IMG/VR virus record: IMGVR_UViG_3300021400_001206 | Location: 11,782-75,781 of that record | DNA: 64,000 bases | Strand: one strand, 5' to 3' | Origin: a virus | Shown: positions 1-64,000 of the stretch, one piece after another | Layout of the letters: every line of letters starts with the position of its first letter | How positions within the stretch are numbered: position 1 is the stretch's first letter | Translations under genes and position numbers: made by a program | The notes under the pieces: model-generated | What the model saw: the letters and a program-made list of their open reading frames with translations, nothing else | Database searches by the model: none | What the model was told of the DNA's origin: nothing

Positions 1-814
1 ACATAAAGTATATGTTATTTGTTTGGGAGACCCATTCCAGTTGCCACCTATTGATAAAGATGAAGATAATCATCTATTAGATAATCCTCATATCTTTCTT
101 GATGAAATTATGAGACAGGAAGAAGATTCTGAAATTATTCAGCTTACTATGAAAATTAGAAATCAAGAATCAATTGATTATTTTAATGGTAATGAAGTAA
201 AAATTATTCCTTATTCAGATTTAAATACTGGAGTGCTACAATGGGGAGACCAAGTTCTAACTGCAACAAATGCAAAGCGACGAGCAATTAATAACCAGAT
301 GCGCGCATTACAAGGAAGAACTGGAGAGCCTGTTGATGGAGATAAAATTATATGTCTCCGCAATTACTGGGATGATTCAAGTTTAAATGGTGATGCTCTA
401 ATTAATGGAACTATTGGTATTCTTCAAAATAGTTTTCGTACTTGGAGAGAAATTCCCAGATTTATACAAAGTGATATAAGAAAATTTGATGTTTTAGTTG
501 GCGATTTAGTTGTACCAGAAACTAATGATGTTTATGAAATGACAGAAATGGATCGTCAAATGATTATTACTGGAGAAAAATGTTGTGATTGGCGACTATC
601 TTATAAATTAGGTAAGTTGCGTTCTAAATATGGAGAAATTGTTCCTAAAGAGTTTACATACGCTTATGCTATTACAACTCACAAAAGTCAAGGTAGTGAA
701 TGGGATAAGGTAGTTGTTCTTGAAGAAAAGTTTCCGTTTGATAAAAATGAACATGCTCGATGGCTATACACAGCTTGCACGAGAGCCAGTGAAAAATTAG
801 TTTTAGTGAGGTAA
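1..814 (+). CDS. RecD/Dda-like superfamily 1 helicase, C-terminal part (gene continues off the left edge; frame is open to position 2)
   Basis: VYVICLGDPFQLPPI, TTHKSQGSEWDKVVV and TACTRASEKLVLV motifs are typical of RecD-like helicase C-terminal domains. The ORF is open upstream of the annotated 23 start. Confidence 0.75.
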   Translation, partial: HKVYVICLGDPFQLPPIDKDEDNHLLDNPHIFLDEIMRQEEDSEIIQLTMKIRNQESIDYFNGNEVKIIPYSDLNTGVLQWGDQVLTATNAKRRAINNQMRALQGRTGEPVDGDKIICLRNYWDDSSLNGDALINGTIGILQNSFRTWREIPRFIQSDIRKFDVLVGDLVVPETNDVYEMTEMDRQMIITGEKCCDWRLSYKLGKLRSKYGEIVPKEFTYAYAITTHKSQGSEWDKVVVLEEKFPFDKNEHARWLYTACTRASEKLVLVR

Positions 815-817
815 AAT

Positions 818-970
818 ATGTCTAAAAATAATATATTAACTTTTGCCACATCTTTTAGAGGAGATAATCTCACTAAAGAAGAAAAATGTGCTTTAGAGCA
901 TTTGCTTGAAATAATGGCAGCTGTGAAGCAACAAATTTTATTAAGAAAATTATTAATAAATAAAATTTAA
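818..970 (+). CDS. hypothetical small protein (50 aa)
   Basis: ATG preceded by GTGAGGTAAAAT RBS immediately after the helicase stop. Confidence 0.45.
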   Translation: MSKNNILTFATSFRGDNLTKEEKCALEHLLEIMAAVKQQILLRKLLINKI

Positions 971-1001
971 AATATAAAATTAGTATTAGTGAGGTAATAA
1001 T

Positions 1002-1340
1002 ATGACTACAGGTATATTTAATGCAAAAATAAAACGTGCTAATTTAATTAAAGATATAGATACGAATAAAATAGTCTTAAAATTAGAAATAAAATCAACA
1101 GCAGGAACTGCTTGTTTAACATTTTCTGTTGATGATTTAATTAAAATTTTTTCTATATTAGAAATTGAAAATTTTGATGAAATAATTGGTCAACCCTGTT
1201 TAGTATTAATTAATGATGGTATTATGAAAGATATTGGTAATTTTATGTTCCGTCATTATGATTTTATTAAAGAACCATTAAAAGAAGAATCAAAATATTG
1301 GGTACTTAATGATCCAATTAGATTAAAAATATATGAATAA
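1002..1340 (+). CDS. hypothetical protein (112 aa)
   Basis: ORF with RBS GTGAGGTAATAAT upstream. Confidence 0.5.
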   Translation: MTTGIFNAKIKRANLIKDIDTNKIVLKLEIKSTAGTACLTFSVDDLIKIFSILEIENFDEIIGQPCLVLINDGIMKDIGNFMFRHYDFIKEPLKEESKYWVLNDPIRLKIYE

Positions 1341-1516
1341 AAAATTTGACAAACTTAAAAATTTTTTATATAATATAATTGTAAGAAATAAATATTATGA
1401 AAGAGAGGTACGGTCCAATGGTTTAAATAGTTGTAACTCGTTAACATATTGAACCGATATAATATGGAGGGTACTCCAATGGACAGGATAGCTTAAATAT
1501 TTATTTTTATATGACT

Positions 1517-1550
1517 AGTCAAGCGGGGCAACTCGCTTGACTTTTTTATT
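1517..1550 (+). terminator. intrinsic terminator (hairpin AGTCAAGCG-gggcaact-CGCTTGACT plus T-run)
   Basis: Perfect 9-bp stem followed by TTTTTTATTTATTTATTTT. Confidence 0.6.
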
Positions 1551-1598
1551 TATTTATTTTATAATATAATTATATTATAATGTGAAAGAGGTAAAGTG

Positions 1599-4500
1599 AT
1601 GGTCAAGAGATTTGAGGTGCACTCTCACTCAGAATTTTCAAACATAAGATTATTAGATTGCATTAATAAAATTCCAGCACTTATTGATAGAGCAATAGAA
1701 ATTGGTTTAAGTGGGATAGCTCTTACTGACCATGAATGTTTAAGTGGTGCTCCGCAAGCAAACTTCTATGCTCAAGAAATTTTAAAGACTCATCCAGATT
1801 TTAAAGTAGCATTAGGAAATGAAATATATTTAACTCCTGATAGAGAAATGGGACAAAAATATTATCATTTTATTTTAATTGCAAAAAACAAAACTGGATT
1901 TAGAGCATTAAGAGAACTTTCTTCAAGAGCATGGATGAACAGTTATTGGGATAGAGGTCTTGAAAGAGTTCCTACAACATATGATGAACTTGAGGAGATT
2001 GTTAATAAATATCCAAATAGTTTAATTGCAACAACAGCTTGTCTTGGTGGAGAAGTTTCTTCTCAACTTCTAAATCTCATAAAAGCAGAAAAGCATGATG
2101 ATAAAATAGAAACCGCCGAAGCCCATAATGATATTGTGGATTTTATCTTATGGTGCAAGCGTCTTTTTGGTGATGACTTTTATATCGAGTGCGCGCCAGG
2201 TCAATCAAATGAACAGGTTATGGTTAATAGACGTCTTAAGGCTGTGGCTGCCGCTTTTAATTGTAAAATGGTTCTTGGATCAGATGCTCATTATCTTAAA
2301 AAAGAAGATAGATATGTACATAAGGCGTATCTTAACTCAAAAGGTGGAGAGCGTGAAGTTGATGCATTCTATGAATATGCATATCTTCAAGATGAAAATG
2401 ATATAAAAGAAAACATTTTACCATCTGAATTAAACTATGATGAGTTAGTTTTTAACTCATATGAAATTTATAATAAGATTAAGAACTATGATATTAGACA
2501 TCAACAAACAATTCCAAAAGTAAAGGTAAAAGATTATAGACCTTATTATTTTGATTCTAAACTTAGAAGTTTTGATAAACAAGACCAAGCTAAAGAATTT
2601 TCAGAAAAATATCCAACATTAGTATCTTTATATGAAAGTGATAATATTTATCATAGATATTGGATAAATGAATGTGTTCAAAAACTTCATCAAATAGATG
2701 AATTTAATGATGTATATTTATCTCGATTAGAAGAAGAAGCAGATATTAAAAAAACTATTAGTGAAAAATTAGGAACTAATATGTTTAGTTATCCAATAAC
2801 TCTTCAACACTATGTTGATCTCTTTTGGGAGTGCGGAAGTACAGTTGGTGCGGGACGTGGCTCATCTTGTTCAGGTTTAAATCATTATCTTTTAGGCATT
2901 ACTCAGCTTGACCCAATTAAATGGGATCTTCCGTTCTGGCGTTATCTTAATAAAGAACGTGTTGAGTTAGGCGACATAGACTTAGATCTTTGCCCCTCAA
3001 AACGTCCATTAATTCTTCAAAAGATAAAAGAAGAACGTGGTCAGAATTTTAATAAAGATATTGATGATTTAAGTAGAAAAAACCTTGGTTGTACACTTAT
3101 TGCGACTTTTGGTACAGAAGGAACTAAATCAGCAGTATTAACAGCTTGCCGCGGTTACCGCTCAGAAGATTTTCCAGACGGGATTGATGTTGATACAGCT
3201 CAGTTTTTATCTTCTTTAATTCCAAGTGAAAGAGGTTTCTTATGGCCTCTTAAAGATGTTGTCTATGGAAATAAAGACAAAGATAGAAAACCAATTGCGC
3301 CTTTTATTTCAGAAATTAATTTATATCCTGGTTTATTAGATATTGCAATGGCGATTGAAGGATTGATAAATAAAAGGTCTAGTCATGCTTCTGGTGTTAT
3401 TCTTTTTGATGAAGATCCATATGAATTTGGATGTTTTATGAAAACTCCAAAAGGAGAAATTATAACTCAATGGGATCTTCATAAATGTGAAGCATGTGGC
3501 ATGACAAAATACGACTTCCTTGTAACGGAAGTTCAAGATAAAATTGTTCAAACAATTAAACTTCTTCAAGAAAATAATAAAATTGATAAAGACCTTTCTC
3601 TAAGAGAGGTATATGATAAGTATCTTCATCCAGAAGTTTTACCTTTAGAAGACAAAAGAATATGGAAAGCTCTTCAAAATAACAGTGTTTTAAATGTTTT
3701 CCAGTTTGATTCAGATGTAGGGTCACAAGCCGCAAAGAAAATTAAACCAACTAATATTCTTGAAATGGCGGATGCCAATGGTTTAATGCGTCTTATGACA
3801 TCTGAAAAAGGTGAAGAGACACCTATGGAAAAATATATTCGTTATAAAAATAATATCTCATTATGGTATCAAGAAATGAATCGAGCAGGTTTAACAAAAG
3901 AAGAGCAAACATTTATTGAACCATATTTTAAACAGTCTTATGGAGTTCCGCCATCACAAGAACAATTAATGAAAATGTTGATGGATAAAAATATTTGTAA
4001 CTTCTCATTAAAAGAAGCTAATGCCGCACGTAAAATTGTTGGTAAAAAACAAATGGCAAAAATTCCAGAATTACATCAAAAGATATTAGATACAGCCTCC
4101 AGTTCATCTCTTGGTAAATACGTTTGGAAATGCGGTGTTGGTCCTCAGATGGGATATTCGTTTTCTATTATTCATGCTCTTGCTTATTCTTTTATTGGAG
4201 TTCAGACAATTTATTTAGCGACTAATTGGAATCCAATTTATTGGAATACTGCATGTTTAATCATTAATAGCGCTTCTCTTGAAGATAATGATGAAGACGA
4301 TGATGAAGATAACACTAAAGATAAATCTACTGATTATTCTAAATTAGCAAAAGCTATTGGAGATATAACTTCAAAAGGAATTAAAGTATCATTAATTGAT
4401 ATTAATAAATCTGGATATAGTTTTGAACCAGATGAAGAAAATAATGAAATTCTTTTTGGATTAAAAGGTGTTAATAAAATTGGTGGGCCAGTCATTGATA

Positions 4501-5564
4501 AGATTATTGGCGGTCGCCCATACACTGGAATTATTGATTTTATGAATAGATGCCCGCTAAATAAAACTCAAATGATTTCATTAATTAAGTCAGGAGCTTT
4601 TGACAAGGTTGATAACAATTGGGCATCAGAAATTTGTAAAAAAAACCCAAGATATGCAATAATGGCATATTATATATCAATAGCTAGTGAACCAAAGAAA
4701 AAATTAACATTACAAAATTTTAATGGATTATTAAAAAATAAATTAATTCCAGAAGATTTACTTAAGCAACAACAAATTTTTATATTTAATAAATTTCTTA
4801 AAGAAAATAAAAAAGTTGGTAAATACTATGTTTTTGATGAAGGTTCTTTAAATTTTTATTCTTATTATTTTGACTTAAATGAATTAGATGTTATTAATGG
4901 AATCACTTGTATTCTTCAAAGTAAATGGGATAAAATTTATAAAAGAGAAATGGATGAAGTTAGAGATTGGTTAAAAGAAAATCAAGAAGAGATTTTAAAT
5001 CAATATAATAACTTATTGTTTAAAGAAACTTGGAATAAATATGCAACTGGAAATGTCTCTGCTTGGGAAATGGAAAGCTTATGTTTTTATTATCATGAAC
5101 ATGAATTACTTAATATTGATAATTATAAATATGGAATTGTAAACTTTTCATCTCTGCCAGAAGAACCAGTGGTTGATTATTTCTTTAAGAGGGGAGATAG
5201 AAAAATTCCAATCTTTAAATTATATAGAATTGCTGGAACAATTATTAGTAAAAATAATACTAAAGCATCTATTACAATTTTAACAACAGATGGAGTTGTA
5301 AATGTAAAATTTACAAAAGAATATTATGCTATGTTTAATCGTCAAATTTCTGAAAAGCAACCAGATGGTACTAAAAAAGTATTAGAAAAAGGTTGGTTTT
5401 CTCGTGGCACAAAAGTTTTAATCACAGGATTTAGACGAGAAGATACCTTTGTAGCAAAAACCTATAAAGCGACTCCTACTCATCAATTATATAGAATTAT
5501 TAATGTAAATAATAAAAAAATTACCTTAGAACATGAAAGGATAAACGCAAATGTAGAAAATTAA
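1599..5564 (+). CDS. dnaE: DNA polymerase III alpha subunit (DnaE-like, PHP domain N-terminus), 1321 aa, no in-frame TAG
   Basis: N-terminal PHP motifs HSHSEFS, LTDHE and GSDAHY. Size is typical of PolIII alpha. RBS AAAGAGGTAAAG. Confidence 0.8.
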   Translation: MVKRFEVHSHSEFSNIRLLDCINKIPALIDRAIEIGLSGIALTDHECLSGAPQANFYAQEILKTHPDFKVALGNEIYLTPDREMGQKYYHFILIAKNKTGFRALRELSSRAWMNSYWDRGLERVPTTYDELEEIVNKYPNSLIATTACLGGEVSSQLLNLIKAEKHDDKIETAEAHNDIVDFILWCKRLFGDDFYIECAPGQSNEQVMVNRRLKAVAAAFNCKMVLGSDAHYLKKEDRYVHKAYLNSKGGEREVDAFYEYAYLQDENDIKENILPSELNYDELVFNSYEIYNKIKNYDIRHQQTIPKVKVKDYRPYYFDSKLRSFDKQDQAKEFSEKYPTLVSLYESDNIYHRYWINECVQKLHQIDEFNDVYLSRLEEEADIKKTISEKLGTNMFSYPITLQHYVDLFWECGSTVGAGRGSSCSGLNHYLLGITQLDPIKWDLPFWRYLNKERVELGDIDLDLCPSKRPLILQKIKEERGQNFNKDIDDLSRKNLGCTLIATFGTEGTKSAVLTACRGYRSEDFPDGIDVDTAQFLSSLIPSERGFLWPLKDVVYGNKDKDRKPIAPFISEINLYPGLLDIAMAIEGLINKRSSHASGVILFDEDPYEFGCFMKTPKGEIITQWDLHKCEACGMTKYDFLVTEVQDKIVQTIKLLQENNKIDKDLSLREVYDKYLHPEVLPLEDKRIWKALQNNSVLNVFQFDSDVGSQAAKKIKPTNILEMADANGLMRLMTSEKGEETPMEKYIRYKNNISLWYQEMNRAGLTKEEQTFIEPYFKQSYGVPPSQEQLMKMLMDKNICNFSLKEANAARKIVGKKQMAKIPELHQKILDTASSSSLGKYVWKCGVGPQMGYSFSIIHALAYSFIGVQTIYLATNWNPIYWNTACLIINSASLEDNDEDDDEDNTKDKSTDYSKLAKAIGDITSKGIKVSLIDINKSGYSFEPDEENNEILFGLKGVNKIGGPVIDKIIGGRPYTGIIDFMNRCPLNKTQMISLIKSGAFDKVDNNWASEICKKNPRYAIMAYYISIASEPKKKLTLQNFNGLLKNKLIPEDLLKQQQIFIFNKFLKENKKVGKYYVFDEGSLNFYSYYFDLNELDVINGITCILQSKWDKIYKREMDEVRDWLKENQEEILNQYNNLLFKETWNKYATGNVSAWEMESLCFYYHEHELLNIDNYKYGIVNFSSLPEEPVVDYFFKRGDRKIPIFKLYRIAGTIISKNNTKASITILTTDGVVNVKFTKEYYAMFNRQISEKQPDGTKKVLEKGWFSRGTKVLITGFRREDTFVAKTYKATPTHQLYRIINVNNKKITLEHERINANVEN

Positions 5565-6126
5565 AGTTCTTGCGCTTTTTGGAGAGTCTGGTGCTGGGAA
5601 AGATACTATCCAGCACTGGCTCGAATGGTACTTAAAAGATGCCGTACATGGAATAGTATCTTATACAACAAGACCGCGACGTAGCTATGAAGTTGAAGGT
5701 CGTGATTATTATTTTATATCAGAAGATAAATTTTTTAATTAGATGGAAAACAATAAAATACTCGAATTCACTTGTTTTAATGGTTGGTTCTATGGCACCT
5801 CTGTTAATGAATTAAAAAAAGATAAAATTAATATAGGAGTTTTTAATCCTCAAGGTGTTCGAAGTTTATTAGCTCATTCAGATATTATAGAAGTTCTTCC
5901 AGTTTGGATTAAAGCAAATGAAAAACAAAGACTTTTACGTTCTTTAAAAAGAGAAATTTGTCCAGACTGTGCAGAAATTTGCCGTCGGTTTTTAGCAGAT
6001 CAAAAGGATTTCCAAGGAATTAATTTTGAATATGAATTCTTTTTAAATGATACAGATACAGACTATTGGACAGACTTTTTTAATAGACCAAAAATTGCAG
6101 CTTTTTTAAAGGACAAAAATGATTAA
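5551..6126 (+). CDS. guanylate kinase-like (d)NMP kinase, read through two in-frame TAG codons (5554, 5740)
   Basis: P-loop LFGESGAGKDT plus SYTTRPRRSYEVEGRDYYF guanylate-kinase signature. Start ATG-TAG overlaps the dnaE stop. The track ORF 5743-6126 is the C-terminal part in the same frame. Confidence 0.65.
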
Positions 6127-6194
6127 TTTTATTAAAAGTTTTTTATAATATATAGTAACCCTAAAAATATTTTATCTAACTAGGAGGATATATT

Positions 6195-8504
6195 ATGATT
6201 TATATAATCAAAAGAGATGGTAGACAAATGCCATTTGACACACAAAAAATTAAAAATGCAATTTTAAAATCTTTTAAAGCAGTAGATGGATAGATTTCTG
6301 AATATGCTGAAACAAAAGCATAGAATATAGCAAACTACATTGAAGGCTATTGTGAAGAAGAAACTCATCCATTGTCTATTGAAGAAATTCAAGATTTAGT
6401 AGAAAACGGATTAATGTCTACTAAAAGAAAAGATGTAGCAAAAGCGTACATTAAATATCGTGAAGAAAGAACAAGAGAAAGAAATTGGAATAATAAAATG
6501 ATGCGGGCGGCGCAAGAAAAACTTGCAGGTTCTAAAATTGATAATCAAAACGCCAATGTTGATGAACATTCATTTGGCGGGCGCCGCGGCGAGTTTGATT
6601 CAATTATTTCCAAACAATATGCTCTTGATAATTGCATGTCAAAAATGGCTAGAGAAAACCATCTAAATAATGAAATTTATATTCATGATTTAGATGCATA
6701 TGCAGTTGGTATGCATAATTGTCTATCAGTGCCTTTTGATGATTTATTAGCAAAAGGATTTAATACTCGTCAAACAGACGTAAGACCAGCAAATTCAATT
6801 AATACAGCTTTTCAACTTGTTGCGGTAATATTCCAACTACAAAGCTTACAACAATTTGGAGGTGTATCAGCAACTCACTTAGATTGGACAATGGTTCCAT
6901 ATGTACGAAAAAGTTTTTGGAAACATTATTGTGATGGTCTAAAATATGTTGCAAGATGGGATCAAGAATCTATTAATAGTGAAAAAAATAGTAGAATCAA
7001 TTTTTTAGATTTCCCTATTAATGATACTGATTTTTATGAAGTGCAAAGCGCTTATTTATATGCGATGGATATGACTGAACGTGAACTTCAACAAGCGGTT
7101 GAAGGTATGTACCATAATCTTAATACATTACAAAGTAGAAGTGGTAATCAATTGCCCTTTACTTCAATTAATTATGGAACTTGTACTCTTCCAGAAGGAA
7201 GAATGGTTATTAAAGCTTTACTTGAGGGTAGCATAAAAGGAAATGGTAAATTTCATAAAACATCAATTTTCCCTTGTGGAATCTTTCAAGTAATGAAAGG
7301 TGTTAATAAAGAACCAGGGACTCCAAATTACGATTTATATAGATTAGCTCTTAAATCAACAGCAAAAAGATTATATCCAAATTATGCTAATGTTGATTGG
7401 AGCGGCAATGCTGGTTATGATATAAATGATCCAACTACTTATTTTTCAACAATGGGATGTCGTACAGCAAATGGAGCAGATATAAACGCAGAACCAGGAG
7501 TAAATCCACAGCGTAAAGATGGGCGCGGTAATATTTGTCCTGTAACAATTATTCTTCCCACTCTTGCTAAAAAGGCAGAAGATACTTTTGCTGTACATAA
7601 TTATACAAAAAATAAAACAACATTTGATAAAATTGAAATTTTTATGAATATTCTTGACCAAAAAATTGATGAAGCAAAAGATATGCTTCTTGAAAGATTT
7701 GAATATATCTGTTCTCAATCGCCTGAATCCGCGAAGTTTATGTGGGAAAATAATACTATGTTAGGTTATAAACCTGAAGAAGGAATTAGATCCGCACTTA
7801 AACATGGCACATTAGCTCTTGGTCAGCTTGGCTTAGCAGAAACTCTTCAAATTCTTATAGGTAAAGATCATACAACAGAAGAAGGTATGAAATTGGCTAA
7901 AGAAATTGAACAGTTATTTAAAGATAGATGTGCTGAATTTAAACAAAAATATCATTTAAATTTTGGTGTTTATATGACTCCTGCTGAGAATCTTTGCTAT
8001 ACCGCAATGAAAAAATTTAAAGACAAGTATGGAGAAATCCCAAATGTAAGTGATAAAGAATTTTTCACAAATTCTATTCATGTTCCTGTTTGGAAAGAAA
8101 TTGACCCATTTACAAAAATTGATATTGAAAGTCAATTAACTGGATATAGTTCTGCTGGTTGCATCACATACGTAGAATTAGATAGTGGTATTTTACATAA
8201 TATTGATGCACTTGAACAAATTGTTAATTATGCTATGGATAAAGATATTCCTTATTTTGCTTTAAATGTTCCAAATGATTTATGTTTAAATTGCGGATAC
8301 ACTGGAGAAATTAATAATGAATGTCCAATGTGTGGAGGAACAAATATTTAGAGATTACGTAGAGTTACAGGATATTTAACAGGAGATTATAAGACAGCCT
8401 TTAATCTTGGAAAACAACAGGAAACAGAAATGAGATTTAAACATTCATCCTTATTAAGAGGACAACGTCGTTATATGGGAGCAATGGAAGATTATGTGTG
8501 TTAA
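6195..8504 (+). CDS. nrdD: anaerobic ribonucleoside-triphosphate reductase NrdD (class III), read through 3 in-frame TAGs (6291, 6321, 8349)
   Basis: N-terminal ATP-cone (IIKRDGRQMPFDTQKIKNAI). The glycyl-radical motif RVTGYL lies only downstream of the TAG at 8349. RBS TAGGAGGATAT. Confidence 0.85.
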
Positions 8505-9054
8505 AAAATCAGCTCTCGCAGGAATCTTAATTGGATTGGGGGTTATTATTAACCTTCAATCTTCAGTTCCTGCTTTAGGAGCTTTATTATTTAGTTTTGG
8601 ACTTTTAACAATAATTAATATGCAATTAAATTTATTTACTGGAAAAATTGGTTTCTATTCTAAAGCAACATTAGAATAGCAAAAAACTTTAGCTACAATA
8701 TTATTATTTAATTGCATTGCAATAGCAGCTACAATAGGTTTTTATGCTTTAGGAAATCCAGATTTTGTTAATATTATATCTGCGGCTGGCGCAACTAAAT
8801 TTGCTAAAAGCGCATTAACTTTATTTGTAAATGCTAGTTTCTGTGGAATGTTAATTCATTTTGCTGTAAAAAATAAAGTAACTATATTAACAATTTTTGC
8901 AATTATGATTTTTATTCTTATTGGAGCAGAGCATTGTATAGCAGATTTTCCTTATCTGTTATTCAATTTGTCTTTAATAAATATTTTTAAATTTATGGCT
9001 ATTGTTCTTGGTAATTCACTAGGAGCAATATTAATTGAGGAGTTAAGTAAATAA
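8494..9054 (+). CDS. small membrane protein with FNT (formate/nitrite transporter)-like motifs, read through TAG at 8680
   Basis: NLFTGK and GAEHCIADF resemble the FNT signatures ELFTGN and EHSIANM. Track ORFs 8494-8679 and 8848-9054 are in the same frame. Hydrophobic. Confidence 0.45.
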
Positions 9055-9056
9055 AA

Positions 9057-9542
9057 ATGGATAGATATGCAGGTTTAATAAAAAATGACTTCGCAAATGG
9101 GACTGGCACTTGTGTTTCATTTTGGACACAAGGTTGCCCACATCATTGTCCAGGTTGTCAAAATCCTGAAACATGGAATTTCAATGGCGGCAAAGAGACC
9201 CCCGCTGATATACGAGGACAAATTATTAAAGCAATCTGTGCAAATAATATTACAAGAAACTTTTCTGTTTTAGGGGGAGAACCCCTATGTAAAGAGAATT
9301 TAGAAGAAGTTGATAAAATTATTACAAGTGTAAGGACTGCTTTTCCACAAATCAAAATTTTTGTTTGGACAGGCTATCTTTTGGAAGATTTAAAAAAGAA
9401 ACATAATGATAAGATTAATCATATATTATCTCAAATTGATGTTTTAATAGACGGTCCTTACATTGAAGCAGAAAGAGATATTACACTTGAATTACGTGGC
9501 AGTAAAAATCAAAGAGTCTTATATCAAGGTCTTGATTTTTAA
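9057..9542 (+). CDS. nrdG: anaerobic ribonucleotide reductase activating protein NrdG (radical SAM)
   Basis: CPHHCPGC radical-SAM cysteine motif, ~160 aa, immediately downstream of nrdD. Confidence 0.8.
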   Translation: MDRYAGLIKNDFANGTGTCVSFWTQGCPHHCPGCQNPETWNFNGGKETPADIRGQIIKAICANNITRNFSVLGGEPLCKENLEEVDKIITSVRTAFPQIKIFVWTGYLLEDLKKKHNDKINHILSQIDVLIDGPYIEAERDITLELRGSKNQRVLYQGLDF

Positions 9543-9564
9543 TTAAATAAGAAGGAGTTTTCTA

Positions 9565-9951
9565 ATGAAAGAAACTAATAAACATGATGTTTCATTAGGA
9601 ACATTATATGATTTTAATAAACAATTAATATTACGACAAGGTAAGCTAACTGGTAAAAAAATTGAATCAATTAAAAAAGAATTAGAAGATTGGTTTAATT
9701 GGCAAATTGATGGATATGCTATGCTACTTTGTCGAGAAAGATATGATTTTACAGTATTCCATTTATATGAGAAATTAAACCGCAACCCACCTGCGGTTGC
9801 CGCAAATGAACTCATTGACATATTAAAAAATAGAGGAAGAATCCTTTCAATAGAACAAGAAGAAGATAAATGGGAAATTTGGTTAGAAATTGGCGGAGAA
9901 GCATTTGCCTACTATTTATTTAATTGTGATGATTGGGTTATCCAATGTTAA
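9565..9951 (+). CDS. hypothetical protein (128 aa)
   Basis: ORF with AAGAAGGAG RBS. Confidence 0.5.
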   Translation: MKETNKHDVSLGTLYDFNKQLILRQGKLTGKKIESIKKELEDWFNWQIDGYAMLLCRERYDFTVFHLYEKLNRNPPAVAANELIDILKNRGRILSIEQEEDKWEIWLEIGGEAFAYYLFNCDDWVIQC

Positions 9952-9960
9952 GGAGAAAAT

Positions 9961-10221
9961 ATGAAAAAGATTATAGGAATTATTCATCCTTTTGACTTAT
10001 ACCAAACTCTTTACGTCTATTAGGATGGAAATAAATTAGAAGTAAGAAAAGTTAAAACAGGAGATATTCCAGAAACAATATTTGAATTATCTTAGATTTA
10101 TGATACTTATCAAATTGATTTAACTGGAGCTAAACATTATAATCTAGGTATTATAAAACAAATACAAGAAAAAGAATTATTAAGATACAATAAAAATAAA
10201 TTAACTATAAAATGTATTTAA
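9961..10221 (+). CDS. hypothetical protein (~86 aa) with two in-frame TAGs (10021, 10093)
   Basis: ATG after AAGGAGAAAAT RBS. Continuous frame to TAA at 10219 if TAG is a sense codon. Confidence 0.4.
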
Positions 10222-10231
10222 AGGAGATAAT

Positions 10232-10477
10232 ATGTCAAAATATTTAGTAAGTACAGTAGAAACATATAGAGTTGATACAGAAGCAGAAGCAACAAAAGCA
10301 ATAGAAGAAGCAAAAAATGATAACGCATATGTTCTTGGTAAATATACAAGCGAACATAAAACTCGCAAAGCAAAAGGTGAAATTGTTGATGAATATTGGA
10401 AGTTATCTTTAACAAAATTGTTCAATGATATTAAGGAACCTGAGTCTATTGTTAATATTGATTACGAGGTAGAATAA
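10232..10477 (+). CDS. hypothetical protein (81 aa)
   Basis: ORF with AAGGAGATAAT RBS. Stop overlaps the dut start (TAATG). Confidence 0.5.
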   Translation: MSKYLVSTVETYRVDTEAEATKAIEEAKNDNAYVLGKYTSEHKTRKAKGEIVDEYWKLSLTKLFNDIKEPESIVNIDYEVE

Positions 10478-10926
10478 TGGAATATTGGGTAGATGTAAAA
10501 GTAAAAAAACTTAATGATTTAGCTAAGTTTCCAACAAGAGGAAGCGAACATGCGGCAGGATATGATTTGTATGCGGCAACCGATGGGCCTGTTTATATTT
10601 TGCCTCATTCCACAATGAAGATTGGAACAGGTCTTTCTTTTTAGATCCCAGACTGGACTTTTGCAGCGATTTTTGCTAGATCAGGCATTGCTGCAAAACA
10701 AGGTCTTCGTCCTGCAAATTGTGTAGGCATATGCGATAGTGACTATCGTGGATAGTATATTGTAGCTATTCATAATGATACAGATGAGGTTCAAACTATT
10801 GTGTCTCAATAGCGAATTGCTCAGATGATTCTTCTTCCTTATATTGAAATGAATTTTTATGAAACAGATAATTTATCTGAGACAGAGCGTGGAGACGGCG
10901 GATTTGGCTCAACTGGTAAACAATAA
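10477..10926 (+). CDS. dut: dUTP diphosphatase (dUTPase), read through 3 in-frame TAGs
   Basis: Motifs GSEHAAGYDL, RSG, VGICDSDYRG-(TAG)-Y, RIAQMI and RGDGGFGSTG. The TAG after DSDYRG aligns with Gln of E. coli DSDYQGQ. Confidence 0.85.
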
Positions 10927-10927
10927 A

Positions 10928-10968
10928 AAAGAGGGTAGATGATTTAATCATCTACCCTTTTATTTTTT
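10928..10968. terminator. bidirectional intrinsic terminator between convergent early (+) and late (-) operons
   Basis: AGGGTAGATGAtttaaTCATCTACCCT hairpin flanked by A-run and T-run. Confidence 0.7.
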
Positions 10969-11524
10969 ATTCATTATTCATTGGTAAATTAGTTTTAATA
11001 TTTCTACCACCGTTTGCATAAGTAGCAAAATCAATTACTTGTTTATATTTATTCATATCAAAACTTTCTACAATTTTTGCGGCGGCTTCTGCATTAGCAG
11101 GTAAATCATTAATAAGTGATTGAATAATTGCCGCAACGCTCATATGATTCTGTGTTAAAGAATCTTTAATCGCATTAAGTTGTACAAAAAGTTCATTATA
11201 TTCTTCTTCATTTATAGCTTGGAAAAATTGTTCAAAGAATCCATTACTTTTTAATGTATCATATAATTTTAATTCGTCTTCTCTTTGTTTTTCAGTAAAG
11301 GAAATATTTGTATATAAATATACTAAATTTAGTTCAAAATAAAGATTTAGTTTAAATTCATTATAAATACCATTTTCCTAAGCTTTTTGTAATGTAATCA
11401 TTAATAAATCGTATTTATCTCTTGCGGGAAGGTACTGTAAAACCTAAATCTTTTGCCCGCAAAAATCAAAAGTTTTCACTTGTGTATTAACTTTTAATTT
11501 CATATTTGCATATGATACTTTCAT
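10967..11524 (-). CDS. hypothetical late protein (~185 aa, 2 TAGs)
   Basis: ATG with AAAAGGAGAA RBS. Last gene of the minus-strand operon. Confidence 0.4.
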
Positions 11525-11587
11525 ATCCAGTTCTCCTTTTAACTCTTTTTTATATTATAATATAAAATTTTTATTTTGTCAAGTTAG

Positions 11588-12592
11588 TTAGGTTACTTTA
11601 AAGCCCCATGATTGTAATAATTTTGTTAAATTCTATAAAGCCTAATCCCGACCAGCTTGCTCTGCTTTTGTAGCAGCTTGTTTATTATTTTTAATAAAAA
11701 TATTATTAATAGCTTCTTTAAAAGATTGATCTAACTTAGAATTTTCTGTCATTTTTAAAATACTACTAATTTCTTTTAAAGATGTTCTAATTAAATTAGT
11801 AGTGGCAAGAGAAGGCGCTGCAGAATAAAATTTAATTTGGCTTAAAAGATAATCTCCTCCTTTTAATGAACTTGCTGTATTACTTCTAACTTCTGTTAAA
11901 GTTTGCTCTATTAGATCAGTAGAAACTTTTGGGGGAATTTGATTTCCTCGCTCAGCAACAATCTTTTTGTAAGCTTCATAAGCATTACCTTTATTAATCT
12001 TATGCCCATGTGAATGCTAAACTTTAACATAATCATAAACAGCAGAAAAGACTGTACTAGCATCGTTTACATCTGAACCAACAATATTTTTAGCTTCTTG
12101 ATATGTGTTTAATAAAGAAGTTTTGCCTCCAAACATTCTTAGCTTAAAAATATTATCTATTGTTGAACGAGTATTAAAAGAAGCTTTTGTATTTTTTAAT
12201 AACTACTCTAAAGTCAGTTGAAACTCAAATAATTGTCCACCTTTAATCAATCCTATTTCATATACTATTTTTTCATTTGTAAAAAATTCTCTAATTTTAT
12301 CCAATATAATATAACCTTGTTTTAATAATGAATCAATTTCAGATTCATTATAACTTAATTTTTTAAAAACTGCATATTTTATAGTTATCTCATTAGCTCC
12401 TATATCTTGATATTGGTTTTCAATGGGAGATATTTGACTTCCTAAAGTATTATAAAAATTTTCTAACTATAATAAATAATTATCTATATTCTGTCCAAGT
12501 AATAATAAATTACTACGAATAAAATCAGGAGACTTTGATGATAGAATTTCTTTTAAATTAGATTCTATAATTTCTACATTATTTATTGCCAT
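11588..12592 (-). CDS. hypothetical late protein (~334 aa, ~5 TAGs)
   Basis: Reconstructed by reading through TAG. RBS AATAGGAGATAAAGT. Confidence 0.4.
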
Positions 12593-12599
12593 ACTTTAT

Positions 12600-12665
12600 C
12601 TCCTATTTAACAAAAAACAGGGAGAGTAAAATTATACTCTCCCTATAAAATTTTTAATGTTTCAA
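12600..12665. terminator. strong hairpin terminator (AGGGAGAGTAtaatttTACTCTCCCT) flanked by A/T runs
   Basis: Perfect 10-bp stem directly downstream of the 12674-13683 gene. Confidence 0.6.
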
Positions 12666-12673
12666 AGTTAGCC

Positions 12674-13683
12674 TTACGGCGCATCTCCTTCTACACCATC
12701 TTCATTGTCTGGACCGTCAACAGAATCACCATATCTAGTAACTTGTCCATCAGCTTCAGTTCTAGGAATAGATTCTTCAATATTAAATCCTGTTGGATGT
12801 GGGAATAATGGTTTAGCTTCATATTTAGCTTCAGTAGCGTCATCAACAACCTGAATAGCACATAAAACTTTATTTGTTTTATTAAAATATGTATATCCAG
12901 GGAACGCGTCCATGGTAAAAGTAAACGTACTTGGATCACCAGTTGAAGCCATAGAGAATGTAAAGTTAGACTGAATCTTAACATTAGGGAATGTAAGATT
13001 TGCAGGTAAGTCTTTACCATCTGACTGACGTCTAAATAATGTATCAGCTTCTACATAATAGTATCCACCAAAGTGTTCTGCATCGATTTGAAGTTCGGAA
13101 ACAGTTCCTTCTTTCTTTAATACATAATAGTCAACCATAATAGCGCCTTCTAATCCACTAACTTTACTATGAGTTAATTTCTTACCAGCACTATCAACAG
13201 TCCATCCTGTAAGAACTTCTCCAGTTAAATCTCCATAAGCATCAAGTTTCATAATATAAATAGGAGCAGTCGGACAAATTTTTTCTGTAGATTCTAAAGC
13301 TTCTGTTAAATCAATTTCAAGTCCTCCACCCTGAGCCGTTTCAATTACTGCATTAGTAGTTTGATGGAAATGAATTGTTTTTTCAGAATCTGCCGCACCT
13401 TTTATAATACCAGCACCAGAAAGCATAGCAAAACTTACTGGTGAAAGAAGAGCATCTTCAACAGTAAATGTTAAAGTTTTTTCACCTTCCCAAGCGATTA
13501 AACGAGTATTACCACGACCACCTGTTGCATATACTGTAGTAGCCGCTCCTTCCATAGAAGAAGTTTTTGCAGAATCAAGATAAAAAACTGGTTGTCCTTT
13601 TGCGAAAATTTGGCTACCAATTCTTTGTTGATTCTTAGCCTTAAATACTACGTTAGCAATTTCACGTACACCAAATTTCATTT
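12674..13683 (-). CDS. abundant structural protein (336 aa, no TAG) with dedicated terminator
   Basis: Strong RBS TAAGGAGGAAATCC. The only large late ORF without TAGs and it has its own terminator, suggesting high expression. Identity (tube-like or other major structural protein) not resolved. Confidence 0.45.
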
Positions 13684-13694
13684 GGATTTCCTCC

Positions 13695-15075
13695 TTATAT
13701 TTTGTACAAAATATCATTATCCTAATCGTTAGACTAATTGTTATTATGAATATCTTTTAACCAATCTTCAGGGTCATCCATACCGGTACATCCGCCTGCC
13801 TTAAATCTCTACCAAGAGTCATAACGCATTTTTAATTCAAATCGGTTAAATTCATCCATTAATTGATAAATAGTATAATTCATTAAATCATTCATATCTT
13901 TTCTTTCGCCAACAGCAAGAATAGAGATATAACGACTTAATACTGACATCTTAGAATCTGGCGCCAGCTCCGCCTTTTTCTGTCTGCCTTTTTTTATTTT
14001 ATCAGCAATTTTTTTTGCTAACTATCCACTTGGATTATACTATTTATTTTCTTTATTTGTTAGGCAAAATATATTAGTGATAATTCCTTTAAAAATTTCA
14101 AAATTATTTTCATTAATTTCATTAACTTCGCCAGTCTAATTATCACGTAATTGTATTGCCTTTTTTCCCAACAAAATTTCTTTTGTTGGGAATAATAATG
14201 CAAGAATAGATAAAACATTTAATCTAGCCTAATGAGCCTATAAATTTTTTTCTTGTATTATCATCATTATTATATTAAAATTTGACATATTTGATAAATC
14301 AACTTTGTCCTAAGTTGCTAAATTTTCTTTATTAAATTTTAATATTTCGCATCCAAACCAAAAACGCTATTCAGTAATATAAGCTATTTCTTTCAGTCGC
14401 GGCTGATGAATTATTAACTGAGCCTATGGAAAAGGAATATCATTACCAGATAATAATAATAATTCATCAATCATTCTTTGAAATCCACCCATGCGCGCTT
14501 GGTAGAACGTCATCTGTTCCATGAATCGCTGAATATGTTAAAGTGTAACCAGATAAAGTCTCATCTAAAACTAATTCATTACAACCCGCAAACTGAAAGG
14601 TGCCTATTCCAGATAAACGTGCTTTGTTAAGAATTCCATCAATATAACCCGCAATTTTTAAAGGTCTAATTCTAAAATTTCCTAAATCCCAATAGTCAGT
14701 ATGACAAAGAATATCAATATGAACACTACAATCTCTAAACTCAGGATTTGTAATATTTGGTCTAAAATTATCAAAACTAATTAATAAATAACTTTTAACC
14801 TATTCATGTTCAGGCATTTTTATCTTAGGCTCAAATTTTATATAACCTTGCTATCTTAATTTAGCTAAACTCATATCTTTAATAGCATTTTGATAAACTG
14901 TGCTTGTTTTATTATCTAAACAATCTTTTGTATTTATTACTAACAATCTTTTTAATTCATCACTATAAGGCTGACTAGTAACAAAAAGTCTTTTTAAAAT
15001 TTCTTCTAAATCTTTCTAGCATGATAAAAAAGATGAAGTAAAATCAACAGGTCTTAAAGCTAAATCTCTCTTCAT
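13695..15075 (-). CDS. structural (baseplate/tail-like) protein, ~460 aa with ~13-14 in-frame TAGs
   Basis: Continuous frame only if TAG is sense. RBS AAAAGGAGTAGATAAAAT. Stop overlaps the RBS of the next gene. Confidence 0.4.
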
Positions 15076-15101
15076 ATATTTTATCTACTCCTTTTATCTC
15101 T

Positions 15102-16393
15102 TTATAAAGATACTATCTTTACATTTAATTTAATATCTTCTTGTCCTTCTACTCTATATATTAAAGTAAAAGATTTTAATTTTCCTACTATTTCTAATGG
15201 GAGAATTTTTAAAGAACTATTTAAATCTTTTTCTTCATCTCCCCATAATATATACCAATGTCCATTTTCAGCATTACATATTTCATAATATGCTTTACTA
15301 TATTGCTGTACTTGAGTTGGACCATTAATATATGCGGCAGTCTCATCTATAGATTCTTGTTGTCCAGTTTCTTGGTTTTCTTCAGCAGCTGCTTCCGCAA
15401 TAGTATTTTCAAAGAATTCATCTAAAAATACTTGAATTATACCGTCACCATAATAAGGATCAACTCCTACGACCTGCCAAGTTTTTTCAATATTCTTTCT
15501 TGGGTCTAAAATTTTAATAGTTTTAAATCTTTCGAAATAATTATTTGTATCTTCATCAGCCGTAATATACATAACCAATGAATAATTCATAGTATTCCAT
15601 TCAATTCCAGATTTTTGTGACCATTCAATGGAAGTTTCAACTGGGCCTCTAATATAAACCCAATAGTTCTTCTATCCTATTTTTACCTATTGATCACATC
15701 TACGAATTTCTGACCTAAAATACGCATCTTCTTCAAGAAACTATAAATAAACTAGCCAATGTGTATTAGTCTATTTCCAAGTAAAAGTATTTCCAGGTTT
15801 CATATTAATATCAACTTCACCTTCAGAAGTTTTACCAATTCTAGGTTCATTTAAACAAATATCTTTATATGGAATCGAAATAATTTTATTATCATAGGCG
15901 GGTTTATTCTTATCAGGGTTAATTAAACATCTAAACTATTTTCCATCTTCTAGAATAGCTGTTGCCGCCTGATAAGAATATAACAAAGCTTTCTTTAAAC
16001 TTCTTAATTTGTCATTAATAAATCTTTGCTATTGATTCCCGCCTTGATATTGCAATCTTTTATTTAATAATTCTAATGACATATCTTCTCTTTCAATTCA
16101 TTCATTAACCCTAAACATTCAAAAATAGTTCTACGATAACATAGAAAATCTTCTTCCTTAGTTAATGAATAAAGCCCTTCTAATTTATTTAACAGTGGGA
16201 AGAAGATTTCTGAATATTCATTATTCATCAATCTATACATTCCCACTAACTATTCTAAAATTGTTTCTAATGGTTTTTCCCAATCAATTCCCTATTCACG
16301 GTTTGGTAAAAGTTTATAAGTTTGATTTATTAAACTCTGAATTCTATTAACAATAATTTTATTTTCTATTTCAATACTATATTTTAAAATCAT
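15102..16393 (-). CDS. structural protein (~430 aa, 3 TAGs)
   Basis: Track ORF 15102-15590 is the C-terminal fragment. Extended upstream through TAGs to ATG at 16393. Confidence 0.4.
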
Positions 16394-16425
16394 TTAATAA
16401 ACTCCCTTTTTAATTAAGGATTATT

Positions 16426-18768
16426 TTAAGTATTTGAATTAACTGTTAAATTATAAATAAATTGGATTCCAACTACTCCATTTGTAATACTAGAATCAAT
16501 CTGGGAATTTTTTACTACGGAAACATTTATCCCTAATGGAGTTCCTGTATAAGTAAAAGTATAACCTGAATCTCCCTGCGAAACACTCTCTACTAAATAT
16601 CCATTAGATTTTCTAACTTTTAATTCAGTGCAAGTAACACTAATATCACTCTATCTATTGCTAGCTCCAATAAAAGGAATTGTAAAGAAAACACCTTTTC
16701 CATCACGAGTTACGATACCGCCCCCAAACCATGTTTGATTATTATAGATACCTGCATGAGGATATAAAAAATTAGACTGGGTTTGAGTAATAGCATCAAT
16801 TTTTATTTTATCACTACTAGACAATAGTCCATCTGCTGAATGAGTCGCTAATCCAATATTTTCAGGACCAGATCTATTAGAATTTGAAAAAGTAATTGAA
16901 AAAGTAGTATTAGAATTATTTCTTCCAACAATTATTTTATTATTATAAATTGCTAAACACTAAACAACCCAATTTTTATATGCCCCTTTACTTAAATCTA
17001 TTTCTGCAATTTTTTCTTTTGAAACTAAAGATTGCACCATAAGATAATTTGGAGATGTCGCTCCACCATGACCAAATATCATATAAATTTTTCCATCTTT
17101 AAAACGACATCCTTGTTGATAATTCTAATCATACTTAGTCTTCCATTGATTGTCAACATCTTCCCAACCTAAAGTTACTGAAGAATTTGATAAACTAGGT
17201 CGATAAAATTTTGTTATTATGTGCTCATTATTAAACTTTGCAGCTCCATCAGGATAAGGAACTGCGCGTGAAACATGCCCGATAGTATACAAATATCCAT
17301 TGTAGCTATGAAATTGGACCCAAGGAAAACCCCAATGTATCCCACTAGTAGTAAGACTATTAGCATCAATATTAATAGTTTGAACTAATGTTGATGAAAA
17401 AGTATTACCAGATCTTTGAATTCGTTCGACAAAGCACTATCCATGATTCGCATCTCCCGCTGTTACATATAATAAAGGAAAAGGATCATTTGCATCATAA
17501 AATTCATCTGAAAAACACAAACAATCAGCATGGTTTGTTGTGCTATCGCCTGTATAGCTTCCTAAATTGAAATAACTAATAGCATTTAAAGAAGTCGCAC
17601 TTGTATTTAGGTCATAAACTGCACATTGTCCACCGACTACCGTTCTAAACATTAAATTACCATATATTTCCATTCCTTGCCAGCCATGAGTTCCAAAAGC
17701 TGAAGGTTTTACCGTAGTTTTATAATCTTCTATATAACAAATTGGCTACTATAAAGAATTTAAAGTAATATGTTCTCCTGCATATTGGTATTTTGTCCCA
17801 CTATACTCAAGAGGCTCTTTGTAGCCAAGTTCTTCTGGTGATAAAGTCCAATCTGTTGCGATAGTACCATATTCAAGTTTAAAATTTTTAATCTTAAAAA
17901 TAGCACCAGATGTAGCTGATTTTAAAACTATTCTAATAGAACTATCCTAAACATAAGCAGCTTGTTCAGCAGTTACTTTAATAGTTTCTTTATATTTTCC
18001 CTAAGTAGTATTTCCAATAACTTTTTGAATACTCTAAGATGTATTATATCTATTTCCAACAGTAAGTAAAGAACCTTGACTTCCATTTATCTAAGGATAA
18101 ATATAAGCATCAACATTAGAATTTCCTGTTAAAGTATAATTAAAAGAAATTGTAAAAATTTCATCAGTAATATGAAAAACTCTTTTATCAATAGCATAAG
18201 CAGTTAAATTTAAATAAGGAGAATATTCTGTACTTGACGCTACTAAACAAGTAAAAGGTGCTGCAGTATCATCAATTAAATTACGTCCCCCTACATCTAA
18301 AGTATCAGATAATTGTTTATCTCTTTGTGACATTAAACCATCTGAACTTTGAGTTGCTAATCCAGTGTCTAAATAATTTCCAATTAATTGCCAGTATGAT
18401 CCATCATAAACAAAATCTAAAGTACCATATAATAAGTTTTTATTTGAAGCTGAAGCTATTAACGCTCCATTATGTTGTATTCTTTTTGCTCCTGTTGAAT
18501 TTACATTTAAAGTTGGCGAATTTGCAGTATTTTTATTTGTAAATTTTACAGTAACTTTTGCCCCTCGATCAAGAGTAAAAGTCCCTGAATCAATACTAAC
18601 TGTTTTTGCGGCAGTACTGGCGCCAGTACTACATATTCCAAACCTAATAATAGTCGCGCCAGTAATTCCGTCTTGTTTTATTGTTTGGTGGGTTTTTAAA
18701 GCATTACTATCCTATATTTGATATATATTCCCACCATACTCTATCTTATCTATAATATGTGTTGCCAT
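16426..18768 (-). CDS. tail fiber/tailspike protein 3 (~780 aa, ~8 TAGs)
   Basis: N-terminus MATHIIDKIEYGGNIYQ resembles the shared fiber anchor. Beta-rich Ser/Thr/Gly/Asn composition. Track ORFs 17437-17673 and 18091-18333 are fragments. Confidence 0.5.
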
Positions 18769-18800
18769 ATATAATTACCCTCTTTTATTTTATTTTAAAA

Positions 18801-20684
18801 TTAATCTGAACTTCCAGTAAAAGTCTGTGCCGCCGCAGTTGCTTCTGTATACCCAGTCCAAGCTTTAATTGCAGAAGCGCTTCTACTTGGTAATGTTCCT
18901 TGATTAAAAGTAATTTTTAATTTTTTAGTATCAGTAGTATCCATTTCAAAAGTAAGAGTGGGTAAAGTTCCTACATTTGTTATGGAATATATATCTGTTG
19001 TACTAGGAGTAATACTAACAGATGACTCTGAATTAGAGCCACCTGTTAATACAATTTTATCATTAGAATAAAGCGCTGGGGCGCGCACTTCTGCAGGAAA
19101 AGTTGCATTCTGAAGGCTATCATAACTATATAAATGACCTGTTTTTGCCATTGTGGATGGACAAGCCCATCCCATGCCACCATAACCTTGAATTAAAATA
19201 ATTGCGGCGGCGGAATTTGTTGCGGATATTTTAGAGTGTCTAAAAGTAAGTCTAACTCGTCCATACTGTGTGCTAGCGCTGTTTCTATAAGTTTTTAAAA
19301 TAGGAATATTTAAAATATTCCAACCTGAGTAACCTGCAATTCCAGTCCAATCTAAATGAACATCATAATCATTAGGAGCACTTTGCAATGCCTTTTCTAT
19401 TTTTACTTGCGTAGTATTGCCTTTTGTTGTCATATAGATGGCAATTTTATTTAATTCAGTATAAACTTGTGCCTAATAAGTTGATATAGTTATTCGTAAC
19501 ATATCTCCTATTGTACTTGAACCTTTTGCACTATGTTTACCTAAATAATGATTCCATCCGTCTCCAAATAAACCTAATTTAGCATTATCGGAACTTTCAT
19601 AATCATACCAAGTTTCTCCAGAGTCAGTAGAATATTCAATAGTTACTCCTTCGGGTCTTAAAAAAGCAAATCTATTAGCCCCTAAATCACTTATCATGGC
19701 GGCATCAAGGGGTCCATAGTCACCGCTAAAATTTTTTCCACCCCAAGTTAAATAAGCTTCAGGGAAAGAATGATCTTCTCCAGAAAAAATTCGAACACTT
19801 CCATCTTTATATCTATATACGGGATGAGATAACATTAGCTATAAATTAGTTGCAGAAGAAGCTATCCCTAAAAAAATATATATATTATTATCTTCTATTT
19901 CAGGAATTGTTTGAACAATAGGCTCATCAGCATCCATGATACCTGATCCATCTTCTTGCAGTGCACATCTTAAATATATAGGCAAAAAAGGAGTTAATGT
20001 CAATGCAGCTCCTGTGGTATTAAAAGAATATCCAAGCGCAAAGCCATTATATTGTTGAAATAATGTAGATGTTCCAGGACGACTTTCTGCAGCCACACTA
20101 CCAGTTGAATAAAAAATTCTAATATCTCCAAAAGGATCTATTTTTTCTTGGTTAACTGCTCTTTTTGATGTTGCATTAGTTGATGTTGATACATTAGCGG
20201 GTACATAATGAGTCCCATCTGCAGATGTAAATAATAATCTATATCTGTAAGTAAGTTGACTGACAGGCAAAGAAGTTGCATGCGTTCTTATTTGATAACC
20301 TAGTATATCAGTATTTGAATTGTACCCCCTATAACAAATCCACGCGCCATCTTGTCCTCTTGTACTGTCATAAACAAATAACATGGTATATTTTTCATTA
20401 AATATTGTGGTATCCGCAGTATTAAGTTCCATGTTATTATAAACAGGTTTTGCTCCTAAATTATTTATATTTATAGTAAAACCTGCCGCACTCGTTACAA
20501 CACCATTTTTTAATAAAACACAAGTTCCATCTCTTAATTCTGTAATTCCCTCAACAGTCGCAGTAAAAACTTTTGATGTAGAAGTGTCATCTACAACTCC
20601 AAAAGGAATTCCATTTCTTGCATATTTATCTTTTAAATTATAATAATTGCCATCGGGCAGGGTAATTTTGGAAATATCCGCCAT
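18801..20684 (-). CDS. tail fiber protein 1 (~627 aa, 2 TAGs)
   Basis: N-terminal MADISKITLPDGNYYNLKDKYARNG. Track ORFs 19839-20684, 19473-19835 and 18801-19433 are co-frame fragments separated only by TAG. Confidence 0.6.
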
Positions 20685-20699
20685 AAGATTACCCCCTTA

Positions 20700-22304
20700 T
20701 TAACTAACTGTAACAGTTTTTGATGTACCCGTGAATGTAGGTTGAGATACAGAACCTTTTGCAGTTGTTGTACCAGAAATTTGAGTTTTTGTTCCTGTAA
20801 ATGTAGGCTGAGATACAGAACCATTTGGAGTTCCAGAAACTGAAATATCACTTTCTGTTCCAGTCCAAGTTGCAGTATAAGCGCTAGGTACAGGAATATT
20901 TCCAGTTACAAGTCTAACTCCAGTACCAGTAAAAGTTGGCTGTGACACATTTCCAGTTGCAGTTCCACTTACTGTAATATTTCCTTCTGTACCAGTAAAA
21001 GTAGCACTAGTTGGAACAGAAATATTATCAGTAATCAATCTAACTCCCGTTCCAGAGAAGGTAGGTTTAGATACTGTTCCTGATGGAGTTCCTGAAACGC
21101 TAATATCCTATTCAGTTCCCGTAAAAGTAGCACTACTAGGAACAGAAATATCACCAGTTACCAATCTAACTCCCGTTCCAGAGAAAGTAGGCTTTGAAGA
21201 CTAATAAACGGCATCTCCATCTTTTACTGTCACATTGGTTGTTGTAATAGAAGCTCCGGTTGTATATCCCAATTGATATAAACTTAAATTCTAATCAGTA
21301 ACATCATAATATGTTATTGCATTACTTGGTGCTGAAGCCCCAGGAGCCGCCGCGACCACAGTTTTTGCAACCGTTACGCTAGTAGGATTTTTGATTGTTG
21401 TTGTTGAACCTGCGGTTTTCACTGAAATAGTAGGAGTTCCAACACTTCCTGCAGGAGTGTATGTTGCTGTTCCTGACGCGGCGGCACTGACTGTAGTAGT
21501 TTGATTTGAATTACTTAAACTAATACTTCCATGTGGTGTAAAAGTGCCTTCTGAAGTTAAACTATTTCCAGTAAAAGTAGGTTGTGTAACAGTTCCCCCT
21601 GGTGTATAAGTAGCTGTACCTGTTGTTGTTTTTACAGCAACAGTTGTATTTGAATTACTTAATCCAATGCTTCCTGAAGGAGTAAAAACTCCAGTAGAAT
21701 CAAAAGCAGTTCCAGTAAAAGTTGGTTGAGAAATAGATCCATCTGGAGTATATGTTGTAGTCCCTGATGAAGCTGGTGAAACTGTCGCAGTTTTATTTGA
21801 AGTCGATTTTGTAGTTACAGATACTGAACCTGCAGGTGTAAAAGTACCAGTAAAAGTAGAATTAGAACCAGTAAAAGTAGGTTTACTTACTGTACCTTTT
21901 GGTTGATAATTCCCGCTTGTGTTATCTGTTGCAGTAATTGTTACTGAAGAACTTTCTCCAGTAAAAGTTGGTTGACTTACAGTACCTTCAGGTTTATAAG
22001 TTCCACTCGCACTATCTTTATATGCAAGATCTCCTAAAGCACTTAAATCACCAAATTCCTGCCAAGCTGTACCATTAAAAATAAATTCTTTACTATTATA
22101 ATTAACGATATTACCTTTCTTGGCAGTAACATCCTATGTATTTATTTTAATCGGATTTGTAGTTGATCCGTCTGAAATTTCGGTAGTAGTGACTCCTAAG
22201 TAGTCAGTATAGCTTTGTAATTCTTCAATCAAAGCTCTTGCAGTAGCGTCTTTTATGTCATAGGTAGTCCCACTGGGCAAGGTAATCTTCGAAATATCAG
22301 CCAT
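20700..22304 (-). CDS. tail fiber protein 2 (~534 aa) with PTFTGT pseudo-repeats
   Basis: N-terminus MADISKITLPSGTTYDIKDATARAL, paralogous to fiber 1. Repeated GSVSQPTFTGT units in 20700-21038. RBS TAAGGAGGGGC. Confidence 0.55.
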
Positions 22305-22317
22305 TTTTTGCCCCTCC

Positions 22318-22719
22318 TTAATATCTATTTAAAACCAGAGTCTATGACTCTGGAGACAATGATAAATTTAATTTGTTATTCCAAAATTCTCTATCCTAAA
22401 GACTAACATGAATAACTTTATTATTAATATGATCTAAAATTGCATCATCTATCGCGCCGCTATTTAAAAAAGGCAAATCAATTAAATAAGTTTTTCCATC
22501 TCCCCATTTTAATCCAGGCAAATAAACTTCATCACCTTTTTCATTCTTTGTTTTTTTATAATCAGAATATATATATAAAACATCTTTTGAAGATAGCAAA
22601 TCTCTATTCTCATTCCATTCTTCAACGGTGCCAGTTTGATAAGTAAGAATATCAAAATTATATTTTTTAATTTTACTCCATAAATAAGCAACCCCTTGTG
22701 AATTAAGATATTGTTTCAT
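22318..22719 (-). CDS. hypothetical virion protein (~133 aa, 2 TAGs)
   Basis: RBS AAAGGGGGGGTTGTTTT-ATG. Extends past the track ORF through TAG. Confidence 0.4.
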
Positions 22720-22733
22720 AAAACAACCCCCCC

Positions 22734-23451
22734 TTTAATCGTCTGTCAAAATTTCATCTAGTTCTTCAAGGCTAATGTTCTATAAACCAAGTTCTTCAAA
22801 AGTCTTATCTCCAACTAAAGTACGTGATTCAATTTTAGGTTTATTAATTAATTCATTATAGTCAATAATATTTCTAGCTCTATATGAAGTTTCTTCTAAT
22901 TTTCCAGATGAATAATTGACAGGCTCCATAATTCTCCCAAAAGTAGAACGCATGACACCTCTAGAATCTGGAATTCTTCTTTTATATAATCTTTGAAGAT
23001 GAAAGCCTTCTCTTTCATAATCTTTTTTTAATTGAAGAAGTTTTTGCATATGGTTAGCTTGTGATGTGAACTTAAAATCTGTTCCACTATATTTCATTCT
23101 AGTATTTTCTACACTCGCAAGCTGTTGACTTAACCATTCTACAATCATATATACAGCTAAAATATTTATTTCTTCGTGTGTTAATTTTATATTAAACTAA
23201 CCGCCGCCATATATGATTGCAACAGCGTCTTGATGATTACTTTCCGCACCATTATAAATTCTTTCATCATTTATTTCAAATAATGAGTAATCCCACAAAT
23301 TAACTCTAGGAAACTAAAATTTTTCAATAGCAGAAAGTAACAACTACTATAACATTCTAAATGTATCAATTTCTGTCAACTATAAAAACATGTCATCTGT
23401 AATTTTTGAAAAAAAGGAGTCATATACAAGTGAAAAAGAAGTAGTATTCAT
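22734..23451 (-). CDS. putative head-tail adaptor/connector-region protein (~238 aa, ~6 TAGs)
   Basis: Positioned between capsid and fibers. RBS TAGGGGGTAT. Functional assignment is positional only. Confidence 0.3.
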
Positions 23452-23474
23452 TTATATACCCCCTATATAAAAAA

Positions 23475-24062
23475 TTATTCTTTGTTTGGTTGGTATCTTC
23501 TTCCTGTTGGTGCGGCGGCAGTTGCATGACTTTTAATTGGAGCAGCCCTTCTAGTAGTTTTTAAATTAGATGAAGCAAGGCTGGAATCATCTTCACTTTC
23601 ACCATCATATTTAGTATTCTTAATTTCAATAGCTCTTGTTACGTCTAAGCCAAGTTTTTCTTTAATAGCTTCTCTTTTAGCCATATCATTTACAGGTAGA
23701 CTAACTGCCAAATCTTTAATTAAATCAAGAATCCCCTATGGAGCAAAATCTAAACAATCTAAAAATTGATCCAATGTACCTACTGTTAGTAATGTTTTTA
23801 CATCTTCTTCTGAATAATGATATTCTGGTTCTAATTTTGTATTAAACAACTCCATAATAGCATCTTCATCTGTAATTTCTAAATAATTTTTTAAAATAGA
23901 TTCTCCACCAGGTAAAAAAGATAACTTCTATAATTCATTAAAAGTAATATTTTTACTTTCTTTTGGATAAAAAGTTCTATTAACTCCAAGCTATGGAACT
24001 CTATATCCAACAATTCCATCATATTTATTTATAACTTTTATAGCTTTATTTCCATCAATCAT
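23475..24062 (-). CDS. hypothetical head-proximal protein (~195 aa, 4 TAGs)
   Basis: Reconstructed through TAGs. Directly downstream of the putative capsid gene. Confidence 0.35.
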
Positions 24063-24155
24063 ATAAAATCTCCTTTTATCTCTACTTACAAAAAATAGGG
24101 GAGAATTAAAACAATTCTCCCCTATGTAATTTTATTGATAATTAATCCTTACTTA

Positions 24156-25217
24156 TTATACACCATAATAAGGATTTAACGCTTCATTCTTATAGATACA
24201 AATACCTGGATGTACTAAATAAGTAGCTACACCAAATTTTTGATAAGTCTGAATTTCTGTTGACCAATCACGATTATCAAAAGATTTAACCTGTGCAGAA
24301 CCTTCAAAAGCAACTTTTACAGGTTTTTCTGAACCAGTCGGAATGATATAAGCAAGCTGAGGATTAATAACTTTATTAATTTTAGTAGCTGTCATACCTA
24401 CATTATCTTCAATAGACTGCGGAAGAATAATTACTCTATGTCCTTTATAAGTAGCAAAATATCCATTGTTCCAGATTTCTTCTTTCATTCCATCTGACCA
24501 ATTATCACTCGAAGCTGGAAGCATTTTTGAAGCAAATTCAAATGTACAATAAATTGTACTCTTTCCGCCATAGCTGTCAGCAAGTGCTAATAATGTATCC
24601 ATCTTGGCTTCGTCGAAACCAGTATTAACTACCTTTTGAAGTGCAGGAATACTATTGATTAAAGCTTCAAGAGCTTTTGCGATTTCTTTATAAACCTGTT
24701 CATCCATTCCTTCAAGAACAAGACTATAATAATCATTCATTGTCATACGTCCATCAAGAAGTTCTTCCCATTCTACACGAGAAGCTCCGCCGTATGCAGC
24801 TGTAGCAACTTCGAATGAATATCCATCAAGCTTGAAGACTTCATATCTACCTGCTAAACCGACTCTAGTCACGAACTGTTTAGCACGCTTTCTTGAAGCC
24901 TCACTAATCTTAACCTTATAAACAGGCTTTGTTCCTTGTGCAAAAGTACGAACATCAGCAAACTGTCCATAAGATTGCATAATCTTTTGCGGAAGAACTT
25001 CCGTAAGACTAACCTACATTAATGTGTAAATAAGATTTTTATTTTCTCTAAAATCTTGAGGAGTTGCCCCAAGTTCATTTAATTCCTTAATAAAAGTTTT
25101 ATTCAGAGCTTCAGCAGAAAGTTTTTCTCCACCAAAAGAAAAAGTTGAAGAAGGATTTAATGAAGCTTTCGCATTGGCTCTAGCTAATTCAATTAATTGA
25201 TCTTTTTGTAATGCCAT
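24156..25217 (-). CDS. putative major capsid protein (~353 aa, 1 TAG joining track ORFs 25014-25217 and 24156-24980)
   Basis: Size and position (after scaffold-like protein) are typical of HK97-fold capsid proteins. The two track ORFs are co-frame across a TAG. Confidence 0.45.
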
Positions 25218-25238
25218 TTTATTTCTCTCCTTCCCTTA

Positions 25239-25799
25239 TTACTGCACTCTCTGAATTTTAACACCAGGCTGTCCATCTGGCATTGTATATTCTTTAACAA
25301 CCTTCCAAACCATTCCAGATGCAGGCATACTAGCTCCAGTAGCTTTAGTTAAGAAACCAGTAGTACCAGGTTGTAAATAATTTCCAACTGAAAGTTCTAC
25401 TGTACCAACTTCAGCAGTATCAGAAGTATTTGCAACTGCAATTGTATTAGTTGTCATAATATCACCAACATAAGTTCTGATTAAACGAGGGAATATTCTT
25501 CCATCGGTAAAATCCTCTGTTTTATATACAAAATCCTTATGATGTTGCTTTCTTTCATCATAAAGCTTTTCTTCATTATAAACAAGCATGAACTCGCCTT
25601 CACCGTCAAAATTTACTTCACCAGCCGCATAATCATACTTAGCAAACTGTCCTTGTTCAAGCTGAGTAATAGAATCTGCTCCAGTGTCTCCAACCTTCAC
25701 ATGTGCCGGTAACTGAGCGTAGATTTGACCGGTAACAATACCAGAAAGGTGATTAGGTTCAACCTGTCCATATCCTTTTCTCTTCATTGTAAGTGCCAT
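25239..25799 (-). CDS. hypothetical head protein (186 aa, no TAG), possible decoration/minor capsid protein
   Basis: Complete ORF between scaffold-like and capsid genes. Confidence 0.35.
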   Translation of the reverse strand: MALTMKRKGYGQVEPNHLSGIVTGQIYAQLPAHVKVGDTGADSITQLEQGQFAKYDYAAGEVNFDGEGEFMLVYNEEKLYDERKQHHKDFVYKTEDFTDGRIFPRLIRTYVGDIMTTNTIAVANTSDTAEVGTVELSVGNYLQPGTTGFLTKATGASMPASGMVWKVVKEYTMPDGQPGVKIQRVQ

Positions 25800-25823
25800 G
25801 TTTCAGCATCCTCCTAATAAAAA

Positions 25824-27170
25824 TTAATGTTGTTCTTGCTCTTTAACAGCTTTCACCCATTCTGGTAGGCTGTCATTTTTATCATTATTTAAAGTATAAG
25901 TAACAATTGTTTCTTCTTCATTAGACTCTTTTTCTTTATCTAATGAAAAACTTACTTTCTTATCAAAACAAATAACCGAAAGTTTTGCTTTAATTTCTTC
26001 TAAAGTGTACTTCTCTTTATTGCTAATAACATCTGCTTTATCTGCATCAGAAAGCATATAAAATTCAGCAATAAGCGCATCCTTTTTCTGATTATCAATT
26101 TCTCTTTTAAATTCTACAAGTTCTTGATATTGATTTTGAAGAGTCTAATAAGAAGTTTTCAAAGTTTCAAGCTAATTTTTAATTAATTCATATTTCTTTG
26201 CATTTTTCTTATCTTTGTCATCATCTTCATCATCCTTATCTTCACTGTCTGATGAATCTTCAGAAGAATCCTCTGAATCTTCAGTTTTTTCTTCTTCTTC
26301 TTTTTCTTTTTCTTCATCCTTTTTTACATAATCAGCAGGAGCAGAAGTATCTTCACTTTGATCAACTACAGGAGTTGTTTCAATCTTTTCTTCTGACTGA
26401 GTAAACTCTGTTACAACAGAATCAGAATTTTCATTTTCAACAACTGTAGTTTTTTCAAGATTATCCATCTGTTGTCCTCCTCCGCTTAAGGCATTCTTTA
26501 AGTCTTGCATCATACTAAAATATGTATGTTTAAAATTATCATCTAATGTAAATTTTAAACTTACATCTGGAGCCGTTACAGAAGCGCCTTCGAAGCAAGG
26601 CTCAACATCGTCTCCTAATATACAAATTTTTTGAATAATTGCATCATCTATAATAAAGAAGTCTAATCCATTTTCATAATTTGTTTGCCAATTTCCTTTT
26701 AAAGTTTCTGGTTTAAATTCCATTGATTGTGGACGACCTTCATTCACAGGTAAGCTGGATTCTGGAAATTGATCAGTCCAAAGATAACCTGTTGTCATAA
26801 GATATTTTCTTACAACAGTATTACCCATACCATCGCTATCCTAAAAATCTTGAAACCAAACTTTTGCATCAGGAGATACAAAGCCATAAGGAACAGTTTG
26901 ACATTCGAATTTTACTCCTTCATCATCAATAATTACCTTTTCTCCATGATCTGTAAAATCTTCTTTACTATCTCTATAATAACCTACAATTGGCGCACCT
27001 CGCAACCTTTTTCCAATTTCAACAGCAACCTATTTAGAAATAAAACTATGGTTTCTATTCGCGCCAAGATAAAATACTTTAATATCACATTTAGACATTA
27101 AAGGATTTATATCAAGAGGTTGAAGATTTAAAAACTCAGGAGAGTTTATTGTTGCAACTGATTGGTGCAT
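25824..27170 (-). CDS. scaffolding-like protein (~448 aa, 4 TAGs): N-terminal globular part, long acidic Ser/Asp/Glu tract, C-terminal coiled coil
   Basis: Track ORFs 26172-26828 and 25824-26057 plus an upstream segment are co-frame across TAGs. Acidic tract DSEDSSEDSSDSEDKDDEDDDKDKK. Confidence 0.45.
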
Positions 27171-27324
27171 AATAAAAATTCTCCTTTTTCATTTCCATAT
27201 ATAATAAAAATTTGAATAAGTTTCTTAATAACTTTTGTCCAAAAAATTTTTAATTCATACTTTCACGATTTTGAATAGTTTTTGTCGCTTTTTCATCATC
27301 TGCTTTTTCTGGTCTTCCCGCGCC

Positions 27325-28821
27325 CTATTTTGCTTCTCCGCCAGTTTTATTTCGATTTAGAACTTCTGCATTCATAGTACTAGACATTAATGGTGGAATA
27401 AAGACATTAACTAAATCAAGAATATCATTTTCAAAGTATGCTGTTGCTAAGATAGCACTTTGAGCTTGTCCAAGAGCTATTTGAGGTAACATCTTAGAAT
27501 AACCTAATTGAGTATGCTCTTTATATTGTTTAGCTAAATCTTTATAATTATAAATAGTTGTAGGAAGAATCTGTGCCCTATAATTAACTTTTTTTGGACT
27601 TTTATTGTAAGGTATTAATAAAGTATTTAAAAAAGTTTCAAATTGTTGAATCAAATTCCACATTGAAGCTTCATCGTTCAAGATAGATTTTTCAAGAGCA
27701 ATATTACCATCCGTATTAAATTGCATTTGTGAAACACCAGCTTCATTATAAACTGTACGTTCAACTTTTTCTAAATCATCTGTTGTAGTAGTAGTATGAT
27801 TATCCGCCATATCCGCAACGTCAACATCAGCGAAAGTGGTTAAAACATCAATTCCAATAGCCTTAGATAACATTTGTACCGCATTATTATGAAGTTGTTG
27901 AGCTTCATCAACATCAAATACTAAATCACCATTCTTATCAATAGGCATCTTCTGAATAATGATTTTTAATAATTGTTGTTGCATCTTGCGGCGATCAAGG
28001 TCTTGGGCGGCATCTAAGTCAATTATAGCAGGAATAACCGCAATGAAAGGTGGAAAGTCTTCTCCATTCAAATTAAATTTTATAACAGATCCAACTTCAA
28101 GTAAATACCAACCTGAATCATCTCCTAAAAATTCTGGTTTTAATTTACCCTTCTTATAAAGTCTATAACCTTTTTCAAATTCTTGTGGAAAAATTTTTAA
28201 TATCTTCATTCTTTCTTCCACATCAACAAACATATCGTCAAAATATTTCATATTAAATTCAACCGCAGGTTGCCCATTTACAACAAATCTTGACCTGCAA
28301 TATTTTGGTGGTAATTCTTGAACTACAACAGTTCCTTCTTTTGCAGTTAAATAACCATAATAACAACCATTCTTTATTACTTTTAAAGCTACATCACCAA
28401 AGAATTTTTTAGCTTCAAATTTATCTAAATAATTTAAAACTTTATTAAAACCTTCAAGAAGTTTCTCTTGTTTTATAGATTCCTTATTATAATATGGTGT
28501 AACTAACCAATCATATCTATACATATAAGCCATGTAACGGCATAATCTTTGATAGATACCACTAATTTTATAAAAATAATTAGAAATATCTCTCATTTTA
28601 TTTAGGTCTCCATAATGAATGGCTCTTAAAACCTGTTCTTTATCTGCCAATTGAGGATTTACTCTACGTAAATCACCTAGTTTTAAAATAGCATCAGACA
28701 CTGATTTTACACCAATTCTAATTTTTGCAAAGTCAGTAGGCACATATCCAACACTATCAATAGGAATTTGATCATCTTCAGCCCCAATCATATTAAAGCC
28801 TTTTTTCTTTATCTAAGCCAT
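27325..28821 (-). CDS. putative portal protein (~495 aa, 1 TAG near N-terminus)
   Basis: ~490 aa gene directly downstream of terminase. 5' end uncertain (ATG at 28821 or 28791). Confidence 0.45.
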
Positions 28822-28853
28822 TCGATTTATCAACTTTAGATACCTCTCCTTCT

Positions 28854-29213
28854 TTACCATCCATACGCCGCTTTAAGAATATAATCATAATTTACACGTG
28901 CCTAATCCCAATAAGGAATAATAACTAATTTTATATTATGATCTCGACAATACTATCTTTTTCTCATATCATTATACTGTTGTTTTCTTAATCCATTATA
29001 ACCACCAAATTTATCTTTAGCTTCATAATGTTGAATTCCCTGAAACTCAATTAAGAAATCAATATTATGCTAATCATCAAAAACCGCAAAATCAAATCTT
29101 AAAGGACGTCCAGTATTACTTACTAAATCTGGAAAAGAGTATTCTTCTACGAACTCTAAACCAGACTCTTGTAATATTTCTTCTATTTTAATTTCTCCTC
29201 TGGATGCTCGCAT
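28854..29213 (-). CDS. Vsr/DUF559-like PD-(D/E)xK endonuclease-fold protein (~119 aa, 3 TAGs)
   Basis: GRPLRFDFAVFDD...IDFLIEFQGIQHY resembles the RxDF...IExDGxxH signature of Vsr/DUF559 endonuclease-like proteins. Own RBS GAAGGAGAAAAAAT. Confidence 0.4.
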
Positions 29214-29274
29214 ATTTTTTCTCCTTCACTATATTATATAAAAAAAACTTTTATAAACTTAATAACTTTTGACC

Positions 29275-32200
29275 TTAAGTTTGAGTAAAAAATAAAAAAT
29301 CTGATATATTTCTTTTTCTTCTTCTTTTATTTAACTCTTCTTCATAACGTATATAATAAAGTCCATAAATAAAGGCAGAAAATTTATCTTTTTTAATACC
29401 TCTATTACTTTGCTTTAAAATAATATTAACACCCTAATTTTCTTCTACAAGATTTAACATTTGCTATTTTAAAATAGACGTTAAAATGAAAGGACGTAAA
29501 TATTCATTTCTTTCATCCATATTCATATTTTGCCCTTGTTTAGTAGACATTAGCTTTGTCTTCGCTAAACTTTCATCTATTAAAAATCTAATTTTGCCAC
29601 TAAACATTTGAGTTTGAGCATAACTATATGCTTCTGTATTAATTGGCGCGTTAGCTTTTATTATATATAATATATCACGCTAAGTTTCTGGAGTTACAAA
29701 TTTCTTATATTCTGGATATTCATCTGTATTAAAAACTCCAAAAGGTGGTAAATACTATCCATCCACAGTTTCTTGAGCTTTTATTAAATAATCAATTAAA
29801 CCAACACCCAATCCATTACCGTCAATAGCAATTCGTTTAGGCTTATATTTATAATACAAATGTTTTATATGAATACATTGAGTCTCAAAATGCTAAGCAT
29901 CATAAGTATAAATATTAACAAGAGTCTTATGAGCAGCACCTTGTACTTGCGGCGTTACTTTAAAAACACAAATTTCAGTTGTACATCCTATACGTCCAAC
30001 GTCCACTCCAAATACATAATATGCGGTTTTGGAAGATCTTCCACTATACTCATACTATGGTTGCAGTAAAACTCGATATTTATCAAACTTCTCAGAAGAG
30101 AAGAAAGCATTTTCTACATCTCCGGACCAAATACTTCGATATTCTCTGTTAAAAGACTAATCATTAAATGTTCCTTGTAATCTTAATTGTTCAACGAAAT
30201 CTTCATCTAATAATCCAGAAACAACAGGAGTTTCATAAGTTCCGCCCATTATCATATACTAATCAGGATCTATAATAGAATTAATTAAAATCTAAATTAA
30301 TTTATGATATGCAAATGAATTTTTCCATCCTGCGGTTGTTATATAAATTTGAGATTTATTAACATTTTCTTCTTTATGGCGGCTACCATCTGAAAGACGT
30401 CTATCAACGTTTGTAGTAGGAATAATAACTTCATTCAGAATATCTCCATCAATAAGAACACACTATTCCATTAAACCGCCAGTTCGACGTTGACCTCTAG
30501 AAGATTGCCTTGCCGCAAGAATATCAATAGTTGAGCCATTTTTAAAAACGTATTTTACATTATCTTTTGATTTTGTAGAAACACCTCTGTCCCAATTAAT
30601 TTCATCATTTAAACCAGGAATAAGTCTACAAATTTCTTCAATTTTTGCAACAGTAATACTAGCAGCTTGCTCTTTTCCACCTGTTGTTACAAATAAATGT
30701 GAGTTAGGATATAAAATACATCTAATCATTAAAGCCATCATTGATAAAAACGACTTTGAATAAGCACGTGGGAATGTTGCATATACGTACCTATGTCTCA
30801 TAACTATCCGCAAAAAGACTCTTTGATAAAAAAGAAATTCAAAAGTACTATCCTTACCTTTAATAAAATCAACAAAAACATCTGGATACTATCTAAAATA
30901 GGCAATTAAATCTCTTAATTGATCTATATCTTGTAAAAGTCTTTCTTCTGATATTCCTTGTTTTCGGTATTCTCTCTCAGAAGACAATTGTAACAATTCC
31001 TTTAGCTTCATGACGTTTGAACCCTCCGATTCAAATATTCTTTTTCAATATCTTCATCATTTAAATTATCATCATGAGCTTTCATATGATTTAAGGAATT
31101 TTTATAATTTACAAAATCTTCATCTTCAAGTTCAACTGTATCTAAACCTTTTGCTCTAGCATCTTTTTTATCTTTTTTCATTTCTTCTGAAATCCGCTTA
31201 TCTTGAAGATATTTTTCAATTTCTTGAGCCAATGATTTATCTTCATAAATAAGATTTCTATTATATTCTTTTAAATCTCTAATAATCTAATCAACTATAT
31301 CTTGCGGCTAATTACATTTATACCTAGGAATTGAACCACTATGAGTCTAAACAAAATCTACAATAGCAGAAGCAGAATCTATACCTATACCATTACCATC
31401 TTTATTTTGAGCCTCTGTGAATTTTGCGGATTTCATCATTGTATCATAAACACGCGATAACTTTTGATAAGAATCAATATCGCCACTATCAATAGCCTAA
31501 TCCATCTTTAAAGAGGTTTTACAAATTTTCTTTAAAGTGTCAATACGTGCCGCACCTTGAATATCAAAAGAACTCATAAATTCATTATATAATTGTTCAA
31601 GAGCAACCCATTGACTAGGTCTATAAAGACGTCCCCACTTAATTGCAAGATACATTTTATCTTCTTGGTCCAAATCCGCACCAGGATCAGTGATCTCACT
31701 CTAAGGTATAAACAACTGCTCTTGAAATGGATTCTTTACCTGACTTAAAGCTTCAGCATAAGATTGCGGCTATCCATGAATTTCAATTTTATCTCCAATA
31801 TGTTGACCAGTAATATTGTTTCCCCATTGTTGAGGCAATTCTTTATTTTGAGTCTCAGTACTTACTAAAGTTTGATATTCAGATAATGAAATTTTTCCTT
31901 CACTTAATTTAACTTTAAGTTCAGCTTCATATCTAGCTTTTTCTTCTGCTTCTTCTTTTTCTTTAGCAGCCTTTTCCGCCTCCATCTATTTTTGGATTTT
32001 TTCAGTATCTTTATAGCCATATTTATTCCACTGTTTAAGTTTCATCTTAGCAAGATACTTACCAATAACAGACATTCCATTCATTTTATAAGGATCTTTT
32101 GCAAAAGCCTTATCTCTTAATACATTCCATTCAACAGGAATATAAGGAACATCCATTTTTTCAAGAATCCATTCAAAAGTATGAGGATCAAAATTATCAA

Positions 32201-32348
32201 TATGTGCGGTTATACATGCTTTGCAAATTTCACATTTACTTCCATCTTTATAACTATAAAAATTTATTTGACCAAATTTCTTCCCGCATCTTTCGCACGT
32301 ACATTTGCCGTTCTAATCTGGCTATTGTCCCATTATTTTCTTTGCCAT
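29275..32348 (-). CDS. terL: terminase large subunit with long N-terminal extension (~1024 aa, ~15 TAGs)
   Basis: Nuclease-domain motifs YVFGVDVGRIGCTTEICVFKV and IAIDGNGLGVGLIDYL plus IYITTAGW. N-terminal C4 zinc-ribbon (CTCERCG...CEICKAC). Track ORFs 31008-31232, 31770-31985 and 30463-30813 are co-frame fragments. Confidence 0.6.
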
Positions 32349-32392
32349 AAAATTCTCCTTTCTATTATTATAGAAAAAAATACTATATAGAA

Positions 32393-33529
32393 TTAAGTAG
32401 TTTTGACCTGTATTTTATTTTTTTTATTTCTACAACATTTGCACATACTATATAAACCATCTTTTGCGGTTTTATTTTTTGTAAAAAAATAAGGATGTGC
32501 AAGTTTTATTTCATGACATCTAGAGCATCTTTTCCACTTACCTTTTTCTTCAACAGTATAGTGCCAGATTATCCAATCTTCTTTTGCTCTTTCTGAAATT
32601 ATTTTTGGGATTTTTTTGCGCCAAACGACAGAGAGGTATTCAATAGAATAAGTAACATTATATTTCTATTTAATTCGTGCGGAAATGTCTTTATTTTGTA
32701 ATCCATCAATTTTATATTTTACAATATCATATAAAATAGGGTAATCTTCTTTTAACGATCTATCTATAAGATTATCAAAATCCTCCATTAGAAACCACCA
32801 ATCTCCATCAAAATTTCCCCAAGCCTATTCTTTGATTTTGGAATAATTACATAATAAACAACTCACATGATGAGGATCAAATAATGATATTAAACAATTG
32901 CTTATTGGATTTCCGCTGTCATCGACTTTTATTTTTTCATTTAAATTAATTTGATTTACATTCTTAGTTAATTTCATGGAGGTAATAGGAGGTTTAAATG
33001 AGCTTTTTAAGATATATTGATCTTGTCTCATTTCTATTAATTGTTTAGTTAATAGATATTTTTTTCTTCCAGTTGCTACCTTTTGTTGAATTTCAATTTT
33101 TTTTATTTCTTCTCTTAATTCTCTTAATCCTGGTATTGTTTCAATATCGTCTTCAGTAATCTATATTTTTGGAACTAATAGAATATTTTTATCCCCGCCA
33201 GTCATAAAATTATAAATACCATCTTCGCCATTTTCTAATTTTAAAACCAACCCCTAATAAGAAGTCTCTCTCTTATTAACAGTTACCATTCTATTGTCTG
33301 TTAATACAGTTTTTTCTTTTTTGCTTTCAGGAGTCTCAACTAAATATCTAGTTAATTCTTCTAAATAATATGGAGTCAATTTATCTACCGCAACGCTATT
33401 TACAATTTCATGCACTAATCTATTTCGCTATTGTATATCTGTAATTGTATAATCTAGTTTAGCGTAAGGTCTTTTACTATTGTTGTTTTCCAATAGAGGA
33501 GTATCTTTTATAACATCTTTTTGTTCCAT
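32393..33529 (-). CDS. zinc-ribbon DNA-binding-like protein, first gene of late operon (~378 aa, 5 TAGs)
   Basis: C-terminal KGKWKRCSRCHEIK...DGLYSMCKCC Cys cluster. RBS AAAAAGGAGTATTT. Position upstream of terL suggests a possible small-terminase or packaging role (inference). Confidence 0.35.
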
Positions 33530-33560
33530 AAATACTCCTTTTTATTAATTCTATACTTAT

Positions 33561-33589
33561 ATTATAGCAAAAAATTTTTTCTCTGTCAA
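33561..33589 (-). promoter_or_regulatory. late-operon promoter: TTGACA-N17-TATAAT on minus strand
   Basis: Perfect sigma70 consensus hexamers 60 nt upstream of the 33529 start codon. Confidence 0.6.
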
Positions 33590-33612
33590 TCTAGTATAAG
33601 AGATTATTTTAT

Positions 33613-33640
33613 TGATTTTTAAAAAAATATATTATATAAT
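33613..33640 (+). promoter_or_regulatory. divergent plus-strand promoter TTGATT-N16-TATAAT for the 33670 operon
   Basis: Hexamers upstream of AAAAAGGAGATAATAAAAATG. Confidence 0.45.
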
Positions 33641-33669
33641 AGTTATATAATAAAAAGGAGATAATAAAA

Positions 33670-33867
33670 ATGATTACAAAAGAAGAGATTAAACAGATAA
33701 GTAATATTTTTTGTGATGCAGAAGATTGTGATTATTGTCCTTTTACTGAGATGTGTGTTCCAGTTTGGGAAATTTCAGAAAATTGGAGAGAAGATGGAAC
33801 CTTAGATACATGGAAAAGTGGTTTTCAGAAAGCTCTTGAAAAAGGATTAGAGGTGCTTGACAAATGA
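33670..33867 (+). CDS. hypothetical small protein (65 aa), Cys-containing
   Basis: ORF with strong RBS. Confidence 0.5.
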   Translation: MITKEEIKQISNIFCDAEDCDYCPFTEMCVPVWEISENWREDGTLDTWKSGFQKALEKGLEVLDK

Positions 33868-34292
33868 TTTTAGCTGTCACAGGACATCGTCCACAAAGAT
33901 TAAAAGGACAAGAGCAATTGATAAAAAAATGGGCGGTTGAGCAGCTTACTCGCCTTCAGCCATCACTGGTTCTTGACGGAATGGCACAAGGAACTGACCA
34001 AATTATAGCAACCGCCGCAAAAGAATTAGGAATTCCTATTCTTTGTTGTTATCCATTCCCTAAGAAATATTATCATCCAGTTGAGCAATGGATTATGGAA
34101 GGTAATCATATTGCTTTTATTTCTAAAGAATACTCAAAAAAAGCATATTATATTAGAGATTGTTATATGGTAGATAATGCAGATGCTCTTTTATGCGTTT
34201 GGGATGGTATAGGTAATGGAGGAACTTTTTTAACTAGAAATTATGCTCTTAAAAAGAATAAACAAATTATTGATTATAAAGGTTTAAGGTGA
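33864..34292 (+). CDS. SLOG-domain protein (YpsA/DUF1273-like)
   Basis: ILAVTGHRPQRL...LDGMAQGTDQIIATAA resembles the SLOG/DUF1273 N-terminal signature. Confidence 0.4.
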   Translation: MILAVTGHRPQRLKGQEQLIKKWAVEQLTRLQPSLVLDGMAQGTDQIIATAAKELGIPILCCYPFPKKYYHPVEQWIMEGNHIAFISKEYSKKAYYIRDCYMVDNADALLCVWDGIGNGGTFLTRNYALKKNKQIIDYKGLR

Positions 34293-34474
34293 TAAAAATG
34301 AAAGTCAAAGCAAATTATAATATTACCCTTGATGAGGGGAGCTTTATTAAAGGTAAGGAATATAATTATAAAATAACGAACGAAGGAAAATATCTTGTAA
34401 CAACAGAAGAAGGAATGGAACAGGATTTAAATTTTGCGGAATTTGATATATTCTTTACACTTTTGAAAAAATAA
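34289..34474 (+). CDS. hypothetical small protein (61 aa)
   Basis: ORF overlapping the upstream stop (ATGA). Confidence 0.4.
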   Translation: MIKMKVKANYNITLDEGSFIKGKEYNYKITNEGKYLVTTEEGMEQDLNFAEFDIFFTLLKK

Positions 34475-34582
34475 AAAATTTATAATATAATATACTTGTA
34501 AATGATAAATAAATAAAAATATTAAAGATTAAAGAGAAAAGGAGGCGGCAGGTATGAGACGGTCATATACCTGCAAAACCGC

Positions 34583-34972
34583 ATGGTAACAACAGAATTT
34601 ATTGTAAATGAAGAGAAGCGCACAGTAGTTTGTATTATTACAACAGTAGATGACATGGCAGATAGACTTGCTAAGTATGGTCTTGCGGATGACCAGTATG
34701 ATGATATTGAAGATATTCGTATTTATAAGGGAATTGCGAAGTGCTGCCCGCAGGATACTTGGGATGAGTCTTTTGGAAAGAAGCTTGCAGAGTGGAGAGC
34801 CGCACGGAAGCGTGAGGTAGATATTAATAATGAAATCTATGATTATATTGATAGTATGACTGAAAGGCTTGAAACACTTGAGCTTTATGGTAGACTAAAA
34901 GAGCCGACTCCGCCCAAGGGGTATTGGGAAGAAGACCCTGAAGTTGAAGCCGCAAATAAAGGACTGGTATAA
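34583..34972 (+). CDS. hypothetical protein (129 aa)
   Basis: ORF with AAAGGAGGCGGCAGGT upstream. Confidence 0.45.
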   Translation: MVTTEFIVNEEKRTVVCIITTVDDMADRLAKYGLADDQYDDIEDIRIYKGIAKCCPQDTWDESFGKKLAEWRAARKREVDINNEIYDYIDSMTERLETLELYGRLKEPTPPKGYWEEDPEVEAANKGLV

Positions 34973-35355
34973 TGAAAGAAAAATTAACAAGAGAAACAGC
35001 ATTAAATCTTCATAGACAGATGTGGGTAGATATGCTAATAAAATTAGGTAATAATCCTAGTGGCTTAGCCCGCACGATATTTAAACGAAATTGGCTTCAG
35101 GCTCATGGTTATAAAGACGTTGAATGTAATTGTTTTTTGTGTGAATATGATTATCAACAGCTTCAACAGATAAAAACAGGAAGAAATAATTGTGAATCTT
35201 GTTTAATTGACTGGTCTCCTCTTTCAATGGAAGAGGATGCAAGTTGCGGAGATAGATATATTCATAACAATAACAATTCTGATTTTTATGAAAGTATATG
35301 GAAATCCGCCCCAATTGATGAAATTTTGAATTTACCTGAAAAAGAAGGAGTATAA
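34972..35355 (+). CDS. Cys-rich hypothetical protein (127 aa)
   Basis: CNCFLCEYD...CESC...SCGDRY cysteine pattern. Confidence 0.45.
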   Translation: MKEKLTRETALNLHRQMWVDMLIKLGNNPSGLARTIFKRNWLQAHGYKDVECNCFLCEYDYQQLQQIKTGRNNCESCLIDWSPLSMEEDASCGDRYIHNNNNSDFYESIWKSAPIDEILNLPEKEGV

Positions 35356-35357
35356 GA

Positions 35358-35687
35358 ATGTTTATTGTAAATCCGTGGATTTTTTATTTTGCTGGAATAT
35401 GTGATAATTTAGGATGTGTTGTTATACTTGCTGCTCTTGTTATTGGTATTTATATGCTAATTAGAGTAGTGGGTTATTATGCTGATGAGATGCCTCATTG
35501 GTGGGATAAGAATTTTAAAATTGCGGCAATCGTTGGACTTTTACTTCTAGCTCTTGCAGTAGTGATTCCTTCACAGAGTACTTGCTATAAAATGATTATA
35601 GCATCACAGGTCACCGCAGAAAATTTGGATAAAGTAGAAGATACTGTTGAAAGAATCGCCGATTATGTGGCGGATAAGGATGAATAA
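35358..35687 (+). CDS. membrane protein (109 aa, 2-3 TM)
   Basis: Hydrophobic segments. RBS GAAGGAGTATAAGA. Confidence 0.45.
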   Translation: MFIVNPWIFYFAGICDNLGCVVILAALVIGIYMLIRVVGYYADEMPHWWDKNFKIAAIVGLLLLALAVVIPSQSTCYKMIIASQVTAENLDKVEDTVERIADYVADKDE

Positions 35688-35688
35688 A

Positions 35689-35841
35689 ATGGATATATTT
35701 TTATTGATAGTTTGGATTTTTGTTGGAATAATTAATATTGCGGGGGCTGCCGCAAATGGCGGAGTAGTTTCTATTGCTAGTTATATTTGTTGCTGGATTG
35801 TGTTAATTGTATTTTTAACTATAAGATGTTTTGATAATTAA
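35689..35841 (+). CDS. small membrane protein (~50 aa)
   Basis: MDIFLLIVWIFVGIINIAGAAANGGVVSIASYICCWIVLIVFLTI. The track ORF 35647 start is probably too far upstream. Confidence 0.4.
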   Translation: MDIFLLIVWIFVGIINIAGAAANGGVVSIASYICCWIVLIVFLTIRCFDN

Positions 35842-35857
35842 GAGGAGTTTTAGAATA

Positions 35858-36019
35858 TGAATGAAAAGAATGTTGTAATTAGAGAAGATGAGAAGGATGT
35901 TGTTTGGTGTCCGACGTGCGGTGCGGCATTTTATAAGGATTCCCCCAATTGGGGCAGAGAAACTTGCGGGCATTGCGGAACGGTGCTGAATTGGGAAAAT
36001 GTAGAAAAAGAGGATTAAG
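35858..36019 (+). CDS. zinc-ribbon small protein (~53 aa)
   Basis: CPTCG...CGHCG motif. RBS AGAGGAGTTTTAGAAT. Confidence 0.4.
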
Positions 36020-36021
36020 TC

Positions 36022-36384
36022 ATGTATTATGGAAATAAAAGTTCACATTGGATAGCGGCGCTGGCTCTGTTTTTTTACGCTATTTTGATAGTAGGACTTA
36101 TTGCTTTTTCACTTTGGAGACCTGTTGATAAGGTTTCCAATATACGAGAAGAGACAATTGTAGTTACGGATAAAATGGTAAAAGATGACGTTTATTTGAT
36201 TTATTCGGAAGATGCTACATATGAAATTACTGATAGTTGGTTGTATCCAAGATTTAATTCGTCTGACTTATATGGAAAGATTCAGGTTGGAGAGAGTTAT
36301 AGAATAACAGTGGGTGGAAGCAGAATTCCATTTTTGAGTTGGTATCCAAATATATATAGGGCGGATAAGATAGAGAAGGGATGA
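36022..36384 (+). CDS. membrane-anchored hypothetical protein (120 aa)
   Basis: N-terminal TM helix then soluble domain. Confidence 0.45.
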   Translation: MYYGNKSSHWIAALALFFYAILIVGLIAFSLWRPVDKVSNIREETIVVTDKMVKDDVYLIYSEDATYEITDSWLYPRFNSSDLYGKIQVGESYRITVGGSRIPFLSWYPNIYRADKIEKG

Positions 36385-36389
36385 TAAGA

Positions 36390-36425
36390 AGGGATGATAA
36401 ATCATCCCTTCTTTTTTTGATTTAT
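36390..36425 (+). terminator. intrinsic terminator AAGGGATGATaaATCATCCCTT plus T7
   Basis: Perfect hairpin followed by TCTTTTTTTG. Confidence 0.6.
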
Positions 36426-36699
36426 CGTTTTTTGGTCTATCGTTTTTTGGTTTTTAAAATTGATTTGGAGAGGGAAATGCGGAGAACATACCCTTTTGTT
36501 AATTTTAAAAAAATTTTATCCCGAAATATACCCCCCCACATAAACATACAGGGAGTGGCACTAGCTGAGAAGAATGTACGAGTACGTCGGTAGAAAGCAC
36601 GGCCCTAAAAAACGTAGAATCAAACAATACCTGGGGAATAATAAATATTAGCAAATAAAAAAAGAATCTTTTTTAGGACAAATAAGCCTGATTAAAAAG

Positions 36700-37260
36700 A
36701 GTTTTGAAAATGAGCGCGGCATGCAAGCGTCCGCTGGATAGACGCTTGCATGCCGGTTTGGCACTTTAACGCGTTAAAGCGTTATACTTTAGCGCGGTGA
36801 AGCGTGACACTGTAACGCGGTGAAGTCCCGATTTGCCCTTGATTTCAGCGCTTCACCGCGCTAAAGCGTTAACGCGTTACCACTGCACTGCGTTAAAGTG
36901 TAGCACTTCACCGCGGTGAAGTGATGAAATCGGGGGCAAAATTGTTTTTGGCTGTTTTTCGTGCGGCGTCGCGGTGACACTTCACCGCGTTAAAGCACGA
37001 CACTTCAATGCGTTAAAGCACGACACTCCACTACGGTGAAGTGCTAAAGAAGCCAGCACTTCACCGCGTTAAAGTGCTAAAGAAGCCAACACTTCAGCGC
37101 GTTGAAGTGCTAACACATCATCACTTTAACACGTTGAAGTGTAACGATGTAAAGTGATACAACATTAATACATTAATATGTTAATACATTAATACATTAA
37201 TGTGTTAATAAGATAACACTTTAATGCGTTAAAGTGATAAAGAACTAAAGTAAAAAAAAT
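36700..37260. repeat. iteron-like repeat array: long hairpin, ~15 degenerate CACTTCACCGCGTTAAAGYG / CGCGGTGAAG units in both orientations, then TTAATACA AT-rich tandem repeats
   Basis: Hairpin GGCATGCAAGCGTC-cgctggata-GACGCTTGCATGCC at ~36717-36753. AACGCGTT and CCGCGG palindromes. GC-rich island in an AT-rich context. AT-rich TTAATACATTAATATGTTAATACATTAATACATTAATGTGTTAATAAG at ~37170-37215. Confidence 0.7.
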
Positions 37261-37283
37261 AAAAAATTTTTTCAAAAAAATGC

Positions 37284-37312
37284 TTGACAAAAGACTAACT
37301 CAATAGTATAAT
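37284..37312 (+). promoter_or_regulatory. sigma70 consensus promoter TTGACA-N17-TATAAT (first cassette promoter)
   Basis: TTGACAaaagactaactcaatagTATAAT. Confidence 0.6.
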
Positions 37313-37369
37313 AATATCAAGAGATGAGGGAAGAAACCTCACAGACCAAAAGAAAAGGAGATTAAAACA

Positions 37370-37549
37370 ATGACGACAATGGAACTGAGAATCAAGGAAA
37401 TGGAACTGAGTGCAATGGTAGATGTAGCTTACAACAGATTGATGGAAAATCCAAAAACCGATTTATCTTGGATGGATGCAGATGCCAAGTACAGAAAAGC
37501 CTTTAAGGAGTGGTCAAAAATTGCGGATGAGGCGCTCAAGCGCATCTGA
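37370..37549 (+). CDS. cassette small protein (59 aa)
   Basis: ATG after AAAAGGAGATTAAAACA. Followed by terminator AGCTCAACTgaaaAGTTGAGCT+T-run. Confidence 0.5.
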   Translation: MTTMELRIKEMELSAMVDVAYNRLMENPKTDLSWMDADAKYRKAFKEWSKIADEALKRI

Positions 37550-37589
37550 GAAAAAAAAGCTCAACTGAAAAGTTGAGCTTTTATTATTT

Positions 37590-37660
37590 GGCTAACGTGA
37601 ACAGCCGTTCGGGCACCGAAAAATTATACCACACAGCGATGCAGTTTGTCAAGACTAAAT
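37590..37660 (-). ncRNA. promoter-plus-GC-hairpin element (copy 1): minus-strand TTGACA-N18-TGgTATAAT firing into hairpin GTGCCCGAACGGCTGTTCACG
   Basis: Reverse complement of ATTATACCACA-N10-TTTGTCAA gives consensus -10/-35. Transcript would begin in the GC hairpin and end at the upstream bidirectional terminator. Confidence 0.4.
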
Positions 37661-37781
37661 TATTCGTCAAATGTAACAAAAAGAAACACCTAAAATTGGG
37701 CAAAATTATTTACTAAAACCTATTGACAAAAGAGGGCAAGCATGATATGATAGTATCATCAAAAGAAAGGAGAACAAAGAC

Positions 37782-38087
37782 ATGACAAGCAACCACTACA
37801 GTTCAGACAGAAAAAAGAGAGAAGAACTTATTCAAATGATCGGTTTAGGAACACCAGTAAAAGAAGTTAGAGTAGACAGAGGACATCGCAACGGCGCTGA
37901 AATCCACGTTATCAGCACAACAGCAATCATCACAATCTACAATGAGAGAACACACAAAATGATAACAAAACTTATTGCAAGACCAGGTCAGATAAAAAGA
38001 TACTACAACGCAAATGAAACAATTCCAACAGACCTGCTGAGACTTGCAAAAGAACACACAAAAGCTGGATATAATGAAGTAAGATAA
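37782..38087 (+). CDS. cassette protein (101 aa)
   Basis: Own promoter TTGACAaaagagggcaagcatgaTATGAT, RBS AAAGGAGAACAAAGAC, terminator GGCGGAAACGCC+T-run. Confidence 0.55.
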   Translation: MTSNHYSSDRKKREELIQMIGLGTPVKEVRVDRGHRNGAEIHVISTTAIITIYNERTHKMITKLIARPGQIKRYYNANETIPTDLLRLAKEHTKAGYNEVR

Positions 38088-38109
38088 AGGCGGAAACGCC
38101 TTTATTTTT

Positions 38110-38200
38110 TATATAACCGACTGACCCGAACGGTCGTTCGGGGCCCGCAAAATTATACCACATATGAGTGCGGTTTGTCAAGACTAAATTATTCGTCAAA
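38110..38200 (-). ncRNA. promoter-plus-GC-hairpin element (copy 2)
   Basis: AAAATTATACCACATATGAGTGCGGTTTGTCAAGAC reverse-complements to TTGACA-N18-TGgTATAAT. Hairpin CCCGAACGGTCGTTCGGG. Confidence 0.4.
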
Positions 38201-38319
38201 TGTGACAAAAAACAAATCCTATTTTTATGCAATATTTTTAATATAATTTTTAAAAAACTATTGACACCAAAAACCTAACATGATATACTTATATCATCAA
38301 GAGAGAGGAGAACAAAAAA

Positions 38320-38469
38320 ATGACAAACTTCATCAACTACATCGTAGGAAAAGACATTAGAGACAAGGACGACAAAATCCTGCACTACGCAATCTTAGCA
38401 TGGACATTCGCTGGTTCAATTCTTGGTATCGTTGTTATGACAGCTGAGTGCCTTGGATATATCGCATAA
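38320..38469 (+). CDS. cassette small membrane protein (49 aa)
   Basis: MTNFINYIVGKDIRDKDDKILHYAILAWTFAGSILGIVVMTAECLGYIA. Promoter TTGACAccaaaaacctaacatgaTATACT. Confidence 0.45.
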   Translation: MTNFINYIVGKDIRDKDDKILHYAILAWTFAGSILGIVVMTAECLGYIA

Positions 38470-38485
38470 ATAAAAAAAAATAAAA

Positions 38486-38520
38486 AAGGGCTTGACAAAA
38501 GCCAAGCCCTTTGATATAAT
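38486..38520 (+). promoter_or_regulatory. terminator-promoter module: hairpin AGGGCTTGacaaaaGCCAAGCCCT contains the -35 TTGACA; TTTGATATAAT follows
   Basis: Spacer 17 nt, extended -10 TGaTATAAT. The hairpin terminates the upstream gene. Confidence 0.6.
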
Positions 38521-38550
38521 AAAATCATCAAAGGAAAGGAAATAAAAAAA

Positions 38551-38820
38551 ATGAAAAATATTTATTTTGAAAGAATCAATAATTTAGTCCTTGCTCTTAA
38601 TGATAATGAAGTCCCCTGCAATGTAGAAAATTGTTATGACGGTTACAAAGTAACTTTTCCTTGGTGCAAAGGTGATGTAATTGCTCATTCTGGAATGTAC
38701 AACAATGAAGATTATGGATATACGGTGGAGTCTTTCGGGTTCCCGTGGGATGGATGTGATGTTACAGTGCTCAGTGTAAGAGAAGCCGTTGAATTAATCA
38801 CTGACTTCTATGGGGCTTAA
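38551..38820 (+). CDS. cassette protein (89 aa), paralog of 42558-42827
   Basis: MKNIYFERINNLVLALNDNEVPCNVENCYDGYKVTFPWC. About 65% identical to MKNNYFETIADLVLALCDNGIPCNVEDLYDGYKVTFPWC. Confidence 0.6.
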   Translation: MKNIYFERINNLVLALNDNEVPCNVENCYDGYKVTFPWCKGDVIAHSGMYNNEDYGYTVESFGFPWDGCDVTVLSVREAVELITDFYGA

Positions 38821-38832
38821 AAAAATTAAAAA

Positions 38833-38867
38833 TGGGGGTTGACAAATTTCAACCCCCATGATATAAT
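38833..38867 (+). promoter_or_regulatory. terminator-promoter module (GGGGGTTGacaaatttCAACCCCC + ATGATATAAT)
   Basis: Same architecture as 38486. Confidence 0.6.
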
Positions 38868-38899
38868 AAGACCATAGAAAAGAAAAGGAGATTAAAAAA

Positions 38900-39136
38900 A
38901 TGACATTTGAAATGACACTTGGACTTATCGCTCTTGGCTCCGCAATTGCAATGTTTGGTCTTTTCTTCCTTAGCATTTGCTTCTCAGCAAAAAAGGCTGA
39001 AAAAGATTTAAAGGAAAACTTAGAACACATGGCTAAAATCGATGAAGTGTTTAAGGAAAAAGCGAAAAGAGAAGGCTACGGAAACAGACTTGAAAACTTA
39101 GAAAACTTTAATATAAGTGACATTTGGAATTGCTAA
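38900..39136 (+). CDS. cassette membrane protein (78 aa), paralog of 42236-42472
   Basis: MTFEMTLGLIALGSAIAMFGLFFLSICFSAKKAEKDLKENLEHMAKIDEVF, ~88% identical to its paralog. Confidence 0.6.
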   Translation: MTFEMTLGLIALGSAIAMFGLFFLSICFSAKKAEKDLKENLEHMAKIDEVFKEKAKREGYGNRLENLENFNISDIWNC

Positions 39137-39210
39137 AAAAAAATAAAAAAGGCTTGACAAAAGTCAAGCCTTTTGATATACTTATATCATCAAGAGAGAG
39201 GAGAACAAAA

Positions 39211-39411
39211 ATGATAGTTCATTACATGGTAACAAGCGGAGACTGGTGCATGGGAGCTCATTCAAGATATAATTCTTATGAAGAAGCTAAAAAAGAATAT
39301 GAAGTATGCAAAGAAAACAGTATCTATGGTTCATTAAAAAAGGTTACTATCAAAGGCTTTTTAAAGAAAAACATCTTTATCGAGGAAATCGAAAGTTTTT
39401 CAATTAAGTAA
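39211..39411 (+). CDS. cassette protein (66 aa)
   Basis: ATG at 39211 after GAGAGAGGAGAACAAAA. The track ORF 39124 start lies in the promoter module. Confidence 0.5.
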   Translation: MIVHYMVTSGDWCMGAHSRYNSYEEAKKEYEVCKENSIYGSLKKVTIKGFLKKNIFIEEIESFSIK

Positions 39412-39479
39412 CATAAAGGGTTGACAACTCCAACCCTTTATGTTACAATAAAATCATCAAAAGAAAGGAAATAAAAAAA

Positions 39480-39662
39480 ATGACAACATTTGTAGTATGG
39501 GTAATAGATTCTGCGGGACGGCACTGGGAAGAAGAAACTTTCACTATTTATGAAGCCGCTTATAATTTTGGAGCTCATCTGGCGGAAGACATGTGTGCTG
39601 AAGAAGATTGGTATATTGAACGCCGTGTTGATGGACAGTTTGATTGTTATATAGGTTTTTAA
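39480..39662 (+). CDS. cassette acidic protein (60 aa)
   Basis: Promoter module GGGTTGACAACTCCAACCC + TGTTACAAT. Terminator ACTGGCAAAACGCCAGT + T7. Confidence 0.55.
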   Translation: MTTFVVWVIDSAGRHWEEETFTIYEAAYNFGAHLAEDMCAEEDWYIERRVDGQFDCYIGF

Positions 39663-39689
39663 AAAAATAAGAAACTGGCAAAACGCCAG

Positions 39690-39760
39690 TTTTTTTGTTA
39701 CCCCGAACGGTCGTTCGGGGTCCGAAAAATTATACCACGCGCGTCAGCCATTTGTCAACA
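39690..39760 (-). ncRNA. promoter-plus-GC-hairpin element (copy 3); predicted ~75-nt transcript hairpin-A7-hairpin-U tract
   Basis: Reverse complement TTGACAAATGGCTGACGCGCGTGGTATAAT. Transcript GGACCCCGAACGACCGTTCGGGGTAACAAAAAAACTGGCGTTTTGCCAGTTTCTTATTTTTTT. Confidence 0.45.
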
Positions 39761-39890
39761 AAAAAATATCCGTCAAAATGCACAAAGATCTCATCCTGAA
39801 ATTGTGCAATATTTTTTATAAAAAATTATTGACAAATATATATAATAGAGTTATAATTATATCATCAAAAGAAGAAAGGAAATAAAAAAA

Positions 39891-40052
39891 ATGACAACAA
39901 TCAACAACCTTCCGGCATACGCAAGCAACTATGAATACATGGTAGTAAGACTGATTGACGGTGAGTACTGGTTCTATGGTGCATATAGCAACGGTAAACG
40001 TGCTGAGAGTGTCGCTCTTGAAATCGGTGGAGAAATCATTCACAATAAATAA
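39891..40052 (+). CDS. cassette small protein (53 aa)
   Basis: Promoter TTGACAaatatatataatagagtTATAAT. RBS AAGAAAGGAAATAAAAAAA. Confidence 0.5.
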   Translation: MTTINNLPAYASNYEYMVVRLIDGEYWFYGAYSNGKRAESVALEIGGEIIHNK

Positions 40053-40057
40053 AAAAA

Positions 40058-40092
40058 TAAAAATGGGGGTTGACAAACCTCAACCCCCATGA
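40058..40092 (+). promoter_or_regulatory. terminator-promoter module (GGGGGTTGACAAACCTCAACCCCC + ATGATATAAT) driving an ORF-less unit
   Basis: Consensus hexamers with 17-nt spacer. Confidence 0.6.
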
Positions 40093-40107
40093 TATAATAA
40101 AATCATC

Positions 40108-40200
40108 AAAAGAAAGGAAGCAACAAAACAGAATAGGGTGGGCGGACGAGCCAAGCGCCGGTTGCTCATCTGAAATGCAGAAAGCTTCTAAAAAAATAAA
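40108..40200 (+). ncRNA. ORF-less cassette: candidate small RNA A (homolog of 45425-45510)
   Basis: GGGTGGGCGGACGAGCCAAGCGCCGGTTGCTCATCTGAAATGCAGAAAGCTTC aligns with GGTGGTCGGCAGAGCCTAGCGCCTATCGGCTATCTGAACAACGGAAAGTCACTTC, with a compensatory GAGC/GCTC versus AGCC/GGCT pairing. Longest ORF is only 18 codons. Confidence 0.4.
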
Positions 40201-40269
40201 AAAAGTAGTTGACAAACTACAAAACATCTGATATAATAAGACCATAGAAAAGAAAGAGAGGAAAACAAA

Positions 40270-40374
40270 ATGAAGTATATGATGTTTGAGGAACTGGTCA
40301 AGATGGTAGCATACAACGAAATCACCGAAGCGGAAGCTGAGGAAATCGCTGAAGAGCTTCTCAAAGATTTCTAA
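40270..40374 (+). CDS. cassette micro-protein (34 aa), paralog of 41747-41854
   Basis: MKYMMFEELVKMVAYNEITEAEAEEIAEELLKDF versus MMKYMMFEMLVEMVAKNELTEAEAEAVAEELLLPY. Confidence 0.5.
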   Translation: MKYMMFEELVKMVAYNEITEAEAEEIAEELLKDF

Positions 40375-40456
40375 AAAAAATTAAAAAGAGGGGTTGACAA
40401 ACCTCAGCCCCTCTGATATAATAGAATCATAGAAAAGAGAAAGAGAGGGAAACAAA

Positions 40457-40645
40457 ATGAAAATTTGGATTGTAAAAGGACACGCATACGCAACAAAAGA
40501 ACTTGCTAAAGAAGCTTGTGCTTATGCTAATTACTGTGAAGAGATGTGCGGTGGTTATGGTCTTTATGAAGTAACTGAAGCCGAAATTGAAACAGAAGTA
40601 AAAGAGAGAGTGCCAGAAAAATACAGAAAAATATATTGTAAATAA
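40457..40645 (+). CDS. cassette protein (62 aa)
   Basis: Promoter module GAGGGGTTGACAAACCTCAGCCCCTC + TGATATAAT. Confidence 0.55.
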   Translation: MKIWIVKGHAYATKELAKEACAYANYCEEMCGGYGLYEVTEAEIETEVKERVPEKYRKIYCK

Positions 40646-40689
40646 AATTAAAAAAGGGGTTGACAAACCTCAACCCCTTTGATATAATA

Positions 40690-40850
40690 AAGACATAAGG
40701 TAAGGGCAGTCAGAGAGGCTGACAGCAACACAAGGTTCGATTCCTTCCCCTACTTCGAAGGGTGTTTTAAAGCAAGTTCACCCAGACGAGGCGAGTAAGT
40801 TCTAAACTAAGTCGAAAATCTCCCACTCATATCAAAAACTTCTAAAAAAT
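40690..40850 (+). ncRNA. ORF-less cassette with tRNA-like T-arm (CAAGGTTCGATTCCTTC) and hairpin GTCAGagaggCTGAC; candidate structured RNA
   Basis: GGTTCGATTCC is the canonical tRNA T-arm sequence. A full cloverleaf could not be built by eye, so it is called tRNA-like only. Confidence 0.3.
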
Positions 40851-41111
40851 AAAAATAAAAGGTTGACAAACTTCAACCTATCTGATATAATAAAATCATC
40901 AAGAGAGAGGAACATAAAAAATGAGAGACCCGCCGTAAAAATCAACAAACTAAAGAAATGCGCCAGAGCCTGGGGACATTAGGGCGCGATGAATGCAGGC
41001 ACGGTGAGCGGACAAGTTCCCATCCCTCACCAAAAAAAAATAAAAAAAATAGTTGACAAATTCAGCTCGGTTTGATATAATAGAATCATCAAGAGAGAGG
41101 AGAACAAAAAC

Positions 41112-41303
41112 ATGACAACAATCATCATCGCCGAAGGAATCACAGCAACCATGACAAACCGCAAGGTAGAGCAGTACCGCAAGGCTATGGCGGCTACTGA
41201 GGCAAGTCGAAGCGTCTGGTGGGATGAACACTTCGACTGGTCGGACTGGGAAGAGTTCTGGAATGACGAGTTTGAAGCTTGGGAGAGATTTGTCAACTCC
41301 TGA
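41112..41303 (+). CDS. cassette acidic Trp-rich protein (63 aa)
   Basis: Promoter module at ~41048-41085. Protein ends WDEHFDWSDWEEFWNDEFEAWERFVNS. Confidence 0.55.
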   Translation: MTTIIIAEGITATMTNRKVEQYRKAMAATEASRSVWWDEHFDWSDWEEFWNDEFEAWERFVNS

Positions 41304-41304
41304 G

Positions 41305-41365
41305 TTTCGGCGCGCCGTGGGCGCACGGGCTTCGCCCGTTCAACCATTATAGCATATCCTCAGGG
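41305..41365 (-). ncRNA. promoter-plus-GC-hairpin element (copy 4)
   Basis: Reverse complement TTGACAAAACCCTGAGGATATGCTATAAT then GGCGCGCC-containing hairpin region. Confidence 0.4.
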
Positions 41366-41700
41366 TTTTGTCAATAGGCAAATTGCACAAAGATTTAGCA
41401 TAAAAATTTCCCATTTTTGTGCAATTTGCCTATTGACAAATCAGTGCAGATGTGCTTCTCGTCAAACTGCACAAAAATAACGCCCAAAACCACCTCATTT
41501 TTGTGCAATATTTCTACTTGACTTTTTTGAAGTTGTGCAAACTACACAAAAGAAGCGCTCTATTATTGTGCAGTTTGCACAAAAAAATTTTTTGTCAATA
41601 GTAAAAATAAAAAATAGCAAAATATACAAAATTTTTATGATCCTTTTGTGCAAAATGTAAAACCGCATAAAAATTAAAAAAATCATTTGACAAGTCTCTA
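41340..41700. promoter_or_regulatory. noncoding hub dense in TGTGCA/TGCACA dyads, with a perfect 25-bp inverted repeat TTTGTCAATAGGCAAATTGCACAAA ... TTTGTGCAATTTGCCTATTGACAAA
   Basis: At least 8 copies of TTGTGCAA/TTGCACAA within ~360 bp, including TGTGCAgttTGCACA. No ORF. Confidence 0.6.
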
Positions 41701-41746
41701 AAAAAGTAGTATTATTATATCAGAAACAAGAGAGGAGAACAAAAAA

Positions 41747-41854
41747 ATGATGAAGTACATGATGTTTGAAATGCTTGTAGAAATGGTCGCAAAAAACGAA
41801 CTGACTGAGGCTGAGGCTGAGGCGGTCGCTGAAGAACTTCTTCTTCCCTACTAA
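41747..41854 (+). CDS. cassette micro-protein (35 aa), paralog of 40270-40374
   Basis: See paralog. Promoter TTGACAagtctctaaaaaagtagTATTAT. Confidence 0.45.
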   Translation: MMKYMMFEMLVEMVAKNELTEAEAEAVAEELLLPY

Positions 41855-41934
41855 AAAAAATAAAAAAAGGGGGTTGACAAACCTCAACCCCTATAGTATA
41901 ATAAAGACAGATCAAAAGAAAAGGAGATAAAAAA

Positions 41935-42156
41935 ATGACAAAGGATTTCTACTACAACGTAAATGGTACAGAGTTTCATGATACAGTAGCTTTTGGACAG
42001 GCTTGGAAAGAAGCTAAGGCACTTGCTAGAGAAGAGCATTGCGGGATTGAAAGAACTGTAGTTTGTGGGGAAAACATTAGATACGAATTCTATGCAAAGG
42101 GCGGAATTTTCGTAGGCAATGAATTTAAAGCCGACTGGGATATGGAAATTCTTTAA
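41935..42156 (+). CDS. cassette protein (73 aa)
   Basis: Promoter module GGGGGTTGACAAACCTCAACCCC + TAGTATAAT. Confidence 0.55.
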   Translation: MTKDFYYNVNGTEFHDTVAFGQAWKEAKALAREEHCGIERTVVCGENIRYEFYAKGGIFVGNEFKADWDMEIL

Positions 42157-42235
42157 AAAAATAAAATAGGGGGTTGACAAATTCAATCCCCTATAGTATA
42201 ATAAGACCATAGAAAAGAAAGAGAGGAAATAAAAA

Positions 42236-42472
42236 ATGACATTCGAAATGACACTTGGACTTATTGCTTTTGGTTCTGCGGTTGTGATGTTCGGTTTCTT
42301 CCTTCTTAGTATTTACTTTTCAGCAAAAAAAGCTGAAAAAGATTTAAAAGAAAATTTAGAACATATGGCAAAAATTAATGAGGTGTTTGAAGAGAAGGCA
42401 AGAAGAGAAGGCTACGGAAACAGACTTGAAAATTTAGAAAATTTTAATATAAGCGACCTTTGGAATTGCTAA
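42236..42472 (+). CDS. cassette membrane protein (78 aa), paralog of 38900-39136
   Basis: See paralog. Confidence 0.6.
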   Translation: MTFEMTLGLIAFGSAVVMFGFFLLSIYFSAKKAEKDLKENLEHMAKINEVFEEKARREGYGNRLENLENFNISDLWNC

Positions 42473-42557
42473 AAAAAAATTAAAATGGGGGTTGACAAAT
42501 CAACCCCCGACTGATATAATAAAATCATCAAGAGAGAAAAAGAAAGGAAATAAAAAA

Positions 42558-42827
42558 ATGAAAAATAACTATTTTGAGACAATTGCTGATTTAGTCCTTG
42601 CTCTTTGTGATAATGGAATCCCCTGCAATGTAGAAGATTTATATGATGGTTACAAGGTGACTTTCCCTTGGTGTTGCGGTGATGTGATTGCTCACTCTTA
42701 TATGCTTGGCAAGGGTAAGCACAGATACACGGTTGAATCTATGGGATTCCCGTGGGATGAGGACGATGTCACATTGCTCGATGTGCAGGAAGCTATTGAT
42801 TTAATCACCAAGTACTATAAAGAATAA
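42558..42827 (+). CDS. cassette protein (89 aa), paralog of 38551-38820
   Basis: Start at ATG 42558 after AAAGAAAGGAAATAAAAAA. The track ORF 42492 start lies inside the promoter. Confidence 0.55.
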   Translation: MKNNYFETIADLVLALCDNGIPCNVEDLYDGYKVTFPWCCGDVIAHSYMLGKGKHRYTVESMGFPWDEDDVTLLDVQEAIDLITKYYKE

Positions 42828-42839
42828 AAGGGGGTTTTA

Positions 42840-42925
42840 ACCCCCTTTTTTCGTCGCCGCCTGGGCGGCCGGGCGCAGCCCGTGGAACCATTATAACATA
42901 CCTTCCAGCTTTTGTCAATAGGCAA
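42840..42925 (-). ncRNA. promoter-plus-GC-hairpin element (copy 5)
   Basis: Reverse complement TTGACAAAAGCTGGAAGGTATGTTATAAT. Hairpin CGCCGCCTGGGCGGCCGGGCGCAGCCCG. Confidence 0.4.
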
Positions 42926-43035
42926 TTTGTACAAAAAATTAGCTGAAAAAATTCCCAAATTTGTGCAATATTTTACTTGACTTCCTATGTAGGCTATGCT
43001 ATACTAGTATCATCAAGAGAGAGGAGAACACAGAC

Positions 43036-43203
43036 ATGACAGAGGCAATCGCAATCTACAACAAGACAATCGAGAATTTTGAATATATGGTCGGTCATAG
43101 GGCAAATATTTCTGACCGAATGGACCTTTGGTTCCGTATCGTTGATAGACTGGCAAAGACGCCGGATGAATACAAGGCTATGATGGAAGCCTTCCCGAAT
43201 TAA
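43036..43203 (+). CDS. cassette protein (55 aa)
   Basis: Promoter TTGACTtcctatgtaggctatgcTATACT. ATG at 43036. Confidence 0.5.
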   Translation: MTEAIAIYNKTIENFEYMVGHRANISDRMDLWFRIVDRLAKTPDEYKAMMEAFPN

Positions 43204-43279
43204 AAAATTTAAAATGGGGGTTGACAAATCTCAACCCCTATAGTATAATTATATCATCAAGAGAAAGGAAGTTAAAACA

Positions 43280-43441
43280 ATGACAAGAATTCAGATTGAT
43301 GAAATAGAAAAACAGCTTAAAGATAAAAGACGTGCTTATAATAAGTGCCGGAGTTTTGCAAAAAGAATTAAATTGGATTATGAAATTGGAGTTCTGTATG
43401 AGCAACTGGCGGAACTTTATAAAAACCTTAAGGAAAATTAA
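43280..43441 (+). CDS. cassette protein (53 aa)
   Basis: Promoter module GGGGGTTGACAAATCTCAACCCC + TAGTATAAT. Confidence 0.5.
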   Translation: MTRIQIDEIEKQLKDKRRAYNKCRSFAKRIKLDYEIGVLYEQLAELYKNLKEN

Positions 43442-43458
43442 AAAGGGGGTAAATAAAA

Positions 43459-43644
43459 ATGTCTTTAATGAAATCAATCACAAGCGGAAAAGAACATAGA
43501 CGCCCCTATTCTGGAAGTAAAGCAATAGATAAAACATGCAGAAATCATGGCGGGTGCCCTTGGTGTGAGGAAAATCGAAAGTATAAATATTTAAAAACTT
43601 CTCAAAAAATGCTTGACAAAATGAAAGAAGCAGGCTATAATTAA
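43459..43644 (+). CDS. cassette Zn-binding-like protein (61 aa), co-transcribed with 43280 gene
   Basis: CRNHGGCPWC motif. Its 3' coding sequence (MLDKMKEAGYN) itself encodes TTGACA-N17-TATAAT for the next unit. Confidence 0.5.
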   Translation: MSLMKSITSGKEHRRPYSGSKAIDKTCRNHGGCPWCEENRKYKYLKTSQKMLDKMKEAGYN

Positions 43645-43679
43645 TACATAAGATAAAGAAAAGAGAGGAGAAACACATA

Positions 43680-43844
43680 ATGAGTAGATTTGACATGATG
43701 TTCGCAGTAGCCAAGCGGTGGGGATTTGAAGCTGAGATGACCATTTGGTTTTGCCGACTCGCTGAGCGTGAAGATGTAGATGACAGCGTTGTCACCCTGG
43801 CATTTGTAACAACTTTAAATACTCCAGTATGCGAAGCTAACTAA
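43680..43844 (+). CDS. cassette protein (54 aa)
   Basis: ATG after AAGAGAGGAGAAACACATA. Confidence 0.45.
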   Translation: MSRFDMMFAVAKRWGFEAEMTIWFCRLAEREDVDDSVVTLAFVTTLNTPVCEAN

Positions 43845-43914
43845 AACAAAAGGGGTTGACAAACCTCAACCCCTTTGATATAATAAATACAGAATAAAGG
43901 AAAGGAAAGAAAAA

Positions 43915-44151
43915 ATGAAAGTGCTTGTAACAAAAGCTAATAGTGATTATTGGTATAAAATTCGTGTCATCAATACTATGGAAGACCTTCAAAGATTTAT
44001 TAAAGAATGTAAACATGATGTTGTTATTGGAGAGAACACTTATACTGATGATGACATTTTTGATTATTGGGAAGGAATGAAAGCAGAAGATATTCCCATT
44101 ATCAAAGAATGTTCTTTACATCTTATAATTTATAATAGCTGGCTTGAATAA
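43915..44151 (+). CDS. cassette protein (78 aa)
   Basis: Promoter module AAGGGGTTGACAAACCTCAACCCCTT + TGATATAAT. Confidence 0.55.
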   Translation: MKVLVTKANSDYWYKIRVINTMEDLQRFIKECKHDVVIGENTYTDDDIFDYWEGMKAEDIPIIKECSLHLIIYNSWLE

Positions 44152-44159
44152 AAATGGGG

Positions 44160-44250
44160 GGCAAGTACCCTCATTTTTTGTCGCCTCGTGGGCGCGCGGG
44201 CCCTGCCCGCGGAACCATTATAGCATATAGGTTGGGTTTTTGTCAAGAGA
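44160..44250 (-). ncRNA. promoter-plus-GC-hairpin element (copy 6)
   Basis: Reverse complement TTGACAAAAACCCAACCTATATGCTATAAT. Hairpin GCGGGCAGGGCCCGCGCGCCCACGAGGCGAC. Confidence 0.4.
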
Positions 44251-44372
44251 AAAATGAAAAAATTTTACACAAAAATTTTTCCTTTAATTTATGCAATTTG
44301 TATATTGACTTTTTTACTATTTTTTATTATAATTTATACATAAGATAAAGAAAGGAAATAGGAAATAAAGAA

Positions 44373-44609
44373 ATGATAGCCTATAGAACAGTTTATATCC
44401 CAGTAGAAAAGAAATGTGAAGTTAAATTTATTCTTTTTATTCAGCCAATTTGCGACCCTCATTCTTATGAGGAACCACATTATTTAAGAGATAGATTTGG
44501 TGATTTAATTACTTTTGATACTCGTAAAGAAGCTGAGGAAAGAAAAGCTATCTATGAGCAGGGATGGTGTACCGTAACAATTGAGGAGCAAGTTACCCCG
44601 ATTGAATAA
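44373..44609 (+). CDS. cassette protein (78 aa)
   Basis: Promoter TTGACTtttttactattttttatTATAAT. Confidence 0.5.
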   Translation: MIAYRTVYIPVEKKCEVKFILFIQPICDPHSYEEPHYLRDRFGDLITFDTRKEAEERKAIYEQGWCTVTIEEQVTPIE

Positions 44610-44694
44610 AAAAATTAAAAAGGGGGTTGACAAAACAACCCCCAACTGATATAATAAAATCATCAAAGAAAAGCAAAAAGAAAGGAAATAAAAA

Positions 44695-44874
44695 ATGAGA
44701 ACAGTAAGATATATCACAAAGTGCGGTAATGTAACAGAAAACTTTTCAGTAGCTAAGACAGAGGGAATTGAGGAAACTTTCCTGCTTGAGGTCAATGAGA
44801 CCCCCGAAAATGTAAAGCTTCAGATGCGGAAACACGCTCTGAAAGCCGAACAGAAAAGGCGTGAAAAAAAGTAA
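44695..44874 (+). CDS. cassette basic protein (59 aa)
   Basis: MRTVRYITKCGNVTENF...KAEQKRREKK. Promoter module GGGGGTTGACAAAACAACCCCC. Confidence 0.45.
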   Translation: MRTVRYITKCGNVTENFSVAKTEGIEETFLLEVNETPENVKLQMRKHALKAEQKRREKK

Positions 44875-44951
44875 AAAAAGGGGGTTGACAACCTCGACCC
44901 CTTATGATATAATAAAATCATCAAGAGAAAAAAAGAAAGGAAATAAAAAAA

Positions 44952-45224
44952 ATGAAGATTTGTATTAATACTTGTTTTGGCGGTTTTGGTCTTTCAGATG
45001 AAGCTTTGCGGATGCTTGGATTTAAAACTCGTTATCCACTAATTTCTCGAACAGACCCTCGTCTAATCGAGGTAGTTAGCACTCTCGGAGAAGCCGCAAA
45101 CGGTTGTTTCGCTCGGCTTGCTATTGTAAGTATTCCGGATGAAGCTACTGATTGGGAGATTGACGAGTATGATGGCTCTGAGGGCATCATCTACGTTCTT
45201 GACGGAAAACTTCATCATATTTAA
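44952..45224 (+). CDS. cassette protein (90 aa)
   Basis: Promoter module GGGGGTTGACAACCTCGACCCC + TATGATATAAT. Confidence 0.55.
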   Translation: MKICINTCFGGFGLSDEALRMLGFKTRYPLISRTDPRLIEVVSTLGEAANGCFARLAIVSIPDEATDWEIDEYDGSEGIIYVLDGKLHHI

Positions 45225-45239
45225 AAACAGGGGGTAATA

Positions 45240-45330
45240 CCCTCTGTTTTTTTTCGTTCGGCGCGCCAACACTCGGGTTGGCGCGAAAAATCCATTATAC
45301 CACACCCTGAGTGGTTTTGTCAAGCATTTT
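45240..45330 (-). ncRNA. promoter-plus-GC-hairpin element (copy 7); predicted RNA GGAUUUUUCGCGCCAACCCGAGUGUUGGCGCGCCGAACG-A8-CAGAGGGUAUUACCCCCUG-U5
   Basis: Reverse complement GCTTGACAAAACCACTCAGGGTGTGGTATAATGG. Two hairpins, the second being the upstream gene's terminator read from the other side. Confidence 0.45.
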
Positions 45331-45424
45331 TTCGAAAAAAATTGCACAAAAAAATATCCCAAAATTAGTACAAAATTCCGACTTGTATTTTCTAAAAAAT
45401 TTTAGTATAATTATATCAAGATAA

Positions 45425-45510
45425 AGAAAGGACAACAAAATTAAGTAAGGTGGTCGGCAGAGCCTAGCGCCTATCGGCTATCTGAACAACGGAAAGTCAC
45501 TTCAAAAAAT
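45425..45510 (+). ncRNA. ORF-less cassette: candidate small RNA B (homolog of 40108-40200)
   Basis: See 40108-40200 alignment. Promoter TTGTATtttctaaaaaattttagTATAAT. Confidence 0.4.
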
Positions 45511-45932
45511 CTTAAAAAAACTGTTGACAAATAAAAAATCTTATGGTATAATAAATACATAAGATAAAGAAAGGACAGTGACACTCCCATGAGAGACCCG
45601 CCGACATAAGCCCTTTGAATTGAGCCTTTGGATGGGCATAAGGCTTAGAAAAAAAATAAAAAAAACTGTTGACAAAATAAAAAAGATATGATATAATAAA
45701 TACAGAAGTTAAGCAAAGGAAAGGACATTAAGTGTATGGGAGTCAGGCAGAAAGCCCCATGTAGGTGGATGTAAGGGGCTAACAAAAATACTATCAGCCA
45801 CGTGGTATAAGGCGCCAAATCCACGAAAACAAAATAAAAAAAAATAAAAAAACTGTTGACAAAATAAAAAAAATAAGTTATAATAAATACATAGTAAAGA
45901 AAACAAAACATAAAAAGAAAGAGGTGTCTAGT

Positions 45933-46289
45933 ATGACAAAACGTGAGATGTTCGCAGAAATTCGTAAGGTAGTTATTGACAACGCTGAGATGGTAGCTTT
46001 CATTGACAAGCAGATTGAGCTTCTTGACAATAGAAAGGCGTCCCCAAAGAAGCCGACTAAAACTCAGCTTGAGAACGAGGGCTTCAAGGCTGACATTATC
46101 GCTTCCCTCATTGAGGTTGGCAAGCCTGTAACAATTAAGGAGCTGTGTGACGCTTGTCCGTCCATTGTAAAGCTGTCCAATCAGAGAATTACTCACCTGC
46201 TCATGGCTCTCCAGTCTGAGAACAAGGTCGAGAGAACTCAGGTGAAGAAAGTTCCGTACTTCGCCATTGCTCAGACTGAGACTGAGTAA
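45933..46289 (+). CDS. cassette protein (118 aa), winged-helix-like; paralog of 53762-54103
   Basis: MTKREMFAEIRKVVIDNAEMVAFIDKQIELLDNRKASPKK..., ~55% identical to MTKREMFVAIREVVVDNADMVAFIDKEIALLDKKRNAPKK.... RBS AAGAAAGAGGTG. Confidence 0.55.
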   Translation: MTKREMFAEIRKVVIDNAEMVAFIDKQIELLDNRKASPKKPTKTQLENEGFKADIIASLIEVGKPVTIKELCDACPSIVKLSNQRITHLLMALQSENKVERTQVKKVPYFAIAQTETE

Positions 46290-46406
46290 CACAAAGGGTT
46301 TTGCGGTTATCCCTAAAAACCGCTCCTTATGGGGATTGTACCGTTGCGGAAAGTAAGACATACAGTGTATGCTGAATCGTGGTTCAACTCCACGTATCCC
46401 CACTGA

Positions 46407-46481
46407 GGGGGTGTAGCTCAGTAGGTTTAGAGCACACGACTTTTAATCGTGGTGTCGAGGGTTCGAATCCCTTCACCCCCA
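46407..46481 (+). tRNA. tRNA-Lys (anticodon UUU; loop CUUUUAA)
   Basis: Cloverleaf: acceptor GGGGGTG/CACCCCC, D-arm GCTC-AGTAGGTTTA-GAGC, anticodon stem CACGA/TCGTG, T-arm GAGGG-TTCGAAT-CCCTT, discriminator A. No encoded CCA. Confidence 0.7.
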
Positions 46482-46696
46482 CTCAGAATCTAATATTCGT
46501 TTTCCTTTCTTTTGGTGCGGGGGTTGTCGTAGATGGCAACCCCCTTTTGGCGTCGCGCGATGGGTCGCCGTGCGACGCCATTGTCAATATGTAATGTTGC
46601 ACAAATTTTTGATCCGCATTTTGTATAAAATTACTTATTGACTTTTTTCCTAATTTTTTGTATAATTATATCATCAACAGAAAGGAAATAAACGAT

Positions 46697-46894
46697 ATGA
46701 ACAACATGGATTGGGTTACAAAAATGAAAACTGGTATGGAACTTATTCACTCTGCTTGTAAAGAAAACACTGATTGGACTAAATGCAAAGAATGTCCATT
46801 TACAAACTATTGTGATGCTATTAATCTCGCTATATCTCAAAAGACACCCGAAGAAGAGAGATGGATTGAGGAAGGCGGTGAGAGTATAAGATGA
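46697..46894 (+). CDS. cassette Cys-containing protein (65 aa)
   Basis: MNNMDWVTKMKT...CKECPFTNYC. Confidence 0.5.
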   Translation: MNNMDWVTKMKTGMELIHSACKENTDWTKCKECPFTNYCDAINLAISQKTPEEERWIEEGGESIR

Positions 46895-47184
46895 AAATGT
46901 ATAAAATTTATATCTCTGATAAGGTTGGCGGTTGGAACACTATGCCGACCGACTGGATGGTAAAGGAAGACTTTGAGAGAGCCTACAAAACGCTCACAAA
47001 GCCTAGCATGTTTGGTTCTGACCGCTTCAAGATTGAAGTCAAAGAAAGAGACAGTTTTTGTATAAAAGAGTGTGTTTGTGGCACTTGTGAGAGAAAAGAT
47101 AATTGTAGTTACTGTGATTGCGATATTTGTGAAGATTTTGACTGCCAAGTCTGCTTCTGCAATATGTACAAAGAAGGGGATTAA
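46891..47184 (+). CDS. cassette Cys-rich protein (97 aa), co-transcribed
   Basis: CVCGTCERKDNCSYCDCDICEDFDCQVCFC. Confidence 0.5.
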   Translation: MKMYKIYISDKVGGWNTMPTDWMVKEDFERAYKTLTKPSMFGSDRFKIEVKERDSFCIKECVCGTCERKDNCSYCDCDICEDFDCQVCFCNMYKEGD

Positions 47185-47275
47185 AAATCCTCTTTTTTTG
47201 TGCAAAATTACAACTTGACATTTTTCCTAAAATTTATTATAATTTATACATAAGATAAAGAAAGGAACACACCAA

Positions 47276-47467
47276 ATGAAAGTAAAAATCTCTTATATAA
47301 TGCGAGTAGAAAAAGTTGTAGAAATGACACCTGAAAAATATTGTTATCTTAGGGCAGACCACAATGACCCTCAATATTTTCCACCTGAAGCTCGTGAAAC
47401 TGATATGCGCCCTTATAGCGAAAAAGATGAAAGTGAACTCACAGATTATTTCTTTAGAGAAAGATAA
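47276..47467 (+). CDS. cassette protein (63 aa)
   Basis: Promoter TTGACAtttttcctaaaatttatTATAAT. Confidence 0.5.
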   Translation: MKVKISYIMRVEKVVEMTPEKYCYLRADHNDPQYFPPEARETDMRPYSEKDESELTDYFFRER

Positions 47468-47703
47468 AATAAGGGGTTGACAACTCCAACCCCTTATGAT
47501 ATACTAATAACATAAGCGGTTCCACTGGATGCAAGTCGGAAGACCCGCAAATCTGCGGAGCGTCACCAGACGAAGATGATTAAATGTCGGATAAAAAGGA
47601 TGCAGCGCATCCCGACAGCCGCCTAAATAAAAAAATAAGGGGTTGACAACTCCAGCCCTTTATGATATACTAATATCATCAAGAAAAGAAAGGAAATAAA
47701 AAA

Positions 47704-47931
47704 ATGGCAATTAAGAATACAAAACAAAGTGAGATTGAAAGAAAGATTGAACTTCTCAAAGATATGCATAATTACATTCTTGATATGGGGGATGACTTTG
47801 TTTATGATATTTGGATTAAAGATGGTGTCCCCGATGAACCCGATGATGAAATCTTTGAATTTATCGCAAGCAACGATGATGACTGGCGTGAAGTTTGTGA
47901 ACTGTTTGGGAAGCTTATAGAAGAAGATTGA
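47704..47931 (+). CDS. cassette acidic protein (75 aa)
   Basis: Promoter module AAGGGGTTGACAACTCCAGCCCTTT + TGATATACT. Confidence 0.55.
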   Translation: MAIKNTKQSEIERKIELLKDMHNYILDMGDDFVYDIWIKDGVPDEPDDEIFEFIASNDDDWREVCELFGKLIEED

Positions 47932-47943
47932 AAGGAGATAAAA

Positions 47944-48201
47944 ATGACATCAACATCATTTATTCAGTATTATAAAAAGAGCGGTTTTGGTTGGCTTCGT
48001 ATGGAAGAGCTTCCAGTGGCGGTACAGAAAGATTTGATGAAAAGACTTGCGCGCTGTGACAAAAGAATTGGTGTATATGTATATCACTCTCATGAGGGGA
48101 ATCCTCAGGACGGAATTCATTTTGTGGGAATGAAAATTGGATACTATGTAAGAAGTAAAAATCCGTTTTCTTGGAAATTCAGAGCAACCGCTGGAAATTA
48201 A
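47944..48201 (+). CDS. cassette protein (85 aa), co-transcribed
   Basis: RBS AAAGGAGATAAAA. Confidence 0.5.
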   Translation: MTSTSFIQYYKKSGFGWLRMEELPVAVQKDLMKRLARCDKRIGVYVYHSHEGNPQDGIHFVGMKIGYYVRSKNPFSWKFRATAGN

Positions 48202-48267
48202 AAAAATAAGGGGTTGACAAAACTCAACCCCTTTGATATAATAATATTATCAAAAGGAAAGTAAAAA

Positions 48268-48387
48268 ATGAAAATTAAAATTGGTTGGAACCGTTGGAAT
48301 GACCCACACTGGGGTTATAACTACAATGAGAACTGTGATTATCATCATGAACTTTGTTTCTATAAACTCTATATCTGTTGGAAGTGA
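48268..48387 (+). CDS. cassette micro-protein (39 aa, Trp/Cys/His-rich)
   Basis: MKIKIGWNRWNDPHWGYNYNENCDYHHELCFYKLYICWK. Confidence 0.4.
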   Translation: MKIKIGWNRWNDPHWGYNYNENCDYHHELCFYKLYICWK

Positions 48388-48396
48388 GGTATTAAA

Positions 48397-48660
48397 ATGA
48401 AATATTACAAAATAACTTGCACAAATGGCTATTGTGGTTGTGATGAACATTTTTACATTCAAGCAGAATCTGAAAGTGAAGCCTGGGCTGAAGCAGACGA
48501 GATTTGTTCTGATGAATACTCTTTTGCTTATCCTGATGAGCGGTTTGTCGATGATATGGATAATTGGGATGAAATTGAAATGTATGAAATGAATGTTGAA
48601 GCTTACGTTGAAGAAATTTCAAAAGAGGAATATCTTGAAGCAGAAGAGCAGGGTTATTAA
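48397..48660 (+). CDS. cassette acidic protein (87 aa)
   Basis: Co-transcribed. Strongly acidic C-terminus. Confidence 0.5.
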   Translation: MKYYKITCTNGYCGCDEHFYIQAESESEAWAEADEICSDEYSFAYPDERFVDDMDNWDEIEMYEMNVEAYVEEISKEEYLEAEEQGY

Positions 48661-48760
48661 ACCCTACTTTTGTGCGGGACGTTGTCGCGCGGGCTGCGCC
48701 CGAAACTCCATTATACCACATAACCAGGCTTTTTGTCAATAGGCAATTTGAACAAAATTT
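48660..48760 (-). ncRNA. promoter-plus-GC-hairpin element (copy 8)
   Basis: Reverse complement TTGACAAAAAGCCTGGTTATGTGGTATAAT. Hairpins GGGCGCAGCCC and AGGGTTtaatAACCCT. Confidence 0.4.
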
Positions 48761-48866
48761 CAACCCTAATTTTCCCAGAATTTGTGCAACTTTTTTATTA
48801 AAAACTGTTGACTTCACTATTCTAATCTGATATACTTATATCATCAACAGAAAGGAAATAAATAAA

Positions 48867-49034
48867 ATGAACGAACCTTTTGAACTTTTTAAAATACTAT
48901 TCAAGTTTTATATTTGGTTTATAGTTATTATCTTTACTACTAATGATATTTTTCCAAAGCCTCTTCCCGGGAATTGGAGTTATGTAGTAATCATCATTGT
49001 AGCAATTATCAGTTTTTTAATGGCAATTTTTTAA
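48867..49034 (+). CDS. cassette small membrane peptide (~55 aa; coordinates +/-1)
   Basis: MNEPFELFKILFKFYIWFIVIIF...IIIVAIISFLMAIF, two hydrophobic segments. Promoter TTGACTtcactattctaatctgaTATACT. Confidence 0.35.
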   Translation: MNEPFELFKILFKFYIWFIVIIFTTNDIFPKPLPGNWSYVVIIIVAIISFLMAIF

Positions 49035-49103
49035 AAATACCTATTGACAAAAAAGAATTAATCTGATATAATAAGACCATAAGATAAAGAAAGGAAATAA
49101 AAA

Positions 49104-49541
49104 ATGACAACTACAGTATATTTCGATATGGATGGAACAATAGCAGACCTTTACAGCGTTCCCAATTGGCTTCCTCTTCTCAGAGCTTATGACCCGAAAC
49201 CTTATGCGGAAGCTAAGCCACTTGTAAACTTAAATTCTCTTGCTAGAATCCTTAATAGACTTCAGCGACAGGGAATTAGAATCGGCATTATTTCATGGTT
49301 GAGCAAAACCTCAACGCCTGAGTATGACGCGAAAGTTACCGCCGCAAAAGAAAAATGGCTTGCTAAACATCTTGCCAGTGTAACTTTTGATGAGGTTCAT
49401 ATTATTCCTTACGGAACACCTAAAGAAAAATTCGCCACCGCAAATGATATTTTGTTTGATGATGAAGCTAAAAACAGGGAAAACTGGATTGGTAAGGCTT
49501 TTGATGTAGATTCAATTATTGAAATTCTCAAGGGGATGTAA
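49104..49541 (+). CDS. HAD-superfamily 5'(3')-deoxyribonucleotidase-like phosphatase (NT5C-like)
   Basis: N-terminal VYFDMDGTIADL (HAD motif I, DxDGT), as in NT5C-type deoxynucleotidases. Confidence 0.55.
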   Translation: MTTTVYFDMDGTIADLYSVPNWLPLLRAYDPKPYAEAKPLVNLNSLARILNRLQRQGIRIGIISWLSKTSTPEYDAKVTAAKEKWLAKHLASVTFDEVHIIPYGTPKEKFATANDILFDDEAKNRENWIGKAFDVDSIIEILKGM

Positions 49542-49609
49542 AAATCCCCTTGACAATTCAAAGAAAATGATATATAATTAATATATCAAAAGAAAAGGAG
49601 CTAATAGCG

Positions 49610-49852
49610 ATGTTTATATTTTTTAACAAGAAAGAAAAAGCAACCGATTCCCCTCAATATGTAATTGCTTTTTGTGATGAAAATGACCTTTCAACTAAAT
49701 TTGGTGCATATCCGCATGTTTTTGATTCCTATGATTCCGCAAAACAAATGATTTTTTCAAAAGCTAACGGATGGGGAAACGCTATTATTGAAAGAGTTGG
49801 TGATTCAGCTTGTATTAATTGCGGTTGGCTAATCATTGAAAAAATAAATTAA
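49610..49852 (+). CDS. cassette protein (80 aa)
   Basis: Promoter TTGACAattcaaagaaaatgaTATATAAT. Confidence 0.5.
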   Translation: MFIFFNKKEKATDSPQYVIAFCDENDLSTKFGAYPHVFDSYDSAKQMIFSKANGWGNAIIERVGDSACINCGWLIIEKIN

Positions 49853-49922
49853 TCATTGACAAATAACAAAAAATAATATATAATATAAAAAACAAAAACA
49901 AAAGAAAAAGGAGAAAAAAATT

Positions 49923-50102
49923 ATGACAAAAATAGCAGTTCTTATTGGTACAATTCTTGGTCTTATTCTTGGTTATGGCATTGTCTTTGGTATTGTATCT
50001 CTCATTGTGTGGGCAATTTGTTGGGCATTCGCTATTACATTCTCATGGAAGATTGCCGTTGGAATCTTCGCAGTTATATTCCTGTTAAAAATGTTTCTTT
50101 AA
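49923..50102 (+). CDS. cassette membrane peptide (59 aa, 2 TM)
   Basis: MTKIAVLIGTILGLILGYGIVFGIVSLIVWAICWAFAITFSWKIAVGIFAVIFLLKMFL. Confidence 0.5.
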   Translation: MTKIAVLIGTILGLILGYGIVFGIVSLIVWAICWAFAITFSWKIAVGIFAVIFLLKMFL

Positions 50103-50124
50103 GAAAAATTAAGAAGAGTGGCAA

Positions 50125-50215
50125 TTGCCACTCTTTTTTCTATGGGGCGCGAGCCGTCGCCTCGCGCCGAAATTCCATTATACCATATCGCCGCACTTTT
50201 TGTCAATAGACAAAT
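50125..50215 (-). ncRNA. promoter-plus-GC-hairpin element (copy 9); predicted RNA GGAAUUUCGGCGCGAGGCGACGGCUCGCGCCCCAUAG-A6-GAGUGGCAAUUGCCACUCUUCUUAAUUUUUC
   Basis: Reverse complement CTATTGACAAAAAGTGCGGCGATATGGTATAATGGAAT. Terminates at the hairpin shared with the 49923 gene. Confidence 0.45.
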
Positions 50216-50328
50216 TAAACAAATTTTCAATTTAAAAAATCCCGAATTTTGTGCAATTTTTTCCTTGACGCAACCGCTAACATCTGATATACTTATATCA
50301 TCAACAGAGAGAAAGGAAAAGAAAAAAA

Positions 50329-50760
50329 ATGATTTATTGCGGTTATCAGGGTTGCGGAAAAAGCACATATTGTAGGGAACATCCCGACACTACAATTGAT
50401 TTAGATTCATCCATGTTCACTAAAAGAGCCGGATGGGAAGAAGATTATGTTATGATTGCTAAAGCACTCAGTGATTATGGCAATAAAAATGTTTTTATAT
50501 CCGCCCATAAAGTAGTTATTAATTATCTTATTGATAATCATATTGATTTTGAATTAATGATTCCTGTTCAAAATCCTAAAGCATGGCGTAATAGGTTAGA
50601 ATTTAGATATAATCTTTATCCAACTCAAGCAAATATGAACGCTATTCTTGATTTTGACAAGCATTATGAGGAAGATATGGCTTTTTATGAAACTGTTAAT
50701 TGTAAAAAGCATTATATCTCTGCAAGAGTTGTTACTGATATTTCTTGTTTTATTGAATAA
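50329..50760 (+). CDS. P-loop kinase-like protein (143 aa)
   Basis: Walker A GYQGCGKST at N-terminus. Nucleotide/polynucleotide kinase-like, specificity unknown. Confidence 0.45.
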   Translation: MIYCGYQGCGKSTYCREHPDTTIDLDSSMFTKRAGWEEDYVMIAKALSDYGNKNVFISAHKVVINYLIDNHIDFELMIPVQNPKAWRNRLEFRYNLYPTQANMNAILDFDKHYEEDMAFYETVNCKKHYISARVVTDISCFIE

Positions 50761-50824
50761 AAAGTATTGACAAATAGCAAATAATAAAGTATAATATATA
50801 TAACATCAAAAAAGGAGATAAAAA

Positions 50825-51004
50825 ATGGAAAAGAAAATGTATGTACTGGTTAATGGCGTGGGAGACCCTGCATGTTTTTACAAGCTTACACAGGAAGAGC
50901 GTTTTGTAATTGAAGACATTCTTTATGAAACAGGAACGGACTATGAACTTCGCTCTATTGAAGATATTGAATTCACAGAAATTAAAGGAGAAAAATATGA
51001 ATAA
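50825..51004 (+). CDS. cassette protein (59 aa; coordinates +/-1)
   Basis: MEKKMYVLVNGVGDPACFYKLTQEERFV.... Promoter TTGACAaatagcaaataataaagTATAAT. Confidence 0.45.
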   Translation: MEKKMYVLVNGVGDPACFYKLTQEERFVIEDILYETGTDYELRSIEDIEFTEIKGEKYE

Positions 51005-51455
51005 AGAAATCTTAAAAGCCATTGAAGACAAACAGAAAAAGCATCCTTTCCGTGACTGGTGGAATAGTGACGATAGTTTGAAAGCAAGAAGAATTATCTT
51101 CTTCCCCATTTGGATTTATGTTGTAATTAGCGATAAAATCAAAAAATGGAATTATGACCGCACAACTTGGGATGAAAAAAGAGCTGATGAAATTCTTACT
51201 TATTACATCCCCCGAACAAGTGATTGGAACCCCGATGATAAAACCTTTTTCTTTTATGATAATGGAATGGGGTGGAGCATAGGACTTGCAAAAAAATATT
51301 TAAAAATAAAAGACCGTCTTTTTTGGAGAAAATTCAATTGGGCAATTGAAGAATATCTTAATAATAAATTTGAATTAGAAGGGTTTGAAAAAGAAGTTAT
51401 AAGCACTCGTTCTTACTACACTGGTACAGAAATTATTTTTAAACAAAAGTCTTGA
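50997..51455 (+). CDS. cassette protein (152 aa), co-transcribed (ATGA overlap)
   Basis: MNKEILKAIEDKQKKHPFRDWWNSDD.... The track ORF 50910 start is probably too far upstream. Confidence 0.5.
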   Translation: MNKEILKAIEDKQKKHPFRDWWNSDDSLKARRIIFFPIWIYVVISDKIKKWNYDRTTWDEKRADEILTYYIPRTSDWNPDDKTFFFYDNGMGWSIGLAKKYLKIKDRLFWRKFNWAIEEYLNNKFELEGFEKEVISTRSYYTGTEIIFKQKS

Positions 51456-51510
51456 CAAATAATAATTTCTGTATTATAATTAAATCATCAAAAAGAAAGG
51501 AAATAAAAAA

Positions 51511-51741
51511 ATGACAAAAGAAATTGAATTTATGGGATACACTCTTACAGACGATGAATGTGAAGCACTTCATAAATGTTTAATGGAAATTAAAGAAAAG
51601 AAAAGACATGACCAGTTGATTCAGGCATGTAAAACTAACATCTCCTTTCAGATTAGTGACGCTATTACCTTAATCGGTCTTGCTGAAACTAAAAGGCTTG
51701 TAAGAGAATTGAATCGGGAACTGAGAGGATATGAGGATTAA
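51511..51741 (+). CDS. cassette protein (76 aa)
   Basis: Promoter TTGACAaataataatttctgtaTTATAAT. Confidence 0.55.
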   Translation: MTKEIEFMGYTLTDDECEALHKCLMEIKEKKRHDQLIQACKTNISFQISDAITLIGLAETKRLVRELNRELRGYED

Positions 51742-51754
51742 GAGGGCTTATACC

Positions 51755-51850
51755 CTCTTTTTTTTGATGGCGCGCCAGCCATCGGACTGGCGCGAAAAAT
51801 CCATTATAACATATCCCGCATGTTTTTGTCAAGCATTTTTTGCAAAAAAT
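51755..51850 (-). ncRNA. promoter-plus-GC-hairpin element (copy 10)
   Basis: Reverse complement GCTTGACAAAAACATGCGGGATATGTTATAATGGAT. Hairpin CGCGCCAGtccgatggCTGGCGCG (contains GGCGCGCC). Confidence 0.45.
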
Positions 51851-52039
51851 TTGCACAAATTTTTTTCCCAAAATTTGTGCAAATTTCCAACTTGTATTTT
51901 GTGTCGTTATCCCTTATAATGATAATTGTCAAGAGAAAAAGCTAAAACAAAAGAAACAAAAAAAATTAAAAAACCTCTTGACAACTCAAACATAATCATG
52001 TATAATAAAGACATAAGATAAAGGAAAGGAAAAAACAAC

Positions 52040-52756
52040 ATGGACAGACGGAAAAATTATTACCTTACACTTGACACTGAAACTTGTGGGAGCCTTGGCG
52101 AACCGCTTGTATATGACATTGGCTATACTATCCATGATAAAAAGGGTGTTATTTATGAAAGACGCTCTTATGTTGTAAGAGAAATTTTTTATGGTGAGTG
52201 GAAGAAAATGAGAACCGCTTACTATGCTGAAAAGATTCCCTCATATAAAGAGGGTATCAAGATAGGTAAGTGGACTGTAAAATCTTTTTGGGAAATTCGC
52301 AAGGAAATTTTTTCTCTTATGAGAAAGTATAATATAAAAGCCGTGGTTGCCTATAATGCGGGTTTTGACACAAGGGCACTAAATTCAACTCTTAACTATC
52401 TGAGCAAATTTGATGAAAAGCAGACCTTTTTCAATGAAAAAACTGTTATTTGGTGTTCATGGGGTATGAGCTGTCAGACAATTTTCAAACAGAAAACATT
52501 CTTTAAACTTGCCAATCGTGAAGCATGGGTCAGTGAAGCAGGGAATGTAAAAACATCGGCTGAAATTGCCCACCGCTATCTTAATAAAGAACTTGATTTT
52601 GAGGAAGCCCACACCGCCCTTGAAGATGCACTAATTGAAACATCTATCTTTGCTAAGTGCATGGCACAGCATAAGAAAATGGATAAAAATATTTTAGTTA
52701 TGCCGTGGCGGATTCCTCAACCTGATTTTAAAGCGTTTCTTGCGGAATGTGCCTAA
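52040..52756 (+). CDS. DEDDh-family 3'-5' exonuclease (DnaQ/RNase T-like), 238 aa
   Basis: Exo I LTLDTETCG, Exo II YNAGFD, Exo III AHTALEDALIE (H-x4-D). Confidence 0.7.
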   Translation: MDRRKNYYLTLDTETCGSLGEPLVYDIGYTIHDKKGVIYERRSYVVREIFYGEWKKMRTAYYAEKIPSYKEGIKIGKWTVKSFWEIRKEIFSLMRKYNIKAVVAYNAGFDTRALNSTLNYLSKFDEKQTFFNEKTVIWCSWGMSCQTIFKQKTFFKLANREAWVSEAGNVKTSAEIAHRYLNKELDFEEAHTALEDALIETSIFAKCMAQHKKMDKNILVMPWRIPQPDFKAFLAECA

Positions 52757-52838
52757 AATAAAAAATTAAAAATAGGGATTGACAAAACAATCCCTATTTG
52801 ATATAATAATATCATCAAGAAAAGAAAGGATAAAAAAA

Positions 52839-53006
52839 ATGAAAAAAGAACTGTATGTATTGTATCTACCTTGTTCAGAACCTAGATTTTTGAATCTTAC
52901 TAAGGGAGAAGCAAATTTGGTTGAAGAAATTTTGGATTTAGTTTCTGTTGAAGTAGAATTTGAGAAAGTAGCCAATTTTGATATTTTTGAAGTAATGGGG
53001 GATTAA
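52839..53006 (+). CDS. cassette acidic protein (55 aa)
   Basis: Promoter module AGGGATTGACAAAACAATCCCT + TTGATATAAT. Confidence 0.5.
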   Translation: MKKELYVLYLPCSEPRFLNLTKGEANLVEEILDLVSVEVEFEKVANFDIFEVMGD

Positions 53007-53009
53007 AAA

Positions 53010-53186
53010 ATGGAAACTAGAATGACAATGTTTATTATTTTTGTAATTGTTATGTTTATTGGTCACATTGCAGATTGCTACACTAAATGGTATGACGATA
53101 TATGGGAGCCGTATTTTAGTAAGGCTGTACAGGCTTCTTGCTTCCGCTTGGCGTTCATCTGTATCGTGTATTTTATCTTTATGTAA
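53010..53186 (+). CDS. cassette membrane peptide (~58 aa)
   Basis: METRMTMFIIFVIVMFIGHIADCY.... Followed by terminator AAATCCGcatatGCGGATTT + T-run. Confidence 0.4.
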   Translation: METRMTMFIIFVIVMFIGHIADCYTKWYDDIWEPYFSKAVQASCFRLAFICIVYFIFM

Positions 53187-53249
53187 ACCAATTAATAAAA
53201 TCCGTATATGCGGATTTTATTTTTTCTCTTGACACTTTTACACTTTAGT

Positions 53250-53345
53250 GCGCTAAAGTCGCCCCGCGGGGGCTCGGGCAAAGCCCGAAAATTCCATTAT
53301 ACCACATCGCTCGATTTTTGTCAATAGACAAAATAAACAAAAATC
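53250..53345 (-). ncRNA. promoter-plus-GC-hairpin element (copy 11)
   Basis: Reverse complement GTCTATTGACAAAAATCGAGCGATGTGGTATAATGGAA. Hairpins CGGGCtttGCCCG and GCCCCCGCGGGGC. Confidence 0.45.
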
Positions 53346-53761
53346 TCACTCTAAAAATCCCATAATTTGTGCATAATCCCATATTGATTTTTTAAAAAAT
53401 TTTTAGTATAATAGTTATACAAGGTAAGGGAAAAACACCTTGAAGGGTCAAGAAAAAAAATAAAAAAAGTTCTTGACAAATAAAAAAACCTATGTTATAA
53501 TAAATACATAAGGTAAGGAAAGTCAAAGAAGTCAACCACTAAAAATTTATTTTATCTCGGTGACAATGCAAACAACCCCTAACTAAACTTAGGATAAAAC
53601 AACCCCAGAGCGCAAAAATCCGTTATAATAAGAGGCTGGTTACGGATAAAAAGAGATAAAAAAAGTTAAAAAAGTTCTTGACAAACAAAAGACCTTATGT
53701 TATAATAATAACATAGAAAACAAACAAACAACAATTTTTACAAAAGAAAGAGGTGTCTAGT

Positions 53762-54103
53762 ATGACAAAGAGAGAAATGTTCGTAGCAATCCGTGAAGTA
53801 GTTGTTGACAATGCAGATATGGTCGCTTTTATTGACAAGGAAATTGCACTTCTTGATAAGAAGAGAAATGCTCCTAAGAAGCTGACCGACACCCAGCTTG
53901 AGAATGAGCGTTGCAAGGCTGACATTATTGCCTATCTGATTGAGGTAGACCAGCCGAAAAACATCTCTGAAATTCAGGCGGATGTTGCTTCTGTCGCTAA
54001 GTTCTCAAATCAGAGAATTACACACATCCTGTCTGCGCTTGTCGCTGATAGTAAGGTAGTAAAGACTTACGTTAAGAAGAGACCGTATTTCTCAATCGCA
54101 TAA
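53762..54103 (+). CDS. cassette winged-helix-like protein (113 aa), paralog of 45933-46289
   Basis: See paralog. Upstream are two ORF-less promoter units (53480-53750). Confidence 0.55.
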   Translation: MTKREMFVAIREVVVDNADMVAFIDKEIALLDKKRNAPKKLTDTQLENERCKADIIAYLIEVDQPKNISEIQADVASVAKFSNQRITHILSALVADSKVVKTYVKKRPYFSIA

Positions 54104-54215
54104 GTTTCCCAGTGGGGGAAGTAAAAAAACTTCCCCCACTTTGAAAAAAATGCTTGACAAAAGCTAGGGAATACGATATAATAAGACCATAGAAAAGAAA
54201 AGAGAGGATTCAAAC

Positions 54216-54608
54216 ATGAAATACGATTTTAATGGAAAGACAATCAATATTCCCGATGCTGAACTTGAAAAAAGCATGAAACTCCTGGGGCTGTCAAAAG
54301 AAGAAGCTATTGAGATGTACCTTGAGGATGAGGGATACCTTGAAAATGAGGAAGTGGAAGAGCTGACCAAAAAAGCTAAGGCTAATAAAATCAATCATGA
54401 AGCCAAAGCTGATAAGCCTAGAAAGGCGGTCAAGCGTGAGCGGAAACCTGATGTTGAAAAGGAAAAAATTATTGAAATCCTTGCAAATTGTCTGAAAAAT
54501 GAGGGTTTTGTAGCGGAAATTACAAATAAATCCAAGCTGATTGAGTTCTCTGTCGGTGAAAATCACTACAAACTGGATTTAGTGAAGAAAAGACCGCCGA
54601 AAAAGTAA
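54216..54608 (+). CDS. cassette protein (130 aa), Lys/Glu-rich C-terminus
   Basis: Promoter TTGACAaaagctagggaatacgaTATAAT. Confidence 0.55.
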   Translation: MKYDFNGKTINIPDAELEKSMKLLGLSKEEAIEMYLEDEGYLENEEVEELTKKAKANKINHEAKADKPRKAVKRERKPDVEKEKIIEILANCLKNEGFVAEITNKSKLIEFSVGENHYKLDLVKKRPPKK

Positions 54609-54689
54609 ATAATCTGACATTTTAAGTCAGTTTTTCGTCAAAATGACGAAAAACTGACTATTTTTTTGTTAAAAATTACTACTTGACAA

Positions 54690-54750
54690 CCATATTCTGA
54701 TATGATATAATGGTTGGCCCGTCGCGGAGCGCCGGGCGCCGCAATTTGTC
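54690..54750 (+). ncRNA. promoter-plus-GC-hairpin element, plus-oriented copy (TTGACAaccatattctgatatgaTATAAT then GGCCCGTCGCGGAGCGCCGGGCGCCGC)
   Basis: Same architecture as the minus-strand copies but in direct orientation. Confidence 0.4.
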
Positions 54751-54862
54751 AAGATGTAATATTTAACAAATTTTTCACCGCACTTTTGTATAAAATGCCA
54801 GGTTGACATTTTTCCTAAAATTTATTATAATTTATACATAAGATAAAGAAAGGAAGTAAACA

Positions 54863-55099
54863 ATGAAAACAGAAACTATTACAATGGATGGTATTCAAAA
54901 TTGGATTTTAACGAAATATGAAACCGCATGTGTCTTTAAAAAAGTTGATTCAACCACAAGTATAGAAACTCTTATAAACGGCTGTCAAGGTGTAATTGAT
55001 TTTATTTCTAGCTGTCATCCTGATTGGCGTAATGATTTGCTTAGTTGGTGGTATGAAAAAATACTTCCTAAATTCAAAAAATTAGAAAAAAATGCTTGA
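54863..55099 (+). CDS. cassette protein (78 aa)
   Basis: Promoter TTGACAtttttcctaaaatttatTATAAT, identical to the one before 47276. Confidence 0.55.
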   Translation: MKTETITMDGIQNWILTKYETACVFKKVDSTTSIETLINGCQGVIDFISSCHPDWRNDLLSWWYEKILPKFKKLEKNA

Positions 55100-55313
55100 C
55101 AAACCATTTATTAGCTGTTATAATAAATATATCAAATGAAAGGAAATAAAAATATGGATTGGGAAAAAATTTGTCATGCTGTTCAGAATCAAGCTTTTGT
55201 AATTAAATATTGTCTTTTTATAAATATTATAAGAAGTATTTCAAATGAAGATTTAGAGTATCTTTTGGTAGAAATGGAATGTGAAATAGAAAATAAAGAA
55301 AGGAAATAAAAAA

Positions 55314-55586
55314 ATGGATGAAAAAATTGTAAACATTTACTTTGATGAACCCGCCCTTCCCTCAACAACTATGTTTCACTTTATGTACTCTTTAAGACCT
55401 TTTATTATGGCTGAGGGTCCAAGAGCAAGTGATGGGGTTATTTTTATAGATTTAACAAATGGATGGGCTTATACTTGGGATGACCTTGCACTTTCTGATT
55501 TATACTTTTATGGTGCGGATGGCAAGGAAAGAGATGATAATGACGATGAATTCTATGGTGTTGCGGTGATTGGTGAAATTTGGTAA
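55314..55586 (+). CDS. cassette protein (90 aa)
   Basis: Follows a 51-aa ORF at ~55134-55289. RBS AAGAAAGGAAATAAAAAA. Confidence 0.5.
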   Translation: MDEKIVNIYFDEPALPSTTMFHFMYSLRPFIMAEGPRASDGVIFIDLTNGWAYTWDDLALSDLYFYGADGKERDDNDDEFYGVAVIGEIW

Positions 55587-55599
55587 GGAAGGTGATAAA

Positions 55600-55788
55600 A
55601 TGAAGAAAGCAAATATAACTTTTATGACATATGATTTTTTTGAAGCTGTTATCCCTGATGACGTCTATGAAACAAAAAATTGTAGAAAAGCTATTGAAAT
55701 AGCTCAAAAACAAATGTTTGAAGAACTGGGGTATAATTGCACTGACTATGATGATGTTGAAATTGACTTTGTGGATGAAGAGGATTAA
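55600..55788 (+). CDS. cassette acidic protein (62 aa)
   Basis: MKKANITFMTYDFFEAVIPDD...DDVEIDFVDEED. Confidence 0.45.
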   Translation: MKKANITFMTYDFFEAVIPDDVYETKNCRKAIEIAQKQMFEELGYNCTDYDDVEIDFVDEED

Positions 55789-55791
55789 TAA

Positions 55792-55962
55792 ATGACAGAA
55801 AAAGAAATATTCTTAAATATGTTGAAAAGAGTTTGTGGTTATGAACCTGGTGATTCTTTATTTTACTGGGAAGAGGGAGACACTGTTGTTATTACTAATG
55901 AACAGGATGAAATAACTAATTTTAATTTTGATGATAAAGGTAATTTAATTTGGTATTATTAA
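55792..55962 (+). CDS. cassette protein (56 aa)
   Basis: Followed by terminator GGGCGGAAACGCCC + T-run. Confidence 0.45.
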   Translation: MTEKEIFLNMLKRVCGYEPGDSLFYWEEGDTVVITNEQDEITNFNFDDKGNLIWYY

Positions 55963-56014
55963 TTTTTCAATAAAGGGCGGAAACGCCCTTATTTTTATTT
56001 TTTTTAAAATAATC

Positions 56015-56125
56015 TTGACAAACTACATTATTATGTGGTATAATCGTCGGCCCGCTGGCCTCCAGCCGAGGGCCGCTCCGCCACTCCAGACCCCTTAGGC
56101 GACTTTTTTCCAGAACATGGCCGAT
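56015..56125 (+). ncRNA. promoter-plus-GC-hairpin element, plus-oriented copy with CCCCTTAGGC repeats and U-tract terminator
   Basis: CTTGACAaactacattattatgtgGTATAAT then GTCGGCCCGCTGGCCTCCAGCCGAGGGCCGCTCCGCC...CCCCTTAGGCGACTTTTTT. Confidence 0.45.
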
Positions 56126-56310
56126 TGGTTTTGCCGCCCCATTTTTCCCAAAATTCGACCCCCTTAGGCCGAATCCCGCTAGAACAATTCTATTTGAAAT
56201 TTTAAAAAATTTTTGTTATAATTTAAAAAAACACTTTTTTAAAACCACTTGATTTTTTTAAAAATTTTTGATATAATATAATTACAATAATAAAGGAGAG
56301 AAAAAAATAT

Positions 56311-56712
56311 ATGAATATTTATGAGACACTAAAATCAGGTAAAACTCCAGATGAAGTTCGAGCCATCGTTGAAAAAGAAATTAAATCTGCACAGACCATA
56401 ATTGAAAAAGAGAAAGTCGAAAAAGAAACAAAAATTAAAGAGACTCGAAAAACTCTTGTAGATGCTTTTGATGATTATTATTATGCTCTTACTGGCAAAT
56501 GGCTTAATATTGGAGAACGCGAATCTCTTGAACAGGTTATTAAAGAAACAGAAAAGGAAATTGTGACTATCCAGACATTGCTTGAAAAAACAAAAGCAGC
56601 AGGACCAAAGAAGCCTGATAAGAAGCCTGTCTGTACTTATTGGAAGCCAGAATCGGTTAAATTCACAACAGACGACGCAACAATTCAAGATTTTATTAAA
56701 ACACTTATTTAA
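56311..56712 (+). CDS. coiled-coil Lys/Glu-rich protein (133 aa)
   Basis: Promoter TTGATTtttttaaaaatttttgaTATAAT. Terminator AAGAGCTTAGAAgcaaTTCTAAGCTCTT. Confidence 0.55.
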   Translation: MNIYETLKSGKTPDEVRAIVEKEIKSAQTIIEKEKVEKETKIKETRKTLVDAFDDYYYALTGKWLNIGERESLEQVIKETEKEIVTIQTLLEKTKAAGPKKPDKKPVCTYWKPESVKFTTDDATIQDFIKTLI

Positions 56713-57287
56713 TATTAACAAGAGCTTAGAAGCAATTCTAAGCTCTTTTGTTGTTTACGGTCGCTTTACCGCATTGAGAAACGTCATGGGGTCTGGTCTC
56801 GGGCTCTACACACTCACTATTTTAGCAATTCTCATTATCTATCCTTCTTATTAGCCCAATTAATTAATCATTATCATCACCCTCTTTATAAAATAAATCC
56901 ATACAATACCACACAAAAACCGCATAAAGAATATATAATAAACAAATAAAAATCCATCCTAATATTCCTATTATTGTATATACAATCTCCATACTCCCCT
57001 CACTTATTCACTATCTTAAAATTCCTTATATCCTTCCGTCCATTCCCTAATATTATCAATCAACTATTTTCTCCTCTATGCTTCCTTTTGCTGCTCCTTA
57101 ACTTCCTTCTTATGTTCAATTACCCAATAAACTCCAAACCCAATTAATATCAACCAAAAAAGAAACACCGCAATCAATAGGCATACTGTAACTCCCGCCA
57201 TTATCATAAAACTACCTTCCATCTCTTTTCACATCCTTCTCCACAATATTACTAACATTATCCCCAAAACCGCAATAAACTCCATAC

Positions 57288-57542
57288 TTACTCCTGATAA
57301 TAATTTATTAAATCAAAAGAACGAATTTGATAATTAAGACTATCAATAAGTTCCCATTCCTTTGTAAAATCCGCCATCTTTCTATACCACAAAGTTTTCT
57401 TTTTTCTTGTTTTTCCAAATATATCATAAAAATTCACTAAAATTCTCCTATCTCCATCATAATCCATCTCAATAACAAAAGGTCTATTATCCATCACTTC
57501 TAGTCTATTCTCATTATTCTTAGCTCTAACTATTTCTATCAT
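57288..57542 (-). CDS. hypothetical protein (84 aa)
   Basis: Complete minus-strand ORF. Confidence 0.45.
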   Translation of the reverse strand: MIEIVRAKNNENRLEVMDNRPFVIEMDYDGDRRILVNFYDIFGKTRKKKTLWYRKMADFTKEWELIDSLNYQIRSFDLINYYQE

Positions 57543-58000
57543 ATCAAATCAATTTTCAAATGAATTTTCATTTGATTCCTTTCCAAAATTTTAAAATCAT
57601 TTTTTGAAATGCGGCTATTGCCTCATTTTCTTTTTATTTTCCCCCCACTTTTTGGGTCCCCCATATCAATTTTGCGGCAATTTTAAATACCTCTCCACAT
57701 CACCCCTCATCACCTTCACCGCATTTTCTTTTCATTTCATTTTTAATGCGGTTTAGGATACCCAAAAAATTCGATTTTTCGTCTTGCCCTTCATCCCCAT
57801 GAAACGAGCCCGGCGGAGTTTGGTTGGGCGAAGCCCAACCAAACATATAACTTATTTTCTTTCATCTCTAATAAAATATTTAAAATTGTCTAAATTTATT
57901 AAATTTTAATTGAACTCTTAACGATTATATATTTATACTTAATCGTTAAGAGTTTATCCATTTTTTAACAAATTTAGACAATTCTGATGAAAATGCCTAA

Positions 58001-58745
58001 TTAATCATTCCACCAGGCGGTTAGGTCAACATTACTGCCTTTACAATAACAATAGCTTCCAACTCTTGAAATCTTAAAAATTTCACTTTCTTGTAACATT
58101 TTAATAGCATCTCTTATCTGATAATTAGATAGCCCTGTTAATTCTTCAATATCTTTATTAGTAAAAGGTTGATGTTCAAAACAAATTTGAACAGCTAACC
58201 AAACTTTTATCAACTGAGAAACTTTATCTGCGGTTTTATTATGTTTTTTCACAATTTCGCGGCATTGCTTTATCATTTTAGAACCAAGTTTCATTTCTTC
58301 TTCAATCTTTTCTCTAATATATATAATTATATGGCTACCATCCTCATGAAAAGCAATATATTCTTTATCAACTAAACCAAAAAACGCCTTCTCCAACAAT
58401 TCTAAATTCTTTTTATTCTTCTTAACATCTATATATTTAAGAAACTCTTCTCTAGTCCCTCTAAAAACACCCCACGGTGTCATTACCACTCCAAGAAAAA
58501 CTATAAACTAAAAATTCTCAAATTTTAAAACCTTTTTACCAATCTTTATCTTCCTCTCTTCACCTTCATTATAAATAGTATTGGCACGGCCGTCAGTTAT
58601 CTAATAAGTAACATTTCCACTACCATCTTTTTTTCTAGTCAAAATAATATTATATTTCTTCTGAATGGATGCGGCAGTTCTATTAAAATTACTCATGATA
58701 CTACTTTCAGAAAAACCAAATCTTAAACTTATATCTTCAACTGTC
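58001..58745 (-). CDS. putative DNA-binding regulator (~248 aa, 2 TAGs): N-terminal HTH-like segment plus C-terminal winged-helix-like LTGLSNYQIRDAIKML
   Basis: The track ORF 58001-58489 extends co-frame upstream through two TAGs to MTVEDISLRFGFSESSIMSNF at 58745. Confidence 0.4.
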
Positions 58746-59028
58746 ATATAAAATATTTAGTGTATTAATTTAATTTACACTACTCCTTTCAAATAAAATA
58801 AAAATTATTAAAAAAGAGTTATCTATTTTAGGCCATTTTACCCAACAAACATCATTTTTTACCTCTAACAAACGTAGATTTTTACCCAAAATTTTTACCT
58901 ATCAAAATACGGCAGTCCCGTTAAAAAGATCCGCCAGTCTAGTCCGCCGCATCTTCACAATAAAACTGCACCTAAATCGGATTCAGAAACTTTCCATTTT
59001 CAATATCCCCAGCCTTATTCATTGCTTC

Positions 59029-59295
59029 CTAAATATAAGAAATACACCTTTTTAAATGTTCTTTAGCCTCGTTTGCATTTTCAACAGAAAAAAGGCTAAC
59101 TTTATCAACCATAAAAAGCACAGATACATTTTTATCATCTAAAAAATTTTTTACTGTATTAAATATATCTAAATACTCATCGAGACTTAAATAAGGCAAC
59201 CCCGCATCATCAGTCTTTATATAAAAAATTAATACATCACCAGCCGCCGCATTCATCTTTTCTACTCTTGAAAAAATATCATCATAATTAATCAT
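59029..59295 (-). CDS. hypothetical protein (~88 aa)
   Basis: ATG at 59295 (MINYDDIFSRVEKMNAAAG). The track ORF start at 59397 overlaps the upstream gene. Confidence 0.4.
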   Translation of the reverse strand: MINYDDIFSRVEKMNAAAGDVLIFYIKTDDAGLPYLSLDEYLDIFNTVKNFLDDKNVSVLFMVDKVSLFSVENANEAKEHLKRCISYI

Positions 59296-59479
59296 TATAA
59301 ATATCATCATCTCCATGGTCTGTATAATCTTTTTCACCTTCATTAAGTGTTTCATCATCCATCCATTTCTTTTGGAACATTTTTTCCAAATCATCAAGTG
59401 CTTTTGCGGAGGTCTCGTTAACGATGCCCTTGTAACCCGGTATTTTCTTCATTAGTCTTCTTCTTTGCGCTCTATTCAT
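59288..59479 (-). CDS. hypothetical basic/acidic small protein (63 aa)
   Basis: Complete ORF. Confidence 0.4.
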   Translation of the reverse strand: MNRAQRRRLMKKIPGYKGIVNETSAKALDDLEKMFQKKWMDDETLNEGEKDYTDHGDDDIYND

Positions 59480-59712
59480 AACTTTTCTCCTATATCTATA
59501 AAATCAGATGCTTTCCGCCACTGACCTACATCTCGTCCTTTTTCTTCATCATATAAATATACATATATTTCATCTCTATTTAAAGAACAAATGTCTTCAG
59601 ATTGCGGATATTCATTATCATCAATAACATAAAAAGCATTTTTAATCTTTGTTAACAGTGTTTCCATCAATTCTTCCTTCATCATAGTATATACCTTCAT
59701 GCTCCTTTCCAT
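59476..59712 (-). CDS. hypothetical protein (78 aa)
   Basis: Complete ORF, overlapping stop/start with neighbours. Confidence 0.4.
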   Translation of the reverse strand: MERSMKVYTMMKEELMETLLTKIKNAFYVIDDNEYPQSEDICSLNRDEIYVYLYDEEKGRDVGQWRKASDFIDIGEKL

Positions 59713-60052
59713 CTATAATTATTACTTCTCCTTTTGGATAATAAAAATTTTCAAAAGGCTTATCTAAAACACGCGGCTGACCTCTTTTCCACACCACCCG
59801 GCACATTCCATTTTCATCTATATTTACAACAGTAGGTTTTAAACAAACGTTCTATTTACTATGATATGGGCATCCGCCCACATAGCAAGTTACCAACATT
59901 TTAATCACATCCTTTTACCTTTTATACTATATTATACAATATTTTTTTTAGTTTATCAACCCCTTGCCGCTCTTATCATTTATCTTCTATTGATTTTTTA
60001 AAATTTTTATGATATAATATTTACATAATAAAAAAAGGAGAGAAAAAGCAAT

Positions 60053-60559
60053 ATGTGGACAATAGAAAGAATTACAGAGCGTTGTATTGATTATTGCGGC
60101 AGGTGTGGTATTAAATTCAATTCTCCTGTTAGTATTAATGGCAGACTTACCCGCACTCTTGGTAGATGCACCTATCAGAAGATTGATTCTGTTTGGCAGC
60201 CTATCCGCATCGAAATTTCGCGGAAGCTTCTTGAAACTTCTCCAGATAATTGCATCGAAGAAGTCATTGCTCACGAGTGTGCCCATTATGTAGTTTGTGC
60301 TATCACACATGAAATGCATGGTCATGACGCTACATTCCGCTTCTATTGTCATGAGATTGGAACAACAAACGACCAGCCGGTTTATAAGAATCTTGAACGA
60401 ACAGTAGAAAAGGATAAGGTCTATAAATATTCCATCTATTGTTCTAAATGCGGCAAGTATGTTGGCGGCAAGTCTCGTGCTTGTAATGTGACTAAATATC
60501 CGCATAACTTTACTACAAATTGCTGTGGCGCGAAAATTAATGTTATTCAGAATTGGTAA
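60053..60559 (+). CDS. SprT-like zinc metalloprotease domain protein (168 aa)
   Basis: HExxH motif IAHECAHYVV, downstream H (HEMHGH), Cys-rich zinc-ribbon tails. Promoter TTGATTttttaaaatttttatgaTATAAT. Confidence 0.6.
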   Translation: MWTIERITERCIDYCGRCGIKFNSPVSINGRLTRTLGRCTYQKIDSVWQPIRIEISRKLLETSPDNCIEEVIAHECAHYVVCAITHEMHGHDATFRFYCHEIGTTNDQPVYKNLERTVEKDKVYKYSIYCSKCGKYVGGKSRACNVTKYPHNFTTNCCGAKINVIQNW

Positions 60560-60660
60560 AAACAACTTTCAGTTGTTTTTACCAAAAAATTATTTTATAA
60601 TTTATAATAAAAGGAAGAAAAAATGTTAAATAAAGATTATTTAGTTAAAGGAGAAAATAA

Positions 60661-60876
60661 ATGATTGGATTAAAAATTACACTTGCATTTTGGCTAACTA
60701 CTATCTTATGGAAAATGCTAACCCGCCATTTTTTCATTAAGCGCGAATCACCAAGAATTCTAAAGAAAATTATCAATAGAACCGAAAAGCCTTGGTATCT
60801 ATGGGTTCTTGCGGATTTACGTGTTGTTAGCATTATTGGTTTTATTTATTCTATTATTTATATTTGGAGAGCTTGA
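60661..60876 (+). CDS. small membrane protein (71 aa)
   Basis: Two hydrophobic helices. Confidence 0.45.
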   Translation: MIGLKITLAFWLTTILWKMLTRHFFIKRESPRILKKIINRTEKPWYLWVLADLRVVSIIGFIYSIIYIWRA

Positions 60877-60879
60877 CAA

Positions 60880-61290
60880 ATGATTGATGTAGTTAGATTA
60901 CCAAAAGAACTTGATATAGATAAACGCATTTGGAATAAAATGTTAGAAGTTTATGGGACATGTCCTTATTGTGCCAATGAAGATGTTAGAGAAGAAGTTT
61001 CTTATCATTTTACTTATGACCCAGATTATGAGAAATCAGTTACTTACGAAGAGAAAGATGTTGGAATTCGTCCTATTGGAAAAACTGGTCTATTTAAGAA
61101 AAAAGAATATAAATGGAAAAAAATCCGTTTTCATTGTCGTAAATGTGATATGGTATGGGATTCTCCAAGCTATCCAATAGTTGGAAATGATGTTGATGCA
61201 AACAATGCAATTTTCCATGCTTGGCAGAGGGGCAAAAACATGGAAGTTAATACTCTTCTATTAACAGTGCTTGATAAGAAAGAGAAATAA
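60880..61290 (+). CDS. Zn-finger-like hypothetical protein (136 aa)
   Basis: CPYC...CRKC cysteine pairs. Confidence 0.45.
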   Translation: MIDVVRLPKELDIDKRIWNKMLEVYGTCPYCANEDVREEVSYHFTYDPDYEKSVTYEEKDVGIRPIGKTGLFKKKEYKWKKIRFHCRKCDMVWDSPSYPIVGNDVDANNAIFHAWQRGKNMEVNTLLLTVLDKKEK

Positions 61291-61582
61291 ATCATATGAT
61301 TAAAAGAAGAGACTATCTAAAAACAACATTAGAAGAAGCAATTCAATATTTTGAAGCTCTCGCGGCGACCTCTGACTTTTACCGTCAAATCGCCGCATGG
61401 TTGTATGAACTTAAAGAAAGACGAGATGCAGAAAGGGGAAATTAATGAGATTTCTATATGCGGCAATAGCCGCAATTACATGGATGATACTCACTGCAAA
61501 TGCTGTTGAATCTGTTAGTCTAGAAATGAGATTGTTAATGTTAGCTATTGTTGTAGCTGGAGCATTGGCTGGAGGTGACTAA

Positions 61583-61786
61583 ATGAAGAAAATAACTCAA
61601 AAACAATTGATTGATTATTGCAATAATGCACCTTGGGGTCACTGTTCTATTTGTCCTTATGATAGTAAAGAATGTAAGGTATATTGTACTAAATATGGTA
61701 CAACCCCTGCCGGTGAACATTATTATAATCCTGAACGATATACTGATGAAGACATATTATTGAAGGATAGCGAAAACCATGAGTAA
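61583..61786 (+). CDS. Cys-rich small protein (67 aa)
   Basis: CNNAPWGHCSICPYDSKECKVYC. Confidence 0.45.
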   Translation: MKKITQKQLIDYCNNAPWGHCSICPYDSKECKVYCTKYGTTPAGEHYYNPERYTDEDILLKDSENHE

Positions 61787-62066
61787 GATATACAAGTTAG
61801 ATGTTATGGAAAAACGTATGTATTGTCATAATGTTGTTATACAAGTTGATGATGACACGGATATTGATGTAATCTGTAATCGTATAGAAGAAGTTTTAAA
61901 CAATCTACATGGGGATATACGGAGCGTTAATTATACTCCTGGGGCAAAAGTTGTTGATATTTTCAAGGATGAAAGCCCGAAATGTGAATGTGAAATCTTA
62001 GATTATAAGGAGTTGTTGATGTTTTCGAGGATGTGTGGAAGCTTAGATAGAGAGAATAGTAAGTAA
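61779..62066 (+). CDS. hypothetical protein (95 aa)
   Basis: Overlapping-start operon gene. Confidence 0.45.
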   Translation: MSKIYKLDVMEKRMYCHNVVIQVDDDTDIDVICNRIEEVLNNLHGDIRSVNYTPGAKVVDIFKDESPKCECEILDYKELLMFSRMCGSLDRENSK

Positions 62067-62067
62067 A

Positions 62068-62394
62068 ATGAGTGATAAAATGTATGTGAGAACTATGATA
62101 CTTGAGCAGGCGATTAAACATGCCGAAGAAGTAGCAAACGACTATGAAGAAATGACGCACGATTATACTTTGGATTCAGAAAAACTGGCGAAGTGTGCAG
62201 CCGAACACAGACTACTTGCTGCATGGCTCCGTGAGTTGCAGGAGCGCAGGAAGGCACCGGAAATTATTAGGTGTAAAGAATGTAAACTTAACAAGACGCC
62301 TCTTTGCGCTATGTCATTTCAGCAAGAGTGCGAGTGGAATGAGGATGATGATTATTGCTCTTGGGCGGAAAGGAGCATTGATGCTGACAATTGA
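62068..62394 (+). CDS. hypothetical Cys-motif protein (108 aa), tandem paralog of 62380-62701
   Basis: LRELQERRK...CKECK versus LRELIERRK...CEGCK in the next gene. Confidence 0.45.
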   Translation: MSDKMYVRTMILEQAIKHAEEVANDYEEMTHDYTLDSEKLAKCAAEHRLLAAWLRELQERRKAPEIIRCKECKLNKTPLCAMSFQQECEWNEDDDYCSWAERSIDADN

Positions 62395-62701
62395 GGAATT
62401 AATTACATATGAAACAGCAAAAGCAAAAGAATGCAAAGCGCAAGCTGATTTCGGATGGGATTGTTTTACGCATAAGAAATTATCTTTTTTAGAACAAGAG
62501 AGAAATGCATTTTATGCCAAGCAGCATAATCAGATAGCTGAATTACTACGTGAGCTTATCGAACGTAGAAAAATTGATAGTTGTGAGGGGTGTAAGCATA
62601 TTAGTTTATGGGAAAATGAATATGAGAATGGGTTAAGTTGTCCTTGCTTAAGATGCGCCAGAAGGGCGGAGGATAACTACGAACCAGAAAGGGAAAAATA
62701 A
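62380..62701 (+). CDS. hypothetical Cys-motif protein (107 aa)
   Basis: ATG 62380 after GGAAAGGAGCATTG. The track ORF 62195 start is probably too far upstream. Confidence 0.4.
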
Positions 62702-62923
62702 TGTTTAATTCAGAAGTTTTAGCAGATTGTGGCTTGTTTTTTATAGCTGCATTAGGATTCGTAATTATTACAGGTGTAGCTGGTTTAGCTTTATCAATTG
62801 GAGATGAAGATTCTATGGCGCCTTCCGCCTGGCTTGTTGGATGTTTAATGTACGCTATAACTGTAGTATATATGTGGCAGAGATAAATGAAAGGAAATAT
62901 ACAGTAAAAGGAGAGGATAAGAA

Positions 62924-63124
62924 ATGGATAAATATGGCATAAAAATCATAATGGTATCGACATGGAGTGATGGCTTTGATCGTATAGCAAATAAGCTTTG
63001 TGCAAAGGCCGTAGAACAAGGTTACCGATTTAATTCGGCAAGTCCACTGGACGTAACACAAAACCCTGATGGTAAGAAGATATTTTCACAGACGTTCATT
63101 CTTGAAAAAGGAGAAAAGAAATGA
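62924..63124 (+). CDS. hypothetical protein (66 aa)
   Basis: RBS AAAAGGAGAGGATAAGAA. Confidence 0.45.
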   Translation: MDKYGIKIIMVSTWSDGFDRIANKLCAKAVEQGYRFNSASPLDVTQNPDGKKIFSQTFILEKGEKK

Positions 63125-63567
63125 AATTTTTACATGAATATTTAAAATCTCCTAATGGGACAATTTTACAGGACGCCTATTGGGAGATAAGAGGCAACCG
63201 CTTATATAATGCTGCTGGCGGTTTTCATTTTTATGAGCCAAAAGAAGATGATGAAATTATAGAGTCAACGTGGGATAAAATTCTTTATGAAGCAGCACTT
63301 AAAAAGCTTGATTCTTCAAAAATAACAGGTTGGATTGCGCCTGATGGAACTTTTTATGGATGCGATCCTACTGATCATTGGGAAGTCGCTGAAAGAATTC
63401 TTAATTGTAGTGAACGAGAATTAGAAGAACGTGGATATTGTAAAATTTATCGTAATCCAATTTGGCATATGACAGATGAGTCAGAATATTCATATTATTA
63501 TGAAAAGCATTTAACAGAAGCTCAAATTGATGTTCTTACTTCTAAGGGGCTTGAAATAACACATTAA
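63121..63567 (+). CDS. hypothetical protein (148 aa)
   Basis: Overlapping start ATGA. Confidence 0.5.
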   Translation: MKFLHEYLKSPNGTILQDAYWEIRGNRLYNAAGGFHFYEPKEDDEIIESTWDKILYEAALKKLDSSKITGWIAPDGTFYGCDPTDHWEVAERILNCSERELEERGYCKIYRNPIWHMTDESEYSYYYEKHLTEAQIDVLTSKGLEITH

Positions 63568-63891
63568 TGATAAATATAAAATAGAGATAAGGAGAAAAAA
63601 TTTGTTAATACTTAATATAATGATTGGGGCGCTGTGTGGATGGCTAATAGGGGAAAGCGCTATAGAAGCTGAATATGCTTATACAATAGTTGGCATTTTA
63701 ATTCTCATTGTACATATTATAGAATTGTGTTATTATTATTCATTATGATGAAGATTTTTATAATATTAATAATTTTTATTTTTATATGTGCCCCATTGTT
63801 TATTGATATGTAAAGCTGCGGATTGCAGCTTTATTTTTTTAAAAATTTTTGATATAATATATACATAATAAAGGAAAGGAAAAGAAAAGAC

Positions 63892-64000
63892 ATGGAAAAA
63901 TTCTTTGTGGCTGATTCTTATAAGAATATGGAAGTTATCGGTGAGCCGTTCGAGAATGAAAAAGGTAAAATGGTTATCAAAGTAAAAGAGCCGTGCGACC
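63892..64000 (+). CDS. hypothetical protein, 5' part (continues off the right edge)
   Basis: MEKFFVADSYKNMEVIGEPF... after terminator GCTGCGGATTGCAGC+T-run and promoter-like TTTTTAAAAATTTTTGATATAAT. Confidence 0.4.
   Translation, partial: MEKFFVADSYKNMEVIGEPFENEKGKMVIKVKEPCD

Follow-up and report, generated by a model that had tools for sequence, protein, structure and literature searches.

TAG codons of a rumen/gut phage clade are probably read as glutamate by means of a phage-encoded tRNA(CUA)

The window, i.e., the whole 64-kb stretch of DNA analyzed here, comes from an SPbeta-like or 'Agate'-like phage with a genome size of about 135-145 kb. Its replication and late genes use TAG as a sense codon, and only TAA and TGA serve as stops. 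The best explanation of the sequence comparisons, which we consider very probably correct, is that TAG specifies glutamate, that it is decoded by a Glu-type tRNA(CUA) of the phage, and that the early genes are free of TAG. The preliminary description of the window had recognized TAG as a sense codon but assigned it to glutamine.

A total of 109 in-frame TAG codons was counted, and genes ended in TAA or TGA throughout. Retranslation with TAG as a sense codon resulted in 14 open reading frames of at least 300 aa, compared to 4 with the standard code and 5 in a control with TGA as sense. Over 82.5 kb with 118 called genes, no gene ended in TAG and 18/118 ended in TGA; since TAA closed the other 100/118, a peritrich-type code with TAA also as sense was rejected. 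The earlier claim that TAA and TGA are the terminators is in agreement with these counts. End-to-end family matches were obtained for NrdD, Gmk, Dut, an FNT-family channel, TerL, and portal only when TAG was read. Read-through gave such matches to the Pfam families NRDD, ATP-cone, Gly_radical, Guanylate_kin, Form_Nir_trans, and dUTPase, and PHROG profiles matched TerL and portal across their TAGs. The genes with Pfam matches were:

5551..6126, + strand: guanylate kinase (Gmk); Pfam Guanylate_kin 2.8e-24 with TAG read; two in-frame TAGs (5554-5556, 5740-5742)
6195..8504, + strand: NrdD, class III ribonucleotide reductase; Pfam NRDD 9e-147, ATP-cone, and Gly_radical; three in-frame TAGs (6291-6293, 6321-6323, 8349-8351)
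8494..9054, + strand: FNT-family channel between nrdD and nrdG; Pfam Form_Nir_trans 3.3e-12; one in-frame TAG (8677-8679)
10477..10926, + strand: dUTPase (Dut); Pfam dUTPase 3.4e-27; three in-frame TAGs (10642, 10753, 10810)

The NRDD profile was covered from 2 to 562 of 562 positions and the ATP-cone profile from 1 to 87 of 88, across both N-terminal TAGs of NrdD; the positions given for these two TAGs and for the one at 8349 in the preliminary description were exact. The replication module including NrdD, Gmk, and Dut was sparsely recoded, with TAG making up 3.9% of Glu-type codons. The late genes were heavily recoded, and TAGs were also present in two further minus-strand genes:

10967..33529, - strand: late virion/packaging operon of 21 genes (PHROG assignments); 93 in-frame TAGs
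29275..31011, - strand: large terminase (TerL); PHROG_2 terminase match; 11 in-frame TAGs
27250..28860, - strand: portal; PHROG 2739 portal 4.8e-84; two in-frame TAGs
24156..25217, - strand: probable major capsid protein; PHROG 4088; one in-frame TAG, codon 68 (25014-25016)
32393..33529, - strand: sigma-factor-like protein, first gene of the late operon; PHROG 5767 'sigma factor' 2.2e-45; five in-frame TAGs
58001-58747 and 58921-59394, - strand: two genes outside the main late operon; two and three in-frame TAGs, respectively

TAG was present in 19 of the 21 late-operon genes, as expected from the earlier statement that nearly every late gene carries it, and made up 16.6% of Glu-type codons (20 of the 21 genes scored). 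The TAG numbers given before were too high: about 15 had been stated for the terminase gene and 13-14 for one other gene, and the richest genes besides TerL (13695-14522 and 16426-18768) had 11 each. The sigma-factor-like gene has a TTGACA-N17-TATAAT promoter that fully matches the consensus, and its ribosome-binding site is AAAGGAG (both upstream, at ~33540-33595). In PHROG, the N-terminal half of TerL and its C-terminal half matched separate families.

If the TAGs were true stops, they would reflect fragmented pseudogenes, assembly errors, or regulated readthrough that is occasional and yields mainly truncated products. Some public gene calls indeed break at TAG (loci L088 and L089), and the separate families for the two TerL halves may be read in the same way. 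However, segments on either side of the TAGs were always in frame and continued the same Pfam or PHROG model, the same TAG positions were common to independent assemblies from several samples, and TAGs were found within the catalytic domains of essential genes. As no gene ends in TAG and a dedicated tRNA(CUA) is encoded (see below), we assign practically no probability to true stops.

The amino acid at TAG was deduced by comparison with relatives, for which 70 TAG columns were aligned to 80 related phage contigs. The majority residue in the relatives was E in 49 columns and Q in 7, and E had the best log-likelihood (-129, compared to -204 with Q and -207 with D). If TAG acted like the window's own Gln codons, the probability of at least 49 E-majority columns out of 70 would be 1e-43. 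All 12 TAG columns with at least 90% conservation had E. Where the aligned sequences were at least 85% identical, the codons opposite TAG were GAA (222), TAG (171), GAG (58), and CAA (4), i.e., 280 GAA/GAG versus 4 CAA. The reverse test, in which columns with TAG in the relatives were inspected for the residue of the window, resulted in 183 E and 30 Q, and each TAG-bearing relative among L001-L037, as well as L076, yielded E individually. TAG counts in 56 TerL orthologues fell as GAA/GAG counts rose, with a slope of -1.06 (r = -0.89), a one-for-one exchange; for CAA/CAG codons, the slope was only -0.27. Application of the same method to phage phAss-1, for which TAG to Gln was published (PMC10607447), revealed exclusively CAA/CAG among close-range codons and 29 Q-majority versus 6 E-majority columns. 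The method therefore finds Gln where Gln is right.

Individual positions mostly gave the same picture. TerL codon 183 (30463-30465, context GGLME-TAG-CVLID) is at the Walker-B/catalytic-carboxylate position and had GAA in 34, GAG in 18, TAG in 7, and TAT in 1 of the relatives. It is the putative Walker-B catalytic glutamate; hhalign placed it on 'IDEC' of T4 gp17 in a weak alignment (probability 0.2, E = 0.29) that kept the motif order, where the T4 residue is presumably E256. Codon 68 of the probable major capsid gene was GAA in 44, GAG in 7, and TAG in 1 of the relatives. In the dUTPase gene, GAA/GAG was found in 11/13 cells at codon 56 and in 9/13 cells at codon 112. Codon 93 (10753-10755) directly follows DSDYRG, as described before, but the conclusion on Gln that had been drawn from this position was not supported: 8/12 non-TAG cells of the relatives had GAA/GAG and one had Q, and E was present in three of the five best solved dUTPases. 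The presumed Q of E. coli Dut at this column is a coincidence. At NrdD codon 43, nine cells had GAA/GAG and three had CAA/CAG. Only NrdD codon 719 (8349) was a strongly Gln-conserved TAG column, with CAA in 18 and GAA in 1 of 25 non-TAG relatives; solved homologues have D, D, and N at this position.

Codon 719 and the presumed Q of E. coli Dut are the positions that favor TAG as Gln (code 15), the code of crAss-like, Lak, and phAss-1 phages. The public annotation reads the codon in this way; a public protein collection renders all three TAGs of the same NrdD as Q, and the phage TAG reassignments published in the literature searched are all to Gln. The substitutions in relatives, the compensation in TerL composition, the TAG in the place of the putative catalytic Glu in TerL, and the tRNA features described below all point to Glu instead, and the method did yield Q on phAss-1. 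We therefore regard Gln as very unlikely.

The search for tRNAs in the window by ARAGORN and Rfam revealed a single gene:

46407..46482, + strand: tRNA-Lys(UUU), not UAG-decoding; Rfam tRNA 74.3 bits

No UAG-decoding tRNA was thus found within the 64 kb, which agrees with the preliminary description. The suppressor was suspected to be encoded elsewhere or supplied by the host, and a tRNA with CUA anticodon was indeed found in the neighboring sequence, on the same contig and 8.46 kb past the window end:

L081:19342-19415: tRNA(CUA) suppressor within a tRNA array; Rfam tRNA 62.8 bits

The window was 100% identical to this contig (ENA ERZ1756080 NODE_862; 10880/10880 and 11340/11340 bases). ARAGORN labels the suppressor 'tRNA-Pyl' because the anticodon alone sets the label. 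Pyrrolysine decoding was rejected, since the general tRNA model recognized an ordinary cloverleaf and the TAG columns are specifically Glu.

The suppressor of the window phage has C1-G72, A73, and a long D-loop (17-nt D-arm), as in phage tRNA-Glu. Homologous suppressors are present in 10 related loci (L091-L095, L098-L102), and in L092-L095 they are located ~130 nt past adjoining tRNA-Glu(UUC) and tRNA-Glu(CUC) genes. The eight distinct suppressors of the clade agreed with 11 phage tRNA-Glu in these features: the 1-72 pair was C-G, G-C, or G-U in 8/8, A73 was present in 7/8, and a 17-nt D-arm in 6/8. In nine phage tRNA-Gln, three phAss-1 suppressors, and the L106 suppressor, the 1-72 pair was mismatched or of the A/U type and position 73 was mostly G; the D-arm comprised mostly 15-16 nt in phage tRNA-Gln and 15-17 nt in the phAss-1 and L106 suppressors. 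A naive-Bayes score that left out the anticodon arm classed all tRNAs correctly in leave-one-out tests. It placed the window-phage suppressor on the Glu side (+21.2) and the phAss-1 suppressors at -2 to -23, with the L098 clade suppressor near neutral (+1.8). By these identity elements the window-phage suppressor is of the Glu type and not of the Gln type.

Decoding may also be ambiguous, with a mixture of mainly Glu and some Gln, if tRNA(CUA) were partly amidated by GatCAB or if a second suppressor were present. Columns with a Q majority were in excess at TAG compared to GAA/GAG (10% versus 1%, P = 7e-6), E-majority columns were less frequent (70% versus 82%, P = 0.01), and TAG positions were somewhat less conserved than GAA/GAG positions. 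Codon 719 of NrdD and the intermediate score of the L098 suppressor also fit such a mixture, and the sequence examined is part of the genome, with ~25 kb of the contig and the remainder lying outside. The excess of Q-majority columns is, however, also accounted for by CAG to TAG transitions at tolerant sites, as conservative Q to E changes, and TAG occurs in strictly conserved Glu columns. Among the relatives with a fuller array, locus L091 is the closest; only one of the 24 tRNAs in the stretch examined has a CUA anticodon. GatCAB requires U1-A72 and a short D-loop (PMC2811023), and the window-phage suppressor has both anti-determinants, C1-G72 and the long D-loop. Taken together, ambiguous decoding is unlikely.

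Unlike the late and replication genes, the genes in the promoter-dense part of the window lack TAG:

33670..56712, + strand: early block of 44 small genes; 382 GAA/GAG codons; 47 near-consensus sigma-70-type promoters (34463-56194)

No credible in-frame TAG was found in the 44 genes; five nominal TAGs are located upstream of a later in-frame ATG, which is probably the true start. TAG/(TAG+GAR) was 0.166 for late genes versus a nominal 0.013 (0 real) for early genes (Fisher P = 6e-17). The preliminary description had ascribed TAG to early and late genes alike, which applies to the late operon and, sparsely, to the replication module but not to this block. The block harbors 47/54 consensus promoters of the + strand, and another consensus promoter is present at 71184, upstream of the suppressor tRNA. 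Early genes without TAG, either inside or as a stop, suggest that the phage starts in a standard-code cell.

We also considered that the host itself uses TAG as a sense codon, so that the phage would match the code of its host and not impose recoding on a standard-code cell. The relatives were binned mostly with rumen Erysipelotrichaceae and other Bacilli and also with Anaeroplasmatales MAGs, all of them poorly known, and some relatives use TGA for Trp, as do some Mollicutes-like hosts. The TAG-free early block and the phage's own suppressor argue against a recoded host, and codes differ among close relatives with a TerL identity of 60-72%, which have the standard code, TGA to Trp, or TAG to Gln; this points to code switching at the level of the phage. 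A bacterial code with TAG as Glu is not known to have been reported in the alternative-code screen. A recoded host is therefore a most improbable explanation.

With TAG as Glu, the following course of infection may be envisaged. Host RNA polymerase would start at dozens of consensus promoters to transcribe the early block, which is free of TAG. It would also transcribe a region further right that likewise lacks TAG and harbors a gene of the sigma-70 family and a tRNA array with at least 10 genes, tRNA(CUA) among them. This tRNA probably descended from tRNA-Glu(CUC) by a change of anticodon position 36. Host GluRS would load it with Glu, and GatCAB would refuse the Glu-tRNA(CUA), because it lacks the U1-A72 pair and short D-loop that the enzyme needs. 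Charged by GluRS and not amidated, tRNA(CUA) would compete with RF1 for UAG and insert Glu there. Only after its appearance would full translation become possible for the replication genes, with their few TAGs, and for the late genes, with their many; the late products awaiting it would include the sigma-like protein of the first late gene and the terminase ATPase with its putative catalytic glutamate. Charging, evasion of GatCAB, timing, and host are all deduced.

Several features are shared with known recoded phages. As in crAss-like, Lak, and phAss-1 phages (PMC10607447), in-frame TAGs are concentrated in structural/late genes and TAA and TGA serve as stops. Like TAG to Gln phages, the window phage has its tRNA(CUA) amid a large tRNA set and no phage aminoacyl-tRNA synthetase was found: the proteins scanned (part of the genes in 82.5 kb) and precomputed tables revealed no release factor or aminoacyl-tRNA synthetase Pfam domain. 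Among recoded phages, an accessory RF2 or aminoacyl-tRNA synthetase gene is a trait of some members only. It also resembles phAss-1 in its ~135 kb genome size class, NrdD/NrdG, and the SPbeta-like virion module. The TAGs of phAss-1, however, exchange with CAA/CAG and the acceptor end of its three suppressors is of the Gln type, with G73, whereas the TAGs of the window phage exchange with GAA/GAG and its suppressor is Glu-type. Membership in the proposed genus Phassvirus was rejected, as the portal has only 38% protein identity to that of phAss-1 and megablast of 17.6 kb against phage records gave no match. The window phage appears to belong to a lineage related to phAss-1 at the family level, outside its genus.

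The 'Agate' clade comprises large phages from cattle and pig samples with predicted Firmicutes hosts and mixed codes; TAG was reported to have mostly 'aligned best with glutamine', and Glu is unmentioned (Borges et al., bioRxiv 10.1101/2021.08.26.457843). By its description, this clade is similar to the window phage in size class, animal-gut/rumen source, binning of relatives with Bacilli-class MAGs, mixed codes among close relatives, and recoding biased to late genes.

Two systems of other kinds are also comparable. In the nuclear code of peritrich ciliates (NCBI table 30), TAA and TAG both encode Glu and TGA is the sole stop. Unlike this eukaryotic nuclear code, TAA is the main stop here, and a virus tRNA recodes part of the gene set. 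Laboratory amber suppressors were also derived from tRNA-Glu; E. coli tRNA-Glu(CUA), which has the same combination of a tRNA-Glu body with a CUA anticodon, is largely mischarged with Gln by GlnRS. A natural system could deliver Glu more easily if its host has no GlnRS and makes Gln-tRNA by a non-discriminating GluRS together with GatCAB; the host of the window phage would be of this kind.

Recoding of stop codons by phages is itself already known; the literature searched contained no case of TAG to Glu. We consider it rather likely that a rumen/gut phage clade with genomes of 135-145 kb, comprising the window and at least 38 IMG/VR contigs, uses a code new for viruses and prokaryotes by means of a GatCAB-evading tRNA derived from tRNA-Glu. 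Current pipelines and databases would then put the wrong amino acid in translations of TAG to Glu genomes. The standard code, TGA to Trp, TAG to Gln, and TAG to Glu were all seen among contigs whose portal identity is at least 60%. If this is true, members with all four codes exist in the same phage family, and the meaning of a freed stop codon would be chosen independently and differently within one phage lineage.

The window (G+C 32%) was 100% identical to NODE_862 of ENA ERZ1756080, a metagenomic contig of 110,397 bp, and two loci fetched by means of window proteins overlapped it without mismatch (10880/10880 and 11340/11340 bases). Together with 9 kb upstream and 9.6 kb downstream from overlapping loci, the sequence analysed amounted to 82.5 kb. 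The genes are typical of a large tailed phage:

Plus strand: DnaE-type polymerase, helicases, Gmk, NrdD, NrdG and Dut (Pfam; replication module)
10967-33529, minus strand: virion and packaging operon of 22.6 kb with TerL, portal and capsid genes (PHROG; late operon)
33670-56712, plus strand: long block of small genes (early block)

The nearest cultured or described phages are distant, with portal identities of 38% to phAss-1, 30% to Enterococcus 140-kb siphoviruses and 24% to SPbeta-like phages. No match was obtained when 17.6 kb were compared by Megablast with phage records in GenBank, and exact 44-45-nt matches to both ends of the window were not found in IMG/VR. The 193 relatives in IMG/VR include near-complete contigs of 133-144 kb. 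Among GTDB genomes, relatives were mostly present in MAGs from rumen, rabbit or gut that carry the labels Erysipelotrichaceae, Bacilli or Anaeroplasmatales, which is a weak hint to the host. A gene for an FNT-family (formate/nitrite-transporter) channel (8494-9054) is placed between nrdD and nrdG. Class III ribonucleotide reductase uses formate as its reductant, so that the phage may take up or keep the co-substrate of its NrdD. Upstream of the window, at locus L087:5117-7789, the replication module also has genes for a PARG-like protein (poly-ADP-ribose glycohydrolase family) and for a DHH/DHHA1 phosphoesterase, the latter with 6 in-frame TAGs.

The preliminary description had proposed that TAG is a sense codon, and its TAG coordinates were all exact. 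When TAG was read, NrdD was intact (2-562/562 of the NRDD model), with the Pfam ATP-cone over both N-terminal TAGs and the Pfam glycyl-radical domain past the third. Gmk, the FNT channel and Dut matched Pfam families with TAG read through, and TerL and portal matched PHROG families across their TAGs. Retranslation with TAG as sense gave 14 ORFs of 300 aa or more, compared to 4 under the standard code and 5 in the TGA-sense control. TAA (100) and TGA (18) terminated all 118 called genes of the 82.5 kb, as had been suggested. The late operon contains 93 TAGs in 21 genes; the terminase gene has 11 rather than about 15, and 11 is also the count in each of the other two genes richest in TAG, as against the 13-14 given for one baseplate-like gene. 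The most highly expressed structural genes, namely those at 12674-13717 and 25239-25799 and the capsid gene (1 TAG), have few or no TAGs. The first of these, encoding a TAG-free virion protein of 347 aa (PHROG 2729, minus strand), is overlapped in another frame by a 158-codon ORF with 3 TAGs (12607-13083, minus strand), which is probably spurious in view of its low-complexity, implausible translation. On TerL (29275-31011, minus strand), two families of 'unknown function' outscored the terminase family, PHROG 15503 over the N-terminal part (16-233) and PHROG 24618 over the C-terminal part (350-575). These separate matches suggest that both families were built from TAG-split fragments of recoded phages.

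We aligned the late proteins of the window, with TAG written as an undetermined residue, to 80 related contigs and read the codons of the subjects. Opposite the 74 TAG positions with aligned codons we found GAA 1259, GAG 370, TAG 366, CAA 183 and CAG 39 times. When each of the 70 columns with enough codons was counted once, the majority residue in the relatives was Glu in 49 and Gln in 7. GAA/GAG codons of the window fell in E-majority columns in 82% of cases and CAA/CAG codons in 6%, and the probability of at least 49 E-majority columns, if TAG behaved as a Gln codon, was 1e-43. The log-likelihood was -129 with E at TAG, -204 with Q and -207 with D, and Asp and other residues were discarded accordingly. 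All 12 TAG columns that were at least 90% conserved in the relatives had Glu. In alignments of at least 85% identity, the range where synonymous change dominates, TAG was paired with GAA 222, GAG 58 and CAA 4 times. Among 56 TerL orthologues, the TAG count traded one-for-one with GAA/GAG (slope -1.06, r = -0.89), and no such trade was seen with CAA/CAG (slope -0.27). Conversely, columns with TAG in the relatives had Glu 183 times and Gln 30 times in the window.

Codon 183 of TerL (GGLME-TAG-CVLID) corresponded to Glu in 52 of 53 non-TAG relatives and fell on the 'IDEC' motif of T4 gp17 in a weak but motif-collinear profile alignment. We take this motif to contain E256 as the catalytic carboxylate, replacement of which by Gln should abolish ATP hydrolysis. 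No match of TerL to PDB sequences was detectable with a single sequence or a profile. In the replication genes, the three Dut TAGs and NrdD codon 43 aligned chiefly with GAA/GAG. The Dut TAG that had been equated with a Gln of E. coli Dut faced E in 8 of the 12 cells in which relatives lack TAG, and 3 of the 5 best solved dUTPases also have E there. The counts for relatives were taken from DNA-level codons, which were needed because many entries of the public protein collection carry TAG pre-translated as Q, making its NrdD homologue columns misleading; the NrdD of NODE_862 itself is stored with Q at every TAG. The codon substitutions and the TerL trade-off, as well as the tRNA features given below, are all on the Glu side and indicate, as far as sequence comparison goes, that TAG in this phage is Glu and not the previously assigned Gln. 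Some ambiguity between Glu and Gln at TAG is unlikely. It would fit NrdD codon 719, which was opposite a conserved CAA in 18 of 25 non-TAG cells of relatives (D, D and N in solved homologues), and the excess of Q-majority columns for TAG over GAA/GAG (10% vs 1%, P = 7e-6). TAG columns were also somewhat less conserved than GAA/GAG columns. CAG to TAG transitions giving a conservative Gln to Glu change at tolerant sites would explain the excess while TAG is read as Glu.

As a positive control, the same pipeline was applied to 41.6 kb of phAss-1 and 13 IMG/VR relatives. phAss-1, a distant relative, was published as TAG to Gln from TerL alignments and tRNAscan-SE (PMC10607447). Solely CAA/CAG stood opposite TAG at close range, and 29 columns were Q-majority and 6 E-majority. 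The TAGs of phAss-1 thus pair with CAA/CAG, whereas those of the window phage pair with GAA/GAG. Since the control returned Gln, the method separates Glu from Gln and the two phage groups truly differ.

ARAGORN and Rfam found tRNA-Lys(UUU) as the only tRNA of the window, in agreement with the preliminary description, which had expected the suppressor to be encoded elsewhere or supplied by the host. The suppressor was found on the same contig:

L081:19342-19415, window-equivalent 72462-72535, 8.46 kb beyond the window end: phage tRNA(CUA), CGCCCGATAGTGGAGTGGCTTAACACAGCGGTCTCTAAAACCGCGGATCCTGGGTTCGAATCCCAGTCGGGTGA without CCA, Rfam tRNA score 62.8 bits
71184: consensus promoter upstream of the suppressor

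A sigma-70-family gene is followed by an array of 10 or more tRNA genes, to which the suppressor gene belongs. ARAGORN labelled the suppressor 'tRNA-Pyl' because of its anticodon alone; pyrrolysine at TAG was rejected on likelihood. Homologous CUA tRNAs were present in related contigs within arrays of up to 24 tRNAs, in several of them about 130 nt past adjoining tRNA-Glu(UUC) and tRNA-Glu(CUC) genes. tRNA scans of the 80 portal-centred relatives found none, because the array sits elsewhere in the genome. No theta/HDV-like ribozyme or other Rfam family adjoined the suppressor, and among 10 unassigned proteins, encoded close to the tRNA array and within the early block, Pfam detected no release factor, aminoacyl-tRNA synthetase or tRNA-modification domain. 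In one TAG to Glu relative, a tRNA with a UUA anticodon adjoins the CUA tRNA array (L099:14099-14173), and in another relative a tmRNA gene (tag ADNYTYQMAA) lies within the tRNA array (L102:14782-15059).

Whole-tRNA pairwise identity gave no isotype for the suppressor (about 70% to many isotypes), so position-by-position parsing of the structure was needed. We parsed acceptor stem, discriminator base, D-arm and variable loop of 11 phage tRNA-Glu, 9 phage tRNA-Gln and 12 suppressors.

Table. Features of phage tRNAs (group; pair 1-72; base 73; D-arm)
tRNA-Glu (11); G-C, G-U or C-G 10/11; A 10/11; 17-18 nt
tRNA-Gln (9); A-U or U-A 8/9; G 8/9; 15-16 nt 8/9
Window-clade suppressors (8); C-G, G-C or G-U 8/8; A 7/8; 17 nt 6/8
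phAss-1 suppressors (3) and that of locus L106; A-U, U-A or mismatched; G 4/4; 15-17 nt

A naive-Bayes score omitting the anticodon arm told Glu and Gln apart in every leave-one-out test. The score was +21.2 (Glu side) for the suppressor of the window phage and -2, -6 and -23 for those of phAss-1. The anticodon loop of the suppressor (CUCUAAA) differs solely at position 36 from that of phage tRNA-Glu(CUC) (CUCUCAA). These predicted identity features concur with the codon evidence for Glu.

Bacilli-type hosts usually lack GlnRS, and their GluRS is relaxed at anticodon position 36, so that Glu would be an easy outcome in such hosts. In GlnRS-containing Bacteroidota, Gln is drawn to CUA anticodons. 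Bacterial GatCAB converts Glu-tRNA(Gln) to Gln-tRNA(Gln), recognising U1-A72, and rejects tRNA-Glu via the G1-C72 pair and the extra D-loop base U20B (PMC2811023). We infer that GluRS charges tRNA(CUA), with its Glu-type acceptor end and D-loop, and that Glu would then be retained because GatCAB would reject these features.

TAG had been described as spread over early and late genes. This holds for the late and replication genes, but not for the early block, whose 44 small genes (382 GAA/GAG codons) have no credible TAG, since the 5 nominal ones precede better internal starts. TAG is also nearly absent around the sigma-70-family gene and the tRNA array, where just one gene of 25 contains it (2 TAGs).

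Table. TAG and Glu codons (late operon: 20 of its 21 genes scored; late vs early TAG share, Fisher P = 6e-17)
Replication module; TAG 18; GAA/GAG 440; TAG share of Glu-type codons 3.9%
Late operon; TAG 90; GAA/GAG 453; TAG share of Glu-type codons 16.6%

The early block harbors 47 of the 54 plus-strand sites with at most one mismatch from TTGACA-N16-18-TATAAT (34463-56194, e.g. 40660 and 45524), about one per small gene. Each has an A-rich upstream tract and is followed by the ribosome-binding site AAAGGAG and ATG, which argues for a host-transcribed early region. Often a GGGGG...CCCCC hairpin lies over the -35 box. A second promoter-like repeat, ATTATACCAC...TTTGTCAAG, is interspersed on the minus strand. 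No ORFs lie in 36400-37250, where direct repeats of 23-33 nt (consensus CACTTCACCGCGTTAAAG) are densely packed together with AT-rich repeats of 8/24 nt. The stretch resembles an iteron array and could serve as a replication origin or as a set of binding sites for a regulator. Early-gene segments are duplicated (38878-39152/42214-42488 and 38536-38822/42543-42829; 106-275 nt, 71-84% identity, 3.3-4.0 kb apart). Tandem duplication of promoter-gene cassettes has thus enlarged the block.

The first late gene (32393-33529, minus strand; to 33595 with its promoter) matches the phage sigma-factor family PHROG 5767 and has a Cys-rich C-terminus, 5 TAGs and a perfect host-type promoter in front. Because of these TAGs and this promoter, late transcription may be gated by translation: the sigma-like regulator could be made solely once the suppressor tRNA is present. 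Such gating follows the model of Borges et al. (bioRxiv 10.1101/2021.08.26.457843).

When each related contig (L001-L080) was scored separately, a single family (portal identity at least 60%) was seen to use four codes.

Table. Codes within the family
TAG to Glu; TAG-bearing contigs among L001-L037, and L076
TAG to Gln-like; L073 (Q in 9/20)
TGA to Trp; L040-L043, L045, L064, L068, L070, L074
Standard code; remaining related contigs

The 'Agate' clade of Borges et al., with mixed codes, a similar genome size and cattle and pig samples, resembles this family. Stop-codon recoding is already known. We rate its TAG to Glu form as new, since phage TAG recoding is Gln in the literature searched, with Glu just an occasional aligned residue in Lak phages, and a survey of tRNA-Sup isotypes lists Gln, Trp, Ile and Tyr without Glu. 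No phage TAG to Glu reassignment was found in that literature.

Phage stop recoding is now handled as two cases, TAG to Gln and TGA to Trp, and gene callers, the NCBI 'code 15 clade' and public protein sets follow this scheme. If the Glu assignment is true, about 1.3% of the late-protein residues of a widespread rumen/gut phage clade are mistranslated in databases, among them probable catalytic glutamates, and structure prediction, family building and proteomic searches would be affected. The natural tRNA(CUA), predicted to accept Glu, is of interest for code engineering. The amino acid of a captured stop codon would not be set by the codon itself; the outcome would depend on the tRNA body recruited and on host charging pathways. 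The rule implied is Gln where GlnRS reads the CUA anticodon, and Glu where Gln-tRNA comes via GluRS and GatCAB. One phage family with four codes offers a setting to study code switching.

Follow-up and report, generated by a model that had tools for sequence, protein, structure and literature searches.

In a phage recovered from rumen-type metagenomes, some genes are rich in in-frame TAG triplets and others, a DNA polymerase gene of 1322 codons among them, contain none. What does TAG encode in these genes, and what sets its density from one gene to the next? We address both questions in a window of 64,000 nucleotides, the whole stretch of DNA that was analyzed, which derives from a phage whose genome is 110 kb or longer and whose kin include SPbeta, EF1, and Phass-1; where the contigs of relatives are near-complete, they measure about 130-145 kb. 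The phage contig (ENA ERZ1756080 NODE_862) spans 110,397 bp, and its coverage in the source sample is about 324x. Among phages that do not share the code of their host, only TAG to Gln and TGA to Trp reassignments have been described, a restriction that has been attributed to GlnRS and TrpRS being susceptible (Borges et al., bioRxiv 10.1101/2021.08.26.457843). A first-pass annotation of the window had proposed that TAG decoding acts as a regulatory layer. Gating of late genes by recoding was put forward in the same study (Borges et al., bioRxiv 10.1101/2021.08.26.457843); the amino acid encoded by TAG lay outside the claims of the annotation, yet it is the unusual part.

TAG as a sense codon

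In the recount of all genes, TAG was treated as sense and TAA and TGA as stops. Reading TAG as sense doubles the total length of open reading frames (ORFs) of at least 150 codons and yields full-length versions of the terminase large subunit (TerL), the portal protein, the anaerobic ribonucleotide reductase NrdD and the dUTPase Dut. The 73 genes counted (33 plus 40) end with TAA in 65 cases, with TGA in eight and with TAG in none. At the level of sequence this establishes TAG as a sense codon and TAA and TGA as terminators. Other stop reassignments were rejected: a TGA-sense reading adds less ORF length than the TAG-sense reading, a TAA-sense reading gives seemingly spurious ORFs, with overlaps on both strands, and a code of the table 30 type (UAA and UAG both Glu) is at odds with the 65 genes that TAA terminates.

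The late packaging, head and tail module occupies positions 10967-33529 of the minus strand (21 genes, 7329 codons); it contains 93 in-frame TAG codons versus 407 GAA and 55 GAG, and each of its genes terminates with TAA or TGA. The early region, at 33670-56712 on the plus strand, holds about 40 small genes. Its 40 ORFs supported by ribosome binding sites (3444 codons, 338 of them Glu codons) include neither an in-frame TAG nor a TAG terminator, and the initial impression that these cassette genes are essentially devoid of TAG was therefore correct. Codon style also differs between the two, with a GAG share of 22% in early versus 12% in late genes. The early region carries 36 perfect TTGACA-17-TATAAT promoters (37284 to 55096); perfect sigma70 promoters are limited to this region, the DnaE gene (position 1346), the DHH gene and the head of the late module, and on the minus strand they occur only at 33589, the head of the late module, and at 11582.

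The amino acid encoded by TAG

When TerL (29275-31011, minus strand) was compared with 26 relatives, the columns with TAG held GAA 488 times, GAG 130 times and GAT 95 times, and CAA and CAG only 27 and four times. Across 17 late genes, the residues opposite the TAG codons of the window are E (821), Q (139), and D (70), and the majority residue in standard-code relatives at 76 such columns is E in 46 and Q in seven. Columns conserved to at least 80% give E 18 times and Q once, the same profile as that of GAA/GAG columns, and a second comparison of conserved columns gave 78 E versus three Q. Between genes that are at least 88% identical, the partner of a TAG codon is GAA (43%), TAG (42%) or GAG (12%), and neither CAA nor CAG is detectable among the top five codons opposite TAG. 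Applied to control loci, the procedure returned glutamine: conserved columns of five distant recoded loci gave Q 26, K three, P one and E zero, and in Phass-1, published as TAG to Gln, six out of six conserved columns were Q. TAG apparently behaves as a third glutamate codon in the window phage and its closest recoded relatives (hereafter the Glu-clade), in contrast to the sister phages around Phass-1 (the Gln-clade). Typing TAG in further clades by an all-against-all comparison of the sequences around the sigma-factor gene failed because of noise from spurious ORFs among the small early genes.

Single sites agree with this assignment. Aligned with solved NrdD structures, two alignable TAG sites lie opposite E or D, and the first TAG falls within a gap of the best match. 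One TAG of Dut corresponds to the E of the DSDYRGE motif in two of the four solved dUTPases shown. In TerL, one TAG occupies an invariant Glu (E183) within a Walker B-like GGLxEE motif and probably encodes a catalytic residue; single-sequence and profile searches of TerL against the PDB gave zero matches, so that the Walker B assignment stands at the level of the motif.

Two other ways to read these columns deserve consideration. Decoding could be ambiguous, either as a Glu/Gln mixture owing to partial amidation of Glu-tRNA(CUA) by GatCAB, or with TAG acting partly as a stop that produces designed truncations. The minor Q signal (139 of about 1000 aligned residues) and the seven Q-majority columns make some ambiguity or E/Q exchange possible, and the passage between the closely related Gln-clade and Glu-clade would be easier via an ambiguous intermediate; we nevertheless consider such decoding improbable, given that conserved columns are nearly all E and that TAG stands at an invariant Glu of TerL. 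Even less credible is ordinary code 15 (TAG to Gln), as in crAss-like, Lak and Phass-1 phages, with the Glu signal as an artifact. Published recoded phages with standard-code hosts are all TAG to Gln or TGA to Trp, the translations of these genes in public databases already carry Q, and the Q-majority columns would be in line with this code. It is disfavored as E exceeds Q by far in all alignment tests, as the same pipeline gives Q for Phass-1 and the five other loci, as 55% of TAG sites in the most similar pairs are GAA or GAG in the partner and CAA/CAG is absent from the top five partner codons, and as the suppressors of the two clades differ (see below).

A probable phage suppressor tRNA

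TAG would be decoded by a phage tRNA with a CUA anticodon, which the host GluRS probably charges. Within the window, ARAGORN and Rfam detect a single tRNA gene, tRNA-Lys(UUU) (46407-46482, plus strand), and no suppressor tRNA(CUA); a 73-nt tRNA-like element (46331-46403) was dismissed as a candidate, being a degenerate tRNA with the anticodon AGT. A tRNA(CUA) does lie on the same contig, about 8.5 kb beyond the right end of the window (19342-19415 of L042, about 72,460 in window numbering), and is conserved across Glu-clade contigs. It follows tRNA-Glu(UUC), and in some relatives also tRNA-Glu(CUC), in a cluster that adjoins the phage sigma-factor gene and has a perfect host-type promoter upstream. 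ARAGORN labels this tRNA 'Pyl', which reflects the CUA anticodon alone. Pyrrolysine decoding was discarded, since TAG columns are Glu with K as a minor residue and the called genes of L042 and L046 include no pyl genes. Precomputed Pfam marks over about 84 kb of contig revealed no release-factor or aminoacyl-tRNA synthetase gene.

At the same cluster position, suppressors of relatives, two of them on Glu-clade contigs (L336 and L339), have a D-arm that matches GUCAAGYGGUU(U)AAGAC with at most one base changed, and in sampled genomes, mostly of Firmicutes, 110 of 112 tRNAs with GUCAAGCGGUU(N)AAGAC are tRNA-Glu. The suppressor of the window phage has a D-stem that diverged from this Glu signature, and an exact search for its D-arm in bacterial genomes returned no match. 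Its acceptor end reads C1-G72, G2·U71, and A73, unlike Firmicutes tRNA-Gln and the suppressors of the Gln-clade (UGGGGAG...), which start with U and carry G73; the Gln-like acceptor end of Phass-1 Sup2 and L344 is absent from it. Overall similarity amounts to about 70% to many tRNA classes and does not assign ancestry, and the similarity ranking is biased when loci chosen by their anticodon arm are included.

Uneven distribution of TAG among genes

Among the replication and nucleotide genes on the plus strand, no TAG occurs in the C-terminal part of a helicase of the UvrD_C_2/AAA_30 type (2-814, 270 codons), in the SPbeta YorL-like, DnaE-type alpha subunit of DNA polymerase III (1596-5564; 1322 codons, 99 of them for Glu) or in the NrdG activase (9057-9542, 161 codons), and three occur in each of NrdD (6195-8504, 769 codons) and Dut (10477-10926, 149 codons), exactly as estimated by eye in the first-pass annotation. 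The full-length helicase gene in L046 (8632-9813) is likewise free of TAG, as are the genes of the sigma factor and DnaB; a guanylate-kinase-like gene (5551-6126) has two in 191 codons, and the DHH gene, directly behind a perfect sigma70 promoter, has six. The absence from DnaE is a family trait: 23 recoded relatives together contain two TAG in 27,442 codons, and in 21 of them the gene is syntenic and TAG-free at about 65-92% identity.

The genes of the late module, all on the minus strand, cover a wide range. The major tail (tail tube) protein (12674-13717, phrog_2729) has no TAG in 347 codons, of which 26 encode Glu, which bears out the count first given for this structural gene; its homologs in Bacillus and Lactococcus siphophages carry the annotation major tail or tail tube protein, its family has a TAG share of 2.0% in relatives, and a single-sequence AF2 model was uninformative (pLDDT 30). 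The adjacent stretch 13695-15075 does contain 14 TAG, as was proposed, although it is not one baseplate-like gene of 460 residues; it comprises two ORFs in different frames that belong to different PHROG families. The first, a phrog_4051 protein of unassigned function (13695-14522), carries 11 TAG in 275 codons, or 38% of its Glu-family codons, the richest of the genes originally listed, and its family share, 26.7% in the Glu-clade, rises to 52% in the Gln-clade. The second, a virion structural protein (14467-15075, phrog_6123), carries three in 202 codons. The candidate major capsid protein with a predicted HK97 fold (24156-25217), whose structure model is of low confidence, has one TAG in 353 codons, and the adjoining head-module gene (25239-25799) has none in 186, with a family share of 1.0%. 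The portal protein (27250-28860, phrog_2739) has two in 536 codons (family share 14.9%), and an HNH/homing endonuclease (28854-29213) has three in 119. What had been taken for a terminase of 1024 residues with about 15 TAG is in fact TerL, with 11 TAG in 578 codons, and an upstream phrog_3314 gene (31008-32348), with nine in 446, which overlap by 4 nt in different frames and add up to 20. In relatives TerL bears between 0 and 17 TAG at 38 different columns, with TAG making up 21% of the Glu-family codons in the recoded ones. A Pfam scan of ten late proteins returned no useful family.

The exact recount thus upholds the claim that TAG density is uneven. A uniform frequency across the 33 genes is incompatible with the counts both per codon (chi-square 96.6, 32 df, p 2e-8) and per Glu-family codon (chi-square 88.6, p 3e-7), Monte Carlo simulation of the heterogeneity gave p <= 5e-5, and the late module by itself is heterogeneous (p 0.001-0.006). 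At the rate of the late module, the chance of finding no TAG in the early set would be 1e-27. The unevenness is repeated in about 70 related recoded phages: TAG share per gene in the window correlates with the family share pooled across recoded relatives (rho 0.72), and TAG-poor and TAG-rich families agree between the Glu-clade and its Gln-clade sisters (rho 0.87, p 1.4e-5). The sites themselves occupy different amino-acid positions in the two clades, so that their common descent does not explain the shared ranking. Since the pattern recurs in relatives as well as in sisters that use another amino acid, TAG density is a property of the gene and not an accident, and a non-neutral distribution across genes is supported.

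TAG content also corresponds to expression classes as predicted from sequence features. None of the small genes that follow perfect sigma70 promoters contains TAG, nor do the sigma factor and the core replisome; the share is 15-40% in low-copy late genes and 1-4% in the virion proteins of presumably highest copy number, an abundance deduced from the annotation of homologs and a low-confidence model. A codon-bias proxy for expression (NNC over NNT, GC3) followed the same trend weakly and without significance (rho -0.38, p 0.09). Two TAG-bearing units, the DHH gene and the whole late module, lie directly behind perfect sigma70 promoters, and promoter class is therefore insufficient to predict TAG content.

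Avoidance or regulation

We propose that TAG is read as glutamate through a phage tRNA and that its density is set by graded avoidance, an explanation to which, taken as a whole, we assign a probability of about 0.7; amino acid and timing in this scheme are both deduced from sequence. A gene containing TAG could be completed only after tRNA(CUA) is present, and probably less efficiently than with GAA. Because such genes depend on the suppressor, selection would purge TAG from genes that are translated earliest or with no need for this tRNA, namely the sigma factor, the helicase, DnaB, DnaE, and the cassette genes of the early region. TAG would likewise be purged from the genes whose products are needed in the most copies: capsid, its neighbor at 25239, scaffold and major tail. 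Low-copy late genes (TerL, portal, HNH, and baseplate-like genes, for example) would see TAG drift up to 15-40% of Glu codons. In effect, part of the late program would be gated at the level of translation.

The main competitor of graded avoidance is the active use of TAG as a regulator, in which positive selection would place TAG so as to delay or limit late genes, with a density tuned for each gene. The identical family ranking in both clades would suit such tuning, gating would be useful for a late module and a DHH gene that stand behind host-type promoters and yet require the suppressor, and a published model with a bias toward lysis genes exists (Borges et al., bioRxiv 10.1101/2021.08.26.457843). 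Among the genes of the window, however, none was recognized as a lysis gene that could show this bias, and TAG positions turn over fast and are not conserved, which argues against a site-specific function. Moreover, every gene lies below a crude neutral expectation for the TAG share (0.54, versus a maximum of about 0.4), so that graded avoidance of a costly codon fits the ranking as well as tuning does and suffices to produce it. The pattern looks more like such avoidance than like active enrichment, and we regard active regulation as a possible but distinctly less probable account. The proposal of a regulatory layer consequently stands as far as the non-neutral distribution is concerned, and not in its claim of active regulatory use. 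A historical origin, with the TAG-free genes (DnaE, early cassettes) as recent imports from standard-code genomes or as products of drift or Glu content, may draw on the mosaic nature of phage genomes and on the distinct early codon style, but is very unlikely in view of heterogeneity that persists after Glu-family normalization, a DnaE gene that is syntenic and TAG-free in most recoded relatives, TAG-poor and TAG-rich genes interleaved in one operon-like module, and the convergent pattern of the Gln-clade.

Comparison with known recoded systems

The window phage shares several traits with code 15 phages (crAss-like, Lak, the Garnet/Jade/Sapphire/Topaz clades, and Phass-1, OQ749652.1): in-frame TAG is largely a feature of structural and late genes, with none in early ones, DNA replication genes are variably recoded, a tRNA(CUA) is encoded by the phage, and the genome is of low GC content with TAA as the main terminator. 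Phass-1 is a true relative, with a capsid protein that is 51% identical and the same pattern of TAG per gene. The difference is that TAG of the window phage aligns with Glu and theirs with Gln.

In the nuclear code of peritrich ciliates (NCBI table 30), both TAA and TAG encode Glu. The likeness consists in the reassignment of a stop of the UAR family to glutamate; the peritrich code is eukaryotic and nuclear and includes TAA, the main terminator of the window phage, in which the reassignment would proceed via a virus-encoded tRNA and is limited to part of the genome.

Late genes of T4-like phages favor codons read by tRNAs of the phage itself, so that the efficiency of their translation depends on the stage of infection, according to the work cited on this point in Borges et al. 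(bioRxiv 10.1101/2021.08.26.457843). As far as that account goes, the service of late-gene codons by phage tRNAs is common to both, but the codons in T4-like phages belong to the normal sense codons, which the host can read in any case. TAG in the window phage is a terminator in the uninfected cell, and dependence on the phage tRNA would therefore be absolute.

Implications

Gating of late genes by recoding is a published idea, and TAG to Glu in a phage is apparently the new part; a literature search of partial coverage found no report of it in phages. We think it rather probable that a clade of rumen and gut phages of the Firmicutes type, of roughly 110-145 kb, uses UAG as Glu with UAA and UGA as stops, a code undescribed in viruses or bacteria, with a suppressor that apparently derives from tRNA-Glu. 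With sisters including Phass-1 that use UAG as Gln, one stop would have been captured twice within one phage family, and the usage pattern would have converged.

In practice, databases and present tools such as prodigal-gv and geNomad assume TAG to Gln for every amber-recoded phage (table 15). Public translations that carry Q for E would be wrong in about 1% of residues, including the probable catalytic Glu of the terminase. A natural tRNA(CUA)/GluRS pair would be of interest to genetic-code engineering.

If the Glu code is true, GluRS can also be hijacked, perhaps as a non-discriminating GluRS in hosts that have no GlnRS. Altogether, two codes within one phage family constitute a natural experiment, in which the TAG pattern per gene is alike for either amino acid. 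This would be the cleanest comparative evidence known to us that the density of a recoded codon is set by gene function or expression, and not by history.

Amino acid read at TAG

In the phage of the window, TAG apparently serves as a glutamate codon, where glutamine had been expected. A codon alignment of TerL from the window and 26 relatives contains 38 columns in which some genome carries TAG, and these are otherwise occupied by GAA (488), GAG (130) and GAT (95), with only 27 CAA and 4 CAG. Across 17 late genes, the residues opposite the window's TAG codons are E (821), Q (139) and D (70), while window residues opposite the TAG codons of relatives are E (451), D (71) and Q (39). In relatives without any TAG, E is the majority residue at 46 of the 76 window TAG columns and Q at 7; among TAG columns at least 80% conserved in such relatives, 18 hold E and one holds Q. 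The substitution profile of TAG columns matches that of GAA/GAG columns and is unlike that of CAA/CAG columns. In late-gene pairs of at least 88% amino acid identity, TAG is paired with GAA (43%), TAG (42%) or GAG (12%), and CAA/CAG is not detectable as a partner; TAG therefore behaves like a synonymous Glu codon. Individual motifs also carry it: a TerL TAG lies at E183 of GGLxEE, where Glu is invariant in a six-sequence alignment, and a dUTPase TAG falls on the E of the DSDYRGE motif.

The same pipeline returns glutamine for five more distant recoded loci (L076, L077, L113, L115 and L127), whose conserved TAG columns hold Q 26, K 3, P 1 and E 0 times. It does so also for Phass-1 (Q in 6/6 conserved TAG columns), a published TAG→Gln phage that NCBI places in a "Caudoviricetes code 15 clade". 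For about 72 loci of the window's own clade (hereafter Glu-clade, its sister recoded phages including Phass-1 being the Gln-clade), the counts are E 78, D 9, K 5 and Q 3. The method thus tells E from Q, and the phage family consequently holds both reassignments. Existing public protein sets read TAG as Q in window-clade genes, and the automatic use of code 15 probably mistranslates this clade in public databases. The capsid-like gene 24156-25217 (−) has Q67 in the public translations P0001 and P0002, at a codon that is TAG in the window and GAA/GAG in relatives.

Suppressor tRNA

The sole tRNA gene in the window is a tRNA-Lys(UUU). L042, the right flank on the same contig, holds a tRNA cluster ~8.5 kb outside the window, whose genes run Arg, Ile, sigma-factor gene, Asn, Leu, Asp, Glu(UUC), tRNA(CUA), Met, Thr, Leu. 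Glu-clade contigs with late genes typed as E have the same tRNA(CUA), and tRNA-Glu(CUC) immediately precedes it in some relatives. It carries C1-G72, G2·U71 and A73, all common to phage tRNA-Glu(CUC). Suppressors at the same cluster position in the relatives L330, L333, L336 and L339, of which L336 and L339 belong to Glu-clade contigs, show the D-arm GUCAAGYGGUU(U)AAGAC or differ from it by one base; a four-base variable loop occurs in three of these suppressors, and A73 likewise in three. In a sample of 120 bacterial genomes, nearly all Firmicutes, GUCAAGCGGUU(N)AAGAC forms the D-arm of 112 tRNAs, of which 110 are tRNA-Glu and one is tRNA-Gln. Gln-clade suppressors (Phass-1 Sup2, L344) start with UGGGGAG and have G73, as in Firmicutes tRNA-Gln. 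Since the whole-sequence similarity of the window phage's own suppressor does not inform on ancestry, the tRNA evidence for Glu decoding is supportive, not decisive.

A single change at position 36 separates CUC from CUA, in parallel to the GAG↔TAG codon step. By the identity rules of GluRS and GatCAB, we would guess that a host GluRS tolerating A36 would charge tRNA(CUA), and that the missing U1-A72 pair would stop GatCAB from turning Glu into Gln. GAG accounts for 22% of GAA+GAG codons in early genes and for 12% in late ones, TAG outnumbers GAG in late genes (93 to 55), and GAG in relatives is about two-fold enriched at TAG columns; these figures agree with a GAG↔TAG route and with a suppressor that arose by CUC→CUA.

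Two further elements were observed. Directly upstream of tRNA-Lys(UUU) lies a degenerate 73-nt tRNA-like element (46331-46403, +) with good acceptor and T arms, C33 replacing U33 and the anticodon AGT, matched by ARAGORN at a relaxed threshold only and without an Rfam call. The Glu-clade relative IMGVR_UViG_3300021399_000007 carries a UUA-anticodon (ochre-reading) tRNA (L225 2898-2972 / L337 14099-14173) adjoining tRNA-Leu(UAA).

Distribution of TAG between genes

The window (G+C 32%) matches contig ENA ERZ1756080 NODE_862 (110,397 bp, coverage 324), of which 10 kb on either side were examined (L046 and L042). Replication and nucleotide-metabolism genes (helicase, SPbeta-type DnaE, guanylate-kinase-like, NrdD, NrdG, Dut) occupy 1 to 10.9 kb (+), the packaging, head and tail block, or late module, occupies 10,967 to 33,529 (−), and many small genes (+) follow between 33.6 and about 57 kb, with more of them beyond 60 kb. 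Taking TAG as sense approximately doubles the total length of ORFs of at least 150 codons. IMG/VR is rich in relatives, whose contigs reach about 145 kb, and the published Phass-1 belongs to the family as a distant member.

Exact per-gene counts with TAG as a sense codon rule out a uniform frequency (heterogeneity p 2e-8 per codon, 3e-7 per Glu-family codon), and heterogeneity remains inside the late module taken alone (p 0.001-0.006). The by-eye counts of the first-pass annotation hold for helicase, DnaE (0/1322 codons) and NrdG, all without TAG, for NrdD (3) and Dut (3/149 codons), and for the structural gene 12674-13717 (−; 0/347 codons). The cassette genes, described as essentially TAG-free, are so: 40 small early ORFs with ribosome-binding sites contain no in-frame TAG (3444 codons, 338 Glu codons), and none of them terminates in TAG. 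Two units had to be divided. The "terminase of 1024 aa" with ~15 TAG comprises two ORFs in different frames with 20 TAG in total, namely TerL (578 aa, 11 TAG) and an upstream phrog_3314 protein (446 aa, 9 TAG). The "460-aa gene" at 13695-15075 (−) does hold 14 TAG, but in two ORFs of different PHROG families (11 in 275 codons and 3 in 202).

TAG share, the TAG fraction of TAG + GAA + GAG, was pooled by family over 80 recoded loci, almost all of them from the window's clade. The pooled share is 0 for helicase, 0.1% for DnaE (2 TAG in 27,442 codons), 1.0% for both the capsid candidate (24156) and its neighbour 25239, 2.0% for the major tail protein, 2.9% for gene 23475, 4.2% for the scaffold-like gene and 2-6% for NrdD, NrdG and Dut, and rises to 15% for portal, 16% for phrog_3314, 20% for HNH, 21% for TerL and for gene 15102, 27% for gene 13695 and 41% for gene 22318. 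Each gene family keeps a stable TAG share, and window per-gene shares follow the pooled values (rho 0.72). Only ~40% of TAG sites are common to genomes at ~82% identity; with such fast turnover of positions, the constancy lies at the gene level, not the site level. The ranking of families is the same in the Gln-clade and the Glu-clade (rho 0.87, p 1.4e-5, 16 families). Gln-clade TAG codons occupy Gln positions, where homology with Glu-clade TAG sites is impossible, and the shared ranking rules out amino-acid content, drift and common descent of sites as explanations.

Several loci deserve mention in their own right. The adjacent fibre-like proteins 18801-20684 and 20700-22304 (−) have the common N-terminus MADISKITLP and unequal TAG shares (8% and 27%, respectively), the second being made of SQPTFTG/KPTFSG repeats. 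The TAG-rich HNH gene sits between portal and TerL. In several relatives (L021, L023, L024, L031 and L035-L039), TerL matches span 2.0-2.6 kb versus 1.7 kb, and the gene is interrupted by a ~0.3-0.85 kb insertion that could be an intron, an intein or a homing endonuclease. The small ORFs 56864-56992 and 57016-57222 (−) both have a hydrophobic N-terminus, and the latter (2 TAG in 68 codons) has a strongly charged C-terminus and is holin-like; no endolysin gene was identified in the window.

Promoters and expression class

Thirty-six perfect TTGACA-17-TATAAT promoters lie within 37284-55096 (+), each before a small TAG-free gene. Nearly every small early gene there has its own, the -35 hexamer is often inside a GC-rich hairpin (GGGGGTTGAcaaaccTCAACCCCC) with an A-run upstream, and these early promoters form a repeated promoter/hairpin cassette. 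Further perfect promoters precede DnaE, DnaB/YorH, DHH and the tRNA/sigma cluster, as well as the first (33589, −) and last (11582) genes of the late module; a search within 11.6-33.5 kb found none. TAG is absent from the sigma factor, DnaB and helicase, and occurs six times in DHH. This DHH/DHHA1 phosphoesterase gene (L046 5987-7789, about 3-5 kb to the left of the window; 600 codons) is surrounded by TAG-free replication genes, with a perfect sigma70 promoter directly upstream (L046 5919). The phage sigma70-family factor (L042 15332-16183, about 5.3-6.2 kb to the right of the window), which is encoded inside the tRNA cluster with a perfect host-type promoter upstream (L042 14309), probably directs late transcription. 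Transcription of the late module and of DHH apparently starts from host-type consensus promoters.

The late genes poor in TAG probably encode high-copy virion proteins; 12674 has homologs with the annotation major tail or tail tube protein, and a low-confidence structure model of 24156 matches almost only HK97-fold major capsid proteins. That TAG share follows inferred expression class is well supported at the sequence level, with 0 in early genes and the core replisome, 1-4% in high-copy virion proteins, 2-14% in nucleotide metabolism and 15-40% in low-copy late genes. A codon-bias proxy for expression level gives a weak trend only.

Regulation or avoidance

The uneven TAG density had been read as a regulatory layer; comparative data support well that it is non-neutral and tied to inferred expression class, but active regulatory use is not required by the data. 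A crude neutral expectation built on base frequencies at four-fold-degenerate sites (T 0.51, A 0.37, G 0.07) puts TAG share at ~0.54, above the value of every gene, and positive placement of TAG is therefore not required. Graded purifying selection against a suppressor-dependent codon would be sufficient to account for the pattern. TAG decoding is probably inefficient, and TAG-bearing genes would not be completable until tRNA(CUA) is available, a dependence that the phage might use as a timer. Altogether, the first-pass observation is confirmed with two gene boundaries corrected, and its interpretation is partly supported.

A bias of recoding towards late, structural and lysis genes, together with a code-switch timing model, has been published for phages with TAG→Gln or TGA→Trp, according to the authors the only reassignments seen where the phage code differs from that of the host (bioRxiv 10.1101/2021.08.26.457843). 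Phass-1 and its relatives are described in the literature as TAG→Gln, and a Lak-phage paper, in which TAG occasionally aligned with E, still concluded Q. Full-text literature searches turned up no description of TAG→Glu in phages; because their coverage is incomplete, we give about two chances in three that this reassignment has truly gone unreported. The concept of regulatory recoding is not new, and TAG = Glu is the added finding. Relative to its sister TAG→Gln phages, the window's clade would thus read TAG as Glu instead of Gln, while the per-gene pattern of TAG use appears to be convergent.

Follow-up and report, generated by a model that had tools for sequence, protein, structure and literature searches.

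What kind of gene region is the 19-kb run of tiny, separately promoted ORFs in this phage genome, and how are its genes gained and lost? The window, a stretch of 64,000 nucleotides, comes from an uncultivated rumen phage and belongs to a clade of ~135-kb, TAG-recoded (code 15) phages from rumen and gut. Late genes contain 1-11 in-frame TAGs each, read there as sense. The lineage encodes PolIII-alpha and a portal distantly related to those of large Firmicutes siphoviruses and phAss-1, and is best explained as a tailed phage of rumen or gut Firmicutes. The preliminary description had noted neither TAG as sense in late genes nor a tRNA-Lys. The favored reading, to which we give a probability of roughly 0.75, is that the array is an early-gene, hyperplastic region built of composite regulatory modules of the PeSL (promoter-early stem-loop) type, known from the T4-like phages RB49/phi1, T4/PST and KVP40/nt-1 (Arbiol et al., 2010, PMC2839356; Comeau et al., 2014, PMC4122927).

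Rightward modules and their genes

Perfect TTGACA-N16-18-TATAAT sites number 51 in the window, against 0.14 expected from shuffles. Allowing at most one mismatch, or two if TG is present, the array has 50 + strand promoters, about 1 per 380 bp, of which 49 have a 17-nt spacer. Forty-one drive small ORFs and nine drive short non-coding units, the latter absent from the preliminary description. The ORFs (34-238 aa, median about 63 aa) begin with ATGACA in 17 of 47 cases, and the distance from the -10 end to ATG is mostly 28-33 nt, clustered at 30 ± 3 nt. The recount thus bears out a consensus promoter for the small ORFs, their size (given as 35-240 aa) and the many ATGACA starts; also real are the iteron block before the array (36757-37244) and all four diverged paralogue pairs (38551/42558, 38900/42236, 40270/41747 and 45933/53762; 63-87% aa identity). 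One gene per unit was an overstatement, as eight or nine ORFs lie in 2-4-gene operons, and the GC rise, described as marked, is modest (0.32-0.39 vs 0.28-0.34 in the flanks). The same 47 ORFs end in TAA (n = 40) or TGA (n = 7) and contain no TAG; going by the consensus from which promoters, terminators and early status are assigned, the array would be the TAG-free early region of a code 15 phage. Few of its proteins have matches, and these are nucleotide-metabolism enzymes; a winged-helix protein makes up one widespread family.

Each module opens with an A-rich tract containing the stop codon of the preceding gene, continues with a near-consensus -35 box, the 17-nt spacer and an often TG-extended -10 box, and closes with a ~30-nt A/G-rich leader and a strong Shine-Dalgarno (SD) sequence before ATG. 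The leader had been called near-invariant, which does not hold: three families (22, 14 and 5 of 50 modules) and 9 others were found, with a mean pairwise module identity of 53% vs 29% for background. A GC hairpin occurs in 19 of the 50 modules, its 5' arm ending in TTGA of the -35 box (dG -8 to -19.5, mean -16 kcal/mol), and its stem varies in sequence while pairing is kept. Since these fused hairpins lack a + strand U-tract, they may be weak attenuators for rightward transcription. With about 10 further canonical + strand terminators, a recognisable terminator is found in about 60% of units and in roughly 40% there is none, so the claim of one per cassette stands only in part. Among the relatives' unique perfect promoters the hairpin accompanies about 40 of 1001; together with the 19 of 50 here, this means that most promoters of the clade are not full PeSLs.

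Leftward units and segment boundaries

Inside the array lie 11 perfect minus-strand promoters that the preliminary description had overlooked. Behind each come a GC hairpin and then a shared terminator; B4, the exception, lacks its own terminator, and its predicted transcript would therefore enter g41112 antisense. The 11 units divide the array into 12 segments (table). Besides the GC hairpin and the perfect leftward promoter, a boundary element comprises a bidirectional terminator, paired TTTGTGCAA boxes and, facing rightward, a weaker promoter. The predicted leftward RNAs, about 55-70 nt, would be convergent with the preceding rightward gene at its 3' end, stopping at the shared terminator; their 5' GC hairpin is conserved in structure and variable in sequence. 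Our best guess is that the element combines a short convergent RNA with a box-regulated, delayed class of rightward promoter.

Table. Predicted features of the array, in window coordinates.
Feature	Position	Strand	Content
Whole array	37284..56222	+	50 sigma70/sigmaA-type promoters, 49-50 small ORFs (41 with own promoter), 9 non-coding units, 11 leftward promoter-hairpin units
Segment 1	37284..37582	+	P37284, g37370 (59 aa); bidirectional terminator 37555-37582
B1	37548..37652	-	leftward promoter 37652-37623 (N18, TGTGGTATAAT), GC hairpin, terminator common with g37370
Segment 2	37723..38110	+	P37723, g37782 (101 aa); canonical terminator near 38089-38106
B2	38085..38181	-	leftward promoter 38181-38152, hairpin CCCCGAACGACCGTTCGGG, shared terminator
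Segment 3	38261..39692	+	P38261-g38320 first; four hairpin (PeSL-type) modules P38492-g38551, P38839-g38900, P39154-g39211, P39421-g39480; terminator 39672-39692
Duplicated two-cassette block	38472..39199	+	89-aa ORF, then 78-aa ORF
B3	39666..39758	-	leftward promoter 39758-39729, hairpin, shared terminator
Segment 4	39829..41303	+	ORF units P39829-g39891, P40209-g40270, P40394-g40457, P41053-g41112; non-coding P40070 and P40660 (T-loop-like GGTTCGATTCC); P40863 (mini-ORF MRDPP*, then an RNA)
B4	41298..41374	-	leftward promoter 41374-41346, two GC hairpins
TTTGTGCAA box cluster	41375..41686	alternating	7 copies, <=1 mismatch
Segment 5	41687..42849	+	P41687-g41747; hairpin modules P41874-g41935, P42174-g42236, P42492-g42558; terminator 42826-42849
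Diverged copy of two-cassette block	42151-42808		cassette order reversed
B5	42826..42918	-	leftward promoter 42918-42890, two GC hairpins, shared terminator
Segment 6	42977..44172	+	box-type P42977-g43036; hairpin modules P43221-g43280 plus g43459, P43856-g43915; P43613-g43680 (P43613 within last 10 codons of g43459); terminator 44157-44172
B6	44150..44246	-	
Segment 7	44305..45251	+	P44305-g44373; hairpin modules P44627-g44695, P44885-g44952; terminator 45223-45251
B7	45223..45323	-	
Segment 8	45383..48665	+	three non-coding: about 45383, P45524 (mini-ORF MRDPPT*), P45669; P45856-g45933 (winged-helix family), then tRNA-like element 46331-46403 and tRNA-Lys 46407-46482; P46638-g46697/g46891; P47215-g47276; hairpin modules P47477 (non-coding), P47643-g47704/g47944, P48214-g48268/g48397; terminator 48650-48665
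B8	48647..48739	-	
Segment 9	48808..50135	+	box-type P48808-g48867; P49044-g49104 (5'-deoxynucleotidase); P49550-g49610; P49856-g49923; terminator 50114-50135
B9	50104..50206	-	
Segment 10	50265..51759	+	box-type P50265-g50329 (P-loop protein); P50767-g50825/g50997; P51452-g51511; terminator 51740-51759
B10	51740..51832	-	
Segment 11	51978..53221	+	P51978-g52040 (DnaQ-like exonuclease, 238 aa); hairpin module P52779-g52839, plus ORF 53010-53186; terminator 53194-53221
B11	53194..53324	-	
Segment 12	53473..56222	+	P53473 (non-coding); P53678-g53762 (winged-helix paralogue); P54154-g54216; terminator 54625-54659; P54683 (rightward GC-hairpin unit); P54803-g54863; P55096 driving four ORFs (55154-55962); terminator 55973-55990; P56015 (rightward GC-rich RNA); P56194-g56311

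Cassette turnover and competing explanations

Dense promoters are a clade-wide trait, reaching 33 perfect sites per 20 kb among 79 related loci, where 735 promoter-proximal ORFs make up 347 families, singletons accounting for 248. Compared with the closest relative (144 kb, portal 89% identical), 27 of 48 cassettes are common (42-100% aa identity), the other 21 are missing and the order of blocks differs, as expected from the cassette-level variation proposed earlier. A strain 99.7% identical over 1.5 kb has the same promoter with a different ORF behind it. P43613 has a different partner in each of three lineages: g43680, a g44952-like ORF and an 89-aa paralogue. The three-lineage alignment places the switch within AGGAAATAAAAAAATGA, the conserved SD-spacer-ATG of the module, in line with the earlier proposal that modules serve as portable homology. 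This is the one junction resolved to a chimeric module; a second is ambiguous. Ends of long homology blocks fall inside modules in 55% of cases vs 28% expected, which is not independent proof, since gene-wise replacement predicts breakpoints at gene boundaries and conserved modules extend alignments. Recurring ~50 times here, and present in every relative, the 80-95-nt module offers short homology for recombination, and sequence comparison indicates that the modules double as sites of crossover at which related phages exchange genes.

An ordinary early or host-takeover cluster, in which modules look alike through selection for maximal-strength promoters and ribosome-binding sites and genes turn over by generic illegitimate or short-homology recombination, is an unlikely competitor. 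Constraint on the consensus hexamers, A-tracts and SD could by itself yield the 53% mean identity, SPO1, whose early module gives 26 small genes strong promoters and strong ribosome-binding sites, is a precedent, and most promoters in relatives lack the hairpin. However, homology exceeds these functional cores, any module matching many others in HSPs of 80-95 nt at 75-86% identity; unrelated cassettes have leader families in common, and the resolved junction lies exactly in shared module sequence, with one promoter reused for three ORFs. That same junction, in generic SD-ATG homology, speaks against an integron-like site-specific system with a dedicated recombinase, which is very improbable even though promoter-associated cassettes stand in tandem and orphan genes are many: beyond promoter and leader there is no conserved attC-like site, and inspection of the array-flanking ORFs in the 64 kb (of about 135 kb) found no obvious integrase or recombinase signature. 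Repeats can mislead assemblers, but an assembly or chimera artefact is for practical purposes refuted by contigs from independent ENA, JGI and NCBI assemblies that match at 99.98-100% identity over 20 kb, 7.6 kb and 2.8 kb and by dozens of relatives with the same architecture.

A narrower question is the direction in which the fused hairpins act. It is possible, though we doubt it, that hairpins and A-runs mainly stop leftward (antisense) transcription, coming from the 11 internal promoters and the leftward genes at 57-60 kb, and are not terminators for rightward genes. On the minus strand they score as canonical terminators, with the upstream A-run as U-run, and the + strand tail has only 3-5 U in 12 nt; yet all nine G.U pairs in the window stems fit + strand RNA only, the relatives' stems show 5 G.U vs 1 A.C, and in RB49/phi1 a stem-loop of this same design equalled rrnB T1 as a terminator. 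The two functions are not mutually exclusive.

Under the favored reading of PeSL-type modules, host primary-sigma RNA polymerase would fire all modules simultaneously on infection, and the small genes, which the standard code suffices to read, would each be expressed strongly and independently. Hairpins would attenuate read-through out of the upstream unit and, with the upstream A-run, would form a canonical terminator against leftward transcription. On the evidence of sequence comparison, recombination between modules deletes, inserts, duplicates and swaps cassettes.

Comparison with known systems

The host-takeover module of the Bacillus phage SPO1 holds 26 genes in a 12.4-kb terminal region (Stewart et al., 1998, summarised in PMC6873191). 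Both it and the array are clusters of small early genes in a large Firmicutes phage, in which every gene or short operon comes with a host-type promoter and a ribosome-binding site, both strong. The SPO1 module has about 12 promoters in 12-13 kb, so the array is denser; module-mediated shuffling is absent from the SPO1 description, and no sequence similarity between the two was found. Morons of lambdoid phages, reportedly described by Juhala et al. in 2000, are promoter-gene-terminator units. Like the array cassettes, they are autonomous transcription units with their own promoter and terminator, acquired as a unit. A moron, however, is inserted singly among the late genes of a temperate phage and expressed from the prophage, whereas the array units would make up a whole early region and have one regulatory module in common. 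The putative leftward units recall lambda OOP RNA, a short antisense RNA convergent with cII, in that a short RNA converges on a rightward gene; unlike OOP they occur in eleven copies, overlap a terminator or 3' UTR and not coding sequence, and carry the variable 5' GC hairpin.

The closest match is with PeSLs, whose promoter activity, terminator activity and mini-circles have been demonstrated experimentally (PMC2839356; PMC4122927), whereas for the array modules such activities are predicted. Both have an AT-rich tract with the upstream stop codon, a near-perfect TTGACA-N17-TATAAT, then SD and ATG, and a Gn-loop-Cn stem-loop between or over the -35/-10 boxes. Both occur in about 50 copies per genome in orphan-gene-rich regions, show indels or replacements between relatives with junctions in the motif, and have the same proposed role for the composite promoter/stem-loop module. 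In contrast to PeSLs, which lie in several scattered regions, the array is one co-oriented 19-kb tract; its hairpin is fixed on the -35 box and limited to its minority of modules, nine modules drive non-coding units, and the leftward promoter-hairpin units and TTTGTGCAA boxes are not described in the PeSL papers. As the modules match the published PeSL definition, the organisation, earlier taken to match no described system, is already a described kind. The array is a PeSL-type organisation in a lineage unrelated to T4-like phages, one with PolIII-alpha, the portal affinities given above and code 15, and module-mediated gene swapping is a principle so far described only in the T4-like phages.

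Promoter modules and terminators of the array

A scan of the window for perfect TTGACA-N16-18-TATAAT sites identified 51, against 0.14 expected from dinucleotide-preserving shuffles, and 48 of them fall at 37.28-56.05 kb. The consensus sigma70 promoters claimed in the preliminary description of this small-gene array are thereby borne out. Within the 19-kb array itself, 36 perfect sites lie on the plus strand. When one mismatch is allowed, or two if TG precedes the -10 box, the rightward promoters number 50, with a 17-nt spacer in 49. An SD and an ATG lie downstream of 41, and the ATG stands at a tightly clustered distance, mostly 28-33 nt, from the -10 box. Upstream of the -35 box lies an A-tract (consensus aaaaaaa.taAAAaaa) in which the preceding gene has its stop codon. 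The module made up of promoter, leader and SD-to-ATG stretch has a mean identity of 53% over 79 nt, compared with 29% for background; its leader, described as near-invariant, belongs instead to one of three families (22, 14 and 5 of the 50) or to others outside them.

The array ORFs are as small as had been described (34-238 aa, median ~63 aa), 17 of 47 start with the noted ATGACA, and all four proposed paralogue pairs are real, with 63-87% amino acid identity. Stop codons are TAA (40) or TGA (7), with no others. The proposed layout of one gene per transcription unit fits the 41 promoter-led ORFs but not another 8-9 ORFs, which have no promoter of their own and lie in operons of two to four genes; nine promoters drive short units without an ORF of at least 30 aa. 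The array is richer in GC than its flanks, yet by only 3-6 points, so that "markedly higher" was an overstatement.

A GC-rich hairpin of 7-13 bp (dG -8 to -19.5 kcal/mol) is present in 19 of the 50 modules, always over the -35 box, and in none of the other 31. The TTGA of the -35 box forms the end of the 5' arm of this fused hairpin, and the 3' arm stops just short of the TG-extended -10 box; such modules have 10-16 A per 18 nt of upstream A-tract. Stem sequences vary between copies with the pairing kept. The nine G.U pairs in the window stems fit folding of the rightward RNA only, and the stems of relatives, where fused hairpins occur in only ~40 of 1001 unique promoters, contain five G.U pairs versus one A.C. 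Downstream of the fused hairpin the rightward strand has only 3-5 U per 12 nt. Downstream on the leftward strand comes the complement of the A-rich tract, and a terminator scan calls the hairpin a canonical terminator in this direction. Another ~10 canonical rightward terminators are present, nearly all bidirectional. Together with the 19 fused hairpins, these give a terminator-like structure to roughly 60% of units, and it is for these, not for the rest, that the idea of a terminator for every cassette holds.

Coordinates of individual features in the window
Feature	Position	Strand	Observation
Promoter near PolIII-alpha gene	1346-1374	+	Perfect, host-type, outside the array; ~200 nt upstream of the gene
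TAG-as-sense stretch	6180-8504
Promoter at late-block end	11582-11554	-	Perfect, host-type, outside the array; ahead of leftward gene 10967-11524
TAG-as-sense stretch	11588-33541	-
Sigma-factor-like gene (PHROG 5767)	32393-33589	-	Five in-frame TAGs, behind perfect host-type promoter 33589-33561
Repeat block	36757-37244		Dense; a ~20-nt quasi-palindromic CACTTCACCGCGTTAAAGTG-like motif in at least ~15 copies
Duplicated two-cassette block	38472-39199; 42151-42808		Order exchanged: 89 aa-78 aa vs 78 aa-89 aa
Conserved non-coding units	40106-40195; 40696-40850; 40897-41040; 47513-47625		Promoter-driven, no ORF
Mini-ORF MRDPP*	40921-40938		Starts a promoter-driven unit
Box-rich stretch	41375-41686		300 bp, non-coding, flanked by a leftward unit and promoter P41687; seven TTTGTGCAA boxes that alternate in orientation, in inverted pairs at a distance of ~33 bp
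Promoter P43613	43613-43641		Perfect; within the final ten codons of ORF g43459 (…MLDKMKEAGYN*)
Mini-ORF MRDPPT*	45589-45609		Starts a promoter-driven unit
ORF g45933	45933-46289		Winged-helix family
tRNA-like element	46331-46403		Good acceptor stem and T arm; 3-nt 'anticodon' loop
tRNA-Lys(UUU)	46407-46482		Adjoins the tRNA-like element
ORF g53762	53762-54103		Winged-helix family
Rightward promoter + GC-hairpin units	54683-54760; 56015-56190	+	Conserved in relatives, also in loci L009, L010, L011, L094, L107, L143 and L146
TAG-as-sense stretch	58001-58756

After the repeat block ahead of the array, which may serve as an origin or as a platform for protein binding, come an AT-rich ATTAATAC repeat and, directly downstream, the first array promoter. 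At P43613, coding DNA doubles as the next cassette's promoter.

Genetic code and cassette exchange among relatives

The leftward gene block at 11.5-33.5 kb, whose products include terminase, portal, capsid, tail proteins and a sigma-like factor, is open only with TAG as a sense codon. In-frame TAGs number 1-11 per structural, packaging or tail gene and three in NrdD; the PolIII-alpha gene and all array genes have none. No suppressor tRNA was found in the window. The host-type promoter and five TAGs of the sigma-like gene suggest that its mRNA could be made early and translated only once TAG suppression is available, a possible timer of late transcription.

IMG/VR contains abundant relatives, on contigs of 107-144 kb with portals 62-90% identical; their sample numbers point mostly to rumen and in some cases to human gut. 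Among complete deposited genomes phAss-1 is the nearest, with a portal of 38% identity; it is placed in the 'Caudoviricetes code 15 clade', and its host is predicted to belong to the Clostridia. Portals related at 24-38% identity are those of phAss-1, Enterococcus 140-kb phages, Sundance and SPbeta-like phages; the relatives beyond phAss-1 are large phages of Enterococcus, Brevibacillus, Staphylococcus and Bacillus. The TAG-free array set against late genes with in-frame TAGs, together with the hosts and code 15 of the relatives, argues that the array is probably the standard-code early region of a code-15 Firmicutes phage. An assembly artefact is excluded by contigs 99.98-100% identical in independent assemblies. 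No match to the array was found by megablast among 50,697 phage records, and phAss-1 has no perfect promoter in 41 kb, its paper being silent on promoters. A generic promoter-pattern scan of IMG/VR for the spread of such arrays gave mostly single matches among the matches listed. Among 79 loci centred on a homologue of ORF g49104, dense co-oriented perfect promoters are a trait of the clade, with up to 33 per 20 kb.

Cassettes are gained, lost and reordered between these relatives, as the preliminary description had anticipated. The nearest 144-kb relative shares 27 of 48 cassettes at 42-100% amino acid identity and lacks 21, and in it the 47.3-48.7 kb block is swapped with that at 49.1-51.7 kb. 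The 735 promoter-proximal ORFs of the sampled loci fall into 347 families, of which 248 are singletons. Natural variants are many and include strains >99% identical that differ by single cassettes, so that metagenomes allow direct measurement of where crossovers lie and how often cassettes are exchanged.

Modules of the window give many 80-95-nt matches to the nearest relative at 75-86% identity, any module to many, and longer syntenic blocks often run from -19 in one module to the leader of a different one. Across 11 relatives, 55% of block ends lie in modules versus the 28% of the region that modules cover, an enrichment that is not proof, since replacement gene by gene would alone produce some of it. 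The strongest evidence comes from the only junction resolved to the nucleotide, that at P43613. Over 42200-43684 a contig matches the window at 99.66% identity and then continues into a different ORF. The ORF behind P43613 is g43680 in the window, g44952-like in a second lineage and an 89-aa paralogue in a third, and in every lineage the switch lies within the common AGGAAATAAAAAAATGA SD-ATG stretch. Such joints are chimeric modules, and these bear the signature of inter-module recombination. The alignment of a second deletion junction (45373/49064 vs locus L175) was ambiguous. The duplicated two-cassette block, with its order exchanged, would be an expected product of inter-module recombination rather than of simple tandem duplication.

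Family searches with the ten largest cassette proteins gave one Pfam match and five PHROGs matches, mostly to families of unknown function. A family hit or a motif hints at function in only three of the ten, namely a 5'-deoxynucleotidase, a DnaQ-like exonuclease and a P-loop protein. PDB sequence searches with g45933 and g54216 found nothing.

The proposed working of the array starts from what the DNA itself displays, namely the anatomy and repetition of the modules, the TAG-free array, cassette polymorphism and a chimeric junction at nucleotide level. Host primary-sigma polymerase would recognize every module right after infection, with the A-tract acting as a putative UP element. Translation would be high owing to the leader, unstructured and rich in purines, and to the strong SD; hairpins would limit read-through both ways, and the products would be early accessory proteins. 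For low-GC Gram-positive bacteria, the array would offer a ready natural collection of strong, insulated promoters, ribosome-binding sites and terminators. It also cleanly divides a code-15 phage genome between a presumed early part in the standard code and a late part that depends on TAG.

Leftward units and non-coding cassettes

Eleven perfect leftward promoters, missed in the preliminary description, lie inside the array. Their spacer of 18 or 17 nt ends in TGTGGTATAAT, and downstream of each comes a GGAATTTCG-like sequence followed by one or two GC hairpins. In 10 of the 11 these are followed by the preceding rightward gene's terminator, so that RNAs of ~55-70 nt are predicted. A per-sequence stem search found a stem score of at least 8 in 63% of 52 unique copies across relatives, compared with 1.4% of shuffles. 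The hairpin of these leftward units is conserved in structure and not in sequence: the stems differ and are almost purely Watson-Crick. RNAalifold found no structure on a MAFFT alignment of the 52 hairpins because the stems are out of register in it, and G.U pairs were uninformative as to the functional strand (0 G.U vs 3 A.C in 434 pairs).

A TTTGTGCAA box lies 8-10 nt upstream of the -35 box in both the leftward promoter and a weaker divergent rightward promoter, and 15 of the 16 exact copies in the window are in the array. The leftward units divide the array into 12 segments, each running from a box-type promoter through 1-7 cassettes to a terminator, leftward hairpin and leftward promoter. 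The rightward versions of the promoter and GC-hairpin unit are followed by TTGTCAA, TTGCACAA and TTGTATAA boxes and a second promoter class (TTGACATTTTTCCTAAAATTTATTATAAT).

No cassette family is more widespread in the clade than that of g45933 and g53762, which counts 78 members across the sampled loci, with 2-3 copies inside the array and up to three per locus (L007, L009, L010, L011, L094, L146). It has an unusually long leader (48-55 nt) and a predicted C-terminal winged-helix domain of ArsR/SmtB type (pLDDT 85; fold matches weak, E = 5e-3 to 5e-2). The protein may be guessed to be a candidate binder of the TTTGTGCAA boxes.

The four conserved non-coding units are 96.8-99.1% identical in the lineage of L094 and L175, where the neighbouring protein cassettes are much more diverged. 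None of the four matched Rfam, and one contains a T-loop-like GGTTCGATTCC. Single-sequence folding of the nine non-coding units gave z-scores from -2.6 (47513-47625) to +1.4. Rfam searches of the whole array and two sub-regions at gathering and permissive thresholds recovered tRNA-Lys only; the remaining hits were miRNA-type, at chance level and on palindromes. The two nearly identical mini-ORFs each have a good ribosome-binding site upstream and a 70-110 nt RNA after. Asp-Pro-Pro ahead of a stop codon is a context that slows translation termination. The tRNA-like element and tRNA-Lys come after g45933 without a promoter of their own; ARAGORN called the former at relaxed threshold only and with low score, and its other relaxed calls look spurious.

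Several explanations were weighed and dropped for want of support. The leftward hairpins resembled type I-C CRISPR repeats, and their apparent common end proved to be the -10 box. Antitermination sites of nut/put type did not agree with loops that are not conserved, and support was lacking for the promoters as multiple replication primers. We consider it rather unlikely, if conceivable, that the array is a two-tier regulatory system of a hitherto undescribed kind. PeSL-type tandem cassettes (PeSLs are the promoter-early stem-loops of T4-like phages) would be nested in the 12 segments, each with the weaker rightward promoter at its start and a bidirectional terminator plus the leftward RNA unit at its end, and with paired TTTGTGCAA boxes. 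Here the winged-helix proteins could bind the boxes and time or shut off the array, and the convergent RNAs and non-coding cassettes would be new regulatory RNAs, maybe tied to the switch to TAG-reading late expression. The leftward structured-RNA units, box-regulated divergent promoters and highly conserved non-coding cassettes could be new.

Comparison with known systems

An integron-type cassette array would be expected to have an integrase and attC/attI sites. Apart from promoter and leader, no attC-like repeat was found in the array, and inspection of the ORFs adjoining it revealed none that is recombinase-like; within this scope the reading is very unlikely. Morons and lambda OOP RNA are looser analogies. 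Among Firmicutes phages the closest analogue for many small, strong-promoter early genes is the SPO1 host-takeover module (PMC6873191), also a small-gene cluster with strong host-type promoters and ribosome-binding sites; the likeness here is at sequence level only, and PHROGs gave no similarity to SPO1 proteins. The SPO1 type is further marked by its place in the terminal redundancy and by products that shut off host processes; the window covers no genome ends.

The array matches the published description of PeSLs almost item by item, so the earlier statement that no described system fits was incorrect. Shared features are the AT-rich tract with the upstream stop codon, the near-perfect TTGACA-N17-TATAAT promoter and the terminal SD and ATG. 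A Gn-loop-Cn stem-loop between or over the promoter boxes belongs to the PeSL description as well, and one of its five classes overlaps the -35 box (Arbiol et al., 2010, PMC2839356; Comeau et al., 2014, PMC4122927); the array has such a stem-loop in the 19 hairpin modules and not in the other 31, so that on this point the likeness is partial. For PeSLs, promoter and terminator activity and excised mini-circles have been demonstrated by experiment. Further likenesses are ~50 copies per genome, association with orphan genes and hyperplastic regions, and inter-copy recombination as a source of indels, for which the array offers its single resolved junction.

PeSLs have been described in T4-like phages as the sole lineage (PMC2839356; PMC4122927), and the present phage is not T4-like, as seen from its PolIII-alpha, late sigma-like factor, distant portal relatives and code 15. 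PeSLs being a functional class and not a homology family, this mismatch limits "same lineage" and not "same kind", and the resemblance between unrelated lineages is one of convergence. Composite promoter-terminator modules as recombination handles would then not be peculiar to T4-like phages of Gram-negative bacteria, having arisen independently in a TAG-recoded gut and rumen Firmicutes phage clade. The PeSL idea may thus be extended to a more general rule for large lytic phages that renew accessory genes without an integrase. The array also differs in that its modules all stand in a single co-oriented array, that hairpins occur in a minority of them, and that its leftward promoter-hairpin units, paired boxes and non-coding cassettes are without counterpart in the PeSL papers. 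The array is real and striking, and its underlying principle is already known.

Follow-up and report, generated by a model that had tools for sequence, protein, structure and literature searches.

Backward-facing promoters abutting covarying GC palindromes most likely control transcription across gene-block boundaries in a gut phage

Why would a phage place a strong promoter behind one block of genes after another, facing backward into a GC-rich palindrome? The question arises in a 64,000-nucleotide stretch (the window) of an uncultivated gut phage of ~30% GC, which reads TAG as a sense codon in its late genes. A first-pass annotation had listed 13 copies of this element, interpreting them as a family of small RNAs and naming a bidirectional insulator as one alternative. 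Does the element encode an RNA, or does it act on the transcription of its neighbours?

All 13 copies are present between 37.5 and 56.1 kb, 11 on the minus and two on the plus strand (Table 1). They share the form TTGACA-N17/18-TGnTATAAT abutting a GC-rich palindrome, and the earlier description as a perfect extended -10 promoter is right: every copy matches both hexamers at 12/12 positions and carries TG at -15/-14. A stricter pattern, TTGACAA-N10-13-TRTGNTATAATGGW-N5-SG, matches nine times, with 0.00 expected from 100 shuffles. Scanning the 64 kb for blocks of at least 75% GC over 28 nt returned 14, 11 of them listed copies (nine minus-strand, two plus-strand); copies 1 and 3 (37633 and 39739) fall slightly under this threshold. 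The remaining blocks are a decayed copy (46547-46582), one within a late gene and one behind a promoter at 40134. The ORFs of the window bear out that the element lies past the 3' ends of the cassette genes and in antisense orientation to them. Other details of the first description need amendment. The plus-strand copies are a separate sub-type, whose GC block lies 2-4 nt past the -10 box; behind the block of the one at 54683 stands a TGTCAA lacking its -10 box, the trace of a facing promoter that has decayed. The blocks do fold and vary in sequence, but not in every copy, as 38162 and 39739 are near-identical. Rather than following a leader that starts ~7 nt on, the hairpin begins at the predicted +1/+2, 8-9 nt after the -10 box.

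Table 1 Coordinates of promoters, GC blocks and neighbouring features in the window. P1, promoter antisense to the genes; P2, promoter along the genes.
Feature	Position	-35 start	Strand	Remarks
P1 copy 1, TTGACA-N18-TGTGGTATAAT	37623..37652	37652	-	
GC-rich hairpin block, copy 1	37590..37618		-	upstream gene's bidirectional terminator 37555-37582
P1 copy 2	38152..38181	38181	-	
GC palindrome, copy 2, CCCCGAACGACCGTTCGGG	38121..38149		-	near-identical to copy 3
P1 copy 3	39729..39758	39758	-	
GC palindrome, copy 3	39701..39724		-	minus-strand terminator-like site 39672-39692
P1 copy 4	41346..41374	41374	-	
Double GC hairpin, copy 4	41309..41339		-	few nt past upstream gene's stop codon, no intervening terminator
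Non-coding region behind copy 4, repeated TTGTGCAA/TTGCACAA motifs	41380..41690		.	candidate operator cluster
Palindrome TTGTGCAGTTTGCACAA within that region	41566-41582			
P1 copy 5	42890..42918	42918	-	
Double GC hairpin, copy 5	42853..42883		-	bidirectional terminator 42826-42849
P1 copy 6	44217..44246	44246	-	
Double GC hairpin, copy 6	44180..44210		-	terminator 44157-44172
P1 copy 7	45294..45323	45323	-	
GC palindrome, copy 7, CGCGCCAAC...GTTGGCGCG	45258..45287		-	terminator 45223-45251
Decayed unlisted copy	46547..46591		-	GC palindrome, directly then TGTCAA and TTGCACAA motif; -10 box missing
P1 copy 8	48710..48739	48739	-	
GC hairpins, copy 8	48671..48705		-	terminator 48647-48668
P1 copy 9	50177..50206	50206	-	
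GC palindrome, copy 9	50139..50174		-	terminator 50114-50135
P1 copy 10	51803..51832	51832	-	
GC palindrome, copy 10	51766..51797		-	upstream gene's plus-strand-only terminator 51740-51759
P1 copy 11	53296..53324	53324	-	
Double GC hairpin, copy 11	53248..53286		-	terminator 53194-53221
P2-type copy, with genes	54683..54749	54683	+	GC block 4 nt past -10 box
P2-type copy, longer GC-rich region (~55 nt)	56015..56096	56015	+	membership less certain

Beyond the window, 241 unique instances of the unit occur in IMG/VR contigs (more than 100 related uncultivated-phage contigs), with further instances in mis-binned Clostridia MAG contigs and five such promoters in the GenBank phage Phass-1. Two promoter types flank the palindrome. 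Judged by a purine-skew proxy, the genes on both sides run opposite to P1 in 91% of 179 cases, and P2 points in gene direction in 75% of 89. The GC block starts 8-9 nt past the P1 -10 box, peaks at a length of 27-31 bp and ends 36-38 nt past that box. P2-type instances number 77 of the 241, and 11 of the 13 window copies have no P2; 65 convergent pairs, P2 and P1 facing each other across the palindrome, make up 27% of instances, with mostly 36-38 nt between the -10 boxes. As the predicted P2 start falls inside the palindrome, a hairpin would lie at the extreme 5' end of P2 or read-through mRNAs and could act as a stabiliser or as a processive-antitermination leader, like the put RNA of phage HK022; some copies even have two adjacent stem-loops directly past the start site. 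The put RNA is ~70 nt long, however, and the hairpins here are far shorter and without conserved bulges. Together with the scarcity of P2 and a strand symmetry that speaks against a one-strand RNA (see below), this makes a leader function very improbable.

Which parts of the unit are conserved? Across 10 aligned copies from the window and related contigs, TTGACAAAA, the T.TG.TATAAT box and the following G are invariant and a second G nearly so, at a mean column identity of 59% and with drifting flanks. Among 164 P1 copies, for which the detection filter already demanded near-consensus boxes, TTGACA is kept in 99%, TG in 95%, TATAAT in 94% and a GG discriminator in 73%. Read from the sequence, the P1 promoter is under selection.

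Could such promoters serve host take-over as a polymerase sink? A consensus promoter followed by GC-rich DNA from +2 of the transcript might keep host RNA polymerase trapped, either in open complexes of long lifetime or in abortive cycling, and the replicating phage sites would titrate polymerase and sigma-A off host genes. P1 combines all strength elements, including the GG discriminator that is missing from the plus-strand gene promoters (TATAAT-AA/AT), and the predicted starts of convergent pairs lie only ~23-25 bp apart, so that two polymerases would exclude each other. Yet the roughly 50 plus-strand consensus promoters of the window already titrate polymerase, and a sink would work without a palindrome and without being set at block ends in one position and orientation; we consider it improbable.

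The covariance analysis that had been suggested for the variable hairpins showed strong covariation. Palindromes have a mean folding z-score of -3.0 against shuffles; 89.6% of cells pair versus 62.8% in shuffles and 31-42% in slid controls, and double-sided changes in the stems number 72 versus 24. G·U-type pairs are distributed almost evenly, with 82 on the P1 strand against 100 on the other. This test has power because the adjacent T1 gene terminators are asymmetric, with 19 on the P1 strand and 72 on the opposite one. The palindrome is evidently selected on both strands. It has no U-tract on either side, with an A-run in P1 sense and GAAAUUUCC in gene sense, and is therefore not a canonical terminator. 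Its loops are nonetheless purine-rich on the P1 strand (0.58), though that strand is pyrimidine-rich overall, and loop k-mers are biased to it (AGGA 11 versus 1, CGAA 7 versus 0), hinting at some strand-specific RNA role.

How does the small-RNA interpretation fare against these observations? It would have P1 produce abundant, stable, trans-acting RNAs with a 5'-triphosphate and a leading GC hairpin, working as decoy, sponge or regulator, for example of a host RNase, an RNA-binding protein or a defence sensor. A hairpin right at the start of the transcript suits this proposal: in Firmicute RNA decay, a hairpin at the 5' end guards against 5'-end-dependent decay. The strand-biased loops and a recurrent 3' flank, (G)CCGAC(A)n, point the same way. 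The claim that transcription stops at the upstream terminator stands for ~8 of the 11 minus-strand copies, which reach a hairpin/T-run terminator in their own direction within 80 nt; the minus strand also reads hairpins embedded in plus-strand promoters as terminators. It does not stand for the rest, among them copy 4 (41356), which continues directly into the upstream gene, and copy 10 (51813), which lacks a T-run. In the wider family the 3' end is not conserved: just 24 of the 164 P1 copies reach a T-run terminator in their direction of transcription, 109 reach none, and for 31 a convergent promoter lies in the path. Furthermore, no complementary target of at least 14 nt was found elsewhere in the window, an Rfam search with the element returned no matching family, and since the hairpin sequences vary between copies a sequence-specific partner is unlikely. 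IS10 RNA-OUT (pIN-pOUT), lambda oop, P22 sar and the Firmicute type I antitoxins with their shared bidirectional terminator are short antisense RNAs of mobile elements and phages: small hairpin RNAs from a promoter converging on a gene and overlapping the gene's end or promoter. Each of those RNAs keeps a single conserved sequence directed at a specific mRNA, whereas the present element is unconstrained in sequence, strand-symmetric in structure and overlaps no coding target in a consistent way. A short leftward RNA thus remains plausible for most window copies, but with stems symmetric for G·U against A·C, unlike the neighbouring terminators, a one-strand small-RNA gene is only partly supported. 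The small-RNA interpretation is weakened and, in its trans-acting form, rather doubtful; the insulator alternative fits the strand-symmetric stems and scarce P1 terminators better.

Strand-symmetric selection would also be expected if the unit worked as DNA, its palindrome forming a cruciform or single-strand hairpin that, with the homology of the promoter arms, creates a recombination hot spot for block shuffling between phages, as proposed for the promoter-early stem-loop cassettes (PeSLs) found in T4-like phages (Arbiol 2010, PMC2839356; Comeau 2014, PMC4122927). The promoters would then mainly be conserved homology arms. PeSLs provide a precedent: they too are repeated promoter/stem-loop composites beside small ORFan genes in plastic early regions, located at insertion or replacement junctions between related phages. 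In a PeSL, however, the terminator comes first and the promoter behind it points in gene direction, a layout that the plus-strand promoter/hairpin units of the window resemble; in the element described here the promoter faces backward into a GC palindrome that is no terminator, and the element resides in Firmicute phages with TAG recoding. Homology between related contigs breaks exactly at the proximal (L089 versus L020, L106 versus L054) or distal edge of the palindrome (L098 versus L112, L122 versus L042), many BLAST segments terminate at 53285±1, 45281±3 and 42888±1, relatives arrange their blocks in mosaic order, and paralogous genes turn up in different blocks. Against this, homology arms need no perfect -35, extended -10, -10 and discriminator elements, no exact spacing and no fixed distance to the palindrome, and over short evolutionary distances the hairpin changes at no higher rate than the sequence on either side of it. 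The scanned large ORFs match replication, packaging and nucleotide-metabolism families, and ten cassette proteins searched against Pfam gave no confident match. The site moreover lies between converging transcription, where, by the twin-domain model, positive supercoiling disfavours cruciform extrusion. As a primary function, recombination is unlikely.

We tentatively favour, with a probability of roughly 0.4, a cassette-boundary module. The unit would be the upstream half of a conserved module between blocks of small early genes, which on the gene strand runs from the last gene through its T1 terminator and the 27-31 bp GC palindrome to backward P1, then to a TTGTGCAA-type operator-like motif and the next block's forward promoter. 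P1 would be a host sigma-A promoter with every known strength element, holding RNA polymerase very tightly and firing it head-on toward T1; in about a quarter of family members it would be faced by forward P2 across the palindrome. The palindrome could form a stable hairpin in RNA of either strand, and both parts together may stop or interfere with sense transcription past T1 or from P2. We estimate from textbook footprints that a sense polymerase would meet the P1-bound one while still in the T1 U-tract. The short antisense RNA, with its hairpin at the extreme 5' end and in the window usually ending at T1 after ~60-90 nt, may be a by-product or a helper that pairs with the 3' end of the upstream mRNA.

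Two known arrangements come close to such a module. In B. subtilis helD and pps, a strong antisense promoter faces a sense promoter, and a ~90 nt RNA ends before the upstream terminator (2026, PMC12802891). Shared with our element are the strong sigma-A antisense promoter with extended -10 and, as we propose, a short antisense RNA ending at or before that terminator and regulation via polymerase traffic rather than a protein. With its start sites 39 bp apart, helD leaves room for both polymerases to bind, and deleting 17 bp of this spacing abolished regulation (PMC12802891); here the -10 spacing corresponds to ~23-25 bp between starts, the gap is filled by a covarying GC palindrome, and a facing sense promoter is missing from most copies. 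Each phage has dozens of copies, which sit at block boundaries rather than before one regulated gene. The second arrangement is synthetic: an antisense promoter placed behind a terminator represses the gene before it via polymerase collisions, and repression, by collisions and antisense RNA, scaled with antisense promoter strength (Brophy & Voigt 2016, PMC4731013). The layout of gene, sense unidirectional terminator and strong constitutive antisense promoter is alike, but the part was engineered in E. coli and has no palindrome between terminator and promoter. Many window T1 terminators are bidirectional, and antisense transcripts would therefore be cut short, unlike in the synthetic part.

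Several points count against the boundary module: the missing U-tracts and the purine-rich loops of the P1 strand, the fact that a palindrome would be superfluous for a mere roadblock, and the consensus promoter that each internal gene already has, so that insulating blocks brings no clear benefit. Even so, the comparison of copies suggests that control of transcription at block boundaries is the most likely role of the unit, more so than coding for a conventional small RNA. Blocks of early genes would then be transcribed separately, and the conserved promoter arms may double as sites at which phages exchange them.

Over 19.5 kb, the early region of the window carries 48 perfect 12/12 sigma-70-type promoters. 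Among its perfect promoters, 11 lie on the minus strand, and two on the plus strand share the same downstream feature: a GC-rich block stands 3' of every one of them. The first-pass annotation had listed these copies between 37.5 and 56.1 kb, and both its coordinates and its promoter string, TTGACA-N17/18-TGnTATAAT, are correct. A stricter promoter pattern finds nine matches in the window with zero expected, and 12 of the 14 window blocks of at least 75% GC belong to the elements. A decayed copy, absent from the earlier list, fills the sole large gap in the series (Table). The original observation is confirmed and greatly extended.

The window has about 30% GC, and no close relative was found among 50,697 deposited phage records. 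Its minus strand holds a tight array of long genes once TAG is read as a sense codon, in which PHROGs identifies the portal and the large terminase. Late and structural genes of this array (terminase, portal, others) contain 1–11 in-frame TAG codons each and the plus-strand early genes nearly none, which implies from codon usage that TAG is recoded to an amino acid (code 15). There is no suppressor tRNA in the window, whose sole tRNA is a tRNA-Lys(UUU). Since the late array stands behind its own perfect consensus promoter, its timing may depend on TAG suppression instead of a special promoter. The plus strand encodes a DnaE-type polymerase, a Dda-like helicase and an anaerobic ribonucleotide reductase within 1–10 kb, and about 56 small genes between 33.6 and 56 kb, nearly all without family match; several of these are paralogous between blocks, and no Pfam family scored above threshold for the ten cassette proteins searched. 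Among named phages the closest relative is Phass-1 from the gut, a member of the 'code 15 clade', whose portal protein is 38% identical. Its presumed host belongs to the Clostridia (PMC10607447).

Does the unit of promoter and GC block exist elsewhere? A pattern scan of IMG/VR returned at least 116 loci, and a more specific pattern matched 23 GTDB contigs, all MAG, from gut or rumen, many of them assigned to Clostridia. As these contigs resemble mis-binned phage and no isolate genome in the GTDB scan carries the unit, a host chromosomal origin was rejected. Phass-1 has five unit promoters at 129–133 kb, four of them forming two convergent pairs. They are unannotated in its record, and the genome paper makes no mention of promoters, hairpins or repeats (PMC10607447). 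When the region and a single element were compared with the same 50,697 records by megablast and blastn, no relevant match emerged. An element this short and AT-rich escapes BLAST; a pattern scan did find the Phass-1 copies. Nothing relevant was found in the literature on the motif or on 'consensus promoter + GC-rich hairpin'.

Removal of duplicates left 241 promoter-plus-GC-block instances of two types. In P1 an AT-rich 'GGAAATTT' spacer lies between the -10 box and the GC block, which starts at position 8–9 after that box, the predicted +1/+2; in P2 the block starts 2–4 nt after the -10 box. With gene direction judged from purine skew, P1 runs against the genes of both flanks in 91% of 179 cases, and P2 runs with the genes in 75% of 89. 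Both types converge on one palindrome in 65 of the 241 instances, mostly with 36–38 nt between the two -10 boxes. The length of the GC block peaks sharply at 27–31 bp, the commonest hairpin span being 27 nt. One rival explanation takes the palindrome as a leader hairpin of the sense transcript. P2 has the orientation for this; a facing promoter within 100 nt is absent for all 11 minus-strand window copies, and one plus-strand copy is followed by a decayed facing -35 box.

The folding energy of the hairpins has a mean z of -3.0 against shuffles, and at every stem column both G-C and C-G are used in many copies. In 33 copies of the same length 89.6% of cells pair, compared with 62.8% in shuffles and 31–42% in slid controls, a percentage that is uninformative given that these copies were picked because they fold; the covariation counts are informative, with 72 double-sided changes observed versus 24 in shuffles. 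If the P1 RNA alone mattered, G·U should exceed A·C in the stem, an expectation not borne out by 82 G·U on the P1 strand versus 100 on the opposite strand. The same test applied to T1, the terminator of the last gene in the upstream block, gives 72 on the gene strand versus 19, so the test works, and selection on the palindrome acts at the DNA level or on both strands. The loops are strand-biased, being purine-rich on the P1 strand against local composition.

These tests bear directly on the small-RNA gene that the first-pass annotation had proposed, a reading that is partly supported. The RNA would have its own promoter, a perfect conserved sigma-A match judged from the consensus alone; what is missing is the tolerance of G·U and not of A·C on the transcribed strand that a one-strand RNA should display. 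Its predicted form, hairpin, A tract, hairpin, U tract, is seen in about 8 of the 11 copies on the minus strand of the window, which have a defined 3' end; family-wide, a crude detector finds a T-run terminator for 24 of 164 and a facing promoter for 31 of 164. An RNA acting in trans is a rival explanation that shares this promoter and the biased loops; an antisense target elsewhere in the window was rejected, none of 14 nt or more being present. With Rfam 15 only the tRNA-Lys passes the gathering score. At E up to 5 nothing falls on the hairpins within 37–57 kb, the matches being spurious, miRNA-like and on promoter inverted repeats, and membership in an Rfam family was rejected.

Other classes fit poorly. 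A canonical intrinsic terminator is a GC-rich hairpin followed immediately by a U-tract of 7–9 nt on the transcribed strand; here an A-run comes after the palindrome when read from P1, GAAAUUUCC when read in gene direction, and in convergent pairs CCAUUUUA, only a weak U-tract. Integron attC sites are imperfect palindromes of 57–141 bp whose R/L core boxes (RYYYAAC ... GTTRRRY) are conserved, and they come with an integrase. The palindrome described here is shorter, lacks a conserved core and varies at every stem column; no integrase was found among the few ORFs scanned. A mimic of a CRISPR repeat (an RNA anti-CRISPR, or solitary repeat unit) should match a host repeat together with its conserved handle. 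No stretch of 8 nt or more recurs among the copies, paralogous pairs excepted, so that mimicry of a single repeat is unlikely, and with no k-mer common to all copies a Chi-like or other shared short sequence was rejected. The spacing of about 1–2.5 kb and the uniform orientation also raised the ideas of lagging-strand priming, R-loop origins and polymerase-driven genome entry, which were dropped by argument: the elements occur in the early region only, lack G/C skew and mostly point at a terminator.

Every boundary has the same order when read in gene direction: the last gene of a block, T1, the GC block, P1, TTGCACAA, a spacer containing TTTCCCAnAAT, TTGTGCAA, and the forward promoter with the next block. 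P1 always points back at the end of the transcription unit before it. A TTGTRYA motif lies either 16 or 26–27 nt from the -35 box, two fixed spacings that differ by one helical turn. The string TTGTGCAA-N8-TTGACAA is an inverted repeat overlapping the -35 box and also adjoins hairpins without a -10 box, for which reasons we suspect a candidate operator. A 300 bp non-coding segment with at least six TTGTGCAA/TTGCACAA motifs, which contains a 17 bp perfect palindrome, looks like a putative operator cluster for a regulator. Two paralogous proteins of 118 and 113 aa (MTKREMF...NQRITH(L/I)L...), encoded 3' of conserved non-coding segments, match no Pfam family and may be DNA-binding regulators.

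When copies from the window are aligned with those of related contigs, the promoter stays invariant and the GC block changes. Between close relatives the block and its flanks diverge at about the same rate, and a median hairpin identity of 0.93 at 90–97% flank identity rejects hypervariability; the hairpin is merely unconstrained in sequence. In a handful of phage pairs that share one flank only, homology breaks exactly at the proximal or distal palindrome edge, and many BLAST segments against the window end a few bases from it, which argues that the element is a mosaic junction. A recombination site at the DNA level is a rival explanation for which such breaks and the symmetry of the stem would speak.

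Numerous plus-strand consensus promoters of the early region have their -35 box inside a GC hairpin and are presumably the 'first repeated element' of the first-pass annotation. They show a likeness to the PeSLs of T4-like phages. T-runs follow the hairpins of the internal ones on the minus strand, so that they score as minus-strand terminators. They look like terminators for antisense transcription, merely leaky for sense, and antisense transcription in the window would stop quickly. Consensus promoters of the plus strand also fire into stretches that hold no credible ORF, some relatively GC-rich and none with an Rfam match; these may be further non-coding RNAs or leaders. Many related contigs also carry two paralogous segments of these in conserved form. 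Two mini-ORFs preceded by good ribosome-binding sites encode very short peptides, with a similar one on a related unit-carrying contig (L105); their R-x-P-P ending recalls RAPP-type ribosome-arrest peptides.

Table. Positions of features in the window and in related sequences.
Sequence	Feature	Position	Strand	Remark
Window	Late-gene array	10967-33529	minus	in-frame TAG
Window	Promoter of late-gene array	33589	minus	perfect TTGACA-N17-TATAAT
Window	tRNA-Lys(UUU)	46407-46482		
Window	Decayed element	46547-46591		
Window	Element with decayed facing -35 box	54683	plus	
Window	Paralogous early genes	38551/42558, 38900/42236, 40270/41747	plus	pairs between blocks
Window	Promoters with -35 box in hairpin	37284-55124	plus	about 45; GGGGGTTGACAAAcctCAACCCCC
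Window	Examples of these promoters	40063-40098, 42487-42520, 43849-43884	plus	
Window	ORF-poor stretches	40070-40210, 40660-40870, 45400-45900, 47477-47650, 53473-53760		behind plus-strand promoters; no credible ORF
Window	Paralogous segments	45836-46144, 53658-53949		
Window	Paralogous proteins	45933-46289, 53762-54103		118 and 113 aa
Window	Non-coding segment	41380-41690		300 bp
Window	Perfect palindrome	41566-41582		17 bp; TTGTGCAGTTTGCACAA
Window	Mini-ORF	40921-40938		MRDPP*
Window	Mini-ORF	45589-45609		MRDPPT*
L105	Mini-ORF	about 6433-6462		MISDARPPP*
Phass-1 (OQ749652.1; loci L117-L119)	Unit promoters	129144, 130714/130804, 132917/133008		near right end

How does the unit compare with known devices? 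In PeSLs a stem-loop terminator is followed by an early promoter in gene direction, whereas the promoter of the unit points into the stem-loop, against the direction of the genes; the position at insertion or replacement junctions of related phages is common to both, on a handful of pairs. A synthetic part that combines a terminator with an antisense promoter represses through collisions (PMC4731013), and in Bacillus subtilis helD and pps a natural strong antisense promoter is set against the sense promoter (PMC12802891). The helD start sites are about 39 bp apart, so that both promoters can be occupied, and a variant shortened by 17 bp lost regulation (PMC12802891). In contrast, the 36–38 nt gap of our convergent pairs predicts starts roughly 23–25 bp apart, which is close to the shortened variant without regulation. 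Compared with helD, pps and the synthetic part, the unit has shorter spacing, a covarying palindrome and many copies per genome, and the facing promoter is usually absent. Among known promoter/stem-loop and antisense-interference devices the element is a variant not described before; its function is putative.

The data fit a cis-acting boundary module better than a conventional small-RNA gene. P1 has all known elements of polymerase-binding strength, including a GG discriminator absent from the gene promoters. Such a promoter might also serve as a polymerase sink, a rival explanation to be set beside the constant boundary order. In a boundary module the hairpin would be needed in both transcripts, and a sense polymerase would meet the P1-bound polymerase while still in the U-tract of T1, as estimated from textbook footprints, which would improve termination. 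A hairpin of fixed length with an inward, maximally tight-binding promoter would then form a barrier or switch between transcription units, possibly one that senses polymerase availability as the helD system senses rifampicin. We give a chance of roughly one in four that the unit represents a new class of cis device, a tight inward promoter with a two-strand GC hairpin acting as polymerase barrier or switch, or else that its 5'-hairpin RNAs form a new family of phage decoy RNAs.

For the TAG-recoding phages that infect Clostridia of gut and rumen no cultured model exists, and nearly all genes of their early regions are ORFans. With a boundary signal that is conserved and easy to spot, annotators could divide these regions into transcription units; the signal would also mark the sites of block exchange between phages. 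If the mechanism is true, it would be a natural case of insulation by polymerase collision, so far represented mainly by synthetic parts and two B. subtilis genes. The compact (about 100 bp), sequence-free design would be a possible engineering part. If instead the short RNAs act in trans, they would constitute a large new family of phage non-coding RNAs.
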